Assembly (NCBI GenBank): GCA_043228905.1
Contig: JBHGNT010000018.1
Coordinates: 12,772,001-12,836,000 of the forward strand
Direction: 5' to 3'
DNA: 64,000 nt
DNA from: Azolla caroliniana
Lineage: Eukaryota; Plantae; Polypodiophyta
The notes under the pieces are model-generated. The model did no database searches. It was not told where the DNA came from and worked only from the letters and a program-made list of their open reading frames with translations. The position numbers were made by a program, and so were the translations under genes. Shown piece by piece: positions 1 to 64,000 of this stretch. The first letter of the stretch is position 1, and every line of letters starts with the position of its first letter.

Positions 1-790
1 TTATTCATGTTGAACTTTTCAAGAAGTTTCTCAATGCAACGGGATTGAGGTTCAACTTGATGATACAAGTCATGAGCAGAACAATTTAATAATCAATCAG
101 GTGTAAATGCAGTTTATTATCTGAATGACTATTTGAACTTTACTGTATTACTTTCTCATCCTGAAAAGCAGGTATCCTGAAATATGATTATACATGTTGC
201 ATAATACATAGATGTAGCATAAAGACAATAAAAATATGCGAGCCATCCGAAATTTAGGGTTTAGGGTAACCCTTGAAAATGTTTAGCATCATCTACAGTT
301 TAAATCTTTAAAACGTTTAGCATCAGCCATGGTACATCCATCTCATGAATCATGTGATGAAAGTTAACAGTTGAGAATCAAAAAATATCTGATAAGGTCA
401 AAGAGCACATAAGTGTATGCTGTCCAAAACTAACAGTCTTCACAATAATGTAATATGATCTGAATAAACCAGAGTCTCTGAATCCTGTTAGTGCTTCTAG
501 CCTAAATTATTATGGGATGCAACCTTTGTGAAGCATCCACACCACTCACTACAACCATGGGCGCTTGTTCGGTGAGCTGATGGTGCCATCTCCTCAGTCA
601 TACGTATATTTACCTATATCTTATTCTAGAGATGCTAAAATATTCTAGATTCTGATGGCAGTGGTGAGATGATGTTAGCAACTGTTACATCGACGAAGAA
701 ACTGTATTTGAATGCCCAACTTTTTTCCACGTTTTTTTTCTCTACATTCTTTTATTTGCTGATAATGTGATATATTTTTGGTAATGTCAG

Positions 791-1404
791 AACACGAACC
801 AAATAGAAGGTCAGATGAGATATCTAGTGTATTGCATGGAGAACGCAATCATGAACTTGCCCCCTGATCAGGAGCAAATGGTATGGCTTGTGGAATTTGA
901 AGGTTGGAGTATGTCCATGATACCTGTGATGACAGTGAGAGAGACAGCACATGTTCTACAAGATCATTATCCCGAGAGACTTGCATATGCCATTTTATAT
1001 AATCCTCCAAAAATCTTTGAGACTTTCTGGAATGTAAGTAGTCTATCAATTTGCTGTTTACAGTTTCCGTTCATCTTCTTTGTCTTTGGCTTTCTTTTTA
1101 AGGTAATCACTTTGGCAGTATTTTTAGTTTAGCTAACTATTCAAAACATTTCTTTTAGCTTGTGAAACCCTTTCTCGACCCCAACACACAAAAGAAAGTG
1201 AAATTTGTATATCCTGGAATTGAAGAAAGTAGAAAGCTTATGGAGAGCCATTTTGACTTAGACCAGCTGGAATCTGCGTTTGGAGGGAAGAATTGTGTAA
1301 TGTTTGACAAAGAGAAGTATGCAACTACAATGAAAGAAGATGATATCAAGTTTAGTTTATCTTTGCAAAGTCCGTCTTCTTTGAGCTTAAATGCAGATAA
1401 TTAG
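791..1404 (+). CDS. Sec14/CRAL-TRIO lipid-transfer protein, last two coding exons (791-1033, 1159-1404); 5' exons not identified in this window
   Basis: Translation YLVYCMENAI...VLQDHYPERLAYAILYNPPKIFETFW / LVKPFLDPNTQKKVKFVY...LESAFGG. AG at 789-790, GT at 1034, AG at 1157-1158, TAG at 1402-1404. Confidence 0.92.
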
Positions 1405-2422
1405 TGCTGTACAAGCTGTTTAATGTTTCCAATGGGGCAGAATAATCCAGATGGCAGCATATGCAAATATTCGGAAATCTTAAGAATTAAAAAATGTATG
1501 GTAAATTTTGCATACTAGATATTAACCATTAAAACTTTCAACAATCCATGGATGTCTAAAGGTTTAGACAGCTTTCCACTAGGAAAATTTTAGATTCCAT
1601 CTACGGATGCTGTCAAAAACTTAGATAGCTTTCCAGAGCTTGGCTCGGTCAATTATAAATGCATTTGAATTTTGCAAGTGCTTGTTAAAACTAATGGTGC
1701 AACTGAAGGCCAGATGACTGTAAACAAAAATGAGAAGGGTATGAAAATTAAGGAATTGGCTATCATCCCTTATAATAGCGGCCATGATGCCTTTATGAAA
1801 TGTTCATTTTTATTAGGTGTGTTTTGACTTCACTTCCAAGCCACTGGTATGTTTTTCATATTTCTCTGTTACGATGATATTGATCATGTCAAATATACTT
1901 GGTTAACTATTATAATTATATGATGCAAGATGATTGCTAATGAATTGATATAATATTGAAACGAAGAATTCAAAGACCCAATCCTTGAAAGTAGAGATCA
2001 ATTGAACTCTCTTTAGTGCTGCCAATATTGCAAATGAATGACAGTCAACGATCATTCCTTGAAGTCCCTCCCCATGTATGCAAATTTAATGTATGCGTCA
2101 AAACTGATGTTCATTTCTTGAAGTCTTAAGGGCAGTGTATGCAATAAAGTTATGCTGACTACTGATCGAATATATATGATAGACTTTGGGGCTTGACATA
2201 TAATAGAATGCTATACAGCTCCATATAAATGCTTTAGATAGATAAGTCAATACAAATGCATGGTAATTGTAATTCAATCTACTAGCATTAGAAAGTAGCT
2301 TACTACATACTTTTGCCACATTGGTTTCCCATGCCTTCTACACCCCGACCTACCATGGGGACACTCTTCACGACCTCTAGGGTCACGAAGGTCATAAAGA
2401 AATTGCAATCACCTAATGTGTG

Positions 2423-2630
2423 GTAGCTAATTAGCTACAGTAGTAAACTTTCTATCAGCTAATTAGCTACTTCCAAGCTAATTAGCTACTACCAAGCTAA
2501 TTAGCTACTCCCAAACTATAGTAATTAGCTACAGTAGTACACCTACAGAGTGTGGTAGCTTCCTAGAAGTAGCTAAACACCTACAAAGAAGTATGGAATA
2601 GCTGAAGAGAAGATGCTAATTAGCTAACAC
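2423..2630. repeat. Array of the palindromic motif (G)TAGCTAATTAGCTAC near the left end of the DNA transposon
   Basis: Multiple AGCTAATTAGCTAC copies read directly; the same motif recurs at 23515-23670. Confidence 0.8.
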
Positions 2631-3667
2631 ATGTTGTTGTAGAACCTCGTGGATTAACTCACACATGAACTCACGCACATGAGGTGTCTGGTCGAGATGA
2701 TGCTTTAACCGATGAGGAGATAATTGGCAATGTGGCTGAGAATAAGAGTCTTGCTATCACATCTCTTTTAGATTAGCTTCACCCTATTCTTTTGGAAGAT
2801 TGTACTGAATTAGTCAACGTTGTGAAAAGTAATGAAATACTCAACCCAGCGTGTAAATCTAAGGTTCATAACAACAGTGTTTTTGAACACTTGATGCAAC
2901 ATTTCTTCGACTCCCAGAACCTTGATTCAACCCCACCGAGCCCAGCTGTTGATGATGTCCCACCATATCCCAATCTTCTTGACCAGCTAGCGCAAGATGC
3001 ACAAGAGGTTGTTGAGGCTCTAGATAGGTTGTCGGAGGACACACTTGCGCAATGGGTGAAAGAGCAAGGCTAAATGGGCAACCTTCGAGAAAAAAGTTGA
3101 AGAAGGGCCTCGATCAGGGACAAGACCAGTTACTTGGTCAAGGGGCTCTTGACTCTATGTTTAGTAGGATAGGATATTAACTATTTTCCTAGAGAAAATT
3201 ATCAAGTGTTTTTATGATCTATTTGGACAAGTCAACACCATTATTGGTTGTTGCTTGATCCCCATCATGTAATGGAACTCTACGATGAATATTAAGATAA
3301 GAAAATTATTTTGTTGCAGGATACTTCATGTTTTGAATGTTGTTTTGTAAGATTGTTAGCTACTTTGTGAGTGTGAATATGATGGTGTTTTCTGATGTTG
3401 CAGAGTTTAAAGGGTTTGAATCTATTGCTCCTAAGGCCGATGGTAGTGTGGAAAATGTTGATGTTGTTGCGTATTTAGAGGGCCCCATCTTGAAAGTAGA
3501 TGTAGCAACTGACATAGATGATCTGGTCACGCAAGTAGATGAAGCATGTTGCACAGATGATCTGATTTTGCAGGTAGATGCAACATGTGATACCAGTGGG
3601 TTGATATTTACCAGAGAAGTATCTACATGTACAAATGTGATACTAGGCCCGACGACACAGTCGACTA

Positions 3668-3770
3668 TACAAGAGCAAAACAGGGTGAAACCACACCCAA
3701 CAACTGCACAAGAGCAAAACAGGGTGAAACCACACCCAACAACTGCACAAGAGCAAAACAGGGTAAAGCC
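3668..3770 (+). repeat. 39-bp tandem repeat, ~2.6 copies (encodes QEQNRVKPHPTTA) inside an unassigned ORF
   Basis: ACAAGAGCAAAACAGGGTGAAACCACACCCAACAACTGC repeated. Confidence 0.9.
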
Positions 3771-4633
3771 AGACCTAATGACACAGTCGACTATGGGTTT
3801 GAAGAGGAAAATGACACCAATTGTGTCGACAAAATCTAAGTTCATTGAAATTAATCACATGCTACCAAGACTTGGTGTAATAGAGGCTTAGTTGCAGGAA
3901 TGGAAACCTAAACCGTTAGAAGAAGAAAGAAATAAAGATCAAGGAGACAAAGATGAGGCGAAACGAGAATACTAGATTGATGTGTCAATGACTGGTGTTG
4001 AATCCCCTGAAAGGGACCAAGGATGTTACAAGTATTTATACAATTTCCGAGATTGAATATCTCTGGAATATACTCGAGAAATATATCAAGAATATACCCG
4101 TTTAGAATATACCACAGAATAATTCTAGAATATACTAACGACTAGAATATTCTCAAATGTACTATACACTAGATTCTACAATATATACAAGTTCACAATC
4201 GAATGTGGATAGTTCCCAAGTGTTTCCATATGGTTAACACAACACAATGTATTGTGTGTGTTAAAAGACGGAGGTTTGAGTCTAGAATGTGACAGGAAAA
4301 CTGTTTGAACTTGTACATGATTCATATGAGAGTAAAAAAACCCATTGCCAACATGTATTCTAGACAACAAAACTGAAAGTTACAATGAGTAAAATTGATA
4401 GTATATACACATTTATTAGACACTAAAACTGAAAGTTGCATTTAATAGACAAAGGGTTTATTGTAACAAGAATAGAAAGAAGACTCGCAAATGATTTTAT
4501 TAAACTGTTTTTTTGCAATACAACTACTTTGTCCACTTTACAAGAAAACTGGTATGATCTCACAGTAGCTACAAATTCCATAGCATATTGTTATAAATAC
4601 ATTCATACACATAAACACTAACTATGTAAAATC

Positions 4634-5291
4634 TCAACAGCTATTGTATTGTGACATCGGGATGTTGATGCACCTGACCAAATGAGAGTACATGTATGCT
4701 ACTTGTTTGTCTTTTAAAAGCATATACACATAATCGTAATCATCCAGTCTTGAATAAAAAATACCTTTGATGTAGAATATTTCGCCAGATACAAAATTTC
4801 CCCAAGCATCTATAATATTCTGCATTGCACATTGTTTACAAACCATACACTTCAATAAATAGAAATCAACACCCTTTGAATTGCCTTCTTCTACATTTAG
4901 CGAAAAATTATCCCCAACAGTTATGACATCACTCAGAGTATCTCCAAGTCCCTGATATGTAAAGTCTTGTTTCTCCATCAGTCGCTTCCTTATCATTCAA
5001 TGTATGGTACTCCCAATTCTAAATATATGCTTTGTTTAAACAATCTCTCCAGTTTGTCTGCACACAATGGAAGCAAGAACATGTTAATTCTCTAACTGCA
5101 ATATAATGACCATCCAACCTAAAATAACCTCGAACAACATGGAGAGATCGCACTTCGGGAATTCCTTGGCACTTCCTATTTACTTCATCTATCGTCACTT
5201 CCCAAAATACTCATTTGGTATCTCGGACCTGCGAGGAATAAACACCAGTTGCACTCATTGACATATTAGTTCTTAAAAAATCAACTACATG
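4634..5291 (-). pseudogene. C-terminal part of the DNA-transposon transposase, continuing from 22379 across the Ty3 insertion
   Basis: Same strand and contiguous with the HGKGEHDG segment once 5292-22378 is removed; ORF 4634-4996. Confidence 0.6.
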
Positions 5292-5312
5292 TGTCATAGA
5301 CAACATGCCACA

Positions 5313-5383
5313 TGGAATGGTGGGGGTTGAACCCATGACCGTCTGGTCTTATTAGGAAACCTTACCAGTTGAGCTACATCCAT
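5313..5383 (-). ncRNA. tRNA-like module (A-box and B-box) in U3 of the chromovirus 5' LTR, antisense to the element
   Basis: rc GGATG-TAGCTCAACTGGTAAGG...GGTC-ATGGG-TTCAACC-CCCAC-CATTCC; T-arm and partial acceptor pairing; anticodon arm degenerate. Confidence 0.7.
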
Positions 5384-5532
5384 CAATGGTGTAAGACTCA
5401 ACTTATTTCATTATAGATTGATAACTAGAACTTTCAAGAACCTTCTAGAGAATGCATCTTCATGCACTCTCTAGAAGTTTCCATGCACTCTCTAGAAGTC
5501 TTCTAGCTATCATGCATACCTCCACATTCTTG

Positions 5533-5576
5533 TATAAATATTGGGGTGCACCTTGATTACAATCAAGGTGAACAAC
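5533..5576 (+). promoter_or_regulatory. LTR TATA box (TATAAATA) followed by a perfect 10-bp hairpin at the likely transcription start
   Basis: CACCTTGATT-AC-AATCAAGGTG at 5549-5570; conserved in the 3' LTR. Confidence 0.65.
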
Positions 5577-5814
5577 GCTAGTTTCGAAAGCATATACAGT
5601 TCTTGTTTATTTGTCTATCCTCTCTCTTGCTTGTTCTCTTGTCTATGCTCTCTCTCCGGCTATCTCTTAATACTGAGCCTCGTCTACTTGTCCTTGACAA
5701 TCTTGTGATCTTGCTTATGCTCTCTCTCTCTCTCTCTCTCTCTCTCTTAGTACTTAACCTCATTCCACCCGTTCGTGACAGTTTATTCACCTTCCCATTT
5801 TCTAAGCCTCAACA

Positions 5815-6097
5815 TGTCAAATCTTACCGAGAGAATAAATCACCTCATGGAAGCCATGCATCAACTTCAACTTGAGAATGACAACCTTCGGGAATCATTA
5901 CGGAAGCTTCAAGTTGGAACAACAATGGAACTCGAAGAAAAAAACAACTCTCCTCCTACATCAAAAAATGTTCTACCTATAGAGCCTGGTTCCTCGTCTA
6001 TGCTATCTCTGACTCCTTCCCATCCCACTACAAGTTTGGAGCCCAATATTAGTTTACCCAACAAGTTCGATGGCACGAGGAAGCACTTTCGAGGGTT
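5815..6097 (+). pseudogene. Chromovirus gag N-terminus (continues at 17415)
   Basis: MSNLTERINHL...EPNISLPNKFDGTRKHFRGF, interrupted exactly at the GGGTT TSD. Confidence 0.85.
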
Positions 6098-6298
6098 TGT
6101 TACCGGCCGGCAAAGGAGTCCAGAGTGTGAAACGGAGGAGTTAATTAATTATTAGGAATGGTTGTAAGAAAGCTATTAGTGTGGACGGACAGACCGGAAT
6201 CGGTATGCCGTTCCAGATCCGGACCGATCCCGAACAGGTGCGGATGGCACCGTTTTGTACTACAGACCGAAAACCTATTTAAAGGCCCAGATACAATG

Positions 6299-8319
6299 CT
6301 TGGCCGACCTGGCTACACCGTTGCATGCCGCCGTACATCGGACACCATTCCAGTGGGACGACACCAAGGATAGGGCGTATAGGGCCCTCAAGGTACTATT
6401 GTCACAAGCACCGGTAGTGCAGCCTCCGGATTGGAGTAAAGAATTTCATGTGTTTGTGGACGCCTCCGACATCGCAATCGGAAGTGTACTGATGCAGCTT
6501 ACGGAGCCAAAGTGATACTGGCTAGTGTACTATGCCAGCCGAAAGCTATCCCAAGCGGAACGGAACTACTCTACCACGGAACGGGAAGATCTAGGGATGA
6601 TCTATAGTGTGACAAAGTTTTGGCATTATTTATTGGGAAGGAAGTTTTCCTTCCATGTAGATCATTCGGCACTCCTCTACCTGGTGTCCAAGGCATCACT
6701 CACCGGTAAATTGGCCCGGTGGACCTTACTGTTACAGGAATTCGAGTTCGAAATATTCCACCGACCCGGTATACAGCATGTTGTAGCGGATTATTTAAGC
6801 CGATTAGAGTCCGCAGAGACGGGCGATGGAGTAGCGGACGAGTTTCCGGATGCGGAGCTGTTTCGAGTCACTACGGAAACGGCAGCAGATGAGACGATGG
6901 CACATGAAGACAAGTGGCTCACAAATATGCACCAGTTTCTGAGCACAGGACTGCCTCCGGAAGAGATGAACCGGGACGAAAGGAAACGTCTGGCGGTGCA
7001 AAGCCGACATTTATGCTTATTGCGAGACACACTTTACCACAAGGGCGCGGACGGCATATGGAGACGGGTTGTGCGCAGCAATGAAAAGGACCTCATACTG
7101 AGGGAAGCCCACTGCAGAGTTGCCGGAGGTCACTATGCCGGAGATGCGACGACCAGGAAAATATGGCAAAGTGGCCTATGGTGGCCAACTACATTAAGAG
7201 ATGCTGTACGGTACGCAAAAGAATGTGACCTATGCCAACGAATGGGCCAGCCAACGGAGCAGGCTAGGATGCCACACTAGCCTGTACTACCACTCGAACC
7301 ATTCCAGAAGTGGGGGCTGGACTTTGTTGGACCAGTCAAACCACCGGCAATGAGAACAGGTAATCGATACGTCATCGTCGCGATGGATTACTGCACGAAA
7401 TGGGTGGAGGCCAACCTTAAGAGACAACACCGCTGCGTCAACAACAAAATTTCTATACGAATACATCTGGTGCCGTTACGGATGCCCAATCGAATTAATA
7501 AGTGACTAGGGGGGGCACTTTCTCGGCCAAGTAGTTGAAAGCCTGACGGCATTCTATGCCGTTGTCCATAAACGGAGCACACCATACTATCCACAAGCAA
7601 ATGGGTTAGCTGAATCGACGAACAAAACGCTCCAGAATATCCTCCGGAAGATCGTCAATGAAAACCGAACGGATTGGGATACCAAGCTACATAGCGCGCT
7701 TTGGGCATACCGGACAACATATAAAACGAGCATCCGAACAACACCGTTCCGGTTAGCGTTCGGACTAGAGGCGGTAATGCCGGTGGAATTCCAAGTACCC
7801 AGCTTACGGATCCAGCTACGGGAACGGCTGAACGAGAAGGAGTCGGAGGCAATACGGTTAACAACGCTGTGTGAACTCGAGGAACAACGACTGGCAAGCA
7901 TCCTGCACTTAGAATTGGAACAACGGCGACGGAAAGCATTTGTCGAACGGCACAGGAAAGGAAATGAAAAAATGTTCGCAATCGGCAAGCCGGTGTTAGT
8001 ATTTCAGACCCGGATGGGCAAGATGCCGGGTACACTACGGTTTAGATGGACCGGCCCGTATTGGCTGACATGTGAGTATAATGGGTCCTACCAGTTGGGG
8101 ATGCTTGCCAGCGAAGTGCTAGGCAAATGGGTCAACGGATTCCGATTGAAGCCATATAGAGGACCGATGCCCCAGAACCCATTTGAGCAAAGGACCGACA
8201 CCGGTGCGGAAACGACAACCTATGAGGGAAACGACAACCACCAAGACGGCAGAGACGGCGAGCCGGTAACTGGGGAGAATGAGGCCGGTAAGGGTCCGAT
8301 AGGACTAACGGACAAGTAA
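6299..8319 (+). pseudogene. RNase H-integrase portion of Ty3 pol (premature stops, frameshift)
   Basis: FVDASDIAIG, YSTTERE, H...GGH...C..C zinc finger, PFQKWGLDFVGP, PQANG, RWTGPY. Confidence 0.9.
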
Positions 8320-8633
8320 CCTCACACTACAATTATCAAAAAAAAAAAAAAAAAAGAAAGAAAGAAAGAAAGAAAGAAAAAAAGCGAAGTAATCATGCAA
8401 AAGCGAGGTATGAATGGACGAGAGAGCGAGGAGCGAAAAGGTACGTAGTGGGCATTTAAACCCCACCACAGGACATAATGCTATTTTAGTACACGACGTG
8501 CACACACTCGAAAAAGGCGCCAGAATGCACAGAGAAAAACCACTGCACGTGGAGACCCTCTACTTTCGCGAACCCAGGAGCACAGAAGCACCAAGGCGCT
8601 GGAAGATCATCAGACGAGAACCGACGCACAGAG

Positions 8634-11600
8634 TGTTGTAGACGAGGTCGTCAATGCGGAAGATCAAGAAGCATTCGATTCTTCTGAGTACCTGCGTATG
8701 ACAGAATGTAGGTCGTTGCACAGAGAGAGAGAGAGACACAAAAGACTTTCTTATTTCACAAAGAGACAATACAACAACCAACCTTACAAAAAGGTTACAA
8801 GGTCACTATATATAGTGACCGACTTAGGGCAACTACCCTTTATGCTAATTACATAAATGGCCAAAACGGGATAGTGTGAATACGTCCATTATACACATGT
8901 ATTCGACACTCCCCCGTAATGGGCGTATACATGGGTTATCTTAGATTACAGGTATAGACTTAGGTTCTCGGACATATCAGCTTGTTCGAGTCGGCAGGGT
9001 CCGAAGGCAGAAGACCGAACTGGTCGGGTCGGAACAGTTGAAGCCGATCATTAAGCAACTGATGTCGGTTGTCGGGAACCATCCTGCTCTGTGTCCGGCT
9101 CTAACCGGACCGGTTTGTCGTTACGCCCATCTGATGCCGAAGAGACCGAAAACGGTCTGCCGAAAGACACTTGGTCATTCCATCTGCGACATTGTCGGTT
9201 GTGGATATTTTCTCTAGACCGATTTTCCCTGAAATGACGCAGTCCCGAACGAAGTGATATCGAACGTCGATATGTTTGGAGGCGTTGTGGTGAACCGGAT
9301 TTTTCGACAAGGCAACAACACCTTGACTGTCGCTGTAGACAACTGGAGCCGAGTCATGGTCGACTTGTTGAAATGTGTGCGCCAGCCGACCGAGCCACAG
9401 AGCTTCTTTTGCTGCGTCGGACGCAGCTACATATTCTGCTTCGGTCGTTGAGGTCGCTGTGCACTCCTGAAGTTTCGACTTCCACGAAATTGCTCCATTG
9501 CCGAATTTGAAGCAGTATCCGGTTGTTGATTTCCGACTGTCTATACAGCCGGCGAAATCCGAGTCGGTGTAACCGACTACGCCTGAGGTTCGGTTCGGAC
9601 CGAAAAGAATGTCGTGGTCTTTTGTGCCAGCCAGATATCTGAACACATGCTTGACTGCGTTCCAATGCGATCGGCCAGGATTGTGCATAAATCTGCTAAC
9701 GACTCCTACGGCGTGAGAAATATCAGGCCGTGTCGCGACCATCAGGTACATAAGGGAGCCGACTGCCGGTGCATACGGTACCGACTTCATATCTTCCCCC
9801 TCCGAACCGGATGTCGGGCAGTCTCGCTGAGAGAGCCGAAGATTCATGGGGAGCGGGGTTGAAGCAGATTTGGCTGATTGCATGTTGAAGCGTTCCAAGA
9901 CACGTCCGATATAGTCGGTCTGAGACAAAAAAAGATGTCGTTTATCGCGATGCCGACTAATCTTCATGCCAAGGATGTGTCGTGCCGGACCGAGGTCCTT
10001 CATGGCAAACTTCAACCGCAGTTGCCGAACGAGATCGGCAAGTTCGCCCGCGTGGCGTCCAGAAATGAGCATGTCGTCCACGTAAATGATGAGGAAGATG
10101 GGTGATCCATCTTGAGCTGTGTTGGTAAAGAGACAATGGTCCTCATCGCTTTTTGAGAAGCCGATCGATTGGATGAAGTCGTCGAACTTCTTGTACCATT
10201 GTCGCGGTGCCTGTTTGAGGCCGTATAGACTCTTCCTGAGTCGGCAGACTAGATGTTCTTGGCCAGTCGCCACGAAGCCTTTTGGCTGCTCCATATAAAT
10301 TTCCTCGTCAAGATCACCATGGAGGAATGCTGTTTTGACATCTAGCTGAATCAGCTCCAAGTTGTCGGCTGCCACGACGCCGAGCAGAAAACGAAGGGTT
10401 GTCATTTTCACCACTGGTGAAAAAATCTCGTCGAAGTCGACGCCATATTCTTGTCGGAAGCCCTTCGCAACTAATCTGGCCTTGTACTTTGGGGTGGTCG
10501 AATCAGACGTCTCTTTTAGTCGATAGACCCACTTGCAAGGAAGAGCACGTCGGTTCCTAGGTAATTCGACCAGATCCCAAGTCTTGTTTGCCCGAATGGA
10601 GTGCATTTCCGACTCCATCGCCAGATGCCAGGTGGCTGAATCGACAGATGTCGATGCTTCTTCGTAAGACGTCGGTTCGCCGGCGTCGGTGAAGAAAATT
10701 CCAGGAGAATACCTCTCCGGAGGTTGCGACAGTCTCTCGGATCGTCGAGGTATGATTGGACTGGTCGCATCGGGTATCGAGGTCGGATGGTCCGAAACCG
10801 AGTCATTCGGCTGTGCCGAGTCAGAGTTGTCCGAGTCGGTAGTGTAAGGTTCAGCTACCCGTGAAGCTGACCGTGTGTTGTGAGCGGGGCCTTCTTGAAG
10901 GGTCGGCACATCTGAAAATGTTACCCTTCGGACTTCGATCGGTTTTTCGACTGATGGATTCATAGCCGACTCGTTGAACACAACGTCCGAACTTCGAACG
11001 ATTTGCCTGCGTTCGGGGTCCCAGAGTCGGTATCCCATTTCGCCGTCGTATCCATATCCAAGGAAAATGCATTTCCTGGACCGAGGTGCAAGTTTTCGGC
11101 GATCATCTTTCGGAATAAGGGCGTACGCCTCGCATCCGAAGATCCTCAGCTTGTCGTAATTCGGCTTACTGCCGATCCATAGTTCCTGAGGAATTTGAAG
11201 TCCTAGAGGTCTACTTGGCGACATATTGATTATGTGTACTGCCGTGAGTAGAGCCTCTGCCCAGAAGCCATCCGACAGTCCGGAGTGTTGGAGCATGGAA
11301 ACTATCCGTTCTTGGATTGTCCGATTCATGCGTTCGGCAATCCCGTTTTGCTCCGGGCTGTGTGGTGCCGTAAATTCACGTCGGATGCCGCGTTGTCGGC
11401 AGAATTTGACGAATTCTTCGGATTTAAATTCTCCCCCATTGTCTGTCCGAAAGCATTTCAGCTTTCGGTCGGTTTGATTTTCTACCATAGCGAGCCAATC
11501 GGTGAAGATCGAGAAGACCCGATCTTTGGTGCGAATTGGATAAGCCCACACCTTTCGAGTCGAATCGTCAATAAAAGTGACGAAGTAAGAGGCACCGCCG

Positions 11601-14057
11601 AGAGACTGATGCGGCATTGGGCCACAGACGTCCGAGTGGACCAAATCAAGAGGTCTCGTTTCTCTGGGTGCTGATGTCGGGTGTGGTGCGGCTGCTTGTT
11701 TGCCATACTGGCAATGCTCGCAGAATTGATGGTCCGAGAAGGAGAGTTTGGGGATGTATCCGGCTCTAGATAGGTGCGTGATGCCGGCCTTGCTGAGGTG
11801 TCCTAATCTTCGGTGCCATAGTGATGACACAGGAATATCCACCAAAAACAGGTTACCCTCTCTGAGCGTAACATGTAATGGATACAGGGAGTGTATCTTG
11901 GGTCCTCTAGCAAGCAGGAGGTTCCCCCTGTGGAGTGTCCACCCTCCCGAAGAAAAACCGGCACGAATGCCGTCTTCATCTAGTTGTCCGACTGAGATCA
12001 ATGGCCTTGAGAGCTCGGGTACATGTCGGACATTGTGGAGTACAAGTGTAGAGCCACCTGCAAGGTTGAGCTCTACTGTGCCGATTCCGATGATGTCACA
12101 GTGTTGCGAGTTACCGACTCGAACTGAGTCGGAGTGACGGATCGTATATTGCCGAAATTGGGATCGATGAGGAGTCACGTGAAATGACGCGCCCGAATCT
12201 AAGAGCCATGTGCTCGATTCTTCAGTCGTGAGTAGAACTTCTGATCCGACTGGATTTTCGATTGATAGTATATTCGGGTCGTCCGGTAGTACATCAGCTG
12301 AGAAGCTGACGTAATTGATCTCCTCATGCCGGCCACTCTTCTTGTTGTTCTTGTTCTTGAGTGCGCGGCAGTCGGCTTTGATGTGTCCGGGTTTCTTGCA
12401 ATAGTTGCAGATTCGGTTATCCCGTGACTGGCTCCGTCTTCGCTGATTGTTCGGCGGCCGTGAGGAATCTCTTCCTCGTATGTTCGATCGGTCTGTCGAA
12501 CCTTGCACTACGTAAGCGTCGTCTGTTGAGTCTTTGGCGAAAGACTTTCTCCGAGCTGCTTCGGTCAGGATTGCGCTCGTGACTTCGGAGTATTTAACAG
12601 CCGTGGTTGACGCGTTGCACACGGTTGTGACGAAAGTTTCCCATGATGAGGGAAGGCTGCTCATGAGTATCATTGCTCTGAGTTCATCCTCGATTGCCAT
12701 CCCCTGTGACGAGATTTGGGAGCTTATGCTTTCGTACTCATTTAGGTGTGCTTGAACCGAATCGGATTCTTTCATCCGCAAGTTGTAGAGGCGCCGGATC
12801 AGAAACATCTTCGTTGCGGCGACCTTCTTTTCGTAAGTGTCCGACAGTGTTTTCCACAGTTCGAATGCTGTCGTACACGATTGCACCGTAAAGTATACCG
12901 ATTCCGATAGGTGCATCCGAATCGTGGCGCGGACAATTCTGTCCAGCTTCTGCCACTCAATTGGTTTGTATCCTTCTGGAGGTTCTTCATTTTCGATGGG
13001 ATCGATTTGCCCCTTGACTATGAGATAGTCCTGCATTTGCTCCTTCCAGAAGTTGAAGTTCGATCCATCGAACTTTCGTAGACTCATTTCTGACGAGCCG
13101 GATGTTGATGCCATCAAATTCGGTTTCGGTTGACGAAGCTCGGTTCGGAGTTGACTACGAACCTTGTTGGGGTGCAGCCGGTTGGCTCACCCGATATCGT
13201 TCTAGTCGGATTTGAACCCGAGTCGGTTCGGCTTCGGAACTTGCTCGAATTGACTTCGGTAGCTTGAGGGACAGAACCGACTGGTCTTCCCGAATGTTGC
13301 CGAATACCGATTATTGAAACCGATTATCTGGACCGATTCTGCTTCGGGTGGCTGCAGCGACGAGAGAGACAGATCCAACTGATCCTCTCGAATGTCGATC
13401 AGCCGGATGAAGCGCGAATTGGGGTTGTTGTCTTGAGACCGATCTGCACCGAGTGGTTACAACGAGCAGCGAGCAGTGTTTAATGACCTTTTCGGATGCC
13501 GTTTAACCGAATGGAGCACGATCGTGTCAATGATGCACAAGGGGATTTCACCTCGAGCGGTTACGATCACAAGGAACGGAGTACAACCTGATGGCTTACT
13601 CCAAGCAAAAGGATCTAACGCGATGAGGTGCAAACCTCGTTTTTGTTCTTCTTCTCTCTTTCTTTGAATGACGCGAATACTGTGCAGGCCGTGATGAAGT
13701 GAAGAACCGAATGCTGTGCAGGCGGTGACGACGGCCGACAACGGATTGAAGGACCGAATGCTGTGCAAGCTCTGATACCAGATGTTGTAGACGAGGTCGT
13801 CAATGCGGAAGATCAAGAAGCATTCGATTCTTCTGAGTACCTGCGTATGACAGAATGTAGGTCGTTGCACAGAGAGAGAGAGAGACACAAAAGACTTTCT
13901 TATTTCACAAAGAGACAATACAACAACCAACCTTACAAAAAGGTTACAAGGTCACTATATATAGTGACCGACTTAGGGCAACTACCCTTTATGCTAATTA
14001 CATAAATGGCCAAAACGGGATAGTGTGAATACGTCCATTATACACATGTATTCGACA
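8634..14057 (-). mobile_element. Intact Ty1/copia (Tnt1/Tork-like) with identical 275-bp LTRs (8634-8908, 13783-14057)
   Basis: TSD CAGAG (8629-8633, 14058-14062); tRNA-iMet PBS rc TGGTATCAGAGC 13769-13780; PPT 8909-8915; no LTR differences seen. Confidence 0.98.
9101..13114 (-). CDS. Copia gag-pol polyprotein, uninterrupted (~1337 aa)
   Basis: CNYCKKPGHIKADC knuckle, LDSGAS protease, HHCC + DDE integrase, YVDDML RT, YTDSDFAG RNase H. Confidence 0.97.
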   Translation of the reverse strand: MASTSGSSEMSLRKFDGSNFNFWKEQMQDYLIVKGQIDPIENEEPPEGYKPIEWQKLDRIVRATIRMHLSESVYFTVQSCTTAFELWKTLSDTYEKKVAATKMFLIRRLYNLRMKESDSVQAHLNEYESISSQISSQGMAIEDELRAMILMSSLPSSWETFVTTVCNASTTAVKYSEVTSAILTEAARRKSFAKDSTDDAYVVQGSTDRSNIRGRDSSRPPNNQRRRSQSRDNRICNYCKKPGHIKADCRALKNKNNKKSGRHEEINYVSFSADVLPDDPNILSIENPVGSEVLLTTEESSTWLLDSGASFHVTPHRSQFRQYTIRHSDSVRVGNSQHCDIIGIGTVELNLAGGSTLVLHNVRHVPELSRPLISVGQLDEDGIRAGFSSGGWTLHRGNLLLARGPKIHSLYPLHVTLREGNLFLVDIPVSSLWHRRLGHLSKAGITHLSRAGYIPKLSFSDHQFCEHCQYGKQAAAPHPTSAPRETRPLDLVHSDVCGPMPHQSLGGASYFVTFIDDSTRKVWAYPIRTKDRVFSIFTDWLAMVENQTDRKLKCFRTDNGGEFKSEEFVKFCRQRGIRREFTAPHSPEQNGIAERMNRTIQERIVSMLQHSGLSDGFWAEALLTAVHIINMSPSRPLGLQIPQELWIGSKPNYDKLRIFGCEAYALIPKDDRRKLAPRSRKCIFLGYGYDGEMGYRLWDPERRQIVRSSDVVFNESAMNPSVEKPIEVRRVTFSDVPTLQEGPAHNTRSASRVAEPYTTDSDNSDSAQPNDSVSDHPTSIPDATSPIIPRRSERLSQPPERYSPGIFFTDAGEPTSYEEASTSVDSATWHLAMESEMHSIRANKTWDLVELPRNRRALPCKWVYRLKETSDSTTPKYKARLVAKGFRQEYGVDFDEIFSPVVKMTTLRFLLGVVAADNLELIQLDVKTAFLHGDLDEEIYMEQPKGFVATGQEHLVCRLRKSLYGLKQAPRQWYKKFDDFIQSIGFSKSDEDHCLFTNTAQDGSPIFLIIYVDDMLISGRHAGELADLVRQLRLKFAMKDLGPARHILGMKISRHRDKRHLFLSQTDYIGRVLERFNMQSAKSASTPLPMNLRLSQRDCPTSGSEGEDMKSVPYAPAVGSLMYLMVATRPDISHAVGVVSRFMHNPGRSHWNAVKHVFRYLAGTKDHDILFGPNRTSGVVGYTDSDFAGCIDSRKSTTGYCFKFGNGAISWKSKLQECTATSTTEAEYVAASDAAKEALWLGRLAHTFQQVDHDSAPVVYSDSQGVVALSKNPVHHNASKHIDVRYHFVRDCVISGKIGLEKISTTDNVADGMTKCLSADRFRSLRHQMGVTTNRSG

Positions 14058-14148
14058 CAGAGAACCCCCACTTTCTGAACTCTCTCTCTCTCAATCTCAC
14101 TCTCATCACCATCCAACCTCGCCACCACAATCTGACCTCAACACAGAC

Positions 14149-16921
14149 ATGGACCCGCAAACGCTGTCGGAAGCTGCCAAGAAATGGCTAAAGCAACATG
14201 GGCTCGAGGGCTTCTTGACGATTATGGAGGTACCACCACACAAAGAAGCCGACAAGGTGATCAAAGAAATCGACACAGAGGTCATAACGGCGGAGGCGAT
14301 CCGTGCGTTAACAGGCCTTCCGGAGGGAGGCATACTCACGATTGACAATCCAACCTCGGAGCAACTCATCAAGTATTTTGGTGAGTACTCCCTAGCCAGC
14401 AAGGGCTACCGGACACAGGGCGGCGGAGATATGCTGTTCCGCGAGATTGCTCGTGTACTCCACGAATATGGCCATGTGTACCCTAGACCCCCTGTCATGC
14501 CGCAGAACCGGGCAGGGATGATCATCGCCACCTATGAAGGGGTCAAGGTGGATTGGCCGGTATTGATCGCAGATGATTTGTGTGCGGCGATCGACATCGT
14601 CAGAGGAAAAGACGGCAAAGAAGGCCGAGAAGGACGGAGGATATGGCACGCAGTAACGCAGTGGCTCACCTTGCTTGTGCCACCCGTCGAGCCCGTTGAG
14701 CCCAAGAAGCGGGGAAGAGTGGCAGACGGCACCCCAAATACTGCTTCCAAAAGACAACAGCTCTTGGCCTCTAAGGCCACTAAGGGGAAGACGGCGGACG
14801 TAGAACAGGCGGGAAAGAAGAGCGCCAACTGGAAGCGGCCAACGGATGCGTAGGAGGAACCACCGGTACGGCCCGTAAAGGTTACACTCCGCCGACCGGT
14901 GAATAGAGAAGCGGACCCCTTGGCGTCAAAATTCAAGGCCGGGACTCAGGAAGAGGAAATAGAGAAGGAGCCTACGGAGCACCTCCAGCGACGGTCGTCG
15001 GCAAGGACCGTTGAGGCAGCCGGGAAACGTTCGAACCCTCAGACGGAGGGAACACCGGCTCCCCACATTGAGACTCCCACGCCAAGGGAGGAACCGGAAC
15101 CGGTACGCATGGCACCAGAATCAGAAGCCCCTGCACCACCGGCAGCACCGACAAGTCCCATTCCGCCAGAGCCGGAAAGGTCAATGCAACCTCCCTCGGC
15201 CAACCAAGAAGAAGCGCAAGGGGAACCAGGACAGTAGGATGGTCCACGGCCAGAAACAGAATTGCAACTCGGCGCAATCAGGTGGGACCACCCATCCACA
15301 AGCGAGCCCATCCGTCAAACCTCTGTGTAAGCGCAACAACAATGCACTGGTAGCCTGTGGCTCCGGTGGATAGGCGAACAGATTGCCGGAGCAGTGGGGT
15401 ATATTGAGGTGGAAGAAAGAGCGCAAAGTGAACGATTGCTCATCACAACCGAACAACTAGAGACGGCCCGGTCCAGAATCCGGTGCCTTGAAAAAGACTT
15501 GGATTAGGTCACAGGTCACGGCAGAAATGGCCAAAATGGCCTTAACGGCAACACAGATCCAGTCACTAGTGACTCCGGTAAATGTACAGAATAAAGAACC
15601 CGACCAACCTGTACATACTAATAAGACCCCGGCAACGGAAACCGTTCCAGAGAGAGATGCGGTGCAAGCCCAGGAGCTTGCGGAATTGAGAGATGAACTC
15701 GCCGCACAAAAAGCGCTAAGGAGCCGTGAACGGGAATTGAAGACAGCGGCCGAAGCCGAATTAAAGAAGACTGTTGAGAACCTCCGCCGAGCAGAGGAGA
15801 GCCTCCGGAAAGGCCATCAAGCGTACGACCGGCTAAGGGAGGAAAAAGACAAAGTGCTGTAGGAAAAGGACAAGCTGCGGAAGACGGCGGAAACAGAAAT
15901 TGAACGGCTAAAGGAGGAGCTCCGCCAGCAGAGGGACTGTGAGGACCGGGCCCGTCGACAGATCAACGTACAGTTCAAGCAAAAGATAGATGATTTTGAG
16001 CACCTGCACCAGGACTACAAACGGCTAGAAACGGAGCATAAGGAACATATGGCCAAGCTCCAACAGGAAGTTGATCAGGCTGCGATGGCGCTTGCCGACG
16101 AACGGGCGGAAAATACAAGACGGTTGGATGAGGCGGAGAAGGTCCGAATGGAGCTCCAGAGGCAGCAGCAGGAAGAAAAGGAGAGAGCGTCAACGATATT
16201 GCAAAAATTACAAAGCACATATCAAAGGCAATTGACGCATTACAAGGAGCAGGCGGAAGACAACGTCAAAATCATCAAGCAATTGAAGGAGGATTGACAA
16301 GCTGCGGAGATCAAATCGCAGATGGGAACGGCCCGGATTCAGTGCATCCTCTGGGCATGGCTGAATCAGACAAAACTCTTGATTGACGAAAGCTCCGTAA
16401 GATGGTGGACAAAGTGGGCACAAAATACGGCGGAACTCCAATTGCTACGAGCAGACGTGGCAAACCGGCGGAAGGAAGGAGATGATTGTTACACGTTGAC
16501 TTCCGAGGACTTCACCGCCGTACGGGATGAGCTGGCTGAAGACTTCCAAGTCCTGGCGGATGAACAGCTGGTGCAGGTCCGGCAACTCGTAGCTCAGCTA
16601 GACGATGATAGGCTGGACGCTCAAATCCAGTTTGAAAGCTACGAGCGGTCCCGGGTTGGGGAAGAAAAAGCACGGGAAGCGGCAACGGTTAACCTTAGTG
16701 ATGAGGAACCGTCGCCGGCCAAGGGCCAGGCCGGAACCAGTCAACCGGAGACCACTATGACGGAGGGAGCACCGACGGAAACGCTGGTGTCAGAACGACA
16801 AACGGAGGAGCAGCCGCAACAGCCATCAACGGAGCAGCAACAACAACAACAACAACCAATTCCAGATGAACCATTGGAGACTCTTGAACAAAGCATTCTG
16901 GATATTTTGGACGAAGAATAG
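14149..16921 (+). pseudogene. Extra ORF downstream of integrase in the second Ty3 (~920 codons; globular N-terminus, Pro/Glu linker, long coiled coil)
   Basis: ORFs 14149-14853 and 14899-15237 share a frame; 15488-15862, 16049-16297 and 16322-16921 share another; segments separated by isolated stops and one frameshift. Confidence 0.75.
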
Positions 16922-17414
16922 CAAGGGTCGGATGGTGGATTCGACGTACAAGGTACTGTCCCACGGGCGTGCCATGTGTTACCGGCCGGCAAAGGAGTCC
17001 AGAGTGTGAAACGGAGGAGTTAATTAATTATTAGGAATGGTTGTAAGAAAGCTATTAGTGTGGACGGACGGACCGGAATCGGTATGCCGTTCCGGATCCG
17101 GACCGATCCCGAACAGGTGCGGATGGCACCGTTTTGTACTACAGACCGGAACCTATTTAAAGGGCCGGATACAATGTAATGAAGAGCGGATAATTAATAA
17201 AGATTAGTGTTTTTATATCTTTGTGTTAATTGCCGTTCTGCATTCATTGTTAGATCTTACGCGTGTGATTATTAAGGACAATCTTGCTAAGTAACCTAAT
17301 TAAGTCGGATTAATCGTTGATCCTAATCCCCTTGCCGTAACACCCCTTTGGTGAAGTGTCTTCCGTAGACACCCTGTGTTAGGCCATTGTCCGGCCCTAA
17401 GAGTTAACAGGGTT

Positions 17415-20400
17415 CATAAATTAGATCAAGCTTATTATCCAACTACAACCTCAATGGTAAGCGTATGATTTTTGTCAAGTTGGTCTCATCGGGACCCTTC
17501 TGTCCGGAGCTACACAAGCCTGGTTTGCACCGTTGGTCGAAACTTCATCACCACTTCTACAAAATTTTCTTGCCTTTCTGGCAAAGTTTGAGGCAACATT
17601 TGGGGATACGGACCGACGTCGAGCTGCCATCACCAAGCTCTATTCATTACATCAAGGTATGCGTCTGGTATCCGTTTATGCCTCTGAATTTAGACAATTA
17701 GCATGTGATGTTCAGTGGGATGGCCAAGCTCTCTGCGACCATTTTCGTGGGGCCTTCAAAACGAGATTAAAAATTTACTACTCAACTTTCCGGACCCTAC
17801 GTCATTGTCGCAAGCCATCACGCAAGCAGTTAGTTGTGACAATCAGTTGTTTGAGCTTTGTCAAGAGGAACGAACAACTTCAAGGTGGAAACCCTCTTCG
17901 AGATCTTCTCCATTGTCATCGTACGATGACCCCGTGCTGATGGAAATTGATTGAGCTCGCGCCCCGCCACTCACCGAGGGTGAACGGAGGTATTGCCGGA
18001 CCAACAGACTATGTTTATATTGTGGTGCATCCACCCATCTCATTTGTTTTTGCCCAATCAAGAATAATCAACGACAAATATCTACAAACAATACGACAAG
18101 ACGGCCCCAACAACGGGAAAATGACGGTGTCCAACTACAATAGGAGCCATGTGGTTGGACAATCCGCATTCGTGTCGCTCCCATAGTTCGGCTACATCGA
18201 TGGAAGATTTCTCCTTTCTGGTAAGCATCCATTTCAAGTCGATTTCAATTAGATCCTTAGCACTTCTAGATTCCGGGGCAACAACGTGTTTTATGGATGA
18301 AAGGTTCATTCGTAAACACAAATTCCTAATTGTCCGATTGTCCAAGCCAATCCCAGTGGAAGCTATCGATGGATGCATGCTTTCTTCGGGAGCAGTCACC
18401 GAAGCCACTGTCCCACTTATCTTACAGCTCGGGGACCACCAGGAGGGCTTAGCGTTTTATGTTATCACTTCACCGCGACATCCGGTTATCCTTGGTTTGT
18501 CTTGGCTGAAGGCACAGAATCCACTTGATGATTGGCGCAATCACTCGATTACTTTCTCCCAAACCAGCTCGGAGGTGCAAGCAATATCTCATGTTGTTGC
18601 AGGCACTCACCCTCCCATTAATGCAAGAATCAACTCCAAGGCGGATGCTGACATCCCAATCACAACAAGGAAAATAGTGCATAGTGCCTCGTCGAGAAAT
18701 CCAATGAGGACAACTACTGACTCACTACCGTCCAAGTATGAAGTCTTCAAGGACGTATTTGAGAAAAAGAATGTTGAGCACTTGCCTAAGCATCGACGCT
18801 ACGACTGTCCGATCGATCTGCAAGAAGTTGCCAATCCTCCCTTTGGCCCAATTTATGGGTTGTCGGAATCATAACTCCAAGCACTCCGAACGTATCTCGA
18901 CGAGAACCTTGAAAAAGGGTTTTATTCAACCCTCAAAATCACCAGTAGGAGCTCCTATTTTGTTTGTGAAAAAGAAAGATGGATCCTTACACCTCTGCGT
19001 CGACTATCGGGGTCTAAACAAGATTACTGTTCGCAACCGCTACCCACTACCTCTCATCCTAGAGCTATTGGATCAACTCCAGACTGGGAAGATCTTCTCC
19101 AAGATTGACCTACGGGGAGCATAGAATTTGGTACGGATCAAACCTGGAGATGATGATGTTTCAGTTCGCTAAGTTTCTCAAGTCCGAGGTAGAGCCACAT
19201 CACACGGCATGCCCGACAAGCTTGGATACGGTTTACCGATTGGAAACCCATGGATCACAGACGGTATCTCCCCATGGCCTTTCGCCTTTGGAAGCGTCCT
19301 TCCCTCTCAATGCCTAGGCATCCATCCAATGCATTCTTTTCGATGCAGTAGGAGTTGAACCTACTGAACACTATACAAAATCTTAATGAGTGTTCCGCGA
19401 ATGGAAAACTGCCTTTAGAACGCGCTACAGACATTTCGATTATAAGGTAATGGCTTTCGGCCTCACTAATGCTCCTGCAGTATTTCAGCATATGATGAAT
19501 GACATATTCCGAGAATATCTAGATCACTTTGTTGTGATCTATCTAAATGATATCTTGGTCTTCTCTTCGAACATCAAGGAGCCTACTCGACATCTCAGGT
19601 TAGTCCTTGCCAAACTTCGCGAGCACGGACTCTATGCTAAAAGTGAAAAATGTGAATTTGATCATACTTTTGTAGAGTTTCTTGGGTATGTCATTTCGAC
19701 ACAGGGAATCACAATGGACACACGGAAAGTCAAGACTATCCAAGAGTGGGTTGTCCCAACTCGGGTACGAGATGTGCAATCATTCCTTGGTTTTGCCAAT
19801 TTTTATCGTCGCTTCATCAAAGGATTCTTAGTGATCGCACAACCTCTCATTGCTCTTACCCGCAAGGATGCTACTTTCGAATGGACAACAACTGCCCAAA
19901 AGGCGTACGACTTGCTGAAACAAGCCTTTACTATGGCACCAGTCCTTTTACATCCTGACCCAACTAAGCCTTTCCAAGTCGAAACGGATGCTTCCAATTT
20001 TGCCATTGGGGCGATCCTCTCCCAGCCAGATGAGGTCGGTGTGCTTCACCCAGTGGCTTACTAATCCGCAAATTCACGACCCCAGAAATCAACTACCCCA
20101 TATACGAGAACGAGCTTCTCGCTATTATTGCTGCTTTTGAAGAATGGAGACCCTATTTAGCCAAGGTGCAACACCGTATCCAAGTGATTACCGATCACAA
20201 AAATCTAATATATACTTTTCTACCACACGAACCTTAAATCGTAGACAGGCGCAGGCGCGATGGTCGACCTTCTTGGCAGACTAAGATTTTGAGATAATCT
20301 TTCGACCTGACGCTCAACACACGATGACCGATGTCTTATCCCGTCGGTCTGAGTTCGAGCTTACTCTAGAGGATGAAGCCTATGTTCAACACTCCCAAAG

Positions 20401-21905
20401 TTTGTTAAAGCCTAACCAATTCTACAACTTCGCGACTTCCTTGCTCCAGGATGACTCTTTGCTCAAGCAAATAACAAAAGCCACTACGATTGACAAGTTC
20501 ACCACAGAGGTCAAGGCAAGTATCACGAACCCCTCCCATGAACCCAAAAGACCTAATTTAGCTCGTTTTACAATTCAGGATAATCTTTTGTTTTGAGATA
20601 ATCTTTTGTATGTCTTAGAAGGTCCTTGTCAGACAAGGGTGCTTCACGAGTGTCACGATGATCCACTTGTTGGTCATTTTGGCGTTGTGAAAACCTTGGA
20701 GTTGATATCTCGGGGATACTGGTGGCCAAAACCATAGAAATTTGTCAAAGAGTTCGTTAAGTCATGTGACGTTTGTGCTTGGTCTAAAGCATCTCATCAT
20801 CGACCATATGGTCTCCTTCACCCTCTCCCAATCCCCAAACAACCTTGGGCCTCTCTTTCCATGGATTTCATCACTGACATTCCTTTGTTGGTGGTTATGA
20901 CTCGGTATTCGTCATGGTAGATCGCTTCACCAAGATGACTCATTTTGCTCAATGTACCAAAAACATTACCGGAGAGGAGACAACCGATTCGTTTTTAAAA
21001 AATGTGGTTCGACTACATGGACTCCCGAACAATATCACTTCTGATCGAGGTCCACAATTTGTTTCCAATTTCTGGCGGCGCCTTCTGCAAACCTTCGGTT
21101 ATACTATGAATTTATCTTTCGCAAACCAATGGACAAATGGAGCGAGTTAACCAAATCTTGGAAGAATACTTGCGGTGCTCTCTTAGTTACCAACAAGATA
21201 ACTGGGTTGACCTTCTCCCACTTGCCGAGTTCCCCTACAACAACTCTCTACATGCATCTACGGGAGTTACTCCATTTTTCGCCAACTACGGTCTCCACCC
21301 CCGCTTCAACATTTTGCTTCCCTCTGACTCTCTCAATCCTTCTACGGAGAATCGGGCACGTCTCTTGGGGGATGTACATCACGATCTTTCCCTGGAGCTC
21401 ACCCTCGCTGGTGAACGTTGCAAGGAGCAAGCTGACCGTTATCGCTTAGATGCTCGAGGTAGGAGACTTTGTTTGGCTTCTCCGTCGCAATATTGCCACC
21501 ACTAGTCCTTGTCCGAAGCTTGATTACAAGAAGTTAGACCCTTTTTGAATCATTGAGAAAATTGGTTCCATGGCTGTCCGCTTAGAGCTACCATCCCACT
21601 TTCATATTCATAATGTATTCCATGTCTCCCTTCTAGAACCTCGCCATATATCTGAAATCCCTAGTCAACACCCATCTCCTCCACCACCAATCCAGCTCTC
21701 AACTGGAGAAGAATATGAGGTCGACCAAATTCTCGACTCTCATCTCTTCCGTCACCAACTCAATACCTTGTCCTCTGGAAAGGGTACTCGATCTCCAAAG
21801 CAGCATGGGAGCTGGCACATCATCTCAAGCATGCCCTAGACATAGTTCAAGAATTTCATGAACGTTATCTACAAAAACCGGCCACGGGTCCAAGGAGGCG
21901 GCCTT
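17415..21905 (+). pseudogene. Remainder of chromovirus gag plus pol (PR-RT-RH-INT-chromodomain), disrupted
   Basis: CLYCGASTHLICFC knuckle, [54 protein letters not shown]. Confidence 0.92.
19152..19398 (-). other. rrn26: Mitochondrial DNA insertion (NUMT): 5' end of the mitochondrial LSU rRNA gene plus upstream sequence, inside the Ty3 RT
   Basis: rc AAGAATGCATTGGATGGATGCC...GAAGGACGCTT...GGCGAAAGGCCATGGGGAGATACCGTCTGTGATCCATGG...AACTTAGCGAACTGAAACATC, recognised as plant mt 26S rRNA; removing it restores KPGD|EWKTAFRTRY. Confidence 0.85.
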
Positions 21906-21940
21906 AGAGGGAGGATAATGTCATAGACAAGATGCCGCAT

Positions 21941-22011
21941 GGGAATGGTGGGGGTTGAACCCATGACCTTCTGATCTTATTGAGAAACCTTACCAATTGA
22001 GCTACATCCAT
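21941..22011 (-). ncRNA. tRNA-like module in U3 of the chromovirus 3' LTR
   Basis: rc GGATGTAGCTCAATTGGTAAGGTTTCTCAATAAGATCAGAAGGTCATGGGTTCAACCCCCACCATTCC. Confidence 0.7.
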
Positions 22012-22378
22012 CTATGCATTATTGTATTGTGTAAGACTCAACTTATTTCATTATAGATTGATCACTAGAACTTTCAAGAACCTTCTAGAGAATGCATCTT
22101 CATGCACTCTCTAGAGTCTTCTAGCTTTCATGCATACCTCCACATTCTTTTATAAATACTCGGGTGCACCTTGATTACAATCAAGGTGAACAACACTAGT
22201 TGCGAAAGCATATACAATTCTTGTTTATTTGTCTATCCTCTCTCTTGCTTGTTCTCTTGTCTATGCTCTCTCTCCCGCTATCTCTTAATACTGAGCCTCG
22301 TCTACTTGTCCTTGCTCTCGCTTATGCTCTCGCTCTCTCTTAGTACTTAGCCTCATTCCACCCGTTCGTGACAACATG

Positions 22379-23460
22379 TGCACAATTCATATGCACACCA
22401 TTAGCCTTTAATTGTTCATGGGTAAGTGCCCGCTTTATAACTACACCTACTCCATCATGTTCACCTTTACCATGGCCGGACCCAAAAAATTTCCATCTCA
22501 TCCCCGAACATGTTTCAGACAGATACCTCCCAACAAAATAAAGTGGTCATCTAGCCTTGAATTATGATGCAACTCTGTTAGACCAGACCCAATGTTGAGT
22601 AAACTCTAAATGTTGACGTAATAACCATTGCCAATGTAACTTGAAACAGTCTTGGACGAACATGGTATCATTCTTCTTATCATCAGAAATAAAAAAATGA
22701 ATTACTTTCTTAACCTCACCTAAAACTTGAAAATATGTTATGTGCACAAAAATGTTACTTGCACTGAACACCAATGCATGGATTGAATTTCATTCAACTG
22801 CTTGAAAGTATAATTCTTTGCGAAATCTACTACATCATTTGGAAATTCAGATAGCAAGCCTTAAACTAATGGGCTTGCCATGAATAAATGAAGTTGTTTT
22901 TAATGAACTTTCCTAGAGATACTACAAATAGAGACGCCAAATCCCCTGGTTTAAGCGACTTCTTAACTAGATCCTTTCTTTTACACACCTTTCCTTCAAA
23001 ATTGGTGTCCACAGGCCCAAATAACTTGACAAATATTAATATTTCACCACTCAACTCTTTTGGACACCACCTAAATCTACTAGGTCCACAATCTTGACAT
23101 AAACCAATGACACATTTATAATTGTGGAAGATAGCCTCAGATTCTCTTGGGCACAATACTGAATCTAAAAGACCACTCATGGATACGCACACAAGCTCTG
23201 ATGATTTACATAGCTTTGTCTGGCTAGATTGACAAATTGAGCACTCACAAATGCATACTGCATCCTATAGGGAGGAGCTATGGTGATGTAGTAGATTAAT
23301 AGAATCCTTGAGAAAACCCATTTGTACATGGTAAATGCAACATCATGTGTATCGATCCTTTAAGCGTCTCACAAATTATGGTTTAAGAGACTTGAATGTT
23401 CGTAGTTGAACTTTGATTTTCGGATGCATTCGCTTGAACCTAATAAATAAATCTACCTAC
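22379..23460 (-). pseudogene. Catalytic core of the Sola2-like transposase
   Basis: Cys-rich segment (CVIGLCQDCG), DFAKNY, EIQSMHW, ISDD, FFGSGHGKGEHDGVGVVIKRAL; stops and frameshifts. Confidence 0.7.
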
Positions 23461-23514
23461 GCAATAAGAAGGGAGTCCAGTCAGTTATGCTTAGTAGTTC
23501 ATAAGTACGAAACA

Positions 23515-23670
23515 TAGCTATGAACATATTTTGATGTAGTTAATTAGCTTTGGCCAGTAACTAGTTAGCTATTACCAGTAGCTAGTTAGCTATTGCCATC
23601 TGGTTGTAGCTAGTTAGCTATGATCATATTATATAGGTAATTAGCTATGATCATATTCTTATGTAGCTAA
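23515..23670. repeat. Second TAGCTA(A/G)TTAGCTA motif array inside the DNA transposon
   Basis: Repeated GTAGCTAGTTAGCTA / AATTAGCTA motifs. Confidence 0.7.
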
Positions 23671-23671
23671 T

Positions 23672-26600
23672 TATAAAAAGTAGCGTGCGGAAGCAAGTAT
23701 GAAGACCGAACAGAAGGAAGAAAACTCAGGTTTAATGGAGAGCTTGAGCTTACACAGTATACGCGGGAGAGACAGAGAGAGTGAGAGAGAAAAAAAGACA
23801 AGAAGTATTTCAACACTCTATTCACAACTCTATACATATGTGTGTTCAATGAACACTTTTATACAAGCCCTAGAAGGACTGACCGAAGTACTGACAGTAC
23901 TTCAATGCTCATTAAGAGCTCCTACACTAACTCCCAAATATATTCCTTACGGAATATCATTCCTAACCGCCTCCCGGTTTACTCACCGATCCGGCCCTAC
24001 CTACGCACCGGTCTGCGTACCGGTTTACGCATTCGGCCTAACCGATCGGTCCCAACCGATCCGGTCCTCAGCTTCTTCAGCCGATCTGGCTAATGTTGAG
24101 CTTGTCTCTCAACACTCCCCCTCAAGCTCAACTTGAGGCTCTTCGGGATCTTCCGGCTCACAGCTCCGGTTCCTCCTGGCTTCACGCCTCGCTCGCGCTC
24201 CACGACCTGTTCGACTCCGCGCGCTTCGACCCTTCCTATCGGCTTCTCTGCTCATGTGGCCCTTATCAGCTCTTCTACTATTGCGGTGTTGACGCTTCTC
24301 CTGCTGCCTTTTCTTCTGCTTGGGCCTTGGTTGATTCAGCGTATCTGAATCAAACATCCGAACCAACTCGGCTACCTCCGATCGGTTTTCGCTCTCGTCC
24401 GAGTTGGATATCTCCAACTTGTCTTCGGTCTTCTCGCCCTCGATGGCGTCATCTTCCCCATGCGTGGTTGGCTTCGGCTCTCTCCTTCGGTTGCTCCCCT
24501 TTTGTCCGCTTCCGGACTTTTCCGCGGGTTCGCCCTTGGCTTCTTCAGCCGATTCGAAGTCAAACTCGAGAACCGAGTAAACCGACTCGGTGTCGCGGTC
24601 TCCACTCCTTTCCTGCTACCTTTCTTGGTCGTTCGGGACTGTTCTCCCCCTCAAGTTTGGCACGTCGAGGTGACGCAATCCGAGCACACCTGAGAATTGC
24701 CGTAACTTGTCCAGACCAAGAGGCTTGGTGAAGATGTCGGCAGTCTGCCGATCCGTCGGAACGTACTGAAGTTCGACTTCACCGGAAAGGATACGCTCAC
24801 GGACGAAATGGTAGTGCACCTCAATGTGCTTGGTCCGTGCGTGGAAAACGGGGTTTTTCGCGAGCTGGATGCTGCTGAGGTTGTCGCAGTAGATCGTCGT
24901 CGGATCTGACACCTCCTCTTGCAGGTCCCTAAGTAGCCGCTTCAACCATATGGCTTCGCATGTCGCGACATCCGCTCCCCGGTACTCAGCTTCGGTGCTC
25001 AACAGTGCAACTGTCTGCTGCTTCTTACTGCTCCACGCGATCGCGGCACTCCCGAGGGAGAACGCATATCCGGACGTGGATTGGCGATTGGCGGCGTTGC
25101 CAGCCCAATCAACATCGGTGTAGCCGACTAACTGCGCGGCTGCACCGGTCCGATATAGCAGTCCCCGGTCCTTAGTGCCGTTGACATACCGAAGTATGCG
25201 TTGCGCACACTGAAGGTGCTCCTCGGTAGGTCGTGCCATGAACTGACTGATCACTCCGACCGGATAACTAAGGTCGGGTCGAGTGATGGTCAAGTATATG
25301 AGGCTTCCGACAATTTGTCTGAACCTCGTCGGGTCGCATACCTTTCCCGTATCGGGACGAAGCTTGACGGTTCTGTCCAGAGGAGTCGAGACGGACTTAC
25401 AGTCGGCCATCCCGACGTTGGCTGATCAATATGCCTTCGGGGGTACGGATCACCTCGATCTCGAGGAAGTAATGAAGGTCCCCCAGATCCTTCATGTCGA
25501 ACGATGCCGCAAGCTGGAGCTTCACGCGGTCGATTTCACCTAGGTCGGCGCCGGTGATGACCAAGTCATCAACATATAGTAAAATACTAACCGGTCCGAG
25601 TTGACCTTTCCGGATGAACAAGGAAGAGTCCGATTTTGACGTGACGAAGCCCATCCGACACAGTTGTTGCGTGATCTTCGCGTTCCAGGCACGCGGGGCT
25701 TGCTTCAGTTCGTAAAGGGACTTCTTCAGTCGGCATACTGCCGAGGAGTTCATTCCGGAGTGAAATCCGGGGGGTTGTAACATGTACACCTGTTCCTCAA
25801 GGTCACCTTGCAGGAACGCATTCTTTACATCCATCTGATGTAAGTGCCACCCCTTGGCCGCGGCTACTGCGAGCAAAACACGGACGGTCGTCATTTTCGC
25901 GACCGGCACAAACATCTCATCGTAGTCAATGCCGTGTTTCTGCGCGTAGCCCTTTGCCACTAGCTGAGCCTTGTACCGGTTTACCGAGCCATCGATGTTG
26001 TACTTGACCTTGTACACCCACCTACACCCGATCGGTTTTACCCCTGTTGGTGCGTCAACCAGGTCCCAGGTCTCGTTCTCCGCCAATGCGTGCATCTCTT
26101 CCTCCATCGCGGCACGCCAATTCGCGTCTTTAGCCGCTTCTGCATAGCTCTCCGGCTCACGCACTTCCGCTACACGGGTCATGTACGCATAATGATGCGC
26201 CATGTACTCGTTGTATCCGAACCGCAAAACAAAATTCTTCTGGCGGGTAGATCAGCGTAGTCTCACATTAGCCGATGTCGAGGCCTTCTCGGTCGACGCG
26301 GTCTTCACCTTTATGGACCCGTCACCGGTTCCCTCGGAGTCGGACTCGCGTCGGTCTGACTCGTTCCTATCCGTGCCGGAATCCGACACCTTCTTCTTCC
26401 CTTTCTCTTTGCGCGTAAGCCATCTCCTCGGCTTCCTGCGAGGGGAATGCACGGCCGAGTCTCCACTACTCGCCGGCTCTTCATCGGACTAATCGTACCG
26501 ACTCAGTCGTCCAATTGGTTCACTTAAACGGAGCGAAATCGGACTCTCTTCGTGGGTCTCGATTTCGGGCTCATCCGGAGGCATCTCGGCCTCGCTGACC

Positions 26601-28120
26601 TCATCGTCAGAGCTCGGATTGGAGTCGGGGTTCGGAGTCAGGGGCTGGTACCAGGACGCGGACTCGTCAAACACAACGTCGCGGCTAACACGCACTTGTT
26701 TGGTGCGAGGGTTATAACACTTATAACCCTTCTGCTCGTTCGAGTAACCGACCAAGATGCATTTCTCGGCCTTTGTGTCCAGCTTCCTCCTTTTCTCCTT
26801 CGGTACATGCACATAGGCAATGCTACCGAACAACCTCAAGTGTCGCAAGTTCAGCTTCGTTCCGAAATATAGTTCGTGCGCCGACACTTTGTCTCCAATC
26901 CGGTTCTGGATGTATATCGTGGTCCTTACCGCCTCGGCCCAGTAGAACTTGGGCAAGCTCTTCTCCTCCAGCATTGCTTGTGCCGCTTCCACAACTGACC
27001 GATTCTTCCTCTCGGCCACGCCGTTCTGCTTCGGCGTGTATCTACAACTGAATTCGTGCCGAATTCCCATTTGTTGTAGATAACTGTTGAATTGACCAGA
27101 AAAGTACTCTTTCTCGCCATCCGACCGCAGGCACTTGATCTTTTGTCCCATTTCCGTTTCCACGAACCCTTTGAGGTCCCGGAAGCAGTCGAAGACTTCG
27201 CTCTTCCTCTCAATGAGGTAGATCCACGTGTGCCGCGTGTGGTCGTCAATGAAGGAGACGAAATATCGGCTCCCGCCAAGACTAACGTTTTGTGTTGGCC
27301 CCCATACATCGGAGTGTATAAGGTCGAGCTTGTTCCGGCTCCGGTTTCGCTCGTTGGGGAAAGGAAGTCGGTGTTGCTTCCCGAGTTGGCAAGCTTCACA
27401 AATTTGTGCCTTTCGGCCACTAAATTTGGGCAATCCGAACACTACCTGTTTCGATTGCAGATCTTGAAGCAGCTGGTAGTTGACGTGGCCTATCTGCTTG
27501 GGCCATAAGTCGATGTCCAACTCAGATTTTTGTCCCTTCGCGAACATTGCGGTGCCGCCGTCAGTGGAGTCAAGGATGAACATCCTCCCGTCTCTACGCC
27601 CTTGCGCAATCACACGGCCTTCTTCCTCAATGAAGCACCCGAGGTGTGTAAACCGAACCTCCATCCCTTGGTCGATGATCTGTTCGACCGAGACCAAGTT
27701 CTTCGTGATTGTCGGAACGTGCAGCACGTTCATGAGTTTCCCTTTCTGCCCGACATGGCTAAGGGGAACTTCTCTGACATTCGCGATCGGATGCGGAGTG
27801 TCGTCTCCAGTTGCGACTACTCCAGGTTGTATCGGTTTTTCAAGGTACGAGAACCACTCCTTATGGCTCGTCATGTGGTTTGACGCACCGGAGTCTACGT
27901 ACCACACCTCATCCGATCTCGGGGTGATCCGTTTCATTGAGTTTGCTTCGTGTCTCGTCACAAAGGCAGACCCTTCTCCGGCTCTCCCGGAGTCTTCGGC
28001 GTAATGCGATCGTTGCCGATTTCCCTTGTCGGTATGTCCGAAGCCGTTTCCGGAACCGGTTCTCTCTGAATCAGCGCGCTTCTTCCAGCACTCACTTTCC
28101 CTGTGGCCTTTCTTTCCGGA
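23672..28120 (-). mobile_element. Ty1/copia, 5'-truncated at the gag zinc knuckle; 3' LTR ~23672-24114
   Basis: PPT rc TTGAGGGGGAG next to TGTTG at 24114; pol fragments 24616-25410, 25397-26227, 26489-27961 (VDSGASNH, SDVWGP, YVDDL, YTDVDWAG). Left LTR boundary approximate. Confidence 0.88.
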
Positions 28121-28726
28121 GATTATTTACTAGTACAAATGACATTAGGTTTCCATTGAGACCATTAAAATCAACTAATTCTTTTATCGATGGATCATTT
28201 AATATTCCATAAAGTATTACCTTCTTGTCTTCATTGCTGATGTACTTGGTTAGAACATTGAAATAGTCTATAACCTTTCTCTCTATGATAATAGTCTCAT
28301 TACTTCCATTCTCAGTGGCATTTAGATCTACATCACAACCAATACTATCCTTACCTTTAGTTGATGCGTCTTTCTTATCCTTTAACATTTGACGATTTTT
28401 CCTTTGACTTTTTTTGGCCCAATACTTTCGTATCACTTGTTGTGTAACAACAATACACAATATTATTCCACAATACACAAGATTATACACAACAATACAC
28501 AAGATAATTAACAGACGAAGATGTAGATGCAATGGCTAGCTAGCAATAGAGGAGCGATCAATGGCGGCGAAGTGTTCAAAAGTGGCGGTTTTAGAAGCTG
28601 CAAGTGGCTAACAACAATACTGACACCCAATGCAAGTAAAATCACCAGTGAACCATGTAGCGAACAATGGCACCAAAATAATTTAATTACAATAATATAT
28701 CAGTTTTATGGGCTTCACACCCCTAG

Positions 28727-29611
28727 CCGGTCTGTCCAATTCGGCTCCTTTCACACTCTAGCCAATTATAGCCGTTCCAGCCTTGCTCCTTGTCCTCTTC
28801 CCACTTCTAAGGGTAACACCGAGTCAGATTCTTTCATTCGAATATTATAAAGGCGTTGGATCTGATAAATCTTGGTGGCGGACACCTTCTCATATGTGTC
28901 TGATAGTGTTTTCTATAATCCGTATGTCATCCAACACGACTACATCATATAATACACTGATTCGAACAAGTCAATCCAAATGGTGGCCCAAAAAATCTGC
29001 TCCAATTTCTTCCACTCATTCGGTCGATCTAACCTTTCACGATCACGTAATCCTGCATAAGCCCCTTCAAAAAGTTGAAGTTCAATCTGTCGAATTGCAT
29101 GAGACTCATCTATGATGAACCGGATGTTGAAGTCATTCTTGATTTGAGCAAATTGTTTAGGAAGTTTTATCCGAGGGTGGCTATGATCGGTAAGGGGGTG
29201 CAACCGACTAGTTCATCCGAATTTGATGTAGCCGAGTTGGACATGAACTAAGTTAGTTGGTTGACTTGTCCTGCCGGAGTTGTACATGAACCGAGTCAGT
29301 TGGGTACGACAAGTAGAGTGACAGAGTCGACTAGTCTGCCCGATTGTTGCCTAGCCGAATTGAGCATGGATTGGATCGACTGATTCCGGATTCCACCTTG
29401 AGTGACTATGACCAAGGGGAAAGGTACAACCAATTAGCTTACCCAAAGTGTGATCTAGTCGGTTAGAGTGTAAATAGGCAAAGTGCCTATTCTTCTCACA
29501 GAATGAAAATTTGTAGTTGCCAATCGAAAAATTTCTAGTTGTCGAGCGGAGAAGAACCTCGCTCTGATACCAAATGTTGGAGAAGGTCTTCAATGAAAGT
29601 AGACAGAAACA
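28727..29611 (-). mobile_element. Old Tnt1-like Copia: degraded gag N-terminus, PBS and the first ~37 bp of the 5' LTR (rest at 50164-50440)
   Basis: PBS rc TGGTATCAGAGC 29561-29572; EWKKLEQIFWATI...ESVY and KTLSDTYEK resemble gag of the intact Copia. Confidence 0.7.
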
Positions 29612-31242
29612 TCATTATTGTGAAAAGAACATCAAGATGATATACATAAAACAATGTGAAAGTTAATATGCAAAAGCTCTGACAAAAAAGGTTACACCAG
29701 ATAGCAACAGAGAATAAACGTAGGTTTAATGGAACCATAGAATACACAGTTCACGGGAGAGATAGAGAGAGCAGAGTAGCATAAACTCATTGATTCAAAT
29801 AATAACACTCTATACACACAATGTGCTCAGTGAACACTTTTATACAAGTCTATAAAGGACTGACAAGTACTTCAATGTGCATACGAGCGACTGACATTGA
29901 CTCGCAAGAATATGCTTATGTACTAGGCTAGATTCGTACGCCTCTAACGGCCTATCGGCTACAATCCGATCCGGCTCCTAGTTCCAGATACCATCCGGAC
30001 ACAGATCCAAACTCCGATCCGGCTCTGGCTTGTATAGACAATCCGGATCCGGTTGAGCTTTTCCGCTCAACACTCATCCTCAAGCTCAACTTGAGGTCAG
30101 ATCGTAGTGTTTGTGTCTATGGTAGCCGGTCCTCTCTTCCAGCTCCTCCTGGCATCCTCCTGCTTGGCTTGCACTCCTTGTCCGGTACAGTTCTGCTTTC
30201 CTTGACCCGTCCGGTTCCGTGCTCCTCGACCTTCTCGATCGGCTTGTCTGCTCATAAGGCCCTTTTTAGCTCCCTTCCTGTTATGACTTCGGTGCTTCTC
30301 AACCCGTCGGTTCATCCGTGCTGGTGTCGACTTCAGCTGCCTTTTTGTCCGCTTGGCCGTCAATTGATTCGGCTCCTCCGAATCTAACTCCTCTTCAGAA
30401 TCGGTTGCCTCCAATTCGTTCTAGCTCTTGTCCGAATGGGCTATCTCCAATTTGTCTTTAACTTTCAGACCTTTCACGACATCAGACCATGTCTGTGTCT
30501 CAGTCTTTCCGGCTTTGCCTCCCCCTTTTTCGGTTGGCTCTGGCTTGGCCTCTCCATTCCGGTGGCTCCCCTTGCGTCCGGTCTTGGCCTTCTTGGCTGT
30601 CCCATGCACTCTGACTTCTTTAGTCGGGCCGAAGTCGAAATCGGTTTCCAACTCGGTTTTTCGGTCGTCTTTCTCATTCCTCCCCCTCAAGTTCGGCATA
30701 TCGAGATATTGCACACCCAGTGCACTGGAAAATTGTCGCAACTTGTCTAATCATAGGGGTTTGGTGAAGATATCGGCCACATGCCGATCCGTAGGAACAT
30801 GCCACAGTTTCACTTTATCAGAGAGGACACGCTCACAGACAAAATGATAGTGCACCTCGATGTGCTTTGTCCAGGCGTGAAAGACAGGGTTCTTAGCCAA
30901 CTGGATGCTATTGAGGTTGTCACAATAGATCACAACGGGATCAGACACCTCCACACGCAAATCCTTGAGTAGCCTTTTTAGCCATATGGCTTCGGACGTT
31001 ACGGCAACGGCTCCTCAGTACTCGGCCTTCATGCTCAACATTGCAATTGTTAGCTACTTTTTACTGCTCTAGGCGACCTCGGTGCATCCAAGTGTAAACT
31101 CATATTCAGATGTAGACCTATGGTCGTCGGCATTTCCAGCCCAATCGGCATCCGTGTAGCCGACAAGCTGTCCGGCTACACCAGTCCGATACAACAACCC
31201 CCTGTCCTTAGTGCCGCTGACATACCTCAGTATTCGGTGCGT

Positions 31243-31961
31243 TGTCGTAGTGTAATTCGCACACTACGTGAAATATGTAAAAAATAAATAAATAAATAAA
31301 TAAATAAATATCCGATTTAAGTATGCATAAATAAATAAAAGAAAATATTAAAAATATTATTACATGCATAGGGCAAGATTCGAACCCTATACCTCCATCT
31401 AAGCAAGCCCAAACTTTACCATTGTACTAACGTATCATTTTTAAATATAGATTTAATAGGGATAATAGTTATATTGCCTATTTTTACAAAAAAAGTAAAT
31501 CATGCACTTTTAGAGTGCGTGAAAACTTTATTTGGAAGAAAAACGCAAGCCAATTACTCGTGCACATCTAATGTGCATGAGCACTATATTTAGGAAATAA
31601 AAAAGCATGGTTGAAAAAGCACATCTAGTGGGCATGAACACTTTAGGAAAAAGCATGATGCAATGATTAGTCTCTTCCATCACTATATAAGGAAGAGAGA
31701 AAAGATGTATATGGTTGTTGATTTTTATAAGGGTTGATTAATATAAAATATTCGTGGGATTCACGATTTTTGCCATCTATTTCTCTCTTACAATCTAAGT
31801 ATCAAGTAATACACTATACTCGTGGGATTCACGATTTTCATATCTTCTTCTTGCAATCTTTTCCTAACTAACGTTATCTCATATTCTTCTTTCTCCTAGT
31901 ACAAAACCCCAGCGGTTCCCACCCGACTCACGCAAATGATCCGGCGCCGAAAGGCACGACA
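31243..31961 (+). mobile_element. Solo LTR of the Ty3 family at 32536-39249 (diverged subfamily, opposite orientation)
   Basis: TGTCGTAGTG...GGCACGACA termini match; flanks GCGT/ATGC fit a CpG-decayed 4-bp GCGC TSD. Confidence 0.88.
31364..31435 (-). ncRNA. tRNA-like A/B-box module in U3 of the solo LTR, antisense
   Basis: rc ATACGT-TAGTACAATGGTAAAG...GGAGGTATAG-GGTTCGAATC-TTGCCCTATGCAT. Confidence 0.6.
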
Positions 31962-33020
31962 ATGCGCACGGAAGGTGCTCCACGATAGGATGCGCCATAA
32001 ATTGAGCAATCAATCCGACCGGATAACTGAGGTCTGGCCGGGTGATGGTCAGATATATAAGGCTTCCGACTATTTGTCAAAACCTTTTCGGGTCATATGT
32101 TGTTCCGGAGTCGGGATGAAGCTTCACATTCTAGTTCAGAGCAGTCGAGACGGATTTGCATTCCGTCATACCAAATTTGAAGAGCATACTCAACACATAG
32201 TGGCGTTGACTGATCTGTATGCCTTCTGGGGTGCGGATCATGCCGATCCCGAGGAAGTAATGAAGGTCTGCTAGATCCTTCATCCCAAATGATGCCGCAA
32301 GTTGGGATTTGACGCGGTCGATTTCATGAAGGTTGGCACCGGCGATGACGAAATCATCAACATAAAGTAAAATACTAATCGGCCTGTGTTGAGGTTGCCG
32401 AATGAGAAGTGAAGAATCTAACTTTGACGCGGCAAACCCCATCCGACACAGTCGCTACATGATCTTCACTTTAGAGGCACACAGAGCTTGCTTTAGTCCG
32501 TAAAGGGACTTCTTCAGTCGGCAAACGGTCGACGTTGTCGTGCCTTTCGGCTCCGGATCGTTGCGTGAGTCGGGTGGGAACCGCTGGGGTTTTGGACTAT
32601 GAGGAAAGAAAATTCTAAGGCAATTAAGAATATGAAATATATTGTACGAAAGAAAGATATGAAAAACTCGTGAATCCCACGAGTATAGTGTATTAGTGAG
32701 TACTCAAATTAAGAGAGAAAAATAGTTAGCAAACTCGTGGATCCCACGATTATATTATATTAATCAACCCTTGTAAAATAATCAACAACCTCTATACATC
32801 TTTCTCTCTTCCTTATATAGTGTTGGAAGAGTCTAAGTTTATCACATGCAAGCATCATACTTTTCCTATCTTTAGTTTTCATGCACACTACATGTGCATG
32901 ATTAGCTTTCTATCTCATCTTTTCTTTTAACTCGAGTGTCTATGCATGAATAACTTTTTGTACCATGCATGTCTAGAATATTTACATGGGATAAAGTTTA
33001 GTATAACTTTAAAATTCATA

Positions 33021-33092
33021 ATACGCTAGTATAATGATAAGGCTTAACATTATTAACATGGAGGTGCAAGGTTTGAATCTTGCCCTATGCAT
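33021..33092 (+). ncRNA. tRNA-like module in the 3' LTR (boxes carry point mutations)
   Basis: TAGTATAATGATAAGG...GCAAGGTTTGAATCTTGC. Confidence 0.55.
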
Positions 33093-33484
33093 GTAATATA
33101 TAATTTTAAACTTTCTTCTATTAACAAATATGTCTCTTCATCTGGTGAGAGACTCTCACCGGCCTTCTTCATCCGGCTCTTGCCGGTTCTGCTTCATCCG
33201 GTTCTCGCCGGTTTTCTTTATCCGGTTCTTACCGAATCCTCCTTACCGGTCCTCTTCATTCGTTTCTCACCGACTCTCACCAACCTTCTTCATCCGGCTC
33301 TTGTCGGGTCTCCTTACCGGTTTCGGTCCTCACCGGTTCTTCCTTCCGGTTCTCACTGGGTACTCCATATCCTATCCGGAGAAACCAAAAAAGTAATTTT
33401 TGACGTAGTGTGCGAATTACACTACGACACTCGACCCTCCGAACCCGCACATCCTCCGGTATGTGCCGAAGTCCCCGATGCTTG

Positions 33485-36400
33485 CTATTCACCTTCATTC
33501 GAGGCTTCCTCCAATTCTCCCCTTAAGTCGACTATGAGTTGTAATCCACTTTCCTCACTTTCTGCATCACCACGATCTTCGTCCGATTGCTCCTTCTTGT
33601 CGGTCATGTCTAGGATCACATAGGGTTCTTCAACAGTCCGCTTCTTGAAAATCTTCACCTGTTTCCCGGCTATAGGCACTCGTAGCATCGTTCCATCCAA
33701 CTCGCATAGTCGGTAAGTTCTGTTGTCGAAAACTTTCCGAACCTCATATGGCCCGAACCACCTTTTCGCGAACTTCCCCATCGTTGTATGTTGATGATCC
33801 AAACTACTGTCGTAGACAATCACCCAATCTCCTTCTTCAATCTTCCGCGGTCGTAGTTGGTGCTTTGTGTCGAACCGGCTTTTACTCCAGAATCGCACTT
33901 CTTGTTGTCGGCGTATTGCTTCCGCTATGTCTTCCGGTCTTCCCTCTTGTTGTCGTATCCGGACCGTTAGTAATTCTTCCCGGTTCATCTCTTCCTTCCA
34001 CGGTAGCACTGTCCATGTCGCGATTGCGGTTTCCGTTGGCATTACCAGTGCTTGTCCGGTCATGAGTTCTGTCGGCATGTAACCGGTTACGGAGCTATGC
34101 GTTGTCCGATCCGCCCATAGTGCATACAGAAGAATCTGTGGCCAATCCTTCACCCTTCCATCGCATGCCTTCGCAAGTGCTTTGACAATCGGACTATGTC
34201 CTCGTTCGATCTTCCCGTTGGCTTCCGGATTGTATGCCGTTGTCAGTGTTAACCGAACTCCATGTTTAGTGAAGAATTCCTTAGCTTTATCAGAGTTCTC
34301 CCTGATCCGCAATCACTTGTCCTACGCACCCGTACATGCAAAACACTTCTTCCAAAAGGAATTGGCATACCGTAGAACACGTTTTCCTCCGTAGCGCCCG
34401 ACCTTCTACTTGGTTTGTGAGATCTTCCCGAGCTAACACCAAGCACTTCTTTTGTCCAATCCCGGTTGGCATGGCTACAATATCGACCATCCATTTGAAG
34501 TTGATTGTTGGTGAGAATGTAGGATGTAACTCATCTCGGTGTCGAACTCCGGAGTAGATTTGACACTTCTCGCAGTTTTCCGTGAACTCCGCGACATCTT
34601 TGTACATATTCTTCCACCAATATCTTTGCTCGATCTTCCCAAATGTTGCCCATGTTCCCCGATGTCCAGCCCAATCAGATTCGTGAAATTCGGACATTAC
34701 CTCGTTTCATTGCTCTTTTGTCCCGACTACTCGAAGTGGTATGCCACCCGGTCTTTTCGGCTCCCTCCATAAAAATCCATTTTTCAAGAAGAACTTTCGG
34801 ACTTGTCGCTTCTTACTTCGGATCTCGGCTCTCTTCTCTTTATTGTCCGATGATTCCTCGATTTCTTGTAGCACTTTCCCGATCAGCAAGCTTTCTCCCT
34901 CGTATTCTTCTTCCTGGAATTCTCGGATTACGTTCACCCGGCATATGTGCTCCGAAGCAAAGTAGTCTTCGAAAACTTCTTCATTATCGGATTCGGTTAT
35001 GTTATCTCCGAACCGCGCCCTTGATAACATCTCCAGCGACTTAACATATGCAATCCATCTTAGCATAGCCACATCCGGTATCGTACAACATCGCATCATC
35101 CCGAGTATCGGAAGACAATCCGTTTCGATCACTACTTCAGCTCCGATCAAATAATCTCGATCCGATTTGATCGCCGACACGACTCCCCATAATTATCTTT
35201 TAACTTGTGCATATCCGCGTTGCCTTTCGTTGAGAACCTTTGCTCCGAATCGGATCGGATATTGTGAACCTTCTGGATCGGCTTGATTGATGACCCATCC
35301 GATTCCGGTTGGACTTGTGTCAACCATTACTATGATCGGTTGGTCATAGTTCGGCTTCTTTAGTGCTTCTGCCCTCCGTAGTGATTTCTTGAGCTTCTTC
35401 ACGGCTTTGGTATGCTCCGGTTTCCATTCAAACTTCTTACCCTTCCGCAACAAGTGATAGAGTGGGTCCGCTATATGTGCATAGTGCAGAATCCATATGT
35501 GGTAGAATGCACATGCTCCAAGAAACCTTCGAACTTCGGATTGTGACTCGCATACTTCTTTCATAGCTTGAATCGCATCGATCTTGGTTGGTGACGGTCT
35601 TCGGCCGTAGGGCCCACATAGATGTCCGACTACCAATATTTCTTCTTGTCTGAATGTCAATTTCTCTCCGGAAAGTGTTAGATGCACATCTTCTAACTTC
35701 CGTAACACTTTCTCACAATCACGGATATGGTTGACTACAAACTTTCGGCATCCCCGATCATCCATAGTTTCATCTTTTTCTTCTACCGCACATCCTTTCA
35801 TTGGAATGTCATCTAGGAACGACATTGTTATCTCCGGAATGCAGTCTCGCATCGCATTCATCATATGTCCAACCGAGTTCATCGTGCCTTGTGGTAGCGT
35901 ACAAATCCGGACTAATCCTATCGGTGTCCGCATGGTAGTGATATCTCGGCTCTTCACAGCTAGTTGGAATTGGTCATATCCGGAGTATAGGTCTCCTATG
36001 GAGTACATTGCGTGACCGGCAAATGCTTCCGCAAATTCTTCCACTATCGGACCGACTCTGGAGTTCCGGATCGTGACCTTGTTCACCGGTTACAAATCTT
36101 GAATAAATCGGAGTGACCCATTCTTCTTCGGAACCGTAAACCATGGATTTGAGTACGGAGCATTTGATGGCTCTAGAATCCCCATCGCCACCTTCTCCTT
36201 GAGCAAGTCAATGATTTTCGGAATATGCGCCCGTGGCACCGGAATCGGCTTTAGGTTCCACGGCACATGGTCAATCGTGAAGATCACCATCGGCTCCACT
36301 ATCTTTGGGTCAACGCATCCTATTTCTTTTGATGTAAATGCAAATGCTCTCCCATGTCACTCTAGCATCCCATGGAATCGTTCTTCTTCATTCTTTAATA

Positions 36401-38341
36401 GGAACCCACCTCCACTGATCCGAAGTTTCTTCTGGGTCTCATCCATGAAGGCATGTCCGATATCCATGGAATTCCGAAGTGTCGGATCCCCCGAGACTTC
36501 TTTCCTCTTTTGTTCGCTATCTGCGGGTAACGGTGCCGCGGCCGGTTTCACTTTCTTCTCCACGGTCTTGTATTTCGTACTTACCATTGCTTCTTCTTTG
36601 CGGAGCGCATCTGGCCCCATTTTCACAATGATCTCGTACATCTCGACCGACTCCACCGGAATTACCCGGTTTCCCTGGCTTGTATCTTCTGCGAGCTCTT
36701 CAAGCCGTTGTAGCTAGCACGGGTTCTTTGATGTTACCGATCCGAACCGGAGTCTCCGTAGTTGCACGTGCCCAGTGTGGCTTTGTGTAGTGAGAATTTG
36801 GTATTTCGTCCTCCAATTCGGTATCATTCATTAGAACGGTATTTGCATTCACCCTTGGAGCGTTCTCCTCCGTACTTTGCCTTTTTCTCTTCACGAGATC
36901 CACAAGAAGATCGTGGAACTCCTTCGCTATTCCAAGTAATTCTCGAAGCGAAAAATCTACCCGGCTATCGAGGATTCTCTCCTCGAACACCTTTTTCAAG
37001 TCCGTTTGTTGTTCGATGTCCGAGGCGAGCTTGAATGCCGGAATCGTTTTTCCTTTCCCTCTTCCGTCGGAGTTCCAACTCTCCGGTGTCTTCGATGGTC
37101 CAGCCGCATCCTCCGTCTGTCGCCACTTCTCGTCCACATATACCTCATGTAATTGACATAGCGCGTATACGCTATTCTTATCGACGGGGCACTCCCATCC
37201 CGTAGCTTCCCGGATGCCTTCCGCGGTGCTTCGGATCTCGTTAGAGTCGGTTTTCTCGGTGTTTTCTAGCACTTCCGGCCAAAAAGACACGTATTCCTGC
37301 GGTTGTCGCGTAATTGCTCTTCGCCACTATATCCTCCTCTAGGACCTTCTTCATGCCGCCTTTTCGGACCGGCTTCCGAGAGTCCATCGAATGAATATGA
37401 TTTCCCTCGTAGTAGATAAGATCTTGTTGTAGCGCTTCCTTGTGCTCGTCGCAATCCCTCCGATCATGTTCGGTGCTATCGCACCATATGCATCGACGGT
37501 CCATATACTTGGAACTTGTGGGAGGGTCATCCGACTTCTTCACCATCGCGATTTTTAGATTCTCCATCTCCTTCAGCAACTGCTCCACCGTAGTTGCGTC
37601 GATTCCCTTCTCAGTCGTAGCTTCCCGAGCCCGCGGTTGATGGTCTTTCGATCCGGATCTCGGTTTCAGAATCGGTTCCGAAACCCTCTTTTCTTCGTTG
37701 GCAAGCCATTGCCCCCTCTTTGTGTATCGCGTGATGATATCCCGCACGCTTTCCCATGTTTCAATGAGGCCACTCTCGGTAGTCGTGTCCTCTAGAAGCA
37801 CTCCAAGATCCTTCCGGTCCCGGACGTCTACGGCTCGTAAGAACATGATAATTTTGTCCGGTGCGAGGATAGCTTGATATCTCACAGACAACCTCCCGAA
37901 CCGACTTTCGAATGCCGAAAACACATCGAGGACCTTCATACCCTTGTCCGGCGTATCCACCCAATCCTCGAATCCTCTCCGCGTTGCCTTAGAGGAGTCC
38001 TCGATAGCGAACGTGGTCTTTAGCGCCTCTTCAAACGCTTCCCACGTCAGATTTTGTTGTCGTAGCCCGTGGATACTTGCTTGAAGCCCGTCGATAGCCA
38101 CCTGGTTGAAGGATGCCACTTGCAGTCCTTCCGAAATCCCGCACCGTAGCATTTCCGCCTTGTAGTCCCGAAGATAGCGCGATACGTCCTTCCCGTTGAA
38201 TTGCCCGATCCGTTGCACAAGCTGCTCTACTGCCGCCACTATCTCCAACATCGCACGTTGTTCTTGAAGCATCCGCTCGAACATCATCATCATGTTGTTA
38301 GCCTTCGGTTGATTTTCCATCTCCTTGCCACCCGTGTTCAT
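33485..38341 (-). pseudogene. gag-pol of the Ty3 at 32536-39249, fragmented; protease region apparently deleted
   Basis: gag with CIWCDSTEHDRRDC; RT DLYSGYDQF, LPQGTMNSV, FLDDIPMKG; RH VDTSPTGIG; INT HESDWAGHRG, YNPEANGKIERGH, WFGPY. Confidence 0.9.
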
Positions 38342-38354
38342 GTCGGGTTCACCA
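38337..38354 (-). promoter_or_regulatory. Primer-binding site for tRNA-Trp, overlapping the gag ATG
   Basis: Plus strand TTCATGTCGGGTTCACCA vs plant tRNA-Trp 3' end TTCACGTCGGGTTCACCA (recalled; 17/18), 4 nt from the LTR. Confidence 0.8.
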
Positions 38355-38840
38355 CTTGTGTCGTGCCTTTCGGCTCCGGATCGTTGCGTTAGTCGGGTGG
38401 GAACCGCTGGGGTTTTGGGCTAGGAGGAAAGAAAATTCTAAGGCAATTAAGAATATGAAATATATTGTACAAAAGAAAGATATGAAAAACTCGTGAATCC
38501 CACGAGTATAGTGTATTAGTGAGTACTCAAATTAAGAGAGAAAAATAGTTAGCAAACTCGTGGATCCCACGATTATATTATATTAATCAACCTTTGTAAA
38601 ATAATCAACAACCTCTATACATCTTTCTCTCTTCCTTATATAGTGTTGGAAGAGTCTAAGTTTATCACATGCAAGCATCATACTTTTCCTATCTTTAGTT
38701 TTCATGCACACTATATGTGCATGATTAGCTTTCTATCTCATCTTTTCTTTTAACTCGAGTGTCTATGCATGAATAACTTTTTGTACCATGCATGTCTAGA
38801 ATATTTACATGGGATAAAGTTTAGTAACTTTACAATTATA

Positions 38841-38912
38841 ATACACTAGTATAATGGTAAGGCTTAACATTATTAACATGGAGGTGCAAGGTTCGAATCT
38901 TGCCCTATGCAT
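38841..38912 (+). ncRNA. tRNA-like module in the 5' LTR with intact A and B boxes, antisense to the element
   Basis: TAGTATAATGGTAAGG ... GCAAG-GTTCGAAT-CTTGC hairpin. Confidence 0.65.
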
Positions 38913-40684
38913 GTAATATATAATTTTAAACTTTCTTCTATTAACAAATATGTCTCTTCATCTAGTGAGAGACTCTCACCGGCCTTCTTCATCCGGCTCT
39001 TGCCAGTTCTGCTTCATCCGGTTCTCGCCGGTTTTCTTTATCCGGTTCTTACCGAATCCTCCTTACCGGTCCTCTTTGTCTGTTTCTCACCAACTCTCAC
39101 CAACCTTCTTCATCCGGCTCTTGCCGGGTCTCCTTACCGGTTTCGGTCCTCACCGGTTCTTCCTTCCGGTTCTCACTGGGTACTCCATATCCTATCCGGA
39201 GAAACCAAAAATGTAATTTTTCACGTAGTGTGCGAATTACACTACGACAACGTATTCATTCCAAATTGAAATCTGGGGGGTTGAACCATGTATACTTGTT
39301 CCTCAAGATCACCTTGCAAGAATGCGCTTTTCACATCCATTTGATGTAGATGCCACCCCTTCGCGGCTACCACCTCATGCAAGACACGGACGGTCGTCAT
39401 CGTCACGACCGCCGTGAACGTCTCATCATAATCGATGCCACGTTGTTGCGCGTAGCCCTTTGCCACTAACCGGACCTTGTACCTGTTGATGGAGCCGTCG
39501 ATGTTGTATTGAACCTTGTATACCCACCGGCAACTGATCGGGTTCACTCCTTTCGGTACATCCACTAAATCCCAATCTCATTTTCCGTGAGTGTGTGCAT
39601 CTCTTCCTCCATAGCGGCATGCCAATTTGCGTCCTTCGTTGTTTCTACGTAACTCTCCAGCTCACGCACTGCCGCCACTTTCTTCATGTACGCATAATGA
39701 TGTGCCATATACTCATTATACCCATACCTCTTTACAGGGTTCTTTTGACGTGTCGATCGACGTAACTTCTGGTTAGCCGATTTCAAGGCCCTCTTGGCCG
39801 GCTTGGACTTCTTCTCTAAAGGTCCGTCTTCATTCTTTTCAGGGTCGGATTCGCTCCGATCCGACTCATCTCTGCCAATGTCGTATTCTGGCATCTTCTT
39901 CTTTCCCTTCTCTTTGTGTATCAACCGTCTCTTCGGTTCCTTGCACAGGGAAAGCATGGTTGAGTCTCCGCTACTCGCCAGCTCTTCCTCTGATTGGTCA
40001 TTCCGACTCAGTCGGCCCACTTAGCTGGAATGAGATCGGACTCTCATCTAGAGTACCGAATCCTTCATCATCTTCTGCTCGGATCGGTTCCGGCTCACTG
40101 GCCTCATCTTCTGGAATCGGGTCAAAGTCGGTCGAAGCTGGTAGAGAGTACCATGATGCTAACTCATCAAATTCGACATCTCGGCTCACTCGAACTTGTT
40201 TTGTTCAGGAGTTATAGCACTTCTCCGACATCGGGTCCAACTTTCTCCACTTCTCATCCGGCACATGCACATATGCAATGCTACCGAATATCCTAAGGTG
40301 CCTTAGATTTCACTTCTACCCAAAATACAGCTCATGTGCTGACACCTTATCCCCAATCCGGTTTTGGATGTAGACGACCATTTGAACTGCCTCGGCCTAG
40401 TAGAACTTGGGCATGCTCTTCTCCTCTAGCATTGCTCGTGTCGCGTCGACAATCGACTGGTTCTTTCTTTCGGCCACACCATTTTGTTCCGGTGTGTTGG
40501 GAAATCGGTCCCTCCGGATGGGATCCGGTTATGAATGAAGTGGACCCGGTGAGAACCGGAAGAGATCCGGAAACCGGATCGGACAGACCCAGTGAAAACC
40601 GGATGAGAAGACATATTTGTAAATATGTTTTGAGTAAGCCTATTGAGGCTATATTTGTAAATAGCCCTAAGTTCATAAAAGTAT

Positions 40685-43600
40685 TGTTGAGAATCAAGCT
40701 CAACTTGGTCTAGTGTGTGAACTCACCTTGAGAGTGAAGAGACACTCCAACGGTCAAGAGTCACCATTATGTCACCACTTTGTATTCTAGCATTTAGTAT
40801 GAGTCATAGAATCATATTCTATGACACATAACTTATGAGCTTTCACATTCCCCATGGTCCATGAGGCTTGTAGTTAATGAAGAGAGAGGGTGACTACATA
40901 AAGCACCCTCCTCCCACCTTGTATAATGTTGAGTCTTTCTCCTTTGCTAATATACTTAACCTTGCGTATACTCTGTGTGTGTGTGTCTCGCTCTCTATCT
41001 CATACACACAGTTCACACCTATTCCGCTTCACAAGAATCCATCTCTTGATTCTTTACATGGTATCAGAGTGATTTAGTAGCTCGATCTAGCCCATTCGCC
41101 TCATCGTGATCGTGTGTTGTGCTCCACGCCGACGACCAAGAACCGGCTCATCGCTATCGTAGCTTCGCTACATAGCTCGCATTCGAAGAGAGAAGAAGAA
41201 GAAGAAGAATCGACATAATGAATACTCAAATGGGGAGCGCTCTCCCTACCGAGAAGTTGGATCGAAACAACTTCGCATCTTGGGAGTACAAGATGCACCA
41301 TTACCTTGTCGGACAAGGCTATTGGAGCTACATCAAAGGAGCGCATGAAGACTGACCGGCCGAAGTGGCTCCCGGATACGCGACATGGGAGCAAGCCGCA
41401 AGCCGCGAGATGTATTGTTTGGAGACATGTGTTCACGACCACATGCTCAGTTACATTCGAGAAGCCAAGACGCCGAAGGAAGCGTGGGAAAATCTACGAA
41501 AGATTGTCGCTGCCGACACGACCGCGAGGAAGCTTCAACTCCGCCAAGAGTTGAACAACATTCAACAAAGGGACATGTCCATCACGACATACACCTTGAA
41601 GATCAAGGAGCTTTGCGACTCGCTCGGCTCAATAAGCGTAAGCATAGATGATGATGAGATGGTGCAAATATGCCTCGATGGCCTCGCACCACGGTTCGGC
41701 GCGATGCGAACCGCCGTTCTAGCACGGGAGAAATCTCCCTCCTTCTTTGAGCTCCAATCAATGCTATTGGTCGAAGAAAACCACGTGCGTACAAGGAGCA
41801 ATGAGTCGGAAGGCCACATGCTCTACACGCACTCTAATGGAGGAAGAGGACGCGGACGAGCGAGAGGCCGCTTCGGCCAAGGACAAGGCGGACGAGGTCC
41901 GACCTACGACAACAACTCCTAATTTCGGCCGCAAAACGGAGGCCAACAAGGAACCTTCGCAAGAAGGGGGAGCTTCCACTCCGGCCCGAGCCGTCAAAAC
42001 GCAACCGAATGCGGATATTGCGGAAAGCTTGGCCACCACGAAGAAGAGTGTCGAAAGAAGATGCGTGAATCGGCTTCCACAAGCCGACAACTCACAAATT
42101 ATGCGCACAATTCCGACTACGCAGAGTATAGCAGAATGTATGGTCACAAATCCGACTACGAGGATCGTGGCGGAATGTACGCATACAACTCCGACCGTGG
42201 CGGAATGTTCATGATGAAACATAGAGCAAACTCTATGTCGGCCTCTACCTCAACTAGTGCCCTCAATCTGGAGGACGTATAGTTTGTTGACTACGGAGCC
42301 TCAAACCATATGACATCCCATAAAGAATGGTTTCATGAACTTCGAGAGCCTGAGCGACCCGGTTATCTTGAAACCGGAGATGACACTACGCACCCGATTC
42401 GGCACATCGGCAATGTTCCGTTCGGCGAAAGAGGTAAGCAAACATACATTAAAAATGTCTTGCATATTCCCACCATCACGAAGAATTTGGTCTCGGTTGG
42501 CCAAATGGTTGAGTAAGGGATGCAAGTACGATTCGACCAAGAAGGGTGCTTTATCGAAAAAGAAGGCTGAATCATCGCACGCAGAAGAAGAGAGGGCCGG
42601 ATGTTCATTCTCGATTCGCACGAGATGAAATCCGCCATGTTCGCGAAAAGCACAAAAGCCGACTCCGACATAGAGCTATGGCATAAGCGAATCGGCCACA
42701 TCAATCGCAACAAACTCAAAGCAATGAAATCGAAAGGAGTCGTCATCGGACTCCCGACATTCAAAGAGACGGAGATTGAAGGTGTATGCGAAGCGTGCCA
42801 ATTCGGCAAGCAACACCGACACCCATTTCCGAAGGAGCGGAACGTGAGCAAAGGCGTACTCGACGTAATTCATTCCGATGTATGGGGTCCGGCTCAAACG
42901 GCGACATTTGGCGGATGCCGATATTACATGCTCTTCATCGACGACTTTTCCAGGCACACTTGGATCTATCCGATGCGGCAAAAGAGCGAAGTGTTCAGAC
43001 ACTTCCAAAAATTCAAGAATGAAGTCGAGAAAACCACGGGCCGACATGTACGTTGTCTTCGATCGGATGGCGACAAGGAGTACTTCTCGGACGATTTCAC
43101 GGCGTATCTCTGAAAGGAAGGAATTCGGCGAGAATTCACTTGCCGACACACTCCGCAACAAAACGGGGTAGCCGAGCGCAAAAATCGGCACATCCTCGAA
43201 GTAGCACGGGCAATGATGAATGAGAAGCATATGCCCAAGTCTTATTGGGCCGAAGCTGCAAATACGGCCGTCTACCTAATGAACCGGTGCACAACATCCG
43301 GCGTGCACGAGGTCACTCCGCACGAAAGATTCTTCGGAAAGAAGCCAAACCTATCACATGTTCGGATATTCGGCTTCATTGTGTACGTGCACATCCCCGC
43401 CGAGAAGCGTCAAAAGCTCGACCCGAAGTTGGAGAAATGTATCCTCGTAGGATACTCACTGGAGCAAAAGGGGTACAAGTGCTACAACCCCTCAACTCGA
43501 AAATCTCGAGTAAGTCGAGACGTCGTGTTTGATGAGTCTGCATCCTTGTACGCACCAAAGACAACTCCGACTCCGACTCCGCTCGACCCGGACTCCGCCG

Positions 43601-46213
43601 AACAAGAGATAGAGGATGAAGATCGCCTTACGCGCATGTTCGAAGAAAGTCCGATCACGACCTGACTGAGCGGACCACAAGAGCCTTTGAGCGATCAAAG
43701 CACATCACGACCTAGCCCGAACATGGACAAAGGCAAGGTGAAAATGTCGGAATACGAAGACGATCGCTTCAACAACAATGAGTCAACTCACTCACTCGAC
43801 AATGAGTTTGGCGGCTTCGATGTACCAATCAGAGCTAAGAAAGCCCTCATCTCTGCAAATGAAAAGCTCTCCCGATCCACCCGTGAAAAGAACCCCATAA
43901 GCCGATTCGGCTACAACGATTATATGGCGTACCATTACGCCTTTATGATGAAGGTAGCGATAGTACGAGAGCCGGAAACCTTTTCGGAAGCCGCGAAAGA
44001 CCCGCGATGGATCGAAGCAATGAACGAGGAGATGCAGGCACTACGGAAGAACGAGACGTGGGATCTCGTTCCCACCTCACCACACAAAAAGGCGATCAGA
44101 TGCAGATGGATCTACAAGGTGAAGTATAACGTTGATGGCTCCGTAAACCGCTACAAATCTCCACTCGTAGCGAAAGGATACGCTCAGACGCATGGCGTCG
44201 ACTACGAAGAGACCTTTGCCCCGGTGGCAAAGATGACAATGGTGCGGACCGTAATTGCGCTTGCCGCAGCGAAAGGGTGGCACCTCCATCAAATGGACGT
44301 CAAGAATGCCTTTCTACAAGGAGAATTAGAAGAGGAGGTGTACATGATACAACCACCCGGCTTCAACTCGAGCACCCATCCGAAAGCGGTTTGCCGACTC
44401 AAGAAGCCACTCTACGGCCTCAAGCAAGCACCGCGTGCTTGGCATTCGAAGATAACGCAATATCTTCATCAAATTGGCTTCCATATGTCAAAATCGGACA
44501 ACTCCCTCTACATACGAAGCGATTCCGCAAGTCCGATCATCATCATTTTATATGTGGATGACCTAGTCATTGGAGTGAGCATCTCATTGAAATCAATAAA
44601 GTCAAATCCCTCCTTTCCGACAAGTTCGAGATGACGGACATGAAGGAGCTCCACTACTTCCTCAGCATCGAGGTAATTCGGACTCCGGCCAGAATCATGA
44701 TCTCTCAACGGCACTACATCCTCAACTTGTTATAAAAGTTCGGGATGGCTGAGTGCAAATCCGTGGCAACCCCGCTCGATCGTAATCTCAAACTAGATGC
44801 GAACTCCGGCACCAAAGCGTGTGAGCAAACTCAGTATCGGCAACTCATCAGGAGTCTCATCTACCTCACGATCACACGACCCGATCTCAGTTATCCAGTT
44901 GGTCTCCTTAGCCAATTCATGCAAACACTGCGTGATACTCACTTGGATTGCGTTAAGTGAGTTCTATGCTACGTGAGCGGCACAATGGATTGTGGCATCC
45001 TCTACAAGACCGCAATGCCAATACGACTCGAGGGGTACACAGACGCCAATTGGGCCGGCTACAAAGTTGATAGAAGATCAACCTCCGGATTTGTTTTCTC
45101 CCTCGGCAGCGGAGCAATATCCTAGAGTAGCAAGAACCAGCCTATCGTCGCTCTTTCGAGTACAGAGGCGGAATCAGGAGCGCGGCCGTAGCTGCATGTG
45201 AAGCCGTATGGCTCAAGAGGATTTTGAAGGATCTGGGTGTACCCATCAAGGATCTGACTTCCCTTTACTGTGACAACATGAGAAGTATCTATCTGGCTTG
45301 GAACCCGGTGTTCCACACGCGGGCAAAGCACATCGAAGTGCACTATCACTTCATCTGAGAGCACGTTCTGGTTGGCGATGTCGACCTACAACACATTAGC
45401 ACCAATCTTCAAACAACTGACATCTTCACTAAAGCCTGAGGAGCCGACAAGCTATGGCAATTCATGACCAATCTCAGATTGACGATCCCTGACCTGCCAA
45501 GCTTGAGGGGGAGTACTGAAGACACTACGCAATAACGCGTGGATTCTGCAACCACCCAACAAAACAGTGAAGAGCCGATCTACCGCGCAAAGCCGCGAAG
45601 AAAGACGCAAGCCGAAGCACAGACTTCGCAACTACGCACGCAGGCCGAAGCACAGACTTCACAACTACACACGCAAGCCGAAGCACAGACTTCGTAACTA
45701 CGCACAATGCAAGCTGGAGCACAAATTCCACAACTCCGCATAAAGCGAGCCGATACGTGTCGACACGGACTCCGGAACGCGAGTTGAAGTGGATTTCGGA
45801 TACCGTCTAAAACCGACCCGACTTGAGCTTGACGGGGCGTGTTGAGAATCAAGCTCAACTTGGTCTAGTGTGTGAACTCACCTTGAGAGTGAAGAGACAC
45901 TCCAACGGTCAAGAGTCACCATTATGTCACTACTTTGTATTCTAGCATTTAGTATGAGTCATAGAATCATATTCTATGACACATAACTTATGAGCTTTCA
46001 CATTCCCCATGGTCCATGAGGCTTGTAGTTAATGAAGAGAGAGGGTGACTACATAATGCATCCTCCTGCCACCTTGTATAATGTTGAGTCTTTCTCCTTT
46101 GCTAATATACTTAACCTTGCGTATACTCTGTGTGTGTGTGTCTCGCTCTCTATCTCATACACACAGTTCACACCTATTCCGCTTCACAAGAATCCATCTC
46201 TTGATTCTTTACA
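40685..46213 (+). mobile_element. Full-length Ty1/copia with 374-bp LTRs (40685-41058, 45840-46213); ORF broken by many stops
   Basis: TSD AGTAT (40680-40684, 46214-46218); PBS TGGTATCAGAG 41059-41069; about 4 LTR mismatches counted by eye; gag, INT, RT and RH motifs. Confidence 0.96.
45585..45725 (+). repeat. ~33-bp tandem repeat in the Copia 3' UTR
   Basis: CGCAAGCCGAAGCACAGACTTCGCAACTACGCA, 3 full copies plus partial copies. Confidence 0.85.
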
Positions 46214-47280
46214 AGTATAAATATGACTTAGGGCAATCACTTTATGTGTGGTTGTCATATTATGTATAACTACTGTACAGACAAAGAGTGAGTGAGAGCG
46301 AGAGAGCAGCTACGAGCACTTTCTGTTGTAACCGCCTTCTGACGAAGATCGCGAGCATGAGGTCGTTGCCTCTGTGTCTCCTCTTTGTATTTCCTCACAT
46401 ATAGTGATAGTTGGAGTCCGTGGGCTCCCGTGGTTTTTTTTCCCTACAAGGGTTTTCCACGTAAATATTCTGTGTACTCTCTACTTCCCATTTCTGTGTT
46501 TCATTCCCATTGCTGTGATTCAAGACTCGGTTGTGGCCGAGCAATATTCCACGCTATTCTTCACACGGTGTGTATCTACAACTTAATTCTCTTTGAATTC
46601 CCCTATGTTGCAGATAACTATTGAATTGGCTGGAAAAGTATTATTTTCCGCCATCCGACCGTAGGCACTTGATCTTCCTCTCCGTTTCCCATTCGACCAT
46701 ACTTTGCAGGTTCTGGAAACAATCGAAAACTTTGCTTTTCCTTTCAATTAGGTAGATCCATGTGTGCCGGCTATAGTCATCAATGAAGGAGACGAAATAT
46801 CGGCTTTGCCAACACTAACGTTCTATGTCGGTCCCCATAAATTTGAATGTATTATATCGAGCTTGTTATGGCTCCGGTTTCTTTTGGTGGGGAATGGAAT
46901 CCGGTCTTGCTTCCCAAGCTGGCAGGCTTCACAAATTTGGGCCTTTCGGCCACTAAATTTCTGCAATCTGAAAACAACTTGTTTCGATTACAGGTCCTGA
47001 AGCCTCCGGTAATTGACGTGGCCAATCCGCTTGTGCCACAGATCGATATCTGACTCTATCTTCTAACCCTTTGCGAATAAGGCGGTGCCTATGTCGTTGG
47101 TGTTGAGGATGAACATCCTCCCATCCCGGCGCCCTTGCAAAATAATCTGGTCCTCTTCCTCAATGAAGCACCTGAGGTGCGTAAACCACACTTGCATCCC
47201 CTGGTTGACGATCTGTCCGACCGACACCAGGTTCTTTGTGATTGTCGGAACATGTAGTACGTTCATCAGCTTCCCCTATT

Positions 47281-49954
47281 TTCTGACATCTTTGTCCTTA
47301 GTGCTCCAAAACGTTGATTTAGGAGTCACTTCGCCAAGCAATCGGCGATGTTCACCTCAGTGTCGATCTTCCGAACTTTCAGCTTCTTCTCGGTTATGAG
47401 CTCCTGGATGTGATGATATTGCACCTCAATGTGCTTCGTCTTTGCATGATATACGGGATTGTTAATGAGGTGAATTGTGCTCTGTGAGTCGCAATAGATG
47501 GTCGACTCTAGTAAGTCGATTTGGCTTGTAGATGAGAAGTTGGTAGACAGTTGGTGCAGCTAGATTGCTTCCTTCGCTGCCTCCGATGCTGCTATGTACT
47601 TGGCCTCTGTGGTCGACATGACCATGCACTCGTGAAGCTTTGACCTCCATGATATCGCACTGCCACCATAGGTGAAAATATAGCCTGATGTTGACTTCCG
47701 ATTATCCGTATTTCCGGCTTAGTCGGAATTAGTGTAACCTTCGTCTTCGGCTGAGGTTGTCAAACCGAAAGTCAGTTGTGTATCTTTAGTCCCTCTCAGG
47801 TACATGAAGATGTGCTTGACGGCCTCCCAATGCTTCCATCCTGGGTTTAACATGTACCGGCTGACCACCCCTACAGCATAGGATACGTCGGTTCGGGTCT
47901 CCACCATTGCGTACATGATACTTCCTACGGCCGATGCAAAGGGCATCTTTCCATTAAGCTCTCTCTCCTTGTCCGTTGAAGGAGAGTCTCTATCCGATAG
48001 TCGGATCGACATCAGAAGCAGTGTTGGTGTTGGCTTCACATTCTCCATGTTGAAGCGCTTCAGCACCTTTCAGATAGTCAGACTAGGAGAGTCGAAGAGT
48101 CTTGGTCATCTAATTTCACTCAATCCTCATGCCCAGTATGTGACGGTCTTGTCCAAGTTCCTTCATCGCAAACTTTTCATGAAGGCTCCGCTTGAGCTTT
48201 CCAATCTCTGCTTGATTTCTTCCTACAATCAGCATGTCGTCGACATATAGGATCAGATAAATACTAGACTCGTCGGCCAGTTGCCGAATGTACATGCATG
48301 GGATGGAGTCGGATCGGCGGTATCCAAGTTGCCTGATGTAGGAGTCGAACTTCTGGTACCACAACCTCAATGCTTGTTTCAAGCCATAAAGACTTTTCTT
48401 CAGTTGACATACGAGGTGACTTTCCTCCCCTATCGTCATGAAGCCTGCCGGTTGAGACTTGTAAATGTCTTCTTCTAGATCTCTGTGTAGGAATGTCGTC
48501 TTTACGTCCATCTGCTCAAGCTCTAGATCTTCTGTCGCCACAACTCCTAGTAAGAGTTGGACGGTGGTCATCTTCACTACTGGTGAGAATATCTCGTCGT
48601 AGTCGACCCCATGTTCTTGTTTGAACCCTTTCGCGACAAGCCGAGCTCTGTTTCCAAATTGCATCTTGTTGACTTTGCCTTGTTCAACTCTTGTCGAATC
48701 ATCTCTGTCTTTGATGGCTTTTTCTTCGAGTTTGACTAGTGGATCTCCTACCGATTCGGAGTCGGTTGATATGTTGTCGGTTTGGTCGAGTTCGACTGTT
48801 TGTCGAATCTTTGAGTCAGCTTGGTGGGACGGTCCTTCTACGACATCTTTGTCAGCTTCGAAGGATACCTTCTTACCAAATATTTTCTGTTGGTTCCGCT
48901 CAGAGAAGATAGAGTCTTCATTGAAGATTACGCCATTGCTCTGGATTAGTTTCCGGTTCTCAGGGTCCCATAGCCTATAGCTGAAGTCCCCACCGGTTCC
49001 ATAATCGAGAAATATGCACTTGATTGCATGGGGTGCTAACTGGGTCCTTTTCTCCCTGGGGATAAACGTGTATGCTTCACATCCGAATATACAAATCCTA
49101 TCGTAGGTCGACTTTTGCCTGACCATAGTGCCTGTGGCACTTCGAGTCTGATTGCTTTCGACGGTGATAGATTTACCAAGTATACTGCCGTTTGTAACGC
49201 CTCAACCCAGAACTCCAGCTTCAGTCCAGCTTGTTGGTGCATTGTTGTCCCCCTCTCCTGGATCGTTCGGTTGATCCATTCTGCCACTCCATTCTGCATG
49301 GGTGTGTAAGGAACAGTCTTTTGGTGTCGGATCCCTTTGTCAGACAGGTATTGTTTGAAGGCTCTGGTGGTATATTCTCCTCCACTGTTAGATCAAAGTG
49401 TCTTCACTCTATATCCAGACTGGTTCTCCACTTTAGTTGTCCATCGAGTGAAGACCTCGAGCGCTTCATCTTTGGACCTAATCAAGTAGGCCCAGACCTT
49501 CCATATATAGTCATCTACGAAAGTGATGAAGTACCGGGAGCCTCCTAGTGATCGCTCTAGCATGGGCCCACATATATATGTGTGCACGAGTTCTAGGGGT
49601 TGTCGTACCGTCTTGTAGTGTAGAGAGTGTGGACTTCGGGTCTGTTTCCCATTTCGACAATGGTCGTAGAAGTCCGTCTTTGCCTAGAGTTTAGGGATGT
49701 AGCCGACCGCCATTGGCCGATCGAGTCCGGATTGGGAGCCATCGGCAGAAACAACCACCTAGGTGCCTGATAATTCCACTTAGTCCTCGTCAAATATTTG
49801 ACCCTCATATAGACATATGGCTGAGTAGCCATGCCATAGGTTTGGGTCGGTCTTTTCGGCTACGTTCACGACCCCTTCTGGATTGATCGCCATCAGTGGG
49901 TGCAAGTTATTGTACTTGTGCCCACTCCCGATTTTGAGATTTCCTTGGCTAACA
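47281..49954 (-). mobile_element. LTR-less INT-RT-RH fragment of a Tnt1-like Copia
   Basis: ARLVAKGFKQEHGVDYDEIFSPVVKMTT, YVDDML, ICGPM, QNGVAE; similar to the intact Copia family, not to the surrounding host. Confidence 0.85.
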
Positions 49955-50163
49955 AAAGTACTAACAAGTACTTCAATGCTCATACGAGCGACTGACATTG
50001 ACTCCCAAAAATATGCCTACGTACTAGGCTAGATTGGTAGGCCTCTAACGGCCTACCAGTTACAATCCAATCTGGCTCCTGGTTTTGGACATTGATCCGG
50101 TTCTTCGTTCCGTCTTTGGCTTGTTCAACCGATCCGGATCCGGTTGAGCTTGTCCGCTCAACA

Positions 50164-50440
50164 AACAAGTAAACAAAACTAACTGAGACTACTTAAGCAA
50201 ATTGACGAGAAAGGACAGAGTGAGAGAGATCCAGATAGGCACACAAGAATATGTAATTGTATTATTCAAGGGTTACAACAGAAAGAATGGTGGCATCTTT
50301 TTGTTATAAACTAGTTAAAAGTTCAGTTATATACAATTGAACTAGGGCAACTGCCCTTTTAGCTAATTAGAAATGTAGCCTATTCTACTTTGTTTAACTG
50401 GGATAATGTGAATACGGCCATTATATACCCATATTCGACA
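50164..50440 (-). repeat. Remainder of the Tnt1-like 5' LTR that begins at 29575
   Basis: CTAGGGCAACTGCCCTTT...GGATAATGTGAATACGGCCATTATA...TATTCGACA parallels the intact Copia LTR end. Confidence 0.75.
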
Positions 50441-50444
50441 ATTC

Positions 50445-51300
50445 CTCCATGACCCAAGTTGGTGCCTAGCGGCCATCGTGTTTACGATGAATGGATCTAG
50501 TTTTATGATAAGTATACAATATCACGCCGAAGAGCATTTTTGAAATCCGGACATTCCCTTTGTTGATGATCGAAGAGTCACACCAAATACATCTATGAAG
50601 AAGTTACATTGACGATTAGGGAGATTTTGTCCCTTATCCCACCAAACTTGAGCTATTTTTAGATCTCAAACAATCTCTATGAGTTCATTGATTGTTGTTC
50701 CTCCGATTAACCTTTCAACCATGTCATTTCTTGGCCTTACTACCACTTAGAGGTATGTTTTTTTCATCTTGATTTCTTCGTTCAATTGGGGCTACGGTAT
50801 ACAAAGTCAGATCATTGTCTCATTGGAGATGCTTGTCAAACTGCCCACATGCTCTCGCTACCGCTGCCCAATCCATAATAAGACCATCTTAGTTTTCCAA
50901 AAGTAGTCCAAGGTCCCTTCGATCCTTCACATCCACTGCCTTTAAGAATAGAAGCACCTTGCTAGAGTCTAGTATAGTTTGATCAAGCATAGATAGTCAA
51001 CTAAATCTTTGCTCAAACTCATGGAATGTTTCACTTGTTGTCATCATTTTGTTGGGACTTTCCATCAAATCGATTAGCTCCTTCCTCATCATTCAGGAGC
51101 CTATATTCCTTGAGTAAGTTTCATTCAAAAGTTGCCTAATCTATGCTTATTGCTTGTATCTTTAAAATGCGAGAATAGATGTTTGATGCTACAATCGTCA
51201 TAAAGCTTGAAAATTGTCTATCATGGGTATAACTCAAACCAAATTATTAATTGAATCACCAACATGCAAGTCAGCCACCTTCCCCTGCCGGTCTTTCAGG
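50445..51300 (-). pseudogene. Highly degraded Ty3 gag related to the 32536-39249 family
   Basis: rc translation FEQRFS*LSMLDQTILDSSKVLLFLKAVDVKDRRDLGLLLE aligns with FESRFGRLS...IIMFLRAVDVRDRKDLGVLLE. Confidence 0.7.
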
Positions 51301-51463
51301 TCAGGTTCACCAAATTAATGTGGCGAAGTTACACGCATGCTTGTGCTACTTGAGCGGGACCACCGAGGACTTAAACTAAAGAGGATAGATGACTCAAATT
51401 TTCATTAGTGTCCAATGATTTTCAGACTCAAAGTTATCCTAGACAGGACAGTAGGTTGTAGTT

Positions 51464-51783
51464 GAAGGTAGCCTAGACTTGAAGGTAGGCAAGACTCAAA
51501 CATAGCCCAGTCTCGAAGGTAGGTTAGAGTCAAAGATGGCCTAGACTAGAAGGTAGGCTGGATTTAAAGGTAGCCCAGACTTGAAGGTAGGTCAAAGTCA
51601 AAGTTAGCCCAAACACGAAGGTAGGTCAGAGTGGAAGGTAGCCCAGGCTCGACTGTAGCCTAGAGTAGAAATTAGCCTAGACTAGAATGTAGGCCAGAGT
51701 TAAAGGTAACTCAAACTCGAAGGTAACCTAAAGTCGAAGATAGGCCAGAGTTGAAGTTAGACCAATGTCGAAGGTAGGTCAGA
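51464..51783. repeat. 17-bp minisatellite, ~19 units, with alternating A/B variants
   Basis: GAAGGTAGCCCAGACTC alternating with GAAGGTAGGTCAGAGTC. Confidence 0.85.
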
Positions 51784-53284
51784 ATAGTGAACTATGTGCA
51801 TAATTAACACATAATTGACCCAAAGATCTTGAGATTACGAATTGGTTTTACAATATTAAGTCTAGAAATGCTTGATTAAGGAAGAAGTTCCCTTTATAAA
51901 ATAGGGATTACATGTTGGGGTAAATGATTACAACGGTGTTAAAATTCGAGAAATAAATCATAAACTAAAAATCCTAAATTTCATGGTGAATCAGAAAATA
52001 AAACTCTATGACGTTAAGTATGTTGTGGAGAAGAAGATGATGAAGAAGAAGAAAAGAATAAGAGTGAAATTCTAAGGAGTGAATCAGCAATAGTCGATCA
52101 AAATGATACTGAGCACTAGGATTCGTTGGTAATTCGAAAGCTTCAAATAAACACCATCAAGGATGGTAACATGTGCACGCATAGAATGTTGTAATCCTAC
52201 TAGAGGAATGTATAGAATTCCTGTATGCAAATTCTGCGGAAGTTAATATATCAGCCCAATCATCTTGTTGGTAACTGATGAAACATCAAAGATACTCCAA
52301 TGTCTAATTTGTATGCTTTGTTTGACCATCAGTTTGTGGATGATAGCTTGCAGGAGACTTTGAGCATTATGAAGAGATGCTTTCAAATTTTAGATATAAT
52401 TTGTGGTTCACAATTACTAATGATGTTGTCTAGAAGTTTGTGGTGGCAAAATACTTCACGCATGACTAGATTTGTTGTTCCTTCACTAGTGATATCTTTA
52501 GTGTATGGTAAGATAGTAGTGCCATTTTAGCATATTGATCAACTACTATTAAGATAGCTTTGAACCCCTTAGTATCTGAAAGATCTGTAATAAAATTTAA
52601 AGATATAGATTGTCATGGCTTGCTCGAAATTGGTAACAGCTAGTCACATTGACGGGTCGTCAATAAGGAGAAGATAACAAGTCACTCCAACCAACACATC
52701 TTTGTCAACACCAAAGACTATTTCAATTGAAAAGATCTAAATTTCACTTTGACCATAGAACCCAAAGAAGCATATAAAGGTTGTCTATTGTGATCTAGTT
52801 AAACCCATATAATGTCAACCACCCAATAGAAAAACAAATTATGGTGAAGTTCACAACAAAGCAACCAATTTAATTGTTCAATGATATGGCAATTAATTGT
52901 TTCTTAAAGGCAAATTACACGAATCCAAGTTTGACTTGTACAATTGTAAAAAACTTACCATTTATATTAATATGCACTAACAACCTAGGTGAAGCTATTG
53001 GTAACTACCCCCGTATGCACTCATAATCATGTCTCAAACGTGAGAGTGAAGCGTGTAGATATGGAACTAAACCATAATACACCTACGTACATTTGACCCC
53101 ACTCAAGTGCCCAGTGCCAAATAGCATCTCAAACTATGACATCTGCCATGCCACTACTTATGCTCCAGGAAAGGACTTCTATAATGTTTTATGGGTCCCA
53201 TATGTTTTCATTATTGGCATCCCAAAATTACAATATACCAACATCAAAATCAGTCATCGTTACATCAACATTGGCATCAATATC

Positions 53285-53899
53285 AACATCATCACATGTG
53301 CCCTTTCTAGTCGAATAAAACTTTCAAAAAATGCATTTGTCCCTAAGTTACTCTCGTCATCATCAATGAGCCTACGCAATGCGGGGATGATGATAATGCA
53401 TCACCATCAACATCCTCACACGCTCTAGTCCAACTAAACATCATCACATGTGTTCTTTCTAATCGAATAAAACTTTAAAAAAATGCATTCATCTCAAAGT
53501 TACTCTCATATCATCAATGAGCCTATGCAATGCAGGGGTGATGATAATGCATCAACATCAACATCCTCGCACGCTCTAGTCCAACTAAACATCATCACAT
53601 GTCCTCTTTCTAGTCAAATAAAACTTTAAAAAAATGCATTCGTCTCTAAGTTACGCTCATCATCATCAATGAGCCTACGCAATGTGGGGATGATGATAAT
53701 GCATGCATCAACATCAACATCCTCACACGCTCTAGTCCGACTAAACATCATCACCTGCGCTCTTTCTAGTCAAATAAAACATTACAAAAACACATTCATC
53801 TCTAAGTTACTTATCATCATCGGGTGAGCCTACATAATGCGGGGATGATGATAATGCATCAACATCAGCATCTTCACACGCTCTAGTCGAACTAAACAT
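53285..53899. repeat. ~152-bp tandem repeat, 4 copies, just 3' of the P4-ATPase gene
   Basis: Units start with AACATCATCAC at ~53285, 53437, 53588, 53744. Confidence 0.92.
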
Positions 53900-54115
53900 T
53901 AAATAGAACAGGTTTGCATCAATTATTTTCTCTCAATATTATCACTGAGGCCTAAATAATGGAAGCATGCTCTGAACTGTGCCATGTCTTGAGTAAAATG
54001 TAAAAGCATTACTGGACTCTTGTTGCTTTTCAATTGTGCACAGATTATTCCCATGTAAACAAGTATAACGTACACATTTACAATGCCAAATAAGATGGAA
54101 CAATGAATACAGATT

Positions 54116-57100
54116 TCAACTAGCTGGCTGCATTTCAACGTCGTCACTAACTTCTCTCTTCTGCCCATGATCCTGCGTTTGAAGCTCCTTTCTGAATGCC
54201 CTTCGATGCCAACGGTTCTTTCGAACATTAGCTGAATTACCTACTTGCAGAGGAGAATCTTTGTTTTCGGGAACCCTAAGCAGACATTCTGAGCCTTTTT
54301 TCTTTTGCAGACGAAACCATTCCAAAATGATTTGATCATCTCTTGGACAGAAGGCTTGTTGAATCGATTTAAACAAGAAGGATGGAACAAGGGCTGCTAT
54401 AGTGACTAGCAATAGAATAAGCCAAAATGAAGGTGCAGGGCCGCAGGCCTCAATGAGCACCTTATAAGCTGTAGTTGAAATGGTAGGGGGAATATAGCCA
54501 TACAGAACCAGAAATAAATACCATAGACCGATGCTACCCCAGATGAAAACATGTTGAATCAATGTGAAATACCTAATGAGAAGTGCAAGCTGGCAGTTAA
54601 CAGTCCACACAACACAAGTGTACAATACTGCTCCGAAAACATTGGCTTCTGACACTCGGCCATCCTTGCGAAATGCTTGTGGATGGACAATGCGTAAAGT
54701 AAAAAAGAATATTATAACCGAGGAAACAACACCTAATGCCATCCATAAAAGAATTCTCCACCAACTGAAGTACATGTTCTTAATTCCTTGCTTATATAGT
54801 TGTGGAATCTAGAAAAACACGTCAAACCGAGGCTTATTAACCTATAAAACTACCTACCACTTTGGATGAAAATGGAAGAACCGAACCTCATAATGCATAC
54901 CAGTAATTTTAACCTTGCCGCAATGTCTTGCTCAAAAACACCCAAAGCAAGGACTGGAAGCGATGTAAAGAAGACATTGAAGAGAGACATGTACCAGTCA
55001 TTATATGCTGCTTGTCCTGAGAACGCTGTATAGACTTCATAATAAAAGAGTGTAAAGCCAAAGAGAATGTTCTTGTAGAAGAAATAGCAGATCTGAAAAA
55101 ATGAGTGGTCATGTGTATATATTGTATTCCAATTATTAATAATAAAAATATGATTAGCTTCATTAGCACAAGAAAACAAAAGACCATGTGTGCAATCCGT
55201 TTGTAGCACCAGCTTCCATGTATGAGTAGTAGCTGCTCCAAATACCTAAATTGTGCTATGGAGAAATCACTTGCCATTGTTGCCTAAATGCACAAAATGG
55301 GATGGTTTAAAAACTTCTGCGACAAACTATATATATTCAAATATATATAGAGTTCAATATATTTATATCCTAAGAGTTGAGAGTACCTGCATGCCTTCAA
55401 CTCCAGCAATGCCAACGCCAACGTGTGCCTCTTGTATCATACCCACATCATTTGCACCATCGCCAACACCCAATATAATGCCCTTTGTGTTTCTCTTCAC
55501 CAAGTTGGTTATCTGCAATAGAATACAGCATTAAATGTAACATTGCTTTGGTTTGAATAGAATGGCTTGTTAAGAGTCAACACTTATGGATTTTCTTTTG
55601 CAAGTCTTTTGGTCAATAAACCAGTTTAGTTTTGTCCTGAAATGGCGACGCTTCTTATGTTTGACCGAATAGCCTATGATCTAAACAAAAAAGTGGGATG
55701 TATATTCCCGATAGTGGTATCAGAAGTTCAACTTTTTCAGGAAGTCAGACTGAATTCTGCTGTGTTAATGAGGATTCCTGCCTGTACATCAAGCCATGTT
55801 CTGATGGCAGTCTGATCCTCCCCATCATGTACATAGATGACTTGCTAATAGCTATTAGCAAGTCAACGAGGATATACAAGCTCTGAAGTGGAAAATGAAC
55901 CAGAAGTTTAACATGACAGCTATGGGAACAAAGCATATACGTGGATCACATGAGATAGGAAGAATCAGAGGATAATTTCTTTGGTAGAGAAAGTATTTTC
56001 TGCTTTCAACATGTGCAAAGAAAGGACTTTATGCATGGATTCATCAACGTGATTCAATAAACAATCTTCATGCAAAGGTTGCAGTTAAACAAAGCAGTCT
56101 GTTTGTTGAAAATATCAGATCACTCACCATAGCCTTTTGTTTTGGAGACACTCTGCAACAGATGACAGAGGCACATTTGGTGGATATCTCCATCAGCTGA
56201 TGTTCAAGAGCTTTGTCCAAAACATGATTTACTGCCTTCCCATCAATGATTAATGCAGACACTGTATCATCAATTTCCTCAAGTTTTTCTTTACAGGAAA
56301 CAATCTGCTGTTTTGCATTCTCCAAGGAAACCTTCACACCACCAAACTATGGTTGTTATAATCTTCCATCTGTTACAAAATCTAACACGAACATACTGCA
56401 ACATCATAGTTATATGGCCTCACTTTGCTGATAAGTTGCTTATCTCCAGAGGCTTCTGCCCTCTTTACTTCTTCATTTTCCAATGAGATAACCATCTGCA
56501 CCATATCTTGATGCAATAAGCTGCATGCAAAGCTATCAGATTCAAACAATTTGTCAGCACCTTGGTACAAACTCGAATAGTAATTTTAATTGAGTCATAA
56601 TTGCAAATACCCAATGTTGATAGCAGTCTCTAATTTATCTCCAGTCAGCACCCATATTTTGATTCCAGCTTGAGCAAGTTTGCTTATGCATTCTGGTACC
56701 TTTTTAATGAATATGGATGATTAGGATCTCCTTAAATATATTAGTATAACCAATTCTGATAATAGGTGTAAAACACTCTACGTACCCCTTTTTGTAACTT
56801 GTCTTCCACAGCTGTTGCTCCAATGAGCATAAGATCTCTCTCTATCAAATCAGATGCTTCATCTAATTTTACATCTCTTTCCATGCCTACAAACATTTTC
56901 GCTTTCATGAACTCACTATTCCATAACTCATATTCTGAAGGTTCTATTCTCCTATATGTAATAGCTAAAGTTCTTAATCCAGCAGCAGCATAATTGACAA
57001 GATGAGCTTCCGTAGATTCCATATATTTTCTTCCATTCTCCCCTAATCTTTCAAACATTACACTAAAACAAATACAAACACAATCAGGAATGCACCAATA

Positions 57101-60100
57101 ATAAATTAATGTGTATAATAAATGGATGTTTTGTATAAAAAAGGTCAGGGTTAAAAAAGAAGATCCTATATTTATAAATAACCTTTTTCAAAGAAACATC
57201 CGACTTAATGAAATAATGCTCTTCTCTCACACATAAATGCATCTTGAGCTATTAATAATGTAGGTGTATGTGTATCTCAATTTGGAACCTGTCAGCGCCT
57301 TTGCAGAAAAGTAGGATATTATCTTCTTCATCCTTAACAACAACCGACATACGCTTTCGAGCACTGGTGAATTCCAAAAGTTGAAGCACTTTATACTCCC
57401 TACATTCCAAGGAAATGAAATGAAATTTCGTTTCTAGAAACATAAACACTTTAAAACGTTTCAATTCATAAGAATATGGTTTACCTTGTTACTTTATCAT
57501 TAAATTTAGGGTCTGTTTCTTTAACCCATACACTTGATTGTGTTCGTTTGAAGAATTCAAATCCCAGTTCCCGGGCAGCCAATACAAATGCTCCTTCATC
57601 TGGAGATTCTGCCTCATAAGTAGTCATCCCACTTTCATCTTCATCTGGAACAACTGTATGGCATACAGCTAAAATACGTAAAAACATCTGGATTTCCGAA
57701 GCACATGGTTGCTGTATCCAATTATTATTCATCAATCTATTATCAATGAAGTTGAATCCTTTTATAGCACCAGCACCACTAATCTCATTTTCAGTATTTT
57801 GTTCATTGTCCTGGTGTGAAGTTGAGATTTTTCCTTCCCTTTGAGCTGCAGCAATTTCCACCTCTGTGATTCCTTCACCATAAGAAGTACCAGCTATAGT
57901 ACACTTAACAAAGTCCATTTGATTGCATGTTAAGGTTCCAGTTTTATCAGTTAAAATGGTATTGACTTGACCTAGCTCCTCATTCAAATTTGATGTTCGT
58001 GCCCGTGCAGGAATGTCTGCCTTCTCATAATACATTCTTAAATCCTGGTTTATAAACATAGCTTGTGTCACTTTCACTATCTCAATAGAGACATACAGTG
58101 ATATGGGGATGAGGTAACCATACAAAATTAAGGCGGTAATCAAATGTAGAAGACCTGCAACAAAAGGTTTTTTGGGGTTATAAAAAGCATTTGCATCATC
58201 TGGTTTAAGATACCACCACCTAGATGTCCATTTCCATGTGATAATACCCAAGGCAATGGAGCCAACAGCAGATATAAGCACCAAAATGGCAAAAAGAAAG
58301 TAAATAATAAGATCCATCCTTTTCTCGATGTTGCTTCTCTTTGATGGCGGAGCTGTTGCATTTTGCATTACTTTAGTATCATGTCCAGTAAAAATCACAG
58401 CTCCGAATATGTAATCTGTATTCCTTAGCTTTGAATCCCGTAATAGAATTTGTTGAGGTCCTAAGGGTTGGACTTCCTTGTTAGGAACTCTCAGGTTCCC
58501 AATAAAACTATACAGCTGTGGGTTGGGGTTTTCACTTATAATACTTGCGTGAAATGATTTGAACTTTTCCTCCTCGTCTAAATAAAGTGTGCATTCTAAT
58601 GATCTCTTCATCTTCAGGTTCGTTTCACCATCAAGGTTCATGGTTTCCACATAGCAAATTCCATCTTCAACACTGGAAGACAGTAGTAAAAGATCCGCTG
58701 GGAAAAAGTCATCCTTCAGAACTTTCAGAATATCTCCTGTCCTCACATTTTTCCACTCTGTACGAGAAAATATTCCATCTCCTTTATGAAGAAGTGTCAT
58801 TCGATTATTGACCTCCTTGTCCTGCATATTCATGAAAGTGAATAACCACAATTTGTTTTAAATGCAAATTCAGTGGGAATGTAATTGGAATTTCCAATGG
58901 AGGATAAAAAACCAAAATGGAAGTCCAGTATGCTCTCTCAATATACATTCTAGTCTGCAGTTCTAGCAGATTGTGAGAGCATTATTCTCTGCTTTGATCC
59001 TCAGCTGCATTGTAGGGTATGGATTACTGCATTTAAGGTTTTTGCATTCTGGTATTAGGAGCATCACTCGGGCTGTGTTTCTTCACAGTATCATCTAGGC
59101 CTTGTCTTCTTATAGCTGTCAACCTTCGGTCATGTATCTGAAGGAAGTGTTTGACAGATGGTCCTTTTTCTCAAAGAGCTTTTTTCAAGCATGCAAATAT
59201 CTCAGAGGTAAGTTTCCGACTTCCCAATATGGTACCTCATAAGTTACTCCTGTACTTTTTCCAAAGGGAATAGCCAAGCTTTTTCTAATCAGGATAACAT
59301 TGAGTCCTTTGCTTTGGTTTAGCGGTAGACCAAAAGCGGCATCAGCTTTTCCTTTTTTCTCTAATGAAAAACTGACTATTTGAACATAGCATTCTCTTTC
59401 AAAAGCATGCAATTATATTAAGCATGCATTTTTTGTGTGGCCTTTAATGAGAGTAAAAACGATTCTCTCCATTTAAAGCTCATGAAATTTCGGCATCCTT
59501 ACATGGGTATGGCTTACGACGATTAAGCAGCATTCCCATTTTTCTGGCATTTTATTAGTTCTTTTAAGGTTTCCAAGTAGAGAAATAAAGTACAAAAATA
59601 AAATGAGATGTGCACGCAAAGTAATTATAATAATTGACCATATATATATATATAGAACATGGACATGGATATATCATATGAGTATGTGCCTATATGCGTA
59701 TGTAAATGGGTGCGGTGCATACACTTAAGTACCAAGGCAGGTATACTGGTAGTACATACTTGCAGGTAGCGGTGCCAATCTTCAATAGCCTCCTTAACCA
59801 TGCTCACACCGACAACGAACACAAGAGGTGCAATGAGACTCGAGGCCGAGAATGGAGAAAGTGGAGTCACAGAAACGGCAGCCCCAAGCAGGAAGTACAA
59901 ATTGGCTACTCTTCTAAACTGCTCAAAAAGAGCCTTTGGAAGAAATGTTACCAGGCTATATTTGGTGGTAGAGACCCAGTTAGAAGGAAAATGTACATTA
60001 TTTTCCTTAAAGTCATTGATATAAACTACTCTTGAACAGTCTTCATAGCCAAGTGATAAAGAAGCTTCATCCTTATGGTAATGGCTGAGACACGAAAAAG

Positions 60101-60167
60101 TGTAAAGATTGCACCATTTGAGCCGTTTTCTTCTTCTTCTTTGACTGTTTCCTGCGGACTCTGGCAT
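54116..60167 (-). CDS. ALA: Phospholipid-transporting P4-type ATPase (ALA flippase); exons 60167-59760, 58821-57485, 57399-57289, 57062-56786, 56699-56611, 56532-56424, 56331-56128, 55512-55387, 55283-55185, 55092-54901, 54808-54116
   Basis: [71 protein letters not shown] motifs; GT-AG boundaries read at each junction. Confidence 0.96.
55690..56040 (+). mobile_element. Relic Copia RT fragment in an ALA intron
   Basis: EDSCLYIK...[13 protein letters not shown] resembles the Copia RT YVDD region. Confidence 0.6.
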
Positions 60168-60625
60168 TTTTTGTATGTTTCAAGATGGAGAAATTGGATA
60201 CTTTCACCGTTATGAGACTAAGATTGATTACTCTTACTCTTCTTAGACAGAGGTCGGATTGGCAATCCGCGCTACATGGATGCAAAATTTGACTGTAAAT
60301 GGACGACGGTATCAGAAACGCATGAATGAATGAGACACCCGAAAGTATGATCAGCTCTTCGTTTGATCATTCGTCTTCTTCATGGATGCTTTCTTGTTCT
60401 GGCTTTCCATGAATATTCCAGAAAGGAGGAACCGATATTGGCACCCCTTTCAAAACTAGCACTGATTATTCCAAGTACTGTTTTAACAGATGGAGCAAAA
60501 TGGAGAGCTTCTATACGAACTTCTCTGTGAAACATTGATGGGGGAGTGAGGGAGCAGAAGTATCAGGGCAGTACCTTAAAGGACGCCATGGAGTAAATTC
60601 GTCTGCTGAGACATTCTTCTGTCAT

Positions 60626-60711
60626 ATTCGTTCGTTCGTTCGTTCGTTCATCTTCTTCTTCTTCTTCTTCTTCTTCTTCTTCTAATTATTATTATTATTA
60701 TTATTATTATT
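60626..60711. repeat. Compound microsatellite (TTCG)n(TCT)n(ATT)n upstream of the ALA start codon
   Basis: Read directly. Confidence 0.9.
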
Positions 60712-61611
60712 GGCTTGATATATATGTTCAGAAGAGGAGACACTGACTGTTTGGAAGGCTAAGAGCTTCCTTCATCATACGCAGAAGTAAGTAACTAAGT
60801 TCACAGGCAGGCAGGCGAGAAGGGAATGATGACGGGAAGCATCGTCTAAAAGGTATGTATGAGAGAGAAAGGCGAGCAAAAGGCCTGATGATGATGATGA
60901 TGATCCTGATGATGATCTGGAGGAGGAGAAAGGAGGAAGAAGAAGAGGAAGAAGAGGTGGCGATGGCGGTGGCGGTGGCGATGAAATCTGTGTCTGTCTG
61001 CGGCGGTACACACGTGGCGCTTTTCCTTTCTTTCTACATACTATGTACATACATACATGCATATGTACATGTACATGTACATGTATTGAACACACGTACG
61101 TACGTCTACTAGACGTGGCTTCTCCTTTCTTTCTACTGTCTACATATTATGTACATACATGTATGTATACGTGAATACATCATACATACATAGATACATG
61201 CATATGAATATGTACATACATTCATGAATAATACGTACGTGCCCCTCTCCTTTCTTTCTACAGCCTTTTTCTTTGTATTTATTATTTTGACACCCCCTCA
61301 ATGATGCTTCTCTTCTTTTTCTAGTTCTCTCTCCTCTCTTCTTTTCTGAAAACAAATCAGTTATATTAATAAATGTGTGGTGACAACGGAGTATGGTCAC
61401 CCAACCCACTAACTACACGGGTTGTGGAACATGTTAAGTTGCGACTTGCCAATAGGCAATACCCAACACTCCGTCGAGGAAAGAATTTAGACTTGCACCA
61501 ATAAAGAAAATTGTCACATGAGTACTCCCTTCAACTTTCGTAGATATACGGTGATATTTCCACGGAAACAAGCAAGTTCTGCCTATGTGGCCCTTCACCA
61601 AAAGCAACAAA

Positions 61612-62041
61612 AGAGGTGGCAGCTCCACGTTGATGCCAATCGGCTCTTACGACCCCTAGCCCCCGGAATCTTGCTATGCTTCCAAAAAAAAACCCTTGAA
61701 ACTATATGAATAAGTGTAGAATTTATCTACATGTCCCTATCAGTTGTTTGGACAAAGCTTTTTTACAAAACATAGGTGGTGCCCGCCCATCATGTAGCTC
61801 TCATGACAATCGGCATATTTGCCTCAATAGAGAGGTGGCAGCTCCACGTTGATGCCAATCAGCTCTAACGACCCTAACCCCCGGAATCTTACCATGCTTC
61901 CAACACAAAACCCTCGAAACTATATGAATAAGTGTAGAATTTATCTACACGGCCTGTCGGTTGTTTGGACAAAGCTTTTCTACAGAACATAGGTGGTGTC
62001 CACCCATCATGTAGCTCTGATGACAATCGACATATTTGCCT
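61612..62041. repeat. Tandem duplication, 219-bp period, 2 copies, upstream of ALA
   Basis: AGAGGTGGCAGCTCCACGTTGATGCCAATC at 61612 and 61831. Confidence 0.92.
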
Positions 62042-62888
62042 TTTTCGTGTGTTGCAATACATACATATGGTAAGAGGCAAGACCTCGATTTGAGTTGCAA
62101 ATCCACACAAAAATAATAATATTAAAACTAGGAATATAGAAAATATCCATGCTCAAAATAATATATCTAGAAGGATCTCCGCAAAGGGCAATCAATCACG
62201 AAGGAACTAGCGAATTTGTTGACAATAAATAAAGAGACAATCCAGAAGAGGACTTCACGAAATGAAAGTCGACAACTAGATACCTTCTTATTTGATGTTA
62301 GTTCGATGGTCCATAGTGCCCAAAATCCAACCCAATGCTAAAAAGATAGCATGGCCTATACCAAAATACATGTTTGTAGAAGAACACCTTAGAAAATAAC
62401 AAGTGAAATATTCTCCTAGATTTCTTGAGGGGAGATCAATTCAAAGTATAACTAACCAACATCTCCACAAGAAAATCCTCTATTTATGTCAAGAAACCTT
62501 ATTAAAAAATTCAAACAACATCTAGCAACGGCTTTTATTGAAACTTTATTTATGTCAAGATAACTTTATTAAAACATCGAAACGACAAATTGCTCAAGTT
62601 GGACACAATCTTACACTTCCAAGTACAAAATTGACAGCTTCGAAAACGTGCCACCTCACAAGTCTTTACAATGTAATGTCATGATAATTCGAAGAATCAA
62701 TGTGTGCATGGGTAGAATCGTCAAGAGTTATGGACCAAGACATGGATGAAAGACAACGATAAACAAGTAGGGTTTCAAGAATTGAACAAGAATCAAGATA
62801 AATAATTTAGTAGACAATAGATGTGCCATAGGAAATGGTAGAAATATTTGAGTTGTAGTAGTAGAAGTAGTCAATTTGGATTACAAAT

Positions 62889-62894
<6 letters not shown>

Positions 62895-62947
<53 letters not shown>
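62895..62947. repeat. (CT)n(AT)n microsatellite
   Basis: Read directly. Confidence 0.92.
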
Positions 62948-64000
62948 CTTGGAAACAATTTATATAGGTCAAGTAGTTTTGCCTTAAGCACTCTTTCATA
63001 ATATCTTTGTGTTTTTTTTACCTAGCCATAATTAGAGCTTGCCATTTTAAGCATACGTGAGTGCTCACCTAGGTCATTATATCTCATCACCTTTTCCTTT
63101 ATTCGATACAAAAGTTATTTTTCAAACCTTCGAAGTTCAATCTAAGTGGGGCTCAAATCATCAACCTTTAATTCGGTAACTATGTGCATCAATTGAGTTA
63201 CTAATCAATTAAACACCAAATGGGATGATTATTTCTAAGATAAGGATAATATAAGGAAATAGATAAGATAGTGAAGAGAAAGAGAGATAAAGATGGATGT
63301 CGATCCACCTGACCATCCCCAAGCGAAGGGATCGAGACAAACCCAAGCCTTGGGCAACATCCCATACCACCATTATGGCTTTGGCGTGTGCTCGCCACAA
63401 GAGTCTGTTTGATAGGCACAAGCTTCATAGTTGTTAGTTTCTTTGGCACATCATTCAAGGATTTAGTCTACATGATATGATTAGCCTTACTATGCTCTTT
63501 CAAGGACCACATGAAGACAAGTCATGCCCTTACCTTGATATGATTAGCCTTTGTTGTGCTCTTTTAATAGACAAAGATGTTTGGTTTCACAAGATCTATT
63601 ATGAACCTATATCAAACTCCAAACTCCTAATAAAGATTTAAGCCCATGACCTCTTAAAGGAAGATGTGTAACTTCAACCAGTTGGATAAATTATATTCTC
63701 CATAATATTTTTATGACTTTCATTAGGTCATTAGGATACATATGTAATATTATGAAATATCGCCACCTCGCATATGGCTAACACATGATCACCAAGTATT
63801 ATGCTTGCATGAATGCCAAGTGGCGATCATGTATGCCTACGAGGTGGCGAGCATGTATGTGTCCAAACCATGCTATATAAGCATGTATCCGAGTATTTAT
63901 GAGCCATTCTGATTCAATGCCATTCTTCAACATATTCTTGGAACCCTTGTTCTCATTGTTAATACATTGTAAATCTCCTCTTATTTTCCTCATTTCATTC

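What the first reader, a model, noticed from the sequence alone, without database searches (positions are those of the whole stretch)
5313..38912. Two unrelated Ty3 families each carry an antisense tRNA-like Pol III module in U3 of their LTRs
Seen: five ~70-nt modules with tRNA-spaced A and B boxes and a T-arm-like hairpin. Two are in the chromovirus LTRs (5313-5383, 21941-22011) and three in the non-chromovirus family (31364-31435, 33021-33092, 38841-38912). All are upstream of the LTR TATA region and antisense to the element. The two families have different module sequences, so acquisition looks independent. Known: Cassandra TRIMs carry 5S rRNA Pol III promoters in their LTRs, and tRNA genes/TFIIIC sites act as heterochromatin barriers in yeasts and mammals. 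Inference: these retrotransposons may carry a tRNA-mimic insulator or Pol III unit that protects the LTR promoter from silencing, a tRNA analogue of Cassandra. I do not know of a description of this.
Basis: partly seen in the sequence, partly recalled or inferred. Interest (0 to 1): 0.85.

Follow-up and report, generated by a model that had tools for sequence, protein, structure and literature searches.

The report
Backward tRNA promoters in fern retrotransposons
Two unrelated protein-coding jumping-gene families in what is likely a fern each carry, back to front in their end repeats, a worn tRNA-gene copy with intact polymerase III promoter boxes, which likely bind the polymerase III machinery and would help keep the element's own promoter open, a variant of a design so far described in short non-coding elements.

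Summary
Observation confirmed. All five 71-72 nt modules lie in LTR U3, antisense, 150-250 nt before the TATA box. Four match a generic A+B-box consensus perfectly (chance 0.017 per window); the fifth has two mismatches. They are not tRNA genes. Family A is a self-priming chromovirus; family B is a chromodomain-less Ty3 with liverwort and fern relatives.

In family B the boxes and the 3' arm persist while the spacer between them turns over at fixed length (boxes 20/21 identical, spacer 6/15). In a related organism only the LTR ends, the TATA/R/U5 half and the module align well. That points to promoter-type constraint. In family A constraint was not shown.

The 'tRNA analogue of Cassandra' is published (Helenus, Kojima 2024), but Helenus is non-coding and sense-oriented. 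These elements are coding, keep a TATA box and carry the unit antisense: a new variant. This scan noted similar modules in fungal coding elements.

The insulator role is untested. The B-box CpG is changed in 4 of 6 readable copies, and modules mutate no less than the rest of the LTR after insertion.

The parts
5292..5780 (+). Family A (chromovirus) 5' LTR, TG...CA; 5-bp TSD ACATG shared with the 3' LTR
5313..5383 (-). Module A5: tRNA-derived unit, A box 5376-5365, B box 5333-5324, starting 21 nt inside the LTR; no T4 terminator inside the LTR (first T-run 33 nt on, in host flank)
5533..5576 (+). Family A TATA box (5533) and predicted transcript start (about 5565), whose first 8 nt are complementary to the PBS
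   Evidence: self-priming inferred by analogy to Tcn1/Tf1 (PMC6317226)
5781..5793 (+). Family A primer-binding site without the TGG of tRNA priming (predicted self-priming)
6098..17176 (+). Nested Ty3 element with 201-bp LTRs, itself holding a copia (8629-14058); it interrupts element A; no module at 0-1 mismatch in these LTRs
17461..21907 (+). Family A gag-PR-RT-RH-IN-SH3-chromodomain, broken into several frames
   Evidence: Chromo PF00385, E 5e-8
21919..22373 (+). Family A 3' LTR; 21 substitutions in 442 aligned columns against the 5' LTR
21941..22011 (-). Module A3, boxes intact; first T4 64 nt on, past the PPT
31243..31961 (+). Family B solo LTR (short-U3 subfamily) inserted in a copia; TSD not recognisable
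31364..31435 (-). Module in the solo LTR, boxes intact, T5 run 10 nt downstream
32536..33429 (-). Family B 3' LTR
33021..33092 (+). Module B3: one change in the A box (G18>A) and one in the B box (C56>T at a CpG); T4 run 12 nt downstream
33430..38358 (-). Family B internal region: TGG-type PBS, DUF4100-containing ORF, RT, RH, IN, weak SH3, no chromodomain; broken into several frames
38359..39249 (-). Family B 5' LTR; 20 substitutions in 891 columns against the 3' LTR; 4-bp TSD ACGT
38841..38912 (+). Module B5: A box 38847-38857, B box 38890-38899, T4 run 12 nt downstream; TATA near 38642 on the minus strand

Best explanation
Each of two unrelated protein-coding Ty3 families carries in U3 a back-to-front tRNA-derived unit with A and B boxes at tRNA spacing, likely captured once per family and, at least in family B, likely kept by selection as a TFIIIC-binding site that would hold an open-chromatin patch between the host flank and the element's Pol II promoter. 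Shown: position, orientation, boxes, loss of the cloverleaf, and box-plus-3'-arm conservation with a free spacer of fixed length in family B. Inferred: (1) capture from a tRNA-SINE head or a Helenus-type LTR, then copying to both LTRs by ordinary reverse transcription; (2) TFIIIC binds the boxes and loads TFIIIB upstream of the unit, which in this outward-facing orientation is the side towards the TATA box, while Pol III runs away from it and in family B stops at a T-run 10-12 nt on; (3) copies with a working unit are transcribed and transpose more, so the boxes persist along the active lineage although inserted copies are methylated and decay. The unit cannot make the genomic RNA and is not the primer.
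For: Boxes far beyond chance. Family B, B5 against the solo LTR: boxes 20/21 identical, spacer 6/15, no indel (Fisher p=4e-4); B5 against L003 19/21 and 8/15 (p=0.016); solo against L003 20/21 and 10/15 (p=0.035). These three pairs are not independent. In run X11 (organism C), at 80% likeness, the module bins have summed depth 40,251 and 113,793, against 11-96 in the four bins on one side and 0-14 in the five on the other; the LTR ends and the TATA/R/U5 half are also covered. The unaligned ends of 73 X11 contigs, read from the tool's summary line, hold the A box in exact register (9 of 9 visible letters) with yet another 15-nt spacer (6 of 15). In X1-X3 homology of one group of 6-55 contigs stops at the first base of the A box, and single contigs join the module to the LTR 5' end through other short spacers. 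Conserved boxes with variable spacers of kept length is the pattern reported for Cassandra (bioRxiv 10.1101/2023.07.14.548913, passages). In family A, contigs from all four runs carry LTR start plus module and often diverge just after it. Active tRNA genes lie in nucleosome-poor regions and have insulator activity (PMC11346459, passages).
Against: No binding, transcription or chromatin data. Boxes against alignable U3 flank are only weakly better (p=0.03, 0.21, 0.36). The 13-nt tail after the B box is also invariant (13/13) and overlaps an RY-like motif, so the constraint is not confined to the boxes. After insertion the modules are not spared: 5/71 substitutions against 16/371 elsewhere in A, and 3/72 against 17/819 in B (not significant). 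The B-box CpG is changed in 4 of 6 readable B copies (B3, L001, L003, L004), and CpG methylation is reported to exclude TFIIIC (PMC11346459). In family A, 8 common variant positions avoid the 16 invariant box positions only at P=0.11 (14 of 54 variant rows not shown). Module depth in A is below that of downstream U3 (X3: 8-21k against 42-125k), so many relatives may lack it or carry a diverged one. Linkage of module and LTR in organism C was not shown by a joint. Contig depth is no copy number. An antisense unit in the 3' LTR would oppose Pol II and could yield double-stranded RNA, which is a cost.
Confidence: 0.4

Rival explanations
1. Neutral passenger: a tRNA-SINE head or an inverted Helenus-type solo LTR landed in U3 of an ancestor of each family and hitchhiked. 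It looks conserved because GC-rich sequence aligns better than AT-rich, repeat-prone flanks. This is more likely for family A than for B.
For: No protection after insertion. The B-box CpG decays. Family A constraint is not significant and many relatives seem to lack the module. In B5 and B3 the module is followed 34 nt later by ...TAACA, like the ends of Helenus LTRs. An earlier scan note reached this reading for a fungal case (e1-9852194).
Against: A neutral insert should decay evenly. In B the spacer inside the module differs in four lineages at constant length while the A box stays in register, also in contig ends that were not aligned. Module depth does not exceed the range of the LTR ends in B (136-149k against 103k and 302k in X1) or of other LTR parts in A, so no large free SINE population with these heads is indicated (weak measure). 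No SINE tail or TSD around the modules was recognised by eye.
Confidence: 0.25
2. The product matters: Pol III makes a short RNA of about 85 nt (family B) or a read-through RNA (family A) antisense to U3 and the PPT of the genomic RNA, which would tune the element's expression or seed self-limiting small RNAs, loosely like foamy virus U3 cassettes.
For: T4/T5 terminators 10-12 nt after all three B modules and L003; invariant 3' arm. Family A keeps 5/7 acceptor pairs, 4/5 T-stem pairs and a 5/5 central stem. Pol III cassettes in U3 aid bovine foamy virus replication (PMC7693620, abstract and passages).
Against: No module folds better than shuffles. B has lost the acceptor, D and anticodon stems. 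The middle of the B sequence is free to change.
Confidence: 0.15
3. The constraint is on Pol II transcription-factor sites or a DNA hairpin that happen to lie in the tRNA relic, such as an RY/B3-type motif at the 3' tail, and Pol III factors play no part.
For: The tail is 13/13 invariant and overlaps ATGCATG. RY hexamers occur 2-7 times per A or B LTR against 0.95 per kb in the window and 0 in the three other LTRs counted.
Against: It does not explain why the A box and the 43-nt A-B distance are kept across a changing spacer.
Confidence: 0.12
4. The unit serves integration: it marks existing copies as Pol III-like landing pads for Ty3-type integrases.
For: tRNA-gene targeting evolved repeatedly (PMC5006619, passages). 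An earlier scan note proposes this for fungal LTRs (e1-10420520). One family B 3' LTR (L003) abuts a tRNA-like sequence.
Against: No insertion lies just upstream of any of the five window modules, and both family B insertions in the window sit in copia coding sequence.
Confidence: 0.05

Closest known systems
Helenus (TRIMp3; Kojima 2024, PMC10886601; text parts 1-4 of 6, searched passages and supplement passages read)
   Same: [quoted passage not shown] The paper also says 'not a few LTRs' in Repbase contain part of a tRNA, but analyses only TRIMs.
   Different: Helenus is non-coding and 311-1263 bp long. Its unit is sense to the element (supplement: sense B-box strings 120+86 against antisense 7+6; the antisense strings shown lie in LTRs that have a sense unit) and is proposed to drive the element's RNA. 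Here the elements encode gag-pol, keep a TATA box, and carry the unit antisense in U3, where it cannot make the genomic RNA.
Cassandra TRIMs (bioRxiv 10.1101/2023.07.14.548913, passages read; also as described in PMC10886601)
   Same: Pol III internal promoter inside the LTR; boxes conserved, inter-box sequence variable without large indels.
   Different: 5S-derived type 1 promoter that replaces the Pol II promoter; non-autonomous.
Foamy virus U3 Pol III miRNA cassettes (PMC7693620, abstract and passages read)
   Same: [quoted passage not shown]
   Different: Animal retrovirus; the product is a hairpin pri-miRNA, not a tRNA relic; function is through the RNA.
Tcn1 clade chromoviruses (PMC6317226, passages read), carrier family A
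   Same: Chromodomain, no tRNA PBS, predicted self-priming, non-seed plant host.
   Different: No Pol III unit is mentioned in the passages seen; placement was not tested with a tree.
Short non-chromovirus Ty3 clades of non-seed plants such as Phygy and Selgy (PMC6317226, passages read), carrier family B
   Same: No chromodomain, coding region fills the short internal part, TGG-type PBS; nearest named relatives in Riccia and Adiantum.
   Different: Clade not assigned here because no reference proteins were available; no Pol III unit is mentioned in the passages seen.

Membership tests
Helenus (TRIMp3) | tRNA-derived sequence with A and B boxes inside both LTRs | tested here: met
Helenus (TRIMp3) | Non-autonomous TRIM without coding region (311-1263 bp) | tested here: not met
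   Both carriers encode RT, RH and IN; B is 6.7 kb; long pol ORFs of close relatives exist (P0121 90%, P0242 95%)
Helenus (TRIMp3) | Pol III unit in sense orientation, able to transcribe the element | tested here: not met
   All five modules antisense; Helenus supplement 206 sense against 13 antisense B-box strings
Helenus (TRIMp3) | Transcribed by Pol III | not testable with these tools
   No RNA holder listed; also unproven for Helenus itself
Cassandra | 5S rRNA-derived promoter in the LTR of a TRIM | tested here: not met
   No 5S match in Rfam; boxes are tRNA-type
tRNA gene | Cloverleaf above the covariance threshold | tested here: not met
   ARAGORN 0 genes; A5 13.1 of 29 bits; stems broken
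tRNA-derived SINE (free insertion) | Dispersed copies outside LTRs with own TSD and tail | tested here: inconclusive
   No extra copy in the window, no depth excess, no tail or TSD seen; whole genome not held; one X12 loose-end group has a different flank
Tcn1/Tf1-like chromovirus (family A) | Chromodomain at the integrase C-terminus | tested here: met
   PF00385 E 5e-8; present in most close relatives
Tcn1/Tf1-like chromovirus (family A) | Self-priming PBS complementary to the transcript start | tested here: met
   8-nt perfect complement 32 nt after TATA, with imperfect extension; start site not mapped
Tcn1/Tf1-like chromovirus (family A) | RT phylogeny inside the Tcn1 clade | not tested
   No named reference set fetched
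TFIIIC/tDNA chromatin barrier | TFIIIC occupancy and B-box-dependent block of silencing | not testable with these tools
   Only indirect signs; CpG changes in 4 of 6 copies

The most novel reading that the evidence does not exclude
Autonomous LTR retrotransposons repeatedly domesticate tRNA-type Pol III promoters, facing outward in U3, as portable chromatin barriers that shield their Pol II promoter inside nested heterochromatic stacks. Two unrelated fern Ty3 lineages did so independently, which would give the first case of a tDNA/TFIIIC insulator used as a transposon anti-silencing device and a direct test of tDNA insulation in plants.
Probability: 0.25. Interest if true: 0.8.

Novelty: new variant of a known kind. 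Interest (0 to 1): 0.5.

Why it matters
If the boxes work as TFIIIC sites, thousands of LTR copies spread Pol III-type binding sites through a fern genome, and two lineages converged on the same outward-facing design. That would be a cis-acting route around silencing and a tractable test of whether tDNA/TFIIIC barriers operate in plants. It would also widen the TRIMp3 idea from 'promoter that copies a mini element' to 'accessory of coding elements'. If the modules are passengers, they still matter for annotation, as a source of tRNA-like false calls, and as an intermediate in the proposed SINE-into-LTR origin of Helenus.

Tried and rejected
Functional tRNA gene: rejected. A low-threshold ARAGORN run gave 238 calls in the window and was noise.

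Primer read-through origin (a whole antisense tRNA primer copied next to an LTR end): rejected for A, because the CCA in A5 lies at tRNA positions 70-72 inside the acceptor stem, not at 74-76, and family A is predicted to self-prime. Module as primer: neither module matches its PBS by inspection.

One common donor for A and B: not excluded. Both share TGGTAAGG after the A box, but identity is only 54-59%, and fungal Helenus has a similar string.

More copies: no whole genome is held. The metagenome scan anchored on the B LTR start gave 5 loci: 1 full module (L003), 2 cut inside the B box (L001, L004), 1 interrupted after 34 nt (L002) and 1 ending at 38 nt (L005). Viral and prokaryote scans found nothing.

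Expression: no RNA holder listed; all laid runs were contigs.

Rfam on L001-L005 gave nothing relevant.

Literature: 10 full-text searches listed no paper on antisense tRNA-type units in LTRs of coding plant elements. The library lacks most subscription papers, Repbase entries were not seen, and bioRxiv supplements were closed, which may bear on the Cassandra comparison.
Full report
Setting. The window is a stack of nested plant LTR retrotransposons beside a P4-ATPase (flippase) gene. The best named hit of the flippase is a fern protein (Adiantum, 68%), ahead of moss, liverwort and seed-plant hits, so the host is likely a fern. The species was not determined and no whole genome is held.

Carriers. 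Family A runs from 5292 to 22373 on the plus strand with a 5-bp TSD and is interrupted by another Ty3 that itself holds a copia. It encodes gag, PR, RT, RH, IN and a chromodomain. It has no TGG-type PBS; instead the PBS is complementary over 8 nt to the sequence 32 nt after the TATA box, the self-priming described for the Tcn1 clade (PMC6317226, passages). Family B has a full element at 32536-39249 on the minus strand with a 4-bp TSD, and a solo LTR at 31243-31961 on the plus strand. It has a DUF4100 ORF, RT, RH and IN, and no chromodomain; its nearest named relatives are from Riccia and Adiantum. LTR pairs differ by 21 of 442 columns (A) and 20 of 891 (B). Both window copies have broken frames, but close relatives with long pol ORFs exist; whether those carry the module is unknown.

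Observation. With a recalled generic A/B-box consensus, four match without mismatch and are the only hits at 0 or 1 mismatch in 64 kb; 60 shuffles gave 0.017 and 0.18 hits. The fifth has two mismatches. They are not tRNA genes: ARAGORN finds none, Rfam gives A5 13.1 of 29 bits and nothing for the solo module, and folding is no better than shuffles. Family A keeps part of the cloverleaf (acceptor 5/7, T stem 4/5, a central 5/5 stem); family B has lost it. A and B modules are 54-59% identical, in otherwise unrelated LTRs, so two captures are likely, though related donors are not excluded. Family B modules are followed within 10-12 nt by a T4 or T5 run; family A has none inside the LTR.

Is the module constrained? 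In family B the answer is likely yes. Among B5, the solo LTR and L003 (the 1 of 5 metagenome loci with a full module), the boxes are 19-20 of 21 identical while the 15-nt spacer is 6-10 of 15, with no indel (Fisher p 4e-4, 0.016, 0.035; pairs not independent). Against alignable U3 flank the excess is weak (p 0.03, 0.21, 0.36), and the 13-nt tail is also invariant. Contigs of four runs were laid on the 5' LTR at 80% likeness. In organism C the module bins have depth 40,251 and 113,793, the four bins on one side 11-96 and the five on the other 0-14, while the LTR ends and the TATA/R/U5 half are covered. The unaligned ends of 73 of its contigs carry the A box in exact register with a fourth spacer of the same length. 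In organisms A and B homology of one group of contigs stops at the first base of the A box, and single contigs join the module to the LTR start through other short spacers. No such joint is listed for organism C, the tables were cut (40 of 215 variant rows shown), and depth is no copy number. The pattern matches that reported for Cassandra promoters (bioRxiv 10.1101/2023.07.14.548913, passages).

In family A the answer is open. Contigs of all four runs carry LTR start plus module and often diverge just after it. But module depth is below that of downstream U3 (8-21k against 42-125k in X3), and the 8 common variant positions shown avoid the 16 invariant box positions only at P=0.11.

Against local protection. 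After insertion the modules change no less than the rest of the LTR (5/71 against 16/371 in A; 3/72 against 17/819 in B). The B-box CpG shows a deamination-type change in 4 of 6 readable B copies, on either strand, which suggests it is methylated in most inserted copies; CpG methylation is reported to exclude TFIIIC (PMC11346459, passages). Any benefit would therefore act in the few transposing copies, not in the bulk.

Mechanism. The best-supported reading (0.4) is a captured type 2 promoter kept as a TFIIIC site. Facing outward, it would load TFIIIB on the TATA-facing side and send Pol III away from the Pol II start, which would explain why both captures are antisense. Binding, transcription and barrier activity are all inferred. 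Rivals are a neutral SINE or inverted Helenus passenger (0.25, most plausible for A), a functional antisense RNA (0.15), Pol II factor sites such as the RY-like tail (0.12) and a landing pad (0.05). Primer read-through and a primer role were rejected.

Known kinds. Helenus TRIMs carry tRNA-derived A/B boxes in their LTRs, including one family in Selaginella, and the paper notes further Repbase LTRs with tRNA parts that it did not analyse (PMC10886601, parts 1-4 of 6). Its supplement shows the unit in sense orientation (206 against 13 B-box strings). The modules here fail two defining Helenus features (non-coding, sense), so they are not Helenus, though they may work through the same factors. 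Foamy viruses show that an autonomous retroelement can use a Pol III cassette in U3 (PMC7693620). Ten full-text searches listed no description of antisense tRNA-type units in coding plant elements. Earlier notes of this scan report tRNA-type boxes in LTRs of fungal coding elements, read variously as landing pads, passengers or Helenus-like modules; these are unchecked leads.

Verdict. A real feature and a new variant of a known kind. Selection is fairly well supported in one family, and the insulator function remains a testable hypothesis. Interest 0.5.

Noticed in passing
L003:1925-1990: The family B 3' LTR abuts a sense tRNA-like stretch (3' two-thirds with B box and T4) that looks like tRNA-Trp; the family B PBS also looks Trp-type (both identifications recalled; Rfam gave no hit). 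A single case; it could be an insertion next to a tRNA gene.
   Followed up: partly
window 5292-5780, 21919-22373, 31243-31961, 38359-39249: RY hexamers (CATGCA) occur 2-7 times in each A and B LTR counted, against 0.95 per kb in the window and 0 in the three other LTRs counted; possible B3-factor control shared by both module-bearing families.
   Followed up: partly
window 5323-5383 (run X11): One contig shows a head-to-tail duplication of the family A module.
   Followed up: no
window 5305-5391 and 21932-22019: Family A modules are flanked by an imperfect inverted repeat of about 18 bp that extends the acceptor stem; common variants at 5320-5321 improve it.
   Followed up: partly
window 33430-33460; L001-L004 upstream of the LTR: Family B has weak, pyrimidine-interrupted PPTs, and two subfamilies with unrelated 3' internal regions share the same LTR start; L001, L003 and L004 carry an antisense coding-like stretch there.
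   Followed up: partly
window 38950-39215: The B5/B3 subfamily has about 220 nt of purine-rich, internally repeated sequence between LTR start and module that the solo LTR and L003 lack.
   Followed up: no
window 9101-13186: Young copia with 99.6% identical LTRs and an unbroken 1361-aa frame, nested two levels deep inside family A.
   Followed up: no
window 54116-60179 (minus strand): Host phospholipid flippase (P4-ATPase) exons, with tandem repeats at 51391-51781 and 53285-53899 between the gene and the transposon stack.
   Followed up: partly
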